Origin: Psammoneis japonica
Taxonomy: Eukaryota
Length of the DNA: 20,000 bases
Assembly: GCA_008632985.1 (NCBI GenBank)
Contig: QPGO01000271.1
Span: 59,924 to 79,923, forward strand
Reading direction: 5' to 3'
Shown: positions 1 through 20,000 of the stretch, piece by piece
How positions within the stretch are numbered: position 1 is the stretch's first letter
Layout of the letters: the number at the start of each line of letters is the position of its first letter
Translations under genes and position numbers: made by a program
The notes under the pieces: generated by a model
Told to the model about the DNA's origin: nothing
Seen by the model: only the letters and a program-made list of their open reading frames with translations
Database searches by the model: none

Positions 1-1050
1 GGACAAGCTGCGGCACCCAGTCAAAAAGGCAAAGGAGAGAAGCCTGGCAGGTCTGCTGGATGACTTGTCGCTGGCGATGGCAGCTGTGAAACAATCCTTG
101 CCACCAAGTGTTTCCTTGTGCTCCAGTTGGACGTGAAGCAGACGGCTGGGCTCCACTGCAGCTCCAGTGTTTCCCTCTTCTAACTGCACAAGAGCTGTTG
201 GATCTTTGTCATCTTTTACATCAACAAGAGACAGGAGATGCTGCCATGTCTTGCACACACGCAGATCTGGCACCACTTTTTTAATCCAAAACTCCAACGA
301 CAACGCACCAGAGTCTAAAGATTTGTGCTTGTCACAAGTTGAAGTCATGTGGTCCATTGCAGCAGCAACATTGAACCTGCTGAGCATGTTTTGAGCAAAA
401 TTCTTGCTGCACAAATGGAGCTCTCTTTTGGTCTGCTTCAGCACCTTTTTGTCTTCCCCTTCCCAACAAACTTGCACTGGTCCTTTGTCATGCATGTCAT
501 CAGGAAAAGACAACATGCTGAGATCAGTGTGTCATTCATGCCAAGTTGGGGCCAGATCTTTGCCATCTTTGCCACGCTTTTGTTGCGTGGGTGGATCCAA
601 AGCATCCGTGTCATTGAGAAATTGCACGATGCAAAACTTGAGGTGCAGCTCCAAATCATCTGAGCTGCAGCCTGCCAGTGCATGTGCGTGCATGTTTGAG
701 GCAGAATTTGGCATCTCAATGATGTCCAACACCTGCAATGTGGCAGATGGCAAAATGCCTGGAGGGTTGGTCACAGCCATGCAATCTGCAACACATTCAT
801 GCAGTTCTTTTGCATTGCCGTCCATTGGCAAGCCATGCATTTTTAGCCACACCTTTTTAAATGGTGCGGTCCAACTTGCTTGTTTGTCAACAGGCAGAAA
901 CACCACAGGTGGGCCACTGGGTGTTTCAAGCATCAAATTGGCAAAGAATTTGAACAAATGTGAAGATGAGGGAAAATGTGCAATGATGGGCCAAATGGCA
1001 GATTGAAGCAGACCAGATTTGCAAAGTGCAAGCCCTTTGGAAGGACAAGG
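1..1050 (-). pseudogene. Degraded C-terminal part of a DNA-transposase-like protein (CMC/Plavaka-like) with an embedded SAP-like motif
   Basis: ORF 532..1173(-) contains WTAPFKKVWLKMHGLPMDGNAKELHECVADCM, which fits the SAP-like pattern WLKxRGLxxxGxxxELxERV. Reading through the TGA at 532-534 gives PTWHE*HTDLSMLSFPDDMHDKGPVQVCWEGEDKKVLKQTKRELHLCSKNFAQNML, resembling the 'LxxPxxIxxxGPxxxxWEGxxE' C-terminal catalytic region of CMC/Plavaka-type transposases. The frame stays open to position 1. Family call is by recalled motif only. Confidence 0.55.
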
Positions 1051-1139
1051 CAAAACAGCATTTTGCGGAGGACTTGGCGGATGGTGCAGAAGATGCGGGC
1101 AACAAGTGCCCAATGTTCCATGCATGGTCAGTTGCAGGT

Positions 1140-1635
1140 GACAAGCAAAAGCATTGTTCTGGTTGGAGGGCAAAGTGCAACTTCAAACATCACCACCCAA
1201 GTGTGTGCAAGGACATGATGGGACTGAAACCAGGCAAGACTTGTGAAATGCCTCATGAACTGGTTTTGTCCAAGCCAAAGCACATGTCAATCCCAACTTG
1301 TGGTCCCAAGGTTTGCTTTTTACAAGGCAACAACGACACATGTGTTTTTTCTTTGTTGGCCAGTGCACTGCATTGCTCACAAGATGAGTGCGTGACACAT
1401 TGCATCGGTGGTCAAGTTGAGGCTTCTGCAACATCAGCAGCTGATGGTGACTGACGAATGTGATGATGGTCTGACAAAGTTCTGCAACACCATCAAGGTG
1501 GACTGTGCCAGAGATGGCAGCATCACAATGGAAGATTTGCTGTGCAAGAAGCTCACCTCATGTGGGTTGTCAAACAACTGCTGCGCGACTGTGTGCAATG
1601 GTTGGATTTTTGACTCCAGTCATTCACATGCCGCA
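1140..1635 (+). pseudogene. Degraded fragment with papain-like cysteine-peptidase-style motifs (repeat-associated hypothetical protein)
   Basis: FLQGNNDTCVFSLLASALH (1317-1373; Q-x5-C followed by a helix). After a frameshift comes SNNCCATVCNGWIFDS (~1569-1617). The expected catalytic His before 'xxTV' is not present, so the fold call is tentative. Confidence 0.3.
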
Positions 1636-2249
1636 TCAAAAAGGCAGGTCTGCACTGAAAAGGTCTGGAGACATGACAGAATCATCAGCTGCAAAAGTGG
1701 TGACATCATTGTCAGGGACAGCTGCAGAGTGAGAATCTGCATTGTTGGTCGGGGACAAAGGAGAGGGAGCAGTGTGTTTTGTGTGCTGGTGGATCAGTGT
1801 GTCGTGGTGGCTGGCTTCTGTGAAACTGAGAATGCGGTCTTTGCATTGAGGTCAATTTTTGCAAACAACCCAGCAGGCACTGCAGGGAGGGCACTGGAGG
1901 GTCACTGCTCATTTGTGCAGGCACTTGTCAAATGAGATGTGAAGAGCCATTTGGCAGCAGTGAGGGCATGTTCAAGCAAATTGGCTGGACAACTGCCACA
2001 CAAACCACAGGAGAGTGACACAGGTTCCACAGACTAGAATGACAAGTCTGACTGACAACAGCCAATGATGAGTGTGTTGACAAAAGGATGGAGGCAACTC
2101 AGGCCAACACATGAGCACAATGGAGATGATGTGAGAAGGACACGTCATTGGTGATGTGGACACCTGTGACAATGAGGTGACATCATGAGAAACTTGGGAC
2201 AAGAAGAACAATGATGATGGAACACTGCCGAGTGAAAAAATCATGCTGA

Positions 2250-2425
2250 CATGGTGGGAAAGGAGGTGTGGCTGTGGGGCGACATGTTGGGGGAGCAGAA
2301 GTTGAGCACACCCAACATGCAGCACCCCCCCCCAACATGCAGACACCCAGGATGATGCATCTTGGGGGAGAAAACCACTCCCCCATCATGCCAGAGCATT
2401 TCTGACTGATTGGTCCCCCAACATT
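2250..2425. repeat. Cluster of CCCCCAACATG-like motifs in both orientations, with a hairpin
   Basis: Forward copies near 2311, 2329, 2380 and 2415; reverse copies (CATGTTGGGGG-like) near 2250, 2283 and 2358. GCATCTTGGGGGAG (2357-2370) pairs 12/14 with CTCCCCCATCATGC (2378-2391) around a 7-nt loop. Confidence 0.7.
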
Positions 2426-2609
2426 TGGCAGGTTGGGTTGTTCTCTCATTTCCTGTGGAGTTGCGCAAGAAAGCACACATCACAGATGATGTTTTCTTTT
2501 GCATTGATGAAAATGTGCAGCTGAATGAAGCATGGGCTGGCCTTGTCTCCTTGCTGCTTGTGCATGCACTGATGCCAGGCAGCAATGAACACCATGCACC
2601 CTTTGGTTG

Positions 2610-2685
2610 AAAACCTGGAAATCCAGAAAAAAGGAAGCCAAGAAATCCGGAAATGCAGAAACCCAGAAATCCAGAAATGCAGAAG
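2610..2685. repeat. Short array of the (C)CGGAAA-type minisatellite
   Basis: aaacctggaaatccagaaaaaaggaagccaagaaatccggaaatgcagaaacccagaaatccagaaatgcagaa; same 8-bp subunit as 2979-3220. Confidence 0.8.
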
Positions 2686-2978
2686 ATGTGTTCCAGCCGT
2701 GTGTGAACCAAATTGTGCACAAAAACAACACATGCACAATTTTTGCATGGTCTCTGACTTGCGATCGATCTTTCTCCACCAAAAGCATGGACTCGTGCAA
2801 ATTTAAATGATTTGCAACACTGACAAGACTCATGTCAGCATTGCAATGTCATTGGTTTTGTGCAATCCATGTTTTTTGTTGCAACAAACAAGTGGTGACA
2901 CAATGGATGATTTTTGGCAAAATTGTTGCCATCATTTTGATGTGAACACAAACAACTTTTCTGCAATGATGTCTGGCA

Positions 2979-3220
2979 CCAGAAATCTGGAAAAAAGGAA
3001 ACCCAGAAGTCCAGAAAAAATGGAGCCCAGAAACCTGGACAGATGGAAAAACAGAAACCCGGAAATCTGGAAAAATGGAAACCCGGAAATCCAGAAAAAC
3101 AGAAACCCGGAAATCCGGAACCCGGAAATGTGGAAACCCGGAAACCCGGAAAAACAGAAACCCAGAAATCTGGAAACTCTGAAACCTGGAAATGTGGAAA
3201 CCCGAAAACCTGGAAAAACA
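2979..3220. repeat. Minisatellite with 8-bp subunit NNCGGAAA in a ~24-bp higher-order unit (CCCGGAAATCCGGAAAAACGGAAA)
   Basis: Consecutive units cccggaaatctggaaaaatggaaa / cccggaaatccagaaaaacagaaa / cccggaaacccggaaaaacagaaa. Variants are mostly CG->TG or CG->CA. Confidence 0.9.
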
Positions 3221-3229
3221 GCAAAGATT

Positions 3230-4237
3230 TTGGTTTCAGCTCAGACCCCACGGCATGTGCAGAACTTTCCAACAATTGCCGTGCATGTCTGCTTGGCAGT
3301 CCATCCCCTTGATCTTGATTCAAACAGAGGTGCAAAGACAAAACACCTCCCTTGGATGCAGATCGTGGCATGCTCAAATCTCAAATCATGCGCTGCCCTG
3401 AATTTGATCATGGGGTGCCCTCAATTGAGAGTGGGCACCCTCAATCAAGGGTGGGCACCCTCAGCCAAGGGTGAGTGCCACAAATTGATGGCAAAAATGT
3501 GAGGAAAACAGGAGCTGAAGCCGCTTTCTTGCAATGAGGTGAGCTTGTTTGGCATGAATGACAGCTGCAATGCTGCAAATTCATTGACAGAAACAGCACA
3601 CTCTTTGTCTCAGCTCAAACTCAACAGGTTGCACAGAACTTTCCAACAATTGCTGCACATGCCGGGTTGGCAGCCCCACCCCTTTTTCTTGATTCAAACA
3701 GATGCAAAGACAAAACACCTCCCTTGTGGACACAGATTTTGGCATGCTCAAATCTCAAATCAAACACTGCCCTCAATTTGATCATGGGGTGCCCTCAATG
3801 AAGGGTGGGCACCCTCAATCAAGGGTGAGTGCCCTCAACTGAGTGTGAACACCCCACATTGATGGCAAAAATGTGAGGAGAACAGGAAATGAAGCCACCT
3901 TCTTGTGACGAGGCAGGCTTGTTTGGCATGAATGACAGCTGCAATGCCGCGACGTCAATCACAAAAACCAACACACTCTGTGTTCAAGCACCTTGCTGTT
4001 GCCAACATTTTGTTGCAGCTCAGACCCCAGACTCCACGGGATGCACAGAAATTTCCAACAATTGCTGTGTGTGTCATGTTGGCAGCCCGTCACCTGAGTC
4101 TTGACTCAAACAGATGCAAAGACAAAACACCTCCCTCGGGTGCAGATCTTGGCACGCTCAAATCTCAAATCATGCATTGCCCTTAATTTGATCATGGCGT
4201 GCCCTCAATTGAGGGTGGGCACCCTCAATCAAGGGTG
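3230..4237. repeat. Diverged tandem repeat, ~2.5 copies of a ~375-410 bp unit
   Basis: Anchor TTCCAACAATTG at 3267, 3641 and 4053 (spacing 374 and 412). Blocks GCAAAGACAAAACACCTCCC and GCTCAAATCTCAAATCA are in all three copies. TTGATGGCAAAAATGTGAGGA and GCTTGTTTGGCATGAATGACAGCTGCAATGC are in copies 1 and 2. Copy 3 is truncated at the gag remnant. Confidence 0.95.
3412..3479. repeat. 20-bp period array of a 16-bp palindrome (ACCCTCAATTGAGGGT-like); repeated at 3786-3855 and 4196-4237
   Basis: ggggtgccctcaattgagagtgggcaccctcaatcaagggtgggcaccctcagccaagggtgagtgcc. A perfect 14-bp palindrome CCCTCAATTGAGGG lies at 4202-4215. Confidence 0.9.
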
Positions 4238-4826
4238 TTTGCTGAGCTCTTCTCATCCATTGGGATGGTTTGCCCATGCCCACAATGCATCTCTCCCATT
4301 TTTGGTGCTGTCATGTTGCTCAATCCAAGTCCACACTTCCGCATTGACCAAGTGTCCTTTTGACAAACGACAAACAGAATTGAAATGTGCGCTCTTCCAC
4401 ATCATCAACGAATGCAGCCGGGGCTGCCACTGGCCTTGCCACACATCAAAATGGTTTCTTCAGCACCCCAATCTTCTGTGACAAGAGATTCAAGAGTGCA
4501 TCTTCCATCACATCAAAATCTTCCAACTCAAACACTGGCAAAGAACTGACCATTGTGTCCAAGTCCACCATGTCTTTCTCAACGCACTTTCTCTGACAGG
4601 CTTCTTCCAACGCTGCTTGTGCACTGCGCCGACTGGCTCCACTTGCCATTCTTTCTGTGTCTGAGTTGCCTTCCACAACTGCAACATTCTTCAAAGTTTC
4701 AAACCCGTCAAAGTGTGCTGGACAATCTCTTGTGTTGACATTGGCAACGCCACATGTCTGCGGTGCATCATCAACATCCACTGCAAGCCCTGACACCGCC
4801 AAAGCTTGAGCTGGTGCTGCCACCAT
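4238..4826 (-). mobile_element. gag: Ty1/Copia (diatom CoDi-type) gag remnant, N-terminal part
   Basis: TCGVANVNTRD...FDGFETLKNVAVVEGNSDTERMA, then FELEDFDVMEDALLNLLSQKIGVLKKPF*CVARP, and after a frameshift NSVCRLSKGHLVNAEVWTWIEQHDSTKNGRDALWAWANHPNG*EELSKH. This matches the recalled diatom Copia gag pattern (EDAFLNLLAQ..GVLxEPLRYVVRP ... VYRKLKxxL...GWxWIE..D..xNGRxAxxAWxxHYNGxGELSKR). Contains stops, a frameshift and an internal deletion. Confidence 0.8.
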
Positions 4827-5091
4827 GCTTCTTGTGACACAAGGATGACAATGTTTTGTCCATCATGGATGAACAGAGTGACTGCAAGACTCACACAATG
4901 GGCACAGATGGGAGACTGAACGCTCCATGAGCGCCACGGCAACAGGTCCACATGGTCAACTGGTGAATGGGAGGCCACCCCATGCCATTTTGTCTGAATG
5001 AGCACACGCTCTGGGCTTGCCACCCACACTGCTCTGTCCAGCGCTCTATTCCCAGCAGTTGTCTCATCATGAGATCAGATTGATTGATCAC

Positions 5092-6166
5092 TGTTGCTTG
5101 TGTTTGCAGGCGCTGTCAGCACCCGACATCACTCAGGCCAATGGCGCAACTCTGGATGCAACAAAGGTGTCAGGGAATCCCTTGCTTTAGAGCAGCCAAA
5201 GAAAATTGACCAATGTCAAACAGCAGAAACCAGGAACAAGAGCTTGGTCCATGTGGAAGAAGCTGCGTGCCTCCCTCTGCCATCCAGCATTGCACACTTT
5301 GAAAGAACCTCTTGGCAACTGGTCAGTGCCACCATCCCAGATGCGCGTGCAGTCAACTGCTCATTTTTCTCCTTTGGAGGACTGTTTGCACGTGAAGTCT
5401 CCTTCAGGGTGCAAAGCATTCTAAGTCAATGGTGCCAGAACTCACTCCATTGCAGAGTTGGAAACAGCAACTGTCCCATCTGAAGAATCATTCCCAGTGG
5501 AGTCATCCATGACAGAAGACGGTGGATGGACACCAGACTTGCCACGCACTGCTTTGTCTGGCCCACCATCACCCGGCTTCCGGATTCATTCCAAGACATG
5601 CTGCAATCTCTGCCTCAATGGGGGGCAACGTTGTTTGAAGAACTTGATTTTTGCATGTCCCCAGACATGCTGATTTGCTGTTTCTCTTCCTCGACTTTGA
5701 CTGCAGGGAGCGATGGTTCAGTTGAAGTGGGTGCCACTGTTGGATGGACGACGGCTCTTGCAGGAACCCTGTCAGTTGATTGTGCAGGGCCAGTTTTTGG
5801 AAGGCACCCGTTGTCATGCCAAGCAGAAGCATGTGGGATTCTCTCCATCTTCTGATTCATTTGCCGATTTGTGGAATGCTGCAACAGCAAAGCTTTGGTG
5901 TCATGTTTGGAGCAGCTCACTTTCTCCCTTCCAGCTCCAACTCCTGAGGAACAGTCTGACAATGTCAGAGATTTTCATGCACGGCAAAATGGAGCCAACA
6001 CCCTTGCCTCTGACTGGGACATGCCAAGCAAGATGTTGCATTCCCGAATTGCCATGGAAGAATCCCACAAACCTCAGGACTCCCTCATCCTTTCTGCAAG
6101 TCAAATGGGTGAAAGGACACCAAGACAGACATGCCCCACTCCACACACTCCCACTCAACACAAGAG
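5092..6166 (+). mobile_element. Non-LTR retrotransposon (LINE) fragment: post-RT region plus RNase H domain
   Basis: Across frameshifts: CLCLQALSAPDITQANG; QQKPGTRAWSMWKKL...LKEPLGNW; FQDMLQSLPQWG; RNase H motifs GSDGSV..GATVGW, CAGPVFG..PLSCQAEACGILS (SYRAEAYG-like), CNSKALV, TLASDWD and WVKGHQD (6106-6126). Confidence 0.85.
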
Positions 6167-7140
6167 ATGTGACTTGCAATCTCATGGAGCTTTGGTCTGG
6201 GCAACAACTCAGTCAGCACATCTGCTGGATTCGTGCATCTGTCTTCCCAAGCAATGCACACAATTCCTGTGGTCTGCGCTTCATGGGTCTTGTGACACAC
6301 AATTGCACTGTGCTTCTTCTTCAATGCAGCCTCCAGTCTGGTTGAGTTCTTAAAGACAGCTTCATTGTCACAAAAGACATCAGTGGCCCCATCCATGGGG
6401 ACACCCAGCACACAAAGCTTGCAGTGCAAGGCTTCCATCTGCTCCATGGCAGTCTTCATTGCAACAAACTCTGACCCAAAAGCAGATGACTCAACAGTGT
6501 TCTGCCATTTAGAGTGGCACAAAATGGGTGCTTGCTGGATGAAAGTCAGGATCCCAGTGTGGGACCTGCGCGTCACACAACATCTGGCATGGTCAGCATC
6601 AACAAAGCAGACAGCAGCCGCTGCACTGTCCCCACGTGCTTCTGGCATGTTTGGCGGCAATGGTTCAGCCGTGCCAGGGCAATGTTCTTCCCAATCACAC
6701 TTGGTGAAATGGCTCTCATCAAATGCAGGCTCAGTGTTGTCAAACACAAGAGCAGACCTTGAAAGAGCCTTTGAGCAGGCAAAGATGTGAAGCACCTTGT
6801 CCAGGTGCACTGCTTGCAGTGCTGCAAGGTGGGAAGACATGAGTGAGAAGGCAACAAAAATGTCCACTCATCCCAGCTCAACTGCCCAACAGAGCACCCC
6901 AATGAGGCCTTGAAAGTGGTTTGCTGTTCTGGCGTTCAGCTCTGGCGAACCATCCAGCCCCAAGCTCAATGGTGTCAACACGTTTGTTGGAAGTCACCCA
7001 TCTGTTTTCTCAAGCACTCAGTTTCAACGTCAGCAAGGGCTCAGTGGCATGCAAGTCAGAGGACACAGTGGAGCTCCAGTGTGTCTTGCAGATTTCCTGC
7101 TCCACTTTTGCCTGCATTCTTTGAGGGGCCAACAGCTTTT
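6160..7140 (-). mobile_element. pol: Ty1/Copia pol remnant: reverse transcriptase C-terminus plus RNase H
   Basis: LPTNVLTPLS..LDGSPELN..ANHFQGLIGVLCWAVELG*VDI, HLDKVLHIFACSK, FVDADHA..VTRRSHTGIL, SKWQNTVESSAFGSEFVAMK, VFCDNEAV, LKKKHSAIVCH, TNPADVLT. These are canonical Copia RNase H motifs. A CGA->TGA stop lies at ~6868-6870 and there are upstream frameshifts. Confidence 0.95.
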
Positions 7141-8073
7141 TGCATTGGCTCTCCATGGCCAAGTTCACAACAAAGCTGATGCCAAAGATGGCAGCAACAC
7201 AACCAAAGAAATGAAAATGACAAGCATGGGACAACAGCCAATGGAGGACCCAAGCTTCCCATGTGCTCCAGCAGTGCCATTGTCAATGGCATTGCCAAAC
7301 TTCTTGCCGTGGTTCTTGCGGGAGCATGTCATGGCTGCAATCAGCTGAGCAAGCAAAATGCATCAAACATGAGGATTCAAGCAACAAAGGACGAGCTGCA
7401 AAACAAGGAAATGCAACATTGGCAGCAACACCAAAGTGAGCTCAGTTTGATTGTTGAGTTGTTCCAAACTGTTCCCATGACAACAAAAGTGAGATGAGCT
7501 TGAGTCTGAATGAGAGGCAACATGACAAGGCACCAACACACACAGGGCAAAGATTCCAGTTTCTGCACTTGCACAAGTCATTTCAGTCCTTGAAAGTCCA
7601 GCAGAAAGGCAGGCAATGAAAATGCAGAACTGTCAATGCTTCAACATCAAGGGAAATGTCCCGTCTGTGTCAGCATGATTGCACCAGGGTCACTTTCTAA
7701 AATGCATGGCACAAGCACTGTCAGAATCTCCCCACCACCAGCATCATTCTGAACAGGTGCTGAAGTTTGACCCAAACCATGTGCCACTTTGCTCTTTGCT
7801 TTGGCAACGAGTCCATCCAGTTGTCATGAAAAAAATGAATGGAGTGCATGGTGGCCATTGGCAGAAACAGAATTCCACAGGTTGACAAATCTCCTCGAGC
7901 CTTCATCACGTGCTGTTTGCACATCTGGTGGGGCAACAATCTGACATTGCACGCAAACTTGCATGTGACATTCTTGCCCGTCATGTCTGAATTTTTTGCA
8001 CGCCGTGTCAGAAATCTTGCTTGCGGTGCAATTTTTCTTGTCATGTGTTGCAAGAAAATTTGAGTGCAACATC

Positions 8074-8250
8074 CATGCGGACAACGTTGCCAACATTTTC
8101 AAGTGCAACACTTGACCACTTTTCACTGTGCAACAATTTACCTTTGAACTGGTCCCTGACTCACATTGCTTTCAAACCGTTCTTTAAATCCAACAAGCAC
8201 ACGGACAACATTCCTGACATTTTGCAGTGCAACACTTGGGTGCTTTTCAC
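8074..8250. repeat. Two diverged ~53-bp direct repeats, 124 bp apart
   Basis: catgcggacaacgttgccaacattttcaagtgcaacacttgaccacttttcac (8074-8126) versus cacacggacaacattcctgacattttgcagtgcaacacttgggtgcttttcac (8198-8250). Confidence 0.8.
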
Positions 8251-8349
8251 CATGTGAAATGTTTCTTTCCGGTCAATGGCCCGACTCACATTCCATGATG
8301 TTGCAGCTGCCCCAACTGAGTTGATTTCATGGTCAATGCCTTTGCTGTC

Positions 8350-9400
8350 ATTGTTTTCTGCTGCGTGCTGGTGAATGTTGCTGCCATGCCACCCGAGTGC
8401 TCGTTGCGTCCTTGCTTGCTTCTGTGGGTTGTTGTTCGCTCTGCCTCCTCAAGAACCCATTTGTGTTAAAAGCACTGTTGTTGGTTGCTGCTGCTTCTGG
8501 AGTCTCTTCCTCTTTGCTCCCCTGTTCATCATTCCTTCCTGTGGCCTCCTCCTTGCTGTCACTCCAATCTGTTTTCAGAGCTGCCCATCCCCTCATGCTG
8601 CCCTTCTTTTTCTTCTTTCTTTTCTTGCTGTGTTCGCTCTCTGATTTTTTTGTCTGCAGGCACCATGCATTGACTCTGCTGCAATCCGTTCTCTCCTTTG
8701 CCACCACATCGTAGAGTTTGTTGTGCTTGTTGATCCCATCCTGGTTCCATCCTTGATTTTTGCTTTGCGCCTTTCCCCATGAAAGTGCACTTTTGGACCA
8801 TTGGCCATGTCGGTTGTTGTGCCCCTCTGTTTTGTTTGAATTGCTCTTCGATCTCTGCCACTGATGTGGCCGCATTGCAGCAGCTCTCATGCATCAGCCT
8901 GGCAAAAGCTTCCGCACTTGTTGCCAGCCAATTGCTGACACCTTGGCTGGCCACTGTTTTAAAGTGTTCCATTCATGCTGCCAGGGAGCAGCAATTTTCC
9001 AAGAACCAGAAGTGCGTTTTTGAGACGATGCCCTGCCCTTTTCAATGTCTTCAACACTTGGCATTCCATTGCATCTGGCCATCTCTGAGCAAGAGTCAAT
9101 GGATGAGAACACTGCTCCATGTCATCCAACCACAGCCCAAACAGCAACCATCTTCTTTCTAAAAACCTCCTGCCTGTTGTTTCTTCTCCTGTTTGGTCTT
9201 TTCCTCACCTTCTCCTTGTTCTCTTCCCACCAAACTGCACAGTCACTTGCATCCACGTTGAGGTGCTTGCAAACCTTTTTCTGCATTTTGCTCCCAAAAG
9301 CCAACTCGACCTTGTTGTGCATCACGAACTTTGTCTTGGGGGGGCACACAGCAGCCGCAATGCAGTCGGCCATCTGGCCATCCACAAACTTTCTCCTTGC
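8350..9400 (-). pseudogene. Degraded repeat-associated hypothetical protein ('S[D/A]EAF...KYT...GWxxxGIxxxNxL' type), probably a DNA-transposon accessory ORF
   Basis: Colinear pieces in three frames: TKFVMHNKVELAFGSKMQKKVCKHLNV...WWEENKEKVRKRPNRRRNN; VSNWLATSAEAFARLMHESCC; QKCTFMGKGAKQK; QGWNQDGINKHNKLYDVVAKER; then a basic KKRKKKKK stretch and acidic tail. The motif set is recalled from multicopy diatom hypothetical proteins; function unknown. Confidence 0.5.
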
Positions 9401-10999
9401 TGCCTCCAAGCTGATGACCAACCGCAAGCTCCACATTGTGCAATCCTGTCTCTGCCGTGTCATGGGTGCTGACTGCAACAAAGGACACAAGATTGGCACA
9501 AGCTGGCCACCCTGTTTGTGCAATGTCACTGCAGCGCACATGCCTGGTGAATCATTTTGCACCAACATGTTTGCTCATCCACTCCAGTGTGTCTTGTGTC
9601 AACAAAATTCCTCCCTCAGACCAAACCCAGTCCTGGAGTGCGTGCCTGCCAGCTGCCAGCATGCCTGTTTGTCATTCCCAAAAATGCTCCCTCTCTTTGA
9701 ATGCCAAATTTTTCAAATCGCTCATTGTTGAATGTCAGCTGATGAGTTTTACATTCCTTTTGAATGGCAGGTGTTGTTTGCATCCTCACATTGTCCGTTC
9801 ACTGTGTTTTGCATGATCTGCGCAAAGAACAATGGCACTCCCAACTGTTGTTTGCCAGAATTTTCAAATCACCACCCAATTTTATTTTTTGGGCACAATT
9901 TTCACAGATGAAAGGGCTGCAGTCCGAACACTTCTTTTTGCATTTTTGGCTTGCCTGTGGCATCTTGCTTTGCCATCTGGGTCCCCGCACTCTTGGCCAT
10001 CCCCTGTTCATCACCCGCGACAAACAGAGCATCTTTTCGCACAGTTTGCAACTGGCCAGCGCGTTTAAAATTTTCATGTTTTGGTCATCCAGTTCCAGCT
10101 AAAACTTTCCAGGAAACCAGGTTCATCTCTTTGCCCTCAGATGAGTTCCAGGTCCAGGTGGGACCTCACACTGCTGAGCTGTGACATCGACAGATTTTTG
10201 AATCACGTCGCATGTCGCGCACGTGGATTTCTGCGTGATTTTTTTGACATTTTGTGTCATTTTACGGTGCACTTGTTGAGCGATCCGTCCAACAACTTTT
10301 GACATTTTTTGTTACAGCGCGATTCTACAATGTCTTAAGAATCACATGGGGCAGGCGCATTTGCAAAAACATTGAGTGGCAAGAGGCACATTTGCACCAC
10401 AAACTTGGCCGTTTATTTGATGTTGAAGATGAACATGTCCATTGATTGAATTCTTGCACTGCGGAGCTCGCACACAGAATTCTGCGGGCCCAATGTCACA
10501 CGGAGTCCCACCCAGGGCTGGAACGCGTCCTCACTCATCATCCAGTCTTGCTCTCACCCTTCTGTCTTCCTCAATCACACCCGATTCTTCTCTCGCGGTT
10601 TTGCAAGATTCGTGCAGGTGCTCCGTGGTGCAATCCACTGATGTGACCCTCTCTGGATGTGCGCACTCCTGCACAGAATGCCCTCATTCCCAACAGCGCT
10701 TTCCGGCACAATGCAAAGTCTCCGCTCACTGGAGGTGGGCAACGTCCCTCTGCGAAAGGCCAGGGGATGTCTGCGCCGGCATCATGTTTGTCAAGATGAG
10801 CCACGTCCATCACGTTGTCTTCTCTCACAGTCACTGCATCCTCTCTGACAGGCAGCAGAGCACACATGATTTTTGGGAGCCGGCATTCCATGTCTTGTTT
10901 TTTGGCAAGCCACCATGATCACACAAGGATTTTGCATCAAAAGGTCAACTGGCGTCTCCAGTTCAAAGTCCACCAAATCTAGCGTCAAAGTCATCTGAC

Positions 11000-12140
11000 T
11001 TGTTCACACAGCCGCCACCTGTCAAATGGGTGAAGGGCCATCAAGATCGGCGCGCTCCAATGCATGCCCCACCCCTCAACGCCAGAGTCAATGTCCAAGC
11101 GGATCAATTGGCAGGGGCATGCCAAGGACAGCACCCTTGGGACACCACAATGGTGCTGCCCTTTCCGAATTGTCACTCACATTTGAGTCTCCCAGATGGC
11201 ACGTTGACCGCAGGCCACAAACGTCATGTCAGATGCACGGCCACCACCCCACAATTGCTGCAATGCATCATTGAATGCAGCCAGTGGAGTCCAGAGGTGA
11301 CAGAGCTGATTGATTGGGATGCTCATGCCATCCTCATAAAACGTCATTCCAAACAACACGTCGGAACAGTCAATCAAGCCAGCTCACAATCTTCTCCCCA
11401 CCAATGAGATCGTCCGCCGATGCAACTCAGTGAGACCTCACCAGTGTCTTCATTGTGAGCATCCCATGGAAGACAGGGACCACATGCTCTGCTGTCCACA
11501 TGATGAACCATGGCAAAGAAAGTTTCCACAAGGTTTGAGGAGGTGTTGTGACCGAATCGACACCATGCCAACCCTTCGGGACTTCTCATTGCAGTCCATT
11601 GAAGCATGGTTTCACAGTGAGATGGTTTGTCTTAAAGATGTTGATTGCAGATGCAGAGTTCTGTGGCAGGCTCAATCCGATGTGGGGTGGTGGCAAGTGT
11701 TCAGTGGAGGGCATTCCCTTCTGTGGAGTGTCATTCAATCTGGACATCCAAGAGATTCTGGGATCCTTCATCAGCACCAGGAGGAGAACAAACAACCACC
11801 AACCTGGACAGTGCAGACAGGAACGTTTGTCTGGTGGCAATGGCGGGAATTGTGGGAAGAGCACAACAAACACTTCCATGGCCATGATGCAGAAACTGGA
11901 CAATCTTTGCAGAGATGCAAAGTGGAGGCTGAGCTGACAGCTGTGTGCAACAAACATCAGGAACACTTGGCAAAAGACCAAGGAGTTCTGCTTGATTCTG
12001 TGGCAGAACACAAGACCTTTGCTGCTGCATGCATGCAAAATTGGATTTCTGTGGTTGAGCCCAGATTTGAGGAAAGCCTCAAGGAAGCCAAGAGGCTGGC
12101 AACACGCAGCACATGCACCATTGCCAGTCATTTCCGTCGG
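11000..12140 (+). mobile_element. Second LINE fragment: end of RNase H, zinc knuckle and C-terminus
   Basis: VKWVKGHQD...LNARVNVQADQLA; QWSPEVTELIDWDAH; HNLLPT; CLHCEHPMEDRDHMLCC (CX2C...EX3HX3C knuckle, ~11445-11495); QSDVGWWQVFSGG.S..W; WRELWEEHNKHFHG (WxxRNxxxHG-like); ends TIASHFR. Confidence 0.85.
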
Positions 12141-12199
12141 GCGTCTCCTCTGGGAGACGCCGCTTCAGGCTGGTTGCGCACACTTCTGCCACACCTCCA

Positions 12200-12960
12200 A
12201 GTGGAGTTTGCTGGAAGTGTGGGTTGGCCGGTGCCGGTGTTGCTGGGCAAAGGTGCAACAGCACTTAAAACAATTGATTTGGTTTTTTTAGCGTCAAAGT
12301 CACTTTGTCTGTGCATGTGTTGCAACTGATTCTGGTGTTTTGCACCCACCCCTTCAAAAATGGTTGCAAGCTGCACCTGCACAACCTGTTGCTGCCCACA
12401 CATCCCACTGCAACACAACAATTGAATGCCCAAGAGTCAACGCATGTTGTCCAGTTTTTCATGCAAATTGAACATCTGGAATTCTTCCTCAATGTGGTCT
12501 CTTTGCAAATGACACAACAGCCTTGCAATCCAGCATCACCTCATCACAGTGCATCTGGGATTGCCCAAGTTGCATCTCCACATTTCCAACACATTGTCTT
12601 GCTCCACCATTTCTCACAAAACATTGAGCATGTGTGGCCTCAACAGCTTGTTGACAAAATCCATTTTCAATGTCATTCTCCAGCTGAGGTGGGAAAACAC
12701 GCATTCCAGGACTCCCTTTGTCAATGCAACGCATCCAAGGCCACCCAGCGTGTCGCACTTCTTGCAATTTGAACACAACATGTTTGATGTCAGCCCCAAG
12801 CATTTGTTGATGTTGTTTGCTGCTGCAAAGATCGTGGATTGTGATGGGTTTGGCTGCTGTGTGAGCAGTTCTCTGCACAGTCACCAAATCTTGAAATTTC
12901 ACAAGTGGGGCAACAGGCTGTGCATTCTCTCTCTTGGAAATTTTTGGCATCCTCAAATGA
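12200..12960 (-). pseudogene. Possible degraded coding fragment with a Cys-rich, zinc-finger-like segment
   Basis: Protein-like frame in 12489..13076(-), followed in another frame by CVICKETTLRKNSRCSIC...CVAVGC..RLCRC...CNTC. Weak, because Cys is inflated by the mutation bias. Confidence 0.2.
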
Positions 12961-13058
12961 AATGATTGAAGATTGTGTTTTTCAAATGTCTCATGTCGCT
13001 GAAAGAGAACACAAAATTTTGGTGTTCTTTGTAAATGCTGTGGCATGGATTTCCCATG

Positions 13059-13177
13059 TTTGTGACACAACTCCAAACACTGTCACCAAAATGGGTTTCA
13101 CATCTTGCACAATTGCACAGATTTGTGATGCAATTTTTCACACTGCCACCAAAACAGGCAAGACATTTTGCACAATT
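13059..13177. repeat. Two-copy tandem repeat, 63-bp period
   Basis: tttgtgacacaa...acactgtcaccaaaatgggtttcacatcttgcacaatt versus tttgtgatgcaa...acactgccaccaaaacaggcaagacattttgcacaatt. Confidence 0.8.
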
Positions 13178-14199
13178 CAATTTTCATTCCTGCGACAATT
13201 GCAGTGACTTGACATGCAGCCCCATGTGATCCTCCTCACACCAAAGCGCCGTGGTCACAATGCAACACAGAAACTTCACAATTGTGTCATTGTGTGGTGT
13301 TGCCAGGTTGCACCGTCAGCTTGCCGCAACACCCACAATTGCTTTCCATGTCGTTGTTGTGCTCCACCTTCCATGTTGCATCTCGTCTCCCTCCCCAATT
13401 CCAACAGGACTTGATCACAAAAACAACAAAATCTCTGGCAACATGTGCATTTCCAACCCAGCCAGCATGTGAGCAAGAGGACTTTGACATGCAAGAAGGT
13501 CTCTTCTGTTGGATTGTCTCCCACACACATCAACCATTCATTCAGCACTCTCAACATGGATGGATTTCTCAACGCACTTCCTGCTGGCCAAGCTTTGGCA
13601 ATCTGGGCAAGAGCACTTTGTGGCTGTTCAATGGTTTGCAATGACAAACATCTGTCCTCCGCGTTGAGGGAGGTGGCAGTGGAATTGTCAGCACAGAAAG
13701 CCAGATGAAGAGATGCTGATGCCAGGAGAAAATCTTTTGCCCAGAAAAGAAAGCGCCAACACAACACCAGTGTCCGGGAAAATGGTGCATCCACTGATGG
13801 GATTGGCTGTGCTTCTGTTGGTTCCCATGTGGAGGGACTTTTGATTGAATCACAGAAGGAAATTTCAGCAGAGTTTTGCTTGCACTCAAACAGATTTGGA
13901 CAGTCAAAGTCAATCAATTTGTCATTGTTTGGCACTTCAGCCACCAAAGACCTGCAACTGTCCGAGGAAAGAAACATTGCCACTTCCGTTAAAAAAAAAA
14001 AACAGACAACACAAGTGATTGTGAAGCACCTGTTTCCGGTGCCGTCAATGCCATCCAACAATTGCCAGAAGGAGCAGGTGCAGATGACTGTTGCAATGAG
14101 CCACTCTTCACTGACCAAGCAGAGTTGGACCACCACAGTTTTGGATCATGCAATGACTTGACAAAACCAGCCAAAATCCCCAATGCCAAGAACGTTGCT

Positions 14200-14560
14200 G
14201 TTGACAACAACATGTTGGCAGTTGGCATTGTTTTTGGTGATGAGACCGCCGATGTCTCCACCCAGGAATGCAGAGACACAGCACGTTGTCAGGCACTGGT
14301 CAGATCTGGCTTCAATGTCCACACTGTGGACTGCCATGAGACAAACACCCCACATCCAAATCACATGAACGCCGGTGTGCATGTGCACTTGGTCAATCCA
14401 AGAACTGGGCTGCCAAGGAATGCATCTGCAACTCTGTGTCATTGGATGTTGCATCTGTGACAAAATGGCATTTCAACAACAGGGTCTTGTTGGACTCTTT
14501 TTTCAGTCAATCGTTGGCTCGACTCCATCAAAAGCTGTTGCATCAGAGTGCACGATGTTG
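14200..14560 (+). pseudogene. Degraded Rossmann/SAM-methyltransferase-like domain, paralogous to 19300-19800
   Basis: MLAVGI...QECRDTARCQAL..GFNVHTVD...HMNAGV, then after a frameshift CNSVSLDV...KWHFNNR....FFSQSLARL. The motif order is the same as in the 19.3-19.8 kb domain. Confidence 0.45.
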
Positions 14561-14799
14561 CAACATCTGCGCGCATGATAAAAACACATTGCCACATTAT
14601 AAAATTTACTTGTCTGCACACAACGGTTTTTGTCATTCAGGCAATTGTTAATTTCCTGCTGTTCTTCATGTTTGAACACAGATTTTTTTTAATTTTTGTG
14701 CTCTGCCTTTTTCACAACAACTGACGATCTTTAACGACAAGCCAAACATTGCAATTGCATGCAATGAAATTTTCATCATGTGAAGTGTGCACCAATCAT

Positions 14800-15610
14800 T
14801 TAATCAACAACTGTGCTCCAATTTGCCAAGTCGTCTGCATCGTCCTCTTCATTCCACATGTCTTGTCCGCTCTCTTGCAAGAATTTCAAATGTGCCGCTG
14901 CCGTGTTGGATGTTTCCTCGTCACCGTTCCAAAAAAGCCACACTGCATTTCTCTTGCATTTGGGTGAACATCATCAAGAGGAAGAGGTCCCTTGAAATGC
15001 AGAATCGCACCACTGCTCCCCTCTTGACGTTGTGTTGTCGGCTTCTTTTTCTCTTTCTTCATTTTGCCCGTCCTGTTTTTCTCTTCCTTCTTCATCTTGG
15101 CACCGCCTGTTTTCACTGTCACCGGCGTCTTTCCATCCGAATCCTTCTTTTTCATTGATCCCGTTGCTGTCGCCTTCATTGTCTCTTGTTGTTGTTGTTG
15201 TTTTTTTTCTGTTGTGTGTCACTTTGTTTTGGATCCATGATTCTGACTTCTCTCTGTGCTGTCTCCATTTCTGAGTGTTTCTTTGTGATTGTTCGCATGC
15301 ATCACTTGAAGGCACCCACGTGTTCTTCACGCACCTTAACGCGTGTGCAGAAATCCATGTTGTTTTCCAGTGCATGCACCCTTTCTCCTGATGCTGTCAC
15401 TCACAACATTTTCTTCCATCAATTCTGCACTCCGCGCTGCCCTTTCCCGGTGCAATCTCATGTGGGATTTCCCTGGGAGAAGTCACATGCGCACGTCTGG
15501 CAGGTTTTTGTGTTCACAACTCCAAATCCTGCCAGGCACGTGTGTGACTTCTCCCATGCACCACTCTGGTGCATTTCTGCAGAAACCAGATTTTTTGGTG
15601 TTGGAACAGC
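14800..15610 (-). pseudogene. Possible degraded coding fragment with Lys/Glu-rich low-complexity region
   Basis: Protein-like segments in shifting frames: VHALENNMDFCTRVKVREEHVGAFK, MKKKDSDGKTPVTVKTGGAKMKKEEK..., HLKFLQESGQDMWNEEDDADDLANWS. No family recognised. Confidence 0.3.
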
Positions 15611-16698
15611 AACCATGGCGCCACGCAACCTGTCGGTCGCCTCTCTGTCGCAAGACAACAATGGTTCCTGCCTCAAGGAGGCCGCATTTGAATCTCTCTT
15701 TGCCAACAGTTTTGGAGTGATCGATGGCAACAAGTGGAGCCGTGTCAAAGCGATGATCAAGACGTTGAAATCCAAGGTTCAGCTCCACTGCGACTCCACT
15801 TCTGATCCCTCTTCGAATTGGATCATGCTTGCCCATGTGTGGCAAAAGTCAAAGGGCAGACCTCATTTTTTGTGGAGCTGATGGCTGTGAACTGCATTGT
15901 TGCAAAGGAGCTTGGGTGCAAGAGCTTGCTGCACTTTCTTTCCACAAAAAGATCAAGGCACCAAACATCCTCATGCATTGGAGCATCGCCATGCTCCCAA
16001 AGCAGCGGACATGAAAGTTGTCGGCGACAAGGCAAAATCAACAGACATTGCAACCAACATGATGGCAAAGATTTCCATGTTGCACAAGCTTCTCCATGAT
16101 CCCGGGTTGTGCGACCCAAAGGGAGAGCCACTTGTTGAGCACATTGAGCTGAGAAGTTTTGAAGGGAAGGTTTTGCGTTACGCGCAACACCTTCACATTG
16201 GTTTTTTGATTCTTCATGACAAGATTCTGCCGCACGCACCTGAAAGGAATGGTGATTGTGATCATTGGCTTTGCTCCCTGTTCGGCGAATGTGACGAGAC
16301 ATCAACTTGCATCAACTTTTTGGAGAATTTTCTGGCTCTTGGTCACTGTGATGAGATGACCAAAGACGAATGCCCTGTGTCCTTCCCTGAATTCGTAAAG
16401 TCGTTGTTCCGCCAACACAAAAATTCTTGGGAAAAGCCCATGCAACTGGCGATGCTCGATGTCGAGCGAGAACAAATGTGTGCAACACATGTCAATGAGA
16501 CTCTTTTAAGATGTGTGAAAATTGATCGTGTGGTTTCTGCCGCTGACAATTCCGGCAAAAGCAAGGCTGCAAGGGATTGTTTTGAGGCCATGTGGAAAGC
16601 CAGGCTTCGTGACTTTGCCACTCAGTGCAAGAAGAAAGAATTCGGCAATGCAATTCCATCCGTTACGAAAAATGCTTGGAAACAAAAAAATCCAAATG

Positions 16699-16783
16699 GT
16701 GTGAATCCATCACATTGTTTGAATGATTGTTTGTGCTCCTCTTCTTGTCTCCAATTCTTCTGTTCTTCTTGCAACCTCTTTAG
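16699..16783 (+). other. Spliceosomal intron (85 nt, GT...TAG)
   Basis: G|GTGTGA donor, pyrimidine-rich body, CTCTTTAG| acceptor. Removal joins ORF 15897 (phase 1, G) to CC at 16784-16785 (GCC) and continues in the frame of ORF 16723. Confidence 0.8.
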
Positions 16784-18985
16784 CCGCCTCCCTTTGCTCC
16801 TCAAGCCCCAGTCTCAAAAACCCCAAAGATGGCAAACCTTCTGATGTTTCTCAGAACGAATTGCTGATTCTCCAAGATGTGCCCACTCTCAAGGAACAAT
16901 TTGAACATTCCCAAACAAAGTGGTTGACCCTCGGCACAACTTGTCAGTCACCTCCTCCTCTGCCAGACAATTTCACAAAAGAAGAGCTTGTGAAAGTGTT
17001 TCCTGAACCATCTCCATTTGCGATTCCGGGTGAGGTGAAGTCACAACATTCTCACCTTGTCGTCTTTGAGGAAACCCCCATTTCCAGTTCCTTTGAGGGG
17101 AACTGTGTCAAGCACCAGTCACTCCACAGCATCTCCAATTTCTGCTTGGTGAATCACCTCCGCAAGTTCATGCATGGATTTGAAAACGGCGCAGCTCCCA
17201 ACAATCTGATGCAAGAATTGATGGTTGCGATTGCTTGCCCGACCCAGTCAACCTCTCATTTTTCCGACGTGGTCACTCATTTGTGACACACGGACAAGAT
17301 GCATCAGAAATGCTTTTTTGGATTGCGAGTCAGTGTGTCGTTGACACTCCGTGCAGTGTTGGAACATGGCGAGCCGAACAAAAAAGGGATGGACCAGAAT
17401 GCAAGTTGCGCTGTCGGATCTGTTTTGGTTGTTGTGGCCAGAATTACGAAGTCGCAGACGGTGAGTTAGCTGAAGTGGGACCTGCTCACAAGCCTGGTGC
17501 TGTCTTTGGCAGGGACAAGTGGGAGAAGCTTCCAAAGGATGTGCAGGCATGACAGCCTCAATCTTGGACGCCGCGCAACTCTGCGAGGACGAAATTAATC
17601 TTGTTGCTTTGAAAGAAATGCGTTCCTTCCATGACCCGCACCGTGACAGTCTTTTCGCGGCTGAGCTCCGCAAGATGGTTGGAGCCAAGCATGTTAGAAG
17701 GGAAGGCGTGGAAATTCAAGTGAAGTGCATCTCGTCGTCCGGCAAAAAATCCGTCAATTCGAAACCGAGCTGCACATTGACAAAGAGGATTGTGACATGG
17801 ATGGGTGCACCAAGACTGGTGCTCTTTGCTCGTCACTGCGAGACGCTGTTGGTCGCTCTTGGTCGTTGAAGGTTGTCACTGCATCCAAAGGCAATGCTGG
17901 AAACTGTGTCAGTTCGGCACATGGGCATGCCGAGTTCCGATCGCGTGTGCATGGTCATTTCGCAAAACTTGATCTGTCACATGCTGCAGAAATGATGAGA
18001 CCCGTGGCCCTTCGTTCTCTGTCAGGCAAGCCCCACAGAAACATCAAAGATTTTTTCCTTGACCCTCACTCTGTGTGAGTGGAAGATGAAATTAGCAAGC
18101 CAAATCTTCCGTCCGACACAGTTGAGTGTCCCGTCATTGTCATGCCGAGGAAACGTCTTCCGTTTGCCATCGTGGAGGACTTTAATTTCTCACAACCTCG
18201 ATGAGGCTGGTGCACACGATTGCTTTTGTTGCACCATTGTGGCTGGGTGTCAAACCAGATTCTCCCGTTTTTGCCACTTGTTGTGCAACACAGATGCTGT
18301 GAAGCGTCCTTTCGTGGCTGGCGATTGTGTCCTTCATTGCTTCAGAGAAGCCACAAGGCCACTCGGCAGCATTGCAGGGGATCGCAACAACCGATGCATG
18401 CAGAGCCCGGGACTCGATTTCAAGGAGGTTCATGTGGCAGAGTGCTGGACGAAACTCAATGGTTTGATGGACTTGCTTGTTGGCGGACTGGTTGTTGTCA
18501 TGGACTGGATCAATGACAATGTTGGCAAGCCAACGTTTGGCCACAAGGCAATCGAGGACATGTTTAAAACCGTGGTCCAAACATGGGATCATGCAGGTGC
18601 TGATTGTGGAGAGTTCAGATGCATGAACTCTGTGCAGACATTGATGCTGTGTGGCACAGGGATCCATCCTCACCCCGGTGGCCAAGTTGGGAGCGGCAAA
18701 GCAAATGGAAGAAATGAAGGTCCCAGTGGAGGAGCGCGATTTACTCTTGGAACGGACAGAGGGTGATTTTGATTTGGAAGACTGTGGAAAGAATGGCCCA
18801 GAGTCTTTGCTGTATGACCTGAGTGCAGCTCGTGAAAAGATGGGAATCTGCGATGTCTTTTGTTGCGGACAGCATCTGTTGCTCTTGTTCTCTGATGGGC
18901 AATCAATGATCAAGCGGTTTGGAAGGTGTGAATGGGAGCCAGTCCCATTCGTGTCGATTGATGAAGTTCGAGCCGAACTGGAACG

Positions 18986-19070
18986 GCAAAGAGAGGTCTT
19001 TTTCATGGCAATCACATTTGTTTTTTGTCTGATTGTGCTGACATTGTCACATTGATTCTCGTTCTAACAG
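18986..19070 (+). other. Probable spliceosomal intron (85 nt) with donor GCAAAG (likely mutated from GTAAAG)
   Basis: T-rich body, GCTGAC branch-like motif, TTCTAACAG| acceptor at 19070. A donor at 18986 leaves CG + G = CGG and joins ...EVRAELE-R-KKAAGDLLSFAMNK in the frame of ORF 19090. The other candidate donors (18996, 19008) give an immediate stop. Confidence 0.6.
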
Positions 19071-20000
19071 GAAGAAGGCCGCCGGTGATTTGTTGTCATT
19101 CGCAATGAACAAAAGTGACGATTGCGAGGAGGAGTCAATTGACGAGAAAACAAGCAAACTTCCAACTGCTTGCATGGGTGAAGAGGACAAAAGCGAAGAG
19201 CCTGTTGACGATGAGCACAACCAAGTTGCACATTGCTCTGAGGGTGAAGAGGACCACAGCGACTTGGGAGATTGTTTCGCAAGTGACGAAACTGACGGGG
19301 AAACACACAATGTGCTGTGGTTGGGGATGACCCGTCCGCTCAATGCAAGGCAACTGTCTTCTCAAGAATTGTGCTCTGAGAAGGGGGTGGCCTTAGTGTC
19401 GTCCGACCAACACAGGCGAGACGAGGCCGCGCAATGGCATTTGAGGAAACTAACAAAACAATCACAAACGTCGTTCCAACAGTTTCTCTCCAAGATGGCC
19501 ATCCTGATCTGCACTTAAATTGCAATGTGAAAGCAAGAGATTTCGTCAAGAGAGTCAAGCAGCAGTTTGAGAAACTTGTTGATTTCGACAATCATGGGTT
19601 CGACCAAATCATGTTGGACTGCTGCTGGATGCCAGATGGAGAGTGGCGCGATTCTCGTTTTGGGACGACTCAATTTTTCCAGAATCTAATTGATCTTCGG
19701 GCCTTGCTCTCCAAAAACGAAGAAGGGGGGGACACAGTGATTCCCTTTGCTCTTGCAACCTTCTTCCAGGTTGTCAAACAATGGAAGAAATTGTCGGCTG
19801 TGTTCGACATGTGCACAATGGACAATGATGCTGCAAAGAGCCATGCGAGCACATTCTTTGCAAGTGACCTTACAACCCAAGAACAACAAGAACAGTGGTT
19901 GAGAAAGCCTTCTTGCAAGAAAGAGTTGGGAAATCACTGTGAGTGAATGATGGATTGATGCGCGCACCCCATTTTAGAAAACAAAATCTGACCAGCACTT

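Follow-up and report, generated by a model that had tools for sequence, protein, structure and literature searches.

The window, the whole 20,000-base stretch of DNA analysed here, is probably gene-free mobile-element debris from a eukaryotic nuclear genome, probably that of a marine protist, that has been run nearly to completion through TpA-specific A:T-to-G:C mutation, with CpG decay alongside. Its contents appear to be a dead Copia fragment, two LINE fragments, an unclassified high-copy element, and satellites. Individual TpA sites would have become TpG or CpA one at a time, with either strand hit at random, and CpG-to-TpG/CpA decay, as from cytosine methylation, would have acted on the same DNA. 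The process may be of the same kind as the hypermutation seen live, at TpA only, in viral DNA integrated into the genome of the alga Bigelowiella natans, and its likely target is DNA that is silenced, foreign or repeated rather than the genome as a whole.

Results

TpA occurs 68 times in the 20000 bases of the window (frequency 0.0034), against 1335.9 expected from base composition, and the resulting O/E of 0.051 bears out an earlier note that had counted ~67 TA, ~5% of expectation, and had read this as near-complete TpA loss. CpA (2180, 1.71x expectation) and TpG (2109, 1.73x) are in excess, CpG (468) has an O/E of 0.40, and the remaining twelve dinucleotides range from 0.89 to 1.27, giving a TpA/ApT ratio of 0.057 and a (CpA+TpG)/(ApC+GpT) ratio of 1.87. 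The pattern is uniform, with rho(TpA) at 0–0.128 and rho(CpA+TpG) at 1.49–1.97 in all 20 one-kb windows, and a TpA O/E of 0.02–0.07 in each recognisable part, including satellites and unannotated stretches, the exception being a 386-nt very-high-copy element (0.19). As a baseline, the median rho(TpA) is 0.745 (range 0.50–0.98) in 80 metagenomic loci that encode relatives of the window's Copia family, which places the window ~15-fold below its own Copia family; by arithmetic from the counts it misses ~927 TpA and ~598 CpG against this baseline, and gains ~1394 CpA+TpG. Such erasure, close to saturation across 20 kb or more of transposon debris, is new here.

Features of the 20-kb window, by position
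Feature	Position	Strand	Basis
TpA-erased, CpA/TpG-enriched, CpG-depleted continuous tract of repeat debris	1..20000		composition; ends beyond window
8-nt (GAAACCCG-like) / 24-nt microsatellite array, two blocks	2586..3240	+	repeat analysis, 1 TpA
Three tandem units, ~374-410 nt each	3230..4240	+	repeat analysis, 1 TpA
LINE ORF2 fragment, after RT core to RNase H, frameshifted	5029..6158	+	tblastn; TpA O/E 0.04
5'-truncated Copia (RVT_2-type) pol fragment, last ~287 residues, RNase H part	6166..7014	-	protein search, tblastn
Very-high-copy short element, 386 nt	10145..10530	.	bin depth ~110000, ~3000 copies
Second LINE ORF2 piece, RNase H end and C-terminal domain	11003..12326	+	protein search
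High-copy repeat block	14675..20000	.	summed depth 3700-15800, ~100-450 copies at 34x
ORF of unclassified high-copy element	15615..16688	+	53% identical to P0121 over 366 residues

The Copia fragment (TpA O/E 0.04, CpG O/E 0.20) matches RVT_2 proteins with an E value of 1.6e-85 and 57–61% identity, with the tblastn match of Copia proteins in the window confined to the fragment itself. No protein more than 67% identical to it was found in a library of 5.8 billion proteins. For the first LINE fragment, the tblastn matches of P0243, P0245, P0251, and P0389 span its full length and those of P0350 and P0300 only part, with the LINE relatives together carrying Exo_endo_phos, RVT_1, and zf-RVT domains. 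The second LINE piece, matched by 663 proteins at E<=0.001 (best 4.2e-42), holds an open frame of 329 aa at 11340–12326 with no Tyr left; the two pieces are taken as two copies because a repeat shared by them (6100–6166 and 11021–11087) is 72% alike. The ORF of the unclassified element contains two in-frame TGA codons; its relative P0121 (407 aa) has no Pfam family, and the ESM Atlas lead for the element, DUF2828, scores only 0.88. The high-copy block has a CpG O/E of 0.65 and a TpA O/E of 0.07, and the 386-nt element, for which neither an Rfam family nor a tRNA was found, has values of 0.90 and 0.19, with four of its five TpA in TTA contexts. The microsatellite blocks lie at ~2586–2693 and ~2974–3240 with non-array sequence between them. 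Where tandem units 1 and 2 differ at two adjacent bases, the difference is CA versus TG in 7 of 16 cases.

The direction of change is evident at the Tyr positions of intact relatives, 22 of 32 of which are now His (CAY, 10) or Cys (TGY, 12) and one still Tyr, across three unrelated elements: the Copia fragment, the LINE ORF2 tail, and the unclassified high-copy element. The Copia fragment retains no Tyr, compared with 3.5% in 120 relatives, with seven conserved Tyr columns now Cys (four), His (two), and Phe (one); the LINE tail likewise has none, compared with 2.8% in 125 relatives, with seven Tyr-rich columns now Cys (three), His (two), and Val (two); and the 18 Tyr positions of the unclassified element are now His (six), Cys (five), Phe (three), Tyr (one), and others (three). 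Comparison with a 12-sequence Copia consensus reproduces most of the Copia motif changes listed in the earlier note (FAYLK to FACSK, AIAYH to AIVCH, ANYY to ANHF, WYSK to CHSK, and TNLAD to TNPAD), but its reading of VPMDG as an Ile codon changed from ATA to ATG fails, since the consensus residue is Leu.

Among unambiguous single-step changes in the Copia and LINE comparisons, 20 of 21 inferred A>G or T>C changes fall within TpA, with T>C followed by A in 7/7 and A>G preceded by T in 13/14; C>T stands before G in 6/7 and G>A after C in 12/16, and transversions number 11. The pairwise comparison with P0121 gives a less clean context (T>C before A 9/12, A>G after T 9/15, 42 transversions). The two strand products, CA and TG, are near-equal in number and randomly interleaved (runs test z=+0.31, against -5.6 to -20 for five other complementary pairs). 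The TA to CA/TG direction, the TpA specificity, and the strand symmetry proposed from the first reading are all supported.

The TpA that survive are not a random sample of contexts, with 62 of 68 having T before or A after (TTA/TAA) and 23 of 68 lying in TTAA, compared with 42.8% and 5.9% respectively of 18308 TpA in the related Copia loci. With the ancestral context for the whole window borrowed from these Copia relatives, estimated survival is 39% for TTAA, 21% for TTAG/CTAA, 12% for TTAC/GTAA, 4% for TTAT/ATAA, and 0–5% for the rest, such that TTAA sites survive best and RTAY sites are gone. TTA has become TTG almost exclusively, and ATA and GTA mostly ACA and GCA. This flank effect is new here. 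If A is the base attacked, the flank data put 5'-T-A-Y as the best candidate target, T-A-G as intermediate, and T-A-A as the worst.

Run X1 contains 65% of sampled window words, and contigs derived from its reads show 0 differences from the window at 490–897, 4486–5000, 5218–6270, and 6694–7996 at a depth of ~34, making an assembly artefact unlikely; X1 is possibly the source sample of the window assembly, and the agreement is therefore read-level support and not that of an independent platform. Summed contig depth is at least 187 in every 667-base bin, compared with ~34 for single exact copies, and the whole window is therefore repeated at a likeness of at least 80%.

Discussion

The chemistry that we infer is adenine deamination in 5'-TA-3', on either DNA strand, by a tRNA-adenosine-deaminase-like (ADAT2/TadA-fold) enzyme, with the resulting inosine read as G. 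U33-A34 is the natural context of tRNA deaminases of the ADAT2/TadA type, and U-A-C is the natural TadA site. The earlier statement that no such mechanism had been described is out of date, with Mettrop et al. (bioRxiv 10.64898/2026.01.13.699255, 2026-04-14) reporting exactly the same mutational signature live, as A/T-to-G/C hypermutation confined to TpA in viral DNA integrated in B. natans; this preprint is so far the only report of the process. According to its main text, 231 of 302 new mutations in mutation-accumulation lines lay within two integrated viral regions and, with a single exception, were A>G/T>C changes, every one of them at TpA, and the genome contains 124 TpA-poor clusters and 324 predicted CDS with a mean TpA frequency of 0.0018, enriched in RT and DDE-endonuclease domains. 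The likeness to the window lies in transitions made only at TpA, giving TpG or CpA by strand, in long-term TpA loss with CpA+TpG gain, and in the TpA frequency of those CDS, which is of the same order as that of the window. In the preprint the measured targets were two inserts, one of 186 kb from a giant virus, present as a single copy and still at a rho(TpA) of 0.45, and one of 25 kb from a virophage; TpA-poor clusters were defined from 3 kb up, and one 4.4-kb scaffold was singled out. In the window, by contrast, multi-copy transposon debris is near saturation (0.05) over 20 kb or more. The preprint's main text describes no flanking-base preference, with 0 occurrences of 'context', 'flanking', 'trinucleotide', or 'TTAA'. 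It is by signature alone that the two processes appear akin, as the closest Copia proteins are at most 67% identical and the transposons' named relatives are diatom, not chlorarachniophyte, elements; diatom elements as the named relatives of TpA-erased transposons are new here.

Fungal RIP is likewise a dinucleotide-specific transition hypermutation that leaves repeated or foreign DNA riddled with missense and nonsense changes and visible in dinucleotide indices. RIP converts CpA to TpA, however, removing G:C and forming AT-rich isochores, whereas the process in the window runs in the opposite direction and adds G:C, with the indices of 0.057 and 1.87 being the inverse of RIP-positive values. 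APOBEC3, acting on retroelement cDNA, and ADAR, acting on dsRNA, share the character of deaminase-driven, context-dependent hypermutation turned against mobile elements and viruses. The product of APOBEC is C>U on a single strand and that of ADAR is A>G in RNA, clustered on one strand, in contrast to the A:T>G:C change of the window, which is found on both DNA strands, is unclustered, and extends to non-retroelement DNA.

Adenine deamination and thymine modification are indistinguishable by sequence because TpA is its own complement, and a thymine modified in TpA (e.g. through TET/JBP-type enzymatic oxidation to 5-hydroxymethyl- or 5-formyluracil), mispairing with G to give T>C, is a possibility to be taken seriously, if an unlikely one. 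All the data fit T-targeting equally, with R-T-A then best and T-T-A worst, and the enrichment of dinoflagellate 5hmU at TpA counts in its favour; no sequence evidence opposes it, and the preprint favours an ADAT2-like deaminase from homologue presence only (Mettrop et al.). Editing of retroelement transcripts by an ADAR-like A-to-I enzyme, fixed by reverse transcription, would agree with TpA through the 5'-U preference of ADAR, as Mettrop et al. discuss, but is contradicted by strand symmetry and is the least credible of the alternatives. Both strands of the retroelements are equally hit (coding-strand T>C 7 versus A>G 13, and the Tyr replacements above), CA and TG lack strand clustering, and satellites and unannotated DNA are as fully erased as the retroelements. 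It is scarcely more credible that TA only appears as CA/TG, through base modification at TpA or an error of library or assembly. The pattern is unusual, and the sequence is present in one run only (X1), possibly the source data and with its library type not on record, yet k-mer contigs from the reads equal the window letter for letter at ~34x over stretches of 408–1303 bases. Furthermore, each site has settled on either CA or TG, and paralogous copies disagree as to which (TG versus CA at 2514, 2522, and 11835), unlike the outcome of a strand-dependent miscall, and the CpG decay and transversions in the same DNA are those of ordinary long-term divergence.

A genome-wide bias, in which the same TpA to CpA/TpG pressure acts everywhere and selection keeps TpA in genes, leaving the unselected window extreme, is improbable. 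In its favour, depletion reaches all parts of the window irrespective of CpG-decay age, including families at a CpG O/E of 0.65–0.90, and no region of normal TpA lies within the 20 kb. Other genomic copies are likewise TpA-poor in their loose ends and inserted letters, with 2 TpA in ~130 letters among the X1 loose-end consensus rows covered and 0 in the four longest inserts. Against this, the literature search brought up no eukaryotic genome whose overall TpA O/E is near 0.05, and the B. natans process is, in the preprint's main text, confined to particular regions of a genome that otherwise has 6.0% TpA (Mettrop et al.). An X2 contig from the same sample, overlapping 7792–7920, has 4 TpA in 60 flanking letters, a weak indication as other organisms are possible in X2. 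Less probable again is that the high-copy families spread already TpA-free, through a one-time master-copy loss followed by amplification or through selection purging TpA as a nuclease or mutator target, such that depletion was largely inherited and not inflicted copy by copy. The high-copy block and the 386-nt element are TpA-poor with CpG largely intact, a poor fit to a process that merely kills elements after insertion, and these families may have multiplied after TpA loss, or avoid TpA. At 16723, 16 contigs totalling 7600 in depth disagree with the window without exception; long identical words are thus common to many copies, which would be hard to obtain had each copy resolved about one TpA per 16–20 bases randomly. 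The high-depth shared contigs point to identical CA/TG states in many of the copies. None of the eight best-supported differences in 14675–20000, from the 40 of 2580 contig-versus-window differences covered, restores TA or flips CA/TG. However, in the window copy of the unclassified element two stops interrupt the frame and 17 of 18 Tyr are gone, and the Copia and LINE pieces are truncated with invariant Tyr replaced; these copies are therefore damaged, not adapted.

Ordinary CpG decay runs alongside TpA loss in the same DNA. The deamination of 5-methylcytosine at CpG yields the same products here, TpG and CpA, but unlike the TpA process cannot remove TpA. Left out of the earlier reading, it is the source of about a third of the surplus in CpA and TpG. 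In the baseline book-keeping it accounts for only ~600 of the ~1400 extra CpA+TpG. CpG O/E is 0.17–0.39 in the older parts of the window, and conserved Arg residues are now Cys (three), His (three), Gln (one), Trp (one), and stop (one).

Composition of the window

The window contains 68 TpA dinucleotides against 1336 expected from base composition, an observed/expected ratio (O/E, or rho) of 0.051, in keeping with the ~67 TA, or 5% of expectation, reported in the earlier note. CpA (2180, O/E 1.71) and TpG (2109, O/E 1.73) greatly exceed expectation, CpG falls well short of it (468, O/E 0.40), and the remaining twelve dinucleotides lie at 0.89-1.27 (ApA 1.27, ApT 0.89, TpT 1.24). The depletion is uniform, with rho(TpA) of 0-0.128 and rho(CpA+TpG) of 1.49-1.97 in 20 of 20 1-kb windows, and a TpA O/E of 0.02-0.07 in each recognisable part other than the short, very-high-copy element at 10145-10530 (0.19). 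Across all frames of the + strand, TAA occurs 37 times, TAG 13, TAT 5, and TAC 13; with so few TAA and TAG, TGA is almost the sole stop codon, and long, meaningless open frames are plentiful.

The baseline for this composition is drawn from metagenomic loci that encode relatives of the Copia fragment of the window; the best 80, out of 452 confirmed, have a median rho(TpA) of 0.745 (range 0.50-0.98), a rho(CpA+TpG) of 1.16, a rho(CpG) of 0.915, and a G+C content of 47%. No TpA-erased locus is found among these 80 (minimum rho 0.50), with one of the two search patterns having included Tyr and so being blind to erased copies. Relative to the baseline, ~927 TpA and ~598 CpG are missing from the window and ~1394 CpA+TpG have been gained, a nearly even balance. 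The expected net gain of ~1.6 points in G+C fits the 48.3% of the window versus the 47% of the baseline.

Mobile elements

Homology searches reveal three unrelated elements in the window, a Copia polyprotein fragment, a LINE, and a high-copy element, the positions of which are listed in the table together with those of the repeats. Pfam searches of 129 stop-to-stop ORFs of at least 80 aa return no family at E<=0.01, and only noise at E<=5 (41 ORFs), the Copia piece lying outside the RVT_2 model and the other elements being too altered. Rfam and tRNA scans of the window return no matches, no recognisable host gene is present in it, and its first 40 bases are not found in viral or metagenome contig collections.

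Features of the window and exact matches to contigs derived from the reads of sequencing run X1
Feature	Positions	Strand	Remarks
8-nt GAAACCCG-like array	within 2586-3240		two blocks, 24-nt super-period; 1 TpA
Three tandem units, ~374 nt each	3230-4240		adjoin the 8-nt array; 1 TpA
LINE ORF2, first piece	5029-6158	+	long relatives map to both pieces
Copia (RVT_2) polyprotein, last ~287 residues	6166-7014	-	57-61% identity to full-length relatives
386-nt element	10145-10530		X1 bin depth ~110000; roughly 3000 copies
LINE ORF2, second piece	11003-12326	+	329-aa frame at 11340-12326
High-copy block, unknown kind	14675-20000		summed contig depth 3700-15800; roughly 100-450 copies
ORF of high-copy repeat, unknown kind	15615-16688	+	53% identity to P0121 over 366 residues; two in-frame TGA
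Exact X1 contig matches	490-897; 4486-5000; 5218-6270; 6694-7996		depth ~34

Among the 240 relatives of the Copia fragment listed, those with names belong to the diatoms Epithemia, Attheya, and Fragilaria, together with two entries from a Gaiellaceae bacterium metagenome bin, and none carries the name of the chlorarachniophyte Bigelowiella natans discussed below. A library of 5.8 billion proteins contains no relative of the Copia fragment above 67% identity, and no paralogue above 67% identity, despite the tens to hundreds of copies present per family. The 329-aa LINE frame matches 663 proteins at E<=0.001, with its long relatives together carrying Exo_endo_phos, RVT_1, and zf-RVT domains, and the Atlas cluster of a LINE relative is most commonly assigned to Bacillariophyta, with the phylum known for 2 members. 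The 67-base overlap between the two LINE pieces is only 72% alike, which suggests two copies rather than a single interrupted one. A contig from X1, the public sequencing run containing the window sequence, joins base 5953 directly to base 11003 at a depth of 204, omitting 5049 bases; in another genomic location, the LINE therefore runs uninterrupted through the site occupied here by the Copia fragment and other inserts.

The sole relative of the 15615-16688 ORF among 5.8 billion proteins is P0121, an unnamed protein of 407 aa, which itself has no Pfam family, PHROG, or PDB relative. An Atlas lead from P0121 to DUF2828, a family common in viruses, is sub-threshold (score 0.88). With a CpG O/E of 0.90 and a TpA O/E of 0.19, and matching neither an Rfam family nor a tRNA in any part, the 386-nt element resembles a young repeat of SINE or MITE type, in a family already poor in TpA. 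As each of the two satellite regions retains a single TpA, erasure is as complete in non-coding satellites as in the coding remnants.

Direction and context of the substitutions

Tyr, encoded by TAY, is the cleanest probe of change at TpA. The Copia fragment, 283 residues long in this comparison, lacks Tyr altogether, versus 3.5% in 120 relatives, with its seven conserved Tyr columns now occupied by Cys (TGY, four), His (CAC, two), and Phe (one). The LINE tail likewise has none, versus 2.8% in 125 relatives, its seven Tyr-rich columns now holding Cys (three), His (two), and Val (two), with Cys found at a column that is 89% Tyr. A single one of the 18 Tyr of P0121 is kept in the 15615-16688 ORF, the others aligning with His (six), Cys (five), Phe (three), and other residues (three). 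Pooled across the three elements, His (CAY) or Cys (TGY) occupies 22 of 32 Tyr positions, and Tyr one.

The earlier note had read a TA to CA/TG spectrum from the Copia and LINE motifs, and tabulation by context bears this out. At conserved columns of these two elements, counting only single, unambiguous nucleotide steps, the next base is A in 7/7 T>C changes and the preceding base is T in 13/14 A>G changes (21 changes in all). The same set contains C>T changes, 6/7 before G, G>A changes, 12/16 after C, and 11 transversions. Pairwise comparison with P0121, in which the direction is assumed, gives T>C before A in 9/12 and A>G after T in 9/15 (18/27 together), alongside 42 transversions. Among 49 replaced conserved residues of the Copia fragment, TpA>CpA/TpG fits 15 and CpG>TpG/CpA fits 17, a test that may pick the favourable synonymous ancestor, and Arg falls from 7.5% in the Copia relatives to 3.2% in the fragment. 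Two dinucleotide-specific processes have thus written the window DNA, TpA erasure and CpG decay, with the loss of CpG, the C>T changes before G, and the G>A changes after C all pointing to CpG decay of the ordinary 5mC type.

Strand behaviour and read support

Both outcomes of TpA change are evenly represented, with 2180 CA versus 2109 TG and 10 His versus 12 Cys. The order of CA and TG along the window is one of random interleaving (runs test z=+0.31), with the other complementary dinucleotide pairs tested all clustered by strand (z -5.6 to -20); the strand signal at CA/TG sites is overwritten by dinucleotide erasure. Given this interleaving, each site seems to have been resolved singly and on either strand, with no processive runs. 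Such evenness, together with the equally erased satellites, rules out editing of RNA that is then reverse transcribed, and likewise editing confined to one cDNA strand. An ADAR-type process would give clustered A>G on the sense strand of retroelements only, and coding-strand changes of both kinds are found here (T>C 7, A>G 13). Double differences of CA versus TG, seen at 7/16 between tandem units and in 3/26 listed events between genomic copies, were dropped as proof of independent TpA resolution, as an ancestral CpG yields the same pattern.

X1 contains 65% of the words sampled from bases 5001-15000, with contigs derived from its reads showing no differences from the window over pieces of 408, 515, 1053, and 1303 bases at a depth of ~34. 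The sequence is thereby supported at read level; X1 is possibly the source sample, hence not an independent platform. A total of 8610 contigs align to the window at >=80% likeness, differing from it by transitions at 1936 places and with transversions at 643. At 2514-2515, 2522-2523, and 11835-11836, each copy has a fixed CA or TG that differs between paralogues, a pattern that strand-dependent miscalling of a modified base would not produce, and nanopore miscalls at a modified base are ruled out by the exact k-mer contigs. The lowest bin depth is 187, versus 34 for an exact single copy, and the entire window is therefore repeated DNA. A 1940-nt contig from X2, a second run from the same sample, matches 7792-7920 at ~87% and has TpA-rich flanks (4 TpA in 60 letters), and may represent either an unmutated relative or another organism.

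Flanking bases of surviving TpA

A T before or an A after is found at 62/68 surviving TpA, and TTAA accounts for 23/68; among the 18308 TpA of the related Copia loci, the corresponding proportions are 42.8% and 5.9%. Under binomial nulls based on base composition and CA/TG flanks within the window itself, the enrichments have P values of ~1e-15 and ~1e-10 respectively, and the enrichment of TTA/TAA among survivors is independent of the Copia baseline. Survival by context is given in the table below.

Estimated survival of TpA by flanking context; estimates are rough, the contexts of one element family (Copia baseline) being applied to the whole window
Context	Survival
TTAA	39%
TTAG/CTAA	21%
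TTAC/GTAA	12%
CTAG	5%
TTAT/ATAA	4%
CTAC/GTAG	2%
ATAG/CTAT	0.9%
ATAC/GTAT	0.6%
ATAT	0/~98
GTAC	0/~64

These figures fit the product of two per-strand terms. With the CpG share subtracted, TTA is converted almost wholly to TTG rather than TCA, and ATA and GTA mostly to ACA and GCA. If adenine is the edited base, this hierarchy places 5'-T-A-Y first, T-A-G second, and T-A-A a distant last; if thymine is, the order is R-T-A, C-T-A, and, again a distant last, T-T-A. On the duplex, the palindrome RTAY is the best site and TTAA the worst. Alternatively, the surviving TTA/TAA sites may have been newly made; for one TpA, that of the ancestral Tyr codon retained at 16179, an old origin is shown.

Comparison with known systems

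The earlier note was aware of no described mechanism of this kind. Literature searches outside subscription journals found TpA-to-CpA/TpG hypermutation, in diatoms or elsewhere, described solely by Mettrop et al. in a bioRxiv preprint (10.64898/2026.01.13.699255, dated 2026-04-14), on A/T-to-G/C hypermutation, confined to TpA, of viral inserts in B. natans. In mutation-accumulation lines of this species, integrated giant-virus and virophage regions received 231 of the 302 new point mutations of the nuclear genome; all except one of the 231 are A>G or T>C, in each case at TpA (10.64898/2026.01.13.699255). As described there, hypermutation occurs in 11/15 lines at rates of ~6e-7 per site per generation, an ongoing process ~1000-fold over background and active in only some lineages. 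The same source lists 124 clusters (of at least three 1-kb windows) poor in TpA and rich in CpA+TpG, and 324 predicted CDS with a mean TpA frequency of 0.0018, enriched in DDE-endonuclease, endonuclease-RT, and RT domains. From the presence of a homologue alone, its authors propose an ADAT2-like DNA adenine deaminase (10.64898/2026.01.13.699255).

The A/T changes of the window resemble those described in the preprint in being A>G or T>C, confined to TpA, and present on both strands. Whereas the two viral inserts of B. natans are, as described there, only partly depleted, the window is near the end state. Fungal RIP, which converts C:G to T:A at CpA, is the opposite of what is seen here, with a TpA/ApT of 68/1183=0.057 and a (CpA+TpG)/(ApC+GpT) of 4289/2293=1.87. 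The "reverse-RIP" signature of the earlier note is thus right in substance, and largely so in its mechanism-level traits, with TpA specificity, direction, and strand symmetry all found. The window is a new and far more extreme instance of a phenomenon first reported in 2026, rather than a categorically new system, and possibly comes from a new host.

We lean against B. natans, whose proteome is public, as the source of the window, given the diatom-named relatives, the lack of any B. natans protein or >67% paralogue, and a B. natans genome that is repeat-poor and gene-dense. The latter, according to PMC13746701, has a repeat content of 12.9% and genes separated by a median of 960 bp. G+C content, at 48% in the window, is compatible with the 45% of B. 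natans and excludes Amorphochlora, at 27%.

The main text of the preprint makes no mention of a flank preference (10.64898/2026.01.13.699255). The hierarchy described here, with RTAY gone, TTAA surviving, and TTA converted to TTG only, is a checkable fingerprint that can be compared with the 231 new B. natans mutations and used in screening candidate enzymes.

Proposed mechanism and implications

The window has undergone a DNA-level, strand-symmetric, site-by-site conversion of TpA to TpG or CpA, with a flank preference, atop CpG decay. From its signature, this process is probably of the same kind as the TpA hypermutation of B. natans, and would be directed at silenced, foreign, or repeated DNA. 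A plausible chemistry is deamination of the adenine in 5'-TA-3' by a tRNA-adenosine-deaminase-like enzyme. The natural substrate of tRNA adenosine deaminases is A34, which follows the invariant U33, and the bacterial TadA site, U-A-C, would fit the T-A-Y preference. Oxidation of thymine, with mispairing to G, fits the sequence data equally well.

The youngest-looking families, with CpG O/E values of 0.65 and 0.90, already have TpA O/E values of 0.07 and 0.19. TpA is ~91% lost where CpG is ~29% lost, such families possibly having been TpA-poor before spreading. High-depth shared contigs also suggest that the same CA/TG states are found in many copies. Either erasure outpaces CpG decay at least ~7-fold (ln 0.094 / ln 0.71), or these families multiplied after the loss of TpA; had they spread in this way, TpA-free sequence would represent an escape state. 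A broader and rather doubtful possibility is that the host is far from Bigelowiella, as the diatom relatives of the Copia and LINE pieces would indicate, and that TpA-directed DNA editing is a widespread defence of SAR protists, a mirror of RIP that saturates on every class of mobile element, with RTAY as its optimum and TTAA refractory, to which some families answer by spreading TpA-free, beyond the reach of the editor.

Among counterparts of the RIP and APOBEC defences, natural A:T-to-G:C editing of DNA tied to one dinucleotide would be the first directed at adenine (or thymine), and it might supply natural DNA adenine editors. In a host other than Bigelowiella, the TpA process would be no oddity of one species. 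Its end state, as seen in the window, is a transposon graveyard without Tyr codons, TAA, or TAG, in which G+C goes up rather than down, and the long spurious open frames left by erasure will mislead gene finders. PMC13746701 reports an unusual abundance of (AC:GT)n microsatellites in two rhizarians, Lemnamoeba sinaloensis and B. natans; speculatively, TpA-to-CpA conversion of (TA)n would give such microsatellites.

Follow-up and report, generated by a model that had tools for sequence, protein, structure and literature searches.

The question raised by this locus is why the dinucleotide TpA has almost vanished from it, and why the few copies that are left stand in so narrow a set of sequence contexts. 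All of the results presented here are drawn from one 20-kb stretch of DNA (20,000 bases), which we call the window. It contains 68 TpA against 1,336 expected from base composition (observed/expected 0.05), and TpA accounts for 0.34% of its dinucleotides. The corresponding ratios are 1.71 for CA, 1.73 for TG, 0.40 for CG and 1.03 for TC, the last of these indicating no overall depletion. The two orientations are equally common (CA 2,180, TG 2,109), and simple book-keeping sets deficits of 1,268 TA and 697 CG beside a CA+TG excess of 1,794. The TA ratio is at most 0.128 in all 20 one-kb bins, and the CA+TG ratio is at least 1.52 in 16 of them, that is, in all of 1-16000 (range 1.56-1.96); it lies at 1.48-1.51 in the four bins of 16001-20000. 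Our best explanation, to which we assign a probability of about 0.65 as a whole, is that the window represents eukaryotic genomic DNA made up of repeats that are dead and for the most part high-copy, and that the block has been driven near saturation by context-dependent, DNA-level A:T to G:C mutation at TpA on either strand.

The contexts of the remaining sites are far from random. The commonest tetramers are TTAA (23), TTAC (12), TTAG (10) and CTAA (9), followed by TTAT and ATAA (3 each), GTAA and CTAG (2 each), and CTAT, GTAG, CTAC and GTAT (1 each); GTAC, ATAT, ATAC and ATAG are absent among the 16 NTAN tetramers counted over the whole window. If a 5' T or a 3' A is called a protective flank, 23 sites have both, 39 have one and 6 have none. 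This distribution was compared with three null expectations: first-order flank frequencies (7.2/29.8/31.0, p 3e-13), regeneration of TA by transitions from the present CA and TG sites (4.8/27.3/35.9, p 3e-22), and regeneration from all single-base precursors (4.4/27.2/36.4, p 1e-24). A preliminary description of this DNA had put the proportion of survivors with a 5' T and/or 3' A at about 61 of about 67, listed six exceptions and found neither GTAC nor ATAT. Our recount gives 62 of 68, recovers exactly the same six flankless sites (2035, 10980, 5047, 8712, 10326 and 18813) and agrees on both absences, and the bias that it had proposed to compare with a Markov-type expectation is, in this window, beyond chance under all three nulls. 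Survivors vary in number from kb to kb more than independent sites would (over-dispersion p 0.02); they are somewhat clustered, and the sites are not fully independent.

Survival of TpA therefore depends strongly on the neighbouring bases, and it does so in a manner that simple AT-richness does not explain, since the strand-symmetrised 5' flank is T in 85 of 136 half-sites and A in only 8. The other bases also differ among themselves as immediate flanks (C 26, G 17, A 8; p 0.012), and fitted survival weights relative to a 5' T are 0.44 for C, 0.29 for G and 0.13 for A. The effect of T- and A-runs reaches three bases out, beyond the tetranucleotide: the index TA/(TA+CA+TG) rises from 0.008 through 0.022 and 0.053 to 0.099 with zero to three preceding T (trend z 11.9), the trend persists within T-runs of one or more (z 5.7), and T occupies positions -1, -2 and -3 of survivors at frequencies of 0.62, 0.54 and 0.43 against a background of about 0.26. 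CpG serves as an internal control, and the equivalent index CG/(CG+CA+TG) is flat over the 5' flanks (0.084-0.107).

Table 1. Features of the window, with coordinates counted from its first base
Feature	Coordinates	Strand	Basis and remarks
Decayed-repeat block (probable), near-saturated TpA loss on both strands	1..20000		Dinucleotide counts, per-kb bins
Three tandem copies (about 374-410 bp, 78-84% alike)	3216..4260	+	CA-vs-TG disagreement at same columns; surviving TTAA 4184 inside
Second VKWVKGHQD remnant	5701..6342	+	72% alike over 67 nt to 11021-11087
Cluster of 7 surviving TA	10066..10414		TA positions, per-kb counts
Very high-copy short core, possible SINE-like insert	10459..10529		Contig depth; loose contig ends flanking
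Two overlapping frames, non-LTR retroelement tail-like	10919..12326 (10919-11404, 11340-12326)	+	VKWVKGHQD motif, then presumed Cys/His finger
Cluster of 8 surviving TA, each with T and/or A flank	14579..14801		TA positions, per-kb counts
High-copy repeat part, runs to window end, includes pseudogene	14675..20000		Summed contig depth
Pseudogene, helical protein family	15615..16688	+	Alignment from Met1 of intact relative P0005
Surviving Tyr codon TAC, context TTAC	16179..16181	+	Tyr common to intact relative

The loss of TA is real mutation, from TpA to CpA or TpG, that took place after duplication in DNA. Among the tandem copies, CA exchanged for TG is the most frequent adjacent double difference, with 15 cases against 3 for the control exchange of AC for GT, and the copies are discordant for CA and TG at 8 columns. 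In the pseudogene, where 193 of 357 aligned codons are identical to those of the relative and in-frame TGA stops stand at 15879 and 15888, the 18 positions at which the relative has Tyr now encode His (6), Cys (5), Phe (3), Tyr (1) and other residues (3); four of five T-flanked Tyr codons have been mutated. Paralogous contigs differ from the window chiefly by transitions (A>G 462, G>A 467, C>T 502, T>C 503), with only 58-100 transversions of each type, and they carry adjacent TG-to-CA pairs at 2514/5, 2522/3 and 11835/6. The TTAA that survives at 4184 is TCAA in one paralogous copy; across the three tandem copies the site is TTAA, TCAA and TGAA, a set of states that leaves the change unpolarised. 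Across bins, TA retention drops as the CA+TG excess grows, and it correlates with CpG retention (Spearman +0.58, p 0.007 at 1 kb; +0.84, p 0.002 at 2 kb).

Eleven mutated Tyr codons and the eight discordant columns together provide 19 ancestral TA whose mutation is confirmed. Twelve of these 19 lack a protective flank, compared with 6 of the 68 survivors (Fisher p 3e-6). The confirmed-mutated set is small, its Tyr sites allow no 3' base other than C or T, and the flanks of two of its discordant columns, 259 and 343, are ambiguous; when xTAY sites alone are considered, a 5' T is found at 15 of 18 survivors and 4 of 11 mutated sites (p 0.017). This comparison is free of assumptions about composition. 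The TA in the Tyr codon at 16179 demonstrably survived and did not arise anew. It is also the only one of the four survivors in the pseudogene that is provably ancestral; two others are compatible with ancestry, and one is ambiguous. At the survivor at 16664 (GTT|ACG) a change of GTC to GTT is equally possible.

How might so marked a survivor set arise? We propose that an A:T to G:C change at the A of 5'-TA-3' would occur on either strand, yielding TpG or CpA, so that TA would persist only where both adenines escape. The neighbouring base pair would set the rate per adenine (TAA < TAG < TAC < TAT, about 1 : 2 : 2.5 : 3.4), and the rate would drop further inside A-runs (T-runs on the opposite strand), an influence felt as far as three bases away. 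With some 95% of the sites gone, a mild kinetic preference would then be magnified into a survivor set of TTAA and of TA between T-runs and A-runs. A two-strand decay model of this kind reproduces the 16 tetramer counts (G 15.7 on about 12 df) with fitted rates of 1 for TAA, 2.0 for TAG, 2.5 for TAC and 3.4 for TAT, ratios that are approximate because the ancestral number of TA was assumed (1,000-2,000). A multiplicative half-site model accommodates all 16 tetramers and reaches a log-likelihood of -140.7, compared with -171.5 for the Markov expectation and -186.2 for regeneration from CA and TG. The product asymmetry runs in the direction that the survival model predicts, with a TG/CA ratio that climbs after T-runs (0.86, 1.39, 1.9, 2.2) and TTGB exceeding TCAB by 1,101 to 621, an asymmetry that is confounded by a background excess of TT over TC and leaves a residual under every assignment tried.

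These results allow several earlier proposals to be refined. The suggested preference for VTAB, strongest at RTAY, agrees with the fitted 5' weights, and survival did not become independent of the flanks once T-runs were normalised, the index rising with run length instead. Codon selection and drift in base composition, which had been disfavoured as causes, are indeed excluded, as the depletion extends over tandem repeats that do not code for protein and over the pseudogene, which has two in-frame TGA stops and now shows His or Cys at conserved Tyr codons. At the same time, the term refractory for TTA and TAA was too strong: rate differences of 2- to 3.4-fold suffice, and TTAA and TTAY sites have also been mutated. 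The idea of a tetranucleotide preference holds for flank dependence and fails for confinement to four bases, given the enrichment of T at three positions. Likewise, the flank dependence behind the proposed enzyme footprint stands; that an enzyme is its source is our inference, and context-dependent repair or DNA structure could also produce it.

The remaining TA might instead be mostly newcomers, regenerated by TCA to TTA, TGA to TAA, or slippage in T/A-runs (TTTCA to TTTTA); both C to T change in a TpC context and run extension by slippage belong to general mutation biology. We consider this regeneration unlikely and disfavoured, yet it has points in its favour: it predicts both the flanks and the dependence on run length, it reaches a log-likelihood of -148.0 on one parameter where context-free regeneration reaches -186.2, the tandem copies at 4184 leave the direction of change open, and GTC to GTT could equally account for 16664. 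It is nonetheless about 10 AIC units worse than the three-parameter survival model and misfits TTAT (3 against 9.0 expected), ATAA (3 against 7.6) and GTAA (2 against 7.2). It would also require that about a quarter of TTTCA (15/58) was converted after three T, against 0.8% without a preceding T, in a window lacking overall TC depletion, and it must contend with six TA that have no T/A flank, with the ancestral Tyr codon at 16179, and with TA being commoner where CpG decay is least, the opposite of accumulation with age. Comparably improbable, in our estimation, is that DNA structure, chromatin or repair, rather than base recognition by the mutator, mediates the context effect, for example because A-tracts limit access or base flipping, or because hypoxanthine or I:T is repaired better beside A:T. 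Growth of the effect with run length (0.022, 0.053, 0.099) would be expected of an A-tract property. Against it, the immediate flank discriminates among C, G and A; a 5' A protects least although it too makes an A:T pair, which ill fits a simple effect of A:T content or melting; and CpG decayed in the same DNA without flank bias. On the preferred reading, the flank effect would reflect the enzyme's own recognition.

Two further explanations appear very improbable. One is that double-stranded RNA of retroelements underwent ADAR-like A-to-I editing and that reverse transcription then fixed the changes. This would suit the retroelement-like parts of the window and the preference of ADARs for a U on the 5' side of the edited base (Mettrop et al., bioRxiv 10.64898/2026.01.13.699255). 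Against it stand the published de novo events in single-copy integrated DNA (Mettrop et al.). CA and TG are moreover equally frequent in the window, and the non-coding tandem copies were duplicated as DNA and later diverged into CA and TG. The 3' order found here (T > C > G > A) also differs from the 3' G preference of ADARs. The least probable account of all invokes no context-specific process, the ancestral TA having already been mostly TTAA-like or TA being retained by selection. TCAA+TTGA and the single-flank products are indeed numerous enough to hold all of the lost TA, but 12 of the 19 identified ancestral TA lay in VTAB contexts (the tandem repeat had GTAC, GTAT and ATAT, among others), and xCAy+xTGy shows almost no preference among contexts. 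The region is also dead: stops interrupt the reading frame, and conserved Tyr residues have been replaced.

Returning to TpA-directed mutation of DNA as the preferred reading, hypermutation of TpA to TpG and CpA is itself already published, for integrated viral or foreign DNA of Bigelowiella natans (Mettrop et al., bioRxiv 10.64898/2026.01.13.699255). The main text of that report describes de novo TpA to TpG/CpA events in mutation-accumulation lines, ongoing in a subset of them, 124 TpA-depleted clusters, enrichment of depleted coding sequences in reverse-transcriptase and zinc-finger domains, and an ADAT2-like candidate, Bn78255; flank dependence is not described there, the words flank, context, trinucleotide, tetranucleotide and neighbo(u)r being absent from it. 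The window resembles B. natans in its signature, which there consists of TpA to TpG/CpA changes only, in both orientations, with TpA depletion and CpA/TpG enrichment, and 16 of its 20 bins lie within both Rho limits used there to define clusters (at least 3 consecutive 1-kb windows, Rho(TpA) <=0.43, Rho(CpA+TpG) >=1.52). It differs in extent, since the mutating B. natans regions keep TpA at 3.3% and 9.2% of dinucleotides. The targets in that report are foreign or mobile sequences; the sequences of the window are high-copy repeats, with frames that look retroelement-like by motif and ESM lead only. A parallel with RIP of ascomycete fungi, also drawn by Mettrop et al., lies in dinucleotide-specific transitions that destroy repeats on both strands and are revealed by alignment of copies. 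The direction is opposite, however, RIP converting CpA/TpG to TpA by C deamination or a methylation-based route, and the process in the window needing A to G. RIP leaves an excess of TpA and a deficit of CpA/TpG, and the window has the reverse on each count.

The agent would presumably be a deaminase of adenine in DNA, the type of enzyme proposed for B. natans, and the determining base would be the 3' neighbour of the target A, not the base two positions 5'. ADAR hyper-editing shares the A-to-G change and a 5' U/T preference (Mettrop et al.), but acts on RNA, unlike the process that separated tandem copies as DNA after duplication. The fitted 3' rates also fail to follow the 3' G that ADARs prefer. 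ADAT2/ADAT3 and TadA-type enzymes are the sole class known to deaminate A in polynucleotides that also acts on DNA. In tRNA they naturally modify A34, which lies directly after the invariant U33, and a requirement for T-A would be in keeping with this. Among DNA-editing ADAT2 enzymes, a measured context is known only for amphioxus BjADAT2, which prefers GAA for A and TCG for C (PMC10354150), unlike the TpA target and the CpG loss without TCG bias seen here. The GAA context lowers the likeness to BjADAT2; a different ADAT2-like enzyme is still compatible. APOBEC3 offers the functional analogy of a host deaminase that inactivates foreign DNA at a short, flank-defined target read from survivor and product contexts (Mettrop et al.), with the difference that it converts C to U (G to A / C to T) and the window changes A to G / T to C. 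In this context, the survivors would give a first look at the sequence preference of a DNA mutator. It is conceivable, though we hold it tentatively, that the window comes from a protist lineage other than B. natans, that TpA-directed A-to-G mutagenesis of repeats defends genomes widely among eukaryotes, as a mirror image of RIP, and that the footprint 5'-T-A-[T>C>G>A], weakened within A-runs, marks a novel type of DNA adenine deaminase, distinct from ADAR and from the known ADAT2 activities. If true, the system could reach saturation on transposons, beyond viral inserts.

The window yields little by way of recognizable genes. None of its 86 frames has a Pfam match, those of 10919..12326 included, and no HxE-PCxxC deaminase gene was found in it. 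The 10919..12326 frames lack Tyr and contain a VKWVKGHQD motif and, after it, a presumed Cys/His finger; searches of the ESM Atlas returned, as leads only, unnamed eukaryotic clusters (0.96) and zf-RVT (0.88), with diatom-labelled relatives of one retroelement frame. The protein of the high-copy element matches no known family or fold and has no relatives in viral contigs, and the short core at 10459..10529 has no Rfam match. Summed contig depth is 3,714-15,784 over the high-copy part against about 34 for single-copy pieces, and it reaches 110,345 in the bin at 10006-10672, where loose contig ends fall at 10397-10529.

Overall, the window has lost nearly all of its TpA steps: 68 are present against 1,336 expected from base composition (observed/expected 0.05), while CA and TG stand at 1.71 and 1.73 times expectation and CG at 0.40, such that the TA deficit of 1,268 and the CG deficit of 697 together come close to the CA+TG excess of 1,794. 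The survivors are strongly skewed in their surroundings: at 62 of the 68, a T lies 5', an A lies 3', or both (the protective flanks). The preliminary description, with its count of about 61 in about 67, had this essentially right, and the six sites lacking both flanks are the very positions it had singled out as exceptions. By tetranucleotide, TTAA leads with 23, followed by TTAC (12), TTAG (10), CTAA (9), TTAT and ATAA (3 each), GTAA and CTAG (2 each) and single cases of CTAT, GTAG, CTAC and GTAT; GTAC, ATAT, ATAC and ATAG do not occur among the 68. When both strands are read (n=136), T stands immediately 5' of TA in 85 cases, C in 26, G in 17 and A in 8, and the three bases other than T also differ significantly among themselves (p 0.012). 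Because 5' A is the rarest flank, the bias is not one of AT-richness. The strands are balanced for TTAG/CTAA (10/9) and TTAT/ATAA (3/3); TTAC and its reverse complement GTAA are unequal (12 versus 2, binomial p 0.013), which may be chance among several comparisons. The surviving TAs at 10980 and 12289 share the identical downstream sequence TAGCGTCAAA, and may be homologous positions in related elements and hence non-independent survivors.

The flank dependence holds against each null model that we applied. Sorted into TTAA, one protective flank and none, the survivors number 23/39/6, against an expectation of 7.2/29.8/31.0 under first-order flank frequencies (p 3e-13), 4.8/27.3/35.9 when transitions at present CA and TG are taken to have made the TAs anew (p 3e-22), and 4.4/27.2/36.4 if all single-base precursors are allowed (p 1e-24). 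Normalization for T/A runs, the comparison on which the preliminary description had staked its claim, leaves the dependence in place (z 11.9 for the trend, and 5.7 when only runs of at least 1 are considered). The effect extends along the run: TA/(TA+CA+TG) is 0.008, 0.022, 0.053, 0.099 and 0.079 for zero to four preceding Ts, and the T fraction upstream of a surviving TA is 0.62 at -1, 0.54 at -2 and 0.43 at -3, reaching background at -4. CpG serves as a control here, as it is depleted and yields the same CA/TG products, yet is nearly flank-independent (index 0.084-0.107).

TA was lost through mutation, in DNA, following duplication. In the three-copy tandem repeat, the most frequent adjacent double difference between copies is CA<->TG (15, versus 3 for AC<->GT), falling in eight columns. 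Similarly, at the 18 tyrosine positions of P0005, an intact relative of a pseudogene in the window, the window encodes His (CAY) six times, Cys (TGY) five times, Phe three times, Tyr once and other residues three times. Comparison with assembled contigs drew on the one public run containing the window (55% of words), from which 8,610 pieces aligned at 80% or more; no RNA run is listed as containing it. Transitions dominate the differences between paralogous contigs and the window (A>G 462, G>A 467, C>T 502, T>C 503; transversions 58-100 per type), and the 40 differences listed of 2,577 include adjacent TG-to-CA pairs and none at a surviving TA. Single-copy contig pieces, at a depth of about 34, show zero differences from the window. 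RNA editing and ancestral composition are both poorly supported as sources of the pattern beside this reading.

How, then, do some TAs escape? Consider a model in which the two adenines of a TA step escape independently, each weighted by its neighboring base pair. This fits all 16 NTAN counts (G 15.7, about 12 df), with survival weights relative to T of 0.44 for C (0.29-0.67), 0.29 for G (0.17-0.44) and 0.13 for A (0.05-0.23). Assuming 1,336 ancestral TAs (1,000-2,000 were tried), the per-adenine rates become TAA 1, TAG 2.0 (1.4-2.7), TAC 2.5 (1.9-3.4) and TAT 3.4 (2.6-4.9), and on the same assumption about 19% of TTAA sites survive. Former TAs that are proven to have mutated (11 Tyr codons and the eight repeat columns reading CA in one copy and TG in another, the flanks being ambiguous in columns 259 and 343) are without any protective flank at 12 of the 19 sites, whereas this holds for 6 of the 68 survivors (Fisher p 3e-6), a comparison to be read with the caveat that Tyr codons cannot carry a 3' A; restricted to xTAY, a 5' T is present in 15 of 18 survivors versus 4 of 11 mutated sites (p 0.017). 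With rate differences of this size, the earlier term "refractory" for TTA and TAA was too strong; the surviving TTAA at 4184 is TCAA in a paralogous copy, and four of the five T-flanked Tyr codons were mutated. Near saturation, a mild rate bias is magnified in the survivor set, and a general caution follows that mild kinetic bias can then mimic an absolute rule. Thus, the context dependence first described is real, graded and extended by runs; that it is the footprint of an enzyme is something we infer from this pattern. The 3' neighbor of the target A and the base two positions 5' are one base pair, so survivor counts cannot separate them. If the 3' neighbor acts, TTAB should yield mainly TTGB, and TTGB does exceed TCAB (1,101 versus 621), with TG/CA after T-runs climbing through 0.86, 1.39, 1.9 and 2.2. 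This asymmetry is consistent with the 3'-neighbor assignment, but is not decisive because TT outnumbers TC in the background, and we have dropped it as proof.

One rival is that the TAs seen today were regenerated, by TCA to TTA, by TGA to TAA, or by run extension. In its favor, only one of the pseudogene's four surviving TAs can be shown to be ancestral; two others fit such an origin, and one is not decided. Regeneration nevertheless fits less well than survival (log likelihood -148.0 versus -140.7, an AIC difference of about 10), misfitting TTAT, ATAA and GTAA, and it conflicts with the conserved tyrosine at 16179. It also conflicts with the behavior of the bins, in which TA retention tracks CpG retention (Spearman coefficients of +0.58 with 1-kb bins, p 0.007, and +0.84 with 2-kb bins, p 0.002), as expected of survivors in less decayed DNA rather than of TAs accumulated with age; TA retention drops as the CA+TG excess grows. 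It is possible that the flank bias stems from structure or repair; that 5' A protects least speaks against a plain A:T effect.

The flank footprint is the cheapest discriminator among candidate enzymes, and it makes a quantitative prediction, TAT : TAC : TAG : TAA at roughly 3.4 : 2.5 : 2 : 1, with A-runs protecting. ADAR enzymes prefer a 3' G, and the window order TAT > TAC > TAG > TAA argues against an ADAR-like preference of this kind. The same signature as in the window has been described in Bigelowiella natans, where 230 of the 231 changes that mutation-accumulation lines show in two viral inserts are either A to G or T to C, the GC-biased changes all lie on TpA, 124 clusters show TpA depletion together with CpA+TpG enrichment, the depleted coding sequences are enriched in RT and zinc-finger domains, and an ADAT2-like candidate is proposed (Mettrop et al., bioRxiv 10.64898/2026.01.13.699255). 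The DNA-editing precedent which that preprint cites, amphioxus ADAT2, favors GAA when it acts on A and TCG when it acts on C (PMC10354150). Neither preference matches the window, and the footprint order argues against the GAA preference of what is, on these sources, the sole DNA-editing ADAT2 measured. No further description of repeats mutated from TpA to CpA/TpG came up in the literature searches. The window is a saturated, transposon-rich new instance of an already known TpA hypermutation, and shows the extent that the process can reach: 95% of TA steps are gone over a 20-kb repeat block, along with nearly all TAA/TAG stops and Tyr codons. As far as we have seen, the flank footprint is absent from print; the main text of the preprint does not contain "flank", "context", "trinucleotide", "tetranucleotide" or "neighbo(u)r", and its Fig. 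2B or supplements may carry context data.

Features of the window
Feature	Position	Strand	Observations
8-bp unit arrays	2611-3216		GAAACCCG / GAAATCCA; 24-bp super-unit; A-rich on + strand; no TA
Short core	10459-10529		summed contig depth in its bin about 110,000 (110,345) versus about 34 single-copy, i.e. thousands of copies; contig loose ends at edges; no Rfam match; may be a SINE-like element
High-copy region	14675-20000		depth 3,714-15,784
Pseudogene	15615-16688	+	aligned to P0005 from Met1; two in-frame TGA stops

The content of the window is repeats: the 8-bp array, a 374-410-bp tandem repeat, and two remnants with a common VKWVKGHQD, one of them followed by a Cys/His finger, which we take to be non-LTR retroelement motifs. 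ESM Atlas gave zf-RVT at 0.88, as a lead only, and scored 0.96 against eukaryotic clusters without names, in which the few labeled members are diatoms. Stops number 50 (+ strand) and 61 (- strand) for TAA+TAG, versus 450 and 474 for TGA. With TAA and TAG almost gone, long open frames abound and carry no meaning (63 stop-to-stop frames of at least 120 aa across six frames in 20 kb), and ORF length is no evidence for genes here. The loss of TA steps, stops and Tyr codons also causes domain searches to fail on such DNA: Pfam returned no family at E <=0.01 in 86 stop-to-stop frames of at least 100 aa, and only four sub-threshold rows, at chance level, at E up to 10 in 16 selected frames. Rfam had no match in the window, the query P0003 had none among 881 candidates, and a degenerate 23-mer taken from the high-copy core, run against metagenomes, gave a lone chance match with normal TpA (observed/expected 0.71), which was of no use. 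CpG observed/expected is 0.32 in the left 15 kb (1-15000; bins 0.17-0.71) and 0.65 in the high-copy right 5 kb (15001-20000). This uneven depletion and the lack of flank bias in CpG loss suggest that decay of methylated CpG acted as a second process, distinct from TpA loss, on this silenced DNA.

The pseudogene frame, which belongs to the high-copy element, is 55% identical to P0005 by BLASTP, with 193 of 357 codons identical. Searches with the query P0004 gave P0005 as the single match at near lengths and none among 19 candidates at shorter lengths; an exhaustive search of 1.84 billion representatives recovered 14 relatives (P0005-P0018), only P0005 being close. Pfam assigned these 14 to no family (just two rows, both unrelated), viral contigs held no loci related to P0004 or P0005, and prokaryote genome contigs none related to P0005. 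The predicted structure of P0005 (mean pLDDT 67.9) is of a mostly helical family, with no PDB or BFVD match at E <=0.001 and no chain at Z >=5 among 48,161; DUF2828 (ESM Atlas 0.88, 138 shared features) fell below reliability marks and was set aside. Strand coordination is not borne out across the whole window (CA/TG runs z 0.3; heterogeneity chi2/df 1.4-1.55, below all five control pairs). Within the pseudogene, mutated Tyr codons number 11 and fall into six consecutive His (15834-16263) and then five Cys (16272-16626; P for at most two runs 0.004), and the bins at 16251-16750 are TG-rich (CA 34 versus TG 60), which hints at strand-coordinated events spanning a few hundred bases in 15834-16626.

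Follow-up and report, generated by a model that had tools for sequence, protein, structure and literature searches.

Methylated CpG decays in silenced transposons. In Neurospora and other ascomycetes, RIP is directed at repeats, changing CpA to TpA, which raises TpA and lowers G+C. For hypermutation of invading DNA specifically at TpA there is a single description, a 2026 preprint on another alga, Bigelowiella natans, where TpA-restricted changes accumulate in integrated giant-virus and virophage DNA (Mettrop et al., bioRxiv 10.64898/2026.01.13.699255); a search of the full-text literature on TpA erasure returned no other paper. In mutation-accumulation lines of B. natans, TpA was the site of all 230 AT>GC changes in two integrated viral regions (virophage 20, NCLDV 210/211), with a viral-region rate of ~6e-7 per site per generation compared with 3.5e-10 elsewhere, in 11 of 15 lines. 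The preprint also reports clusters depleted of TpA and enriched in CpA and TpG, together with TpA-poor reverse-transcriptase and DDE genes. It names RIP as a comparison, and its Discussion describes ADAR hyper-editing of repeat-derived double-stranded RNA, an A-to-G change that prefers an upstream U/T. Cytosine methylation and transposon control have been covered for diatoms (PMC9998398).

We analyzed a 20-kb stretch of Psammoneis japonica DNA, hereafter the window. As in B. natans, TpA alone is targeted by the A:T to G:C change, giving TpG and CpA on both strands: 68 TpA steps remain where 1336 are expected, 11 of 12 informative Tyr codons in a pseudogene are converted, and at five of the listed places other copies still carry TA. 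B. natans is a chlorarachniophyte and belongs to another lineage than P. japonica. Its active viral regions are partly depleted of TpA (Rho 0.45), whereas the observed/expected ratio (o/e) is 0.05 over 20 kb here. The B. natans process affects foreign or repeat DNA only, according to the preprint; the window is repeat DNA, with no recognizable host gene for contrast and all 40 of its 500-bp bins depleted of TpA. The preprint contains no occurrence of CpG and no flanks of surviving TpA, so the CpG comparison and the TTA/TAA context described below are absent from it.

With methylated-CpG decay the window shares a CpG deficit, an excess of TpG and CpA, Arg CGN codons turned to Trp, His, Gln or Cys, and copy-private changes of CG to TG/CA, although methylation is presumed here. 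Unlike in plain CpG decay, TpG and CpA are here also fed by a second process, which runs in the opposite direction. The likeness to RIP lies in repeat-directed, dinucleotide-specific transitions that kill transposon genes; unlike under RIP, TpA is destroyed 20-fold, CpA is up 1.7-fold and G+C rises. RIP was rejected as a candidate, as it demands C>T changes at CpA with TpA enriched, and here TpA is depleted and CpA enriched. ADAR hyper-editing operates on RNA, whereas in the window the changes lie on both strands of the DNA and extend to tandem DNA that is non-coding.

TpA and CpG content along the window

The shortfall of TpA amounts to a 20-fold depletion that spares no part of the window, with o/e values of 0.00–0.13 in 1-kb windows throughout and tandem and non-coding DNA erased as well. 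CpG is far less uniform, ranging from 0.17 to 0.79 in the same 1-kb windows (0.17–0.39 in the CpG-poor blocks). TG (n = 2109) and CA (n = 2180) stand at ~1.7 times expectation. Taken together, the four pyrimidine-purine (YR) steps make up 4825 of the 19999 steps, near the expected quarter, so the losses of TA and CG are offset by the gains of TG and CA.

The initial annotation had counted by hand 15 CpG in 1–1020, 12 in 6181–7140 and 51 in 17281–18240, with 6 TpA in the last interval. All four counts are exact (CpG o/e 0.26, 0.19 and 0.84; TpA o/e 0.10), and the unevenness of CpG that they indicated extends to the whole window (40 bins of 500 bp, chi2 159.6, 39 dof, p 1.6e-16). Likelihood segmentation placed a single CpG change point at ~14.82 kb, the CG share of YR being 7.4% before this point and 16.6% beyond it; applied to TpA across the whole window, the same segmentation found no change point. 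The two stretches that had been singled out as younger or less methylated are indeed CpG-richer: 15600–20000 holds 170 CpG against 257.6 expected (o/e 0.66) and 21 TpA against 292.2 (0.07), and CpG o/e is 0.68 at 10100–11100. Table 1 lists the four blocks of the window and its features.

Table 1. Blocks and features of the 20-kb window (YR, pyrimidine-purine steps; bracketed values are the CG and TA shares of YR)
Feature	Position	Strand	Remarks
Block A: CpG-poor, TpA-erased repeat-derived DNA	1..9999		CG 157, TA 24 of 2421 YR (0.065, 0.010)
Block B: CpG-richer island	10000..11500		CG 60, TA 9 of 376 YR (0.160, 0.024)
Block C: CpG-poor, TpA-erased	11501..14300		CG 43, TA 5 of 692 YR (0.062, 0.007)
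Block D: CpG-richer, TpA-erased, high-copy	14301..20000, continues past window end		CG 208, TA 30 of 1336 YR (0.156, 0.022)
Tandem repeat, ~374 bp, 2.7 copies	3228..4240		TpA = 0 in 3001-4000
Short conserved coding motif, CpG-poor copy	6100..6166	+	72% identical to 11021-11087
Same short coding motif, CpG-richer copy	11021..11087	+	pair 88% alike in purine/pyrimidine alphabet
P0001-related pseudogene (function-unknown family), part frameshifted	15615..16688	+	in-frame stops 15879, 15888

The window is repetitive, with 7871 similar contigs in sequencing run X1. Summed depth of these contigs reaches 140299 in the bin of block B that contains a very high-copy repeat (~10064–10587), and is 3883–15426 in 11 of 11 bins from 14256 onward in block D, compared with a depth of ~34–37 for exact single-copy contigs. 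Among the paralogous contigs listed, those of block A are ~81–82% alike and those of block C ~84–86%.

What TpA remains is not evenly spread. It is 2.2–2.6 times commoner in the CpG-richer blocks: the TA share of YR, 0.0093 in the CpG-poor blocks, is 0.022 at 14301–20000 (odds ratio 2.44, p 0.0008) and 0.024 at 10000–11500 (odds ratio 2.61, p 0.017). The TA share follows the CG share over 40 bins (Spearman rho 0.46, p 0.0026), the CG share follows the summed depth of similar contigs (rho 0.60, p 5e-4) and residual TpA follows copy depth (rho 0.57). These correlations use 30 or 40 bins that show spatial autocorrelation and amount to effectively only four blocks. The two losses thus share some variable, and calling them uncoupled, as the initial annotation did, is too strong.

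The survivors have a distinct context. A 5' T or a 3' A accompanies 62 of the 68 TpA steps, which divide into 23 TTAA, 39 with a single T or A flank and 6 with none; from the other YR steps, a fraction of 0.068 is predicted to have both flanks (p 6e-11) and 0.466 one or more (p 8e-15). TpA lacking both flanks accounts for 3 of the 844 unflanked YR steps where CpG is richer and for 3 of the 1701 where it is poor. Unflanked TpA is ~99% erased, and its loss is saturated, in both kinds of DNA. The TTA/TAA survivors are either a slow-reacting class or mark a context in which TpA is re-created. This context is new here, and constitutes an extended target motif that any candidate deaminase must reproduce.

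Codon and copy comparisons

Mutation directions could be read against P0001, an unmutated relative of the right-hand pseudogene that was first detected at E 4e-86. A tblastn alignment of P0001 residues 1–365 gave 193 identical columns of 366 (E 1.2e-115). The 17 aligned Tyr positions read 6 His, 5 Cys, 1 Tyr, 3 Phe, 1 Ser and 1 Ile, so that 11 of 12 informative codons have turned to His or Cys; the presence of both outcomes indicates that both strands were targeted. Four of the converted Tyr codons are preceded by T, 2 His and 2 Cys, giving no signal of strand-specific shielding by a 5' T. The 22 aligned Arg positions read 6 CGN, 2 AGG, 2 Trp, 2 His, 2 Gln, 2 Cys, 2 Lys, 2 Thr, 1 Asp and 1 Ser; 8 of 14 informative codons have become Trp, His, Gln or Cys, and 6 keep CGN. 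Judged from its codons, the pseudogene bears both signatures, the TpA one being the more complete, and the initial description of a gene carrying mainly the TpA signature is not borne out.

Other copies in run X1 were compared at 40 listed places out of 1997 that differ. At eight of these listed places, including 15735, 15825, 15826, 16444 and 16925, CG is retained in other copies but is TG or CA in the window, and at three of these CG restores the P0001 residue (Arg41, the Ala under 15825–15826, and Arg283). Private CpG decays make up 5 of the 10 listed difference rows of block D. Since family copies retain CG where the window has decayed, CpG decay went on after the copies diverged. The converse change is seen at 7862, 10431, 10434, 10437 and 10614 among the listed places, where other copies have TA and the window TG or CA; at 10431, 10434 and 10437 TA is found in 35–55 contigs.

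Self-comparison in the plain and purine/pyrimidine alphabets found no long internal repeats except the 374-bp tandem and an 8-bp array, E-values in the two-letter alphabet being invalid. Copies 1 and 2 of the tandem differ at 64 of 372 sites, including 8 TG/CA doubles, 7 CG-versus-TG/CA and 0 TA-versus-TG/CA differences, and they are 78% identical in the plain alphabet but 93% when only purine and pyrimidine are distinguished. The short motif at 6100 and 11021, which we take to resemble an RNase H motif, has CG in the 11.0-kb copy and TG/CA in the 6.1-kb copy at three sites and the reverse at none. These 67 nt are all that the two places share, and the blocks are different repeat families.

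Two probable transition processes and competing accounts

Two processes, A:T>G:C at TpA and G:C>A:T at CpG, converge on TG/CA to extents that vary per block, as the initial annotation had proposed. We consider it probable that the window is dead repeat DNA under two independent transition processes, of which TpA erasure is the more complete. One process converts TpA to TpG or CpA on either strand and is near completion in all blocks, leaving remnants almost wholly in TTA/TAA context; by analogy with the proposal for B. natans, its enzyme may be a TpA-directed DNA adenine deaminase. The other is ordinary decay of CpG to TpG/CpA, less complete and varying ~2.5-fold among blocks, for which deamination of 5-methylcytosine in the silenced repeats is the presumed cause. 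This decay is most advanced at 1–10 kb and 11.5–14.3 kb, where the DNA is diverged and of lower copy number, and least advanced in the high-copy blocks at 10–11.5 kb and 14.3–20 kb. With TpA erasure the more complete, CpG content holds the remaining information on age or methylation, and the difference in completeness bears on the order of events. The initial annotation placed TpA ahead of CpG in a fast, burst-like manner. TpA loss is indeed more complete in every block, with unflanked TpA saturated; the window demonstrates neither a burst nor a rate, and a steady process ~3 times faster fits equally.

That steady account would have both decays running in parallel since silencing, with TpA ~3–6 times faster per site, no burst or early saturation, and blocks differing in age only. 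From CpG-richer to CpG-poor blocks the TA share drops ~2.4-fold and the CG share ~2.4–2.6-fold, residual TpA correlates with CpG, and the log-survival ratio is ~2.9 from the codons of the right-hand gene (CpG 6/14, TpA 1/12 surviving) and ~2.6 in the CpG-poor blocks. The loss of CpG from Arg codons exceeds that implied by an o/e of ~0.6–0.66, which makes a constant rate ratio of ~3 possible. Against this, the ratio computed from dinucleotide shares is ~6.2 in block D but 2.6 in the old blocks, unflanked TpA is close to zero whether a block is CpG-poor or CpG-richer, and in B. natans the measured rate is ~1000 times background and episodic. We regard parallel decay as unlikely. It is less likely still that the CpG contrast has nothing to do with time, the right-hand family and the 10–11.5 kb island having begun CpG-richer or less methylated while TpA was erased alike. 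The blocks do belong to different repeat families with only the 67-nt motif in common, and the initial annotation itself allowed for lower methylation. However, the private CpG decays of block D and the 8 of 14 changed Arg codons indicate that the right-hand copy is decaying, and the three CpG differences between the motif copies all run one way. CpG may serve as a relative clock, as the initial annotation proposed: the CpG-richer blocks have a far greater depth of similar contigs in run X1, which fits a younger age, but age is inseparable here from methylation and starting CpG.

RNA-level editing fares worse. ADAR-like A-to-G editing of transposon transcripts fixed by reverse transcription would suit DNA that looks in part retroelement-derived, by the RNase H resemblance of the motif at 6100 and 11021. 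According to the B. natans preprint, ADAR usually prefers an upstream U, but the target in B. natans is integrated viral DNA mutating in culture. In the window the two strands are nearly equal, with 6 His (antisense) and 5 Cys (sense) and near-equal TG and CA totals, and tandem and non-coding DNA is erased too; we think this origin very improbable. The narrower case of A>G changes confined to the sense strand, as ADAR-type editing fixed by retrotransposition would leave, was rejected, sense and antisense changes being about equal. That a modified base misled the sequencing or the assembly is scarcely credible. No point in favor of such an artefact was found. Run X1, which may be the assembly's source, has contigs identical to the window over 515, 1053 and 1303 bases, and at 10431–10437 it has TA in other copies. 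The consistent change of Tyr to His/Cys, judged against an independent protein, also speaks against it.

A bolder extension of the two-process reading, which we offer tentatively, is that a stramenopile alga possesses a TpA-directed, DNA adenine-deaminating defence that keeps acting on old repeats, taking unflanked TpA first and completely and TTA/TAA slowly, so that each copy would carry three nested clocks. If true, these clocks (fast TpA, slow flanked TpA and CpG decay) could be used to date silencing, and the kinetics of the mutator could be measured from sequence alone. Should the process that strips repeats here be the same as in B. natans, it is likely to be widespread among SAR protists.

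Open reading frames and family searches

TAA and TAG stops vanish from TpA-erased DNA, leaving long false ORFs in six frames; the window has 69 ORFs of at least 100 aa. Of the 63 listed stop-to-stop ORFs, 49 with a length of 120 aa or more were compared with Pfam and none matched a family; nor did read-throughs with X at stops covering the three plus-strand frames of 9501–12502, 15501–18202, 17901–20000 and 4301–7302. Rfam gave no match at gathering thresholds. No homologue was found for ORF 10919–11404 against longer proteins, or for residues 614–942 of the 9501–12500 read-through. The left-hand elements, said initially to carry both Arg and Tyr replacements, thus yielded neither a Pfam family nor a homologue for codon comparison in the ORF, read-through and homologue searches.

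The P0001 family comprises 74 relatives at E<=0.001. Searches for the DNA of these relatives returned none in viral contigs and none in metagenome contigs, and the names of P0001 cluster members are uninformative. Pfam applied to 14 of the 74 left 12 without a family and gave only unrelated or sub-threshold matches for 2. A protein atlas offered a weak DUF2828/TROVE lead for the family (0.88, against a mark of 0.9).

CpG and TpA content along the window

A recount reproduced exactly the four hand counts of the initial annotation: CpG occurs 15 times in 1-1020, 12 times in 6181-7140 and 51 times in 17281-18240, and the last interval contains 6 TpA. Over the whole window there are 68 TpA versus 1336 predicted by base composition (observed/expected, o/e, 0.05) and 468 CpG versus 1165 expected (o/e 0.40), together with 2109 TpG (o/e 1.73) and 2180 CpA (o/e 1.71). 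In 39 overlapping 1-kb windows, o/e ranges from 0.00 to 0.13 for TpA and from 0.17 to 0.79 for CpG. Since both suspected processes are transitions, which leave the total of pyrimidine-purine (YR) steps unchanged, we measured TA and CG as shares of these steps; they make up 4825 of the 19999 dinucleotide steps, near the expected quarter.

CpG content is strongly heterogeneous (chi2 159.6, 39 degrees of freedom, p 1.6e-16 for 40 bins). Likelihood segmentation of the window placed a single CpG change point at ~14.82 kb, with a CG share of 0.074 to its left and 0.166 to its right, and returned no change point for TpA. The heterogeneity test, the change point and the block shares tabulated below establish that the proposed CpG contrast is real and that CpG is not uniform along the window. 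The CpG-richer block on the right also exists, but it begins near 14.3-14.8 kb rather than at 15.6 kb. TpA and CpG loss had been described as uncoupled, which is an overstatement: residual TpA is not flat. Relative to the CpG-poor blocks (1-9999 and 11501-14300), it is enriched 2.4-fold in 14301-20000 (p 0.0008) and 2.6-fold in 10000-11500 (p 0.017), and TA share covaries with CG share from bin to bin (rho 0.46, p 0.0026).

TG and CA are out of balance in 6001-8000, 8001-9000, 10501-11500 and 17501-19000, with extremes of -0.27 at 11001-11500 and +0.26 at 18501-19000. The edges of these stretches show no simple match to those of the CpG blocks. The imbalance suggests that one or both processes are locally strand-biased.

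CG and TA as shares of YR steps by block, and right-block places at which other copies hold CG
Feature	Position	CG share	TA share
CpG-poor block	1-9999	0.065	0.010
CpG-richer block	10000-11500	0.160	0.024
CpG-poor block	11501-14300	0.062	0.007
CpG-richer (right) block	14301-20000	0.156	0.022
CG in other copies, TG/CA in the window (among the places listed)	15735, 15825, 15826, 16444, 16925		

The right-hand pseudogene

The ORF at 15891-16841 has a sole protein match (E 4e-86), P0001, a 407-aa unmutated relative without a Pfam family. By tblastn, residues 1-365 of P0001 align to 15615-16688 (identity in 193 of 366 columns); two in-frame stops, at 15879 and 15888, fall inside a stretch that another frame fits better. 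Given this alignment and the two stops in the frame-shifted stretch, 15615-16688 is a pseudogene from a protein family of unknown function. The family comprises 74 relatives at E<=0.001, all metagenomic or unnamed in their source; a language model finds it weakly similar to DUF2828/TROVE proteins (0.88), which is the sole lead. An imperfect 83-nt palindrome (15474-15556, 76% self-complementary) lies just upstream of the pseudogene start.

We compared the codons of the pseudogene with P0001, leaving out the frameshifted stretch. Opposite the 17 aligned Tyr residues of P0001 stand His (6), Cys (5), Tyr (1), Phe (3), Ser (1) and Ile (1), an 18th Tyr facing a gap; 11 of the 12 positions informative for TpA are converted. 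His and Cys are about equally frequent, and therefore both strands were hit. The 22 Arg residues correspond to CGN (6), AGG, Trp, His, Gln, Cys, Lys and Thr (2 each), and Asp and Ser (1 each), with decay products at 8 of the 14 positions informative for CpG. These tallies show that the gene, previously said to carry mainly the TpA signature, bears both, the TpA signature being the more complete. Apart from this overstatement and that of uncoupling, the original observation is real.

Surviving TpA and the pace of its loss

TTAA accounts for 23 of the 68 surviving TpA; a further 39 have one flank (5' T or 3' A) and the last 6 lack both. The window's remaining YR steps serve as the null: 6.8% of them carry both flanks and 46.6% carry one or both (p 6e-11 and 8e-15, respectively). 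ATA/TAT are the rarest contexts of surviving TpA, at 6% of oriented flanks. CpG-poor and CpG-richer blocks do not differ in how their survivors divide among the flank classes (p 0.72). The TA shares of the individual classes show that unflanked TpA is essentially gone in both kinds of block; TpA erasure is saturated at these sites whatever the CpG level, and the link between residual TpA and CpG is due to flanked sites.

Surviving TA per YR steps by flank class
Flank class	CpG-poor blocks	CpG-richer blocks
Unflanked	3/1701	3/844
One flank	15/1198	24/735
Both flanks	11/214	12/133

The TTA/TAA survivors may reflect protection, by an extended site preference of the mutator, or re-creation from TCA/TGA, for example TCA to TTA by C-to-T. 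The single retained Tyr codon of the pseudogene follows a T and is itself conserved with P0001, and this one case favours protection of flanked TpA over re-creation. The four T-preceded converted Tyr codons (2 His, 2 Cys) give no sign of strand-specific shielding by the 5' T. A cluster of 8 TpA, all with a T or A flank, occupies 223 nt of A+T-rich sequence (14579-14801) at the left edge of the high-copy block; G+C is 0.41 in 14501-15000.

If the starting shares are taken to be those predicted by base composition (26.7% TA and 23.3% CG), the observed shares correspond to TpA survival of ~8% (14301-20000) and ~3.5% (CpG-poor blocks), and to CpG survival of ~67% and 28%, respectively. The resulting log-survival ratios of TpA to CpG, ~6.2 and 2.6, argue against one constant ratio, and in this respect disagree with a steady TpA process only ~3 times faster than CpG decay. 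The codon-based ratio in the right-hand gene is ~2.9 (TpA 1/12, CpG 6/14), however, so such a steady process remains compatible with the window. Of the claim that TpA loss ran ahead of CpG decay in a burst-like manner, the window demonstrates the greater completeness but not the burst. The interpretation as a whole is partly supported: two distinct processes are at work, of which TpA erasure has gone further towards completion. A stretch of 20 kb is too little to establish "uncoupled", "burst-like" or CpG as a clock.

As a general phenomenon, TpA erasure is already in print for Bigelowiella natans (Mettrop et al., bioRxiv 10.64898/2026.01.13.699255). That preprint lends external support to a fast process: it gives, for viral regions, ~6e-7 per site per generation versus 3.5e-10 elsewhere, and places 230/230 AT>GC mutations of these regions at TpA, in 11/15 lines; from its 211 mutations, 6169 TpA and 3132 generations we computed ~1e-5 per TpA per generation for B. 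natans. The preprint makes no mention of CpG, whereas here TpA erasure is set against CpG decay. What the window newly provides is the order of the two and the finding that survivors sit in a TTA/TAA context.

Related copies, repeats and other coding content

Contigs of sequencing run X1 were compared with 4300-20000, and 7871 matched at >=80% likeness (1264 at >=99%, 1943 at 95-99%, 2877 at 90-95% and 1787 at <90%). Window-identical contigs have a depth of ~34-37. Summed depth, which is not copy number and serves only as a gauge of how much similar sequence exists, is 39-1691 in 17/19 bins left of 14256 and 3883-15426 in 11/11 bins from there on. The exceptions on the left are 12160-12683 (3250) and 10064-10587, a short repeat reaching 140299 versus ~35 for single-copy contigs. 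Across 30 bins, which are autocorrelated and effectively about four blocks, depth is positively correlated with the share of CG (rho 0.60, p 5e-4) and with that of TA (rho 0.57, p 0.001).

Forty of the 1997 places at which copies differ are listed. Among these, the other copies hold CG where the window has TG/CA at eight, five of them among the ten in the right block, and TA at five (7862, 10431, 10434, 10437 and 10614), with no TA case in the right block. Three right-block CG events give back the P0001 residue (Arg41, the Ala under 15825-15826, and Arg283); CpG decay in the window copy thus went on after its split from relatives. At 10431, 10434 and 10437, TA makes up at least half of the depth and the window copy has TG or CA; 10001-10500 still holds 7 TpA and 22 CpG. 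The short repeat appears to be a partially erased member of a family mostly unmutated elsewhere.

Copies 1 and 2 of a 374-bp tandem (3228-4240), in which no TpA is left, differ at 64 of 372 sites: 8 TG-versus-CA doubles, 7 CG-versus-TG/CA, no TA-versus-TG/CA, 19 other transitions and 22 transversions. The differences are mostly transitions, as copy identity climbs from 78-84% to 93-94% once purines and pyrimidines are collapsed. The doubles show that, once the unit had duplicated, the two copies settled the same ancestral YR step separately. An array of 8-bp units (2586-3240; consensus near GAAACCCG / GAAATCCA, 25 registers found), which periods of 24 and 32 also fit, is relatively rich in CpG (12 in 3001-3500).

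No Pfam family was found in 49 ORFs of the window or in X-at-stop read-throughs of four stretches, and an Rfam search of the window gave no match. Long ORFs are present in all frames because TAA and TAG are gone, and they are not evidence of genes. A 67-nt coding motif, which may be RNase H-like, is common to 6100-6166 and 11021-11087; three sites are CG in the CpG-richer copy and TG/CA in the CpG-poor copy, and none the reverse. One run X1 contig joins 5953 to 11003, leaving out 5049 bases, a joint that fits the DNA at ~5.3-6.2 kb and 11.0 kb being diverged copies of one element family.
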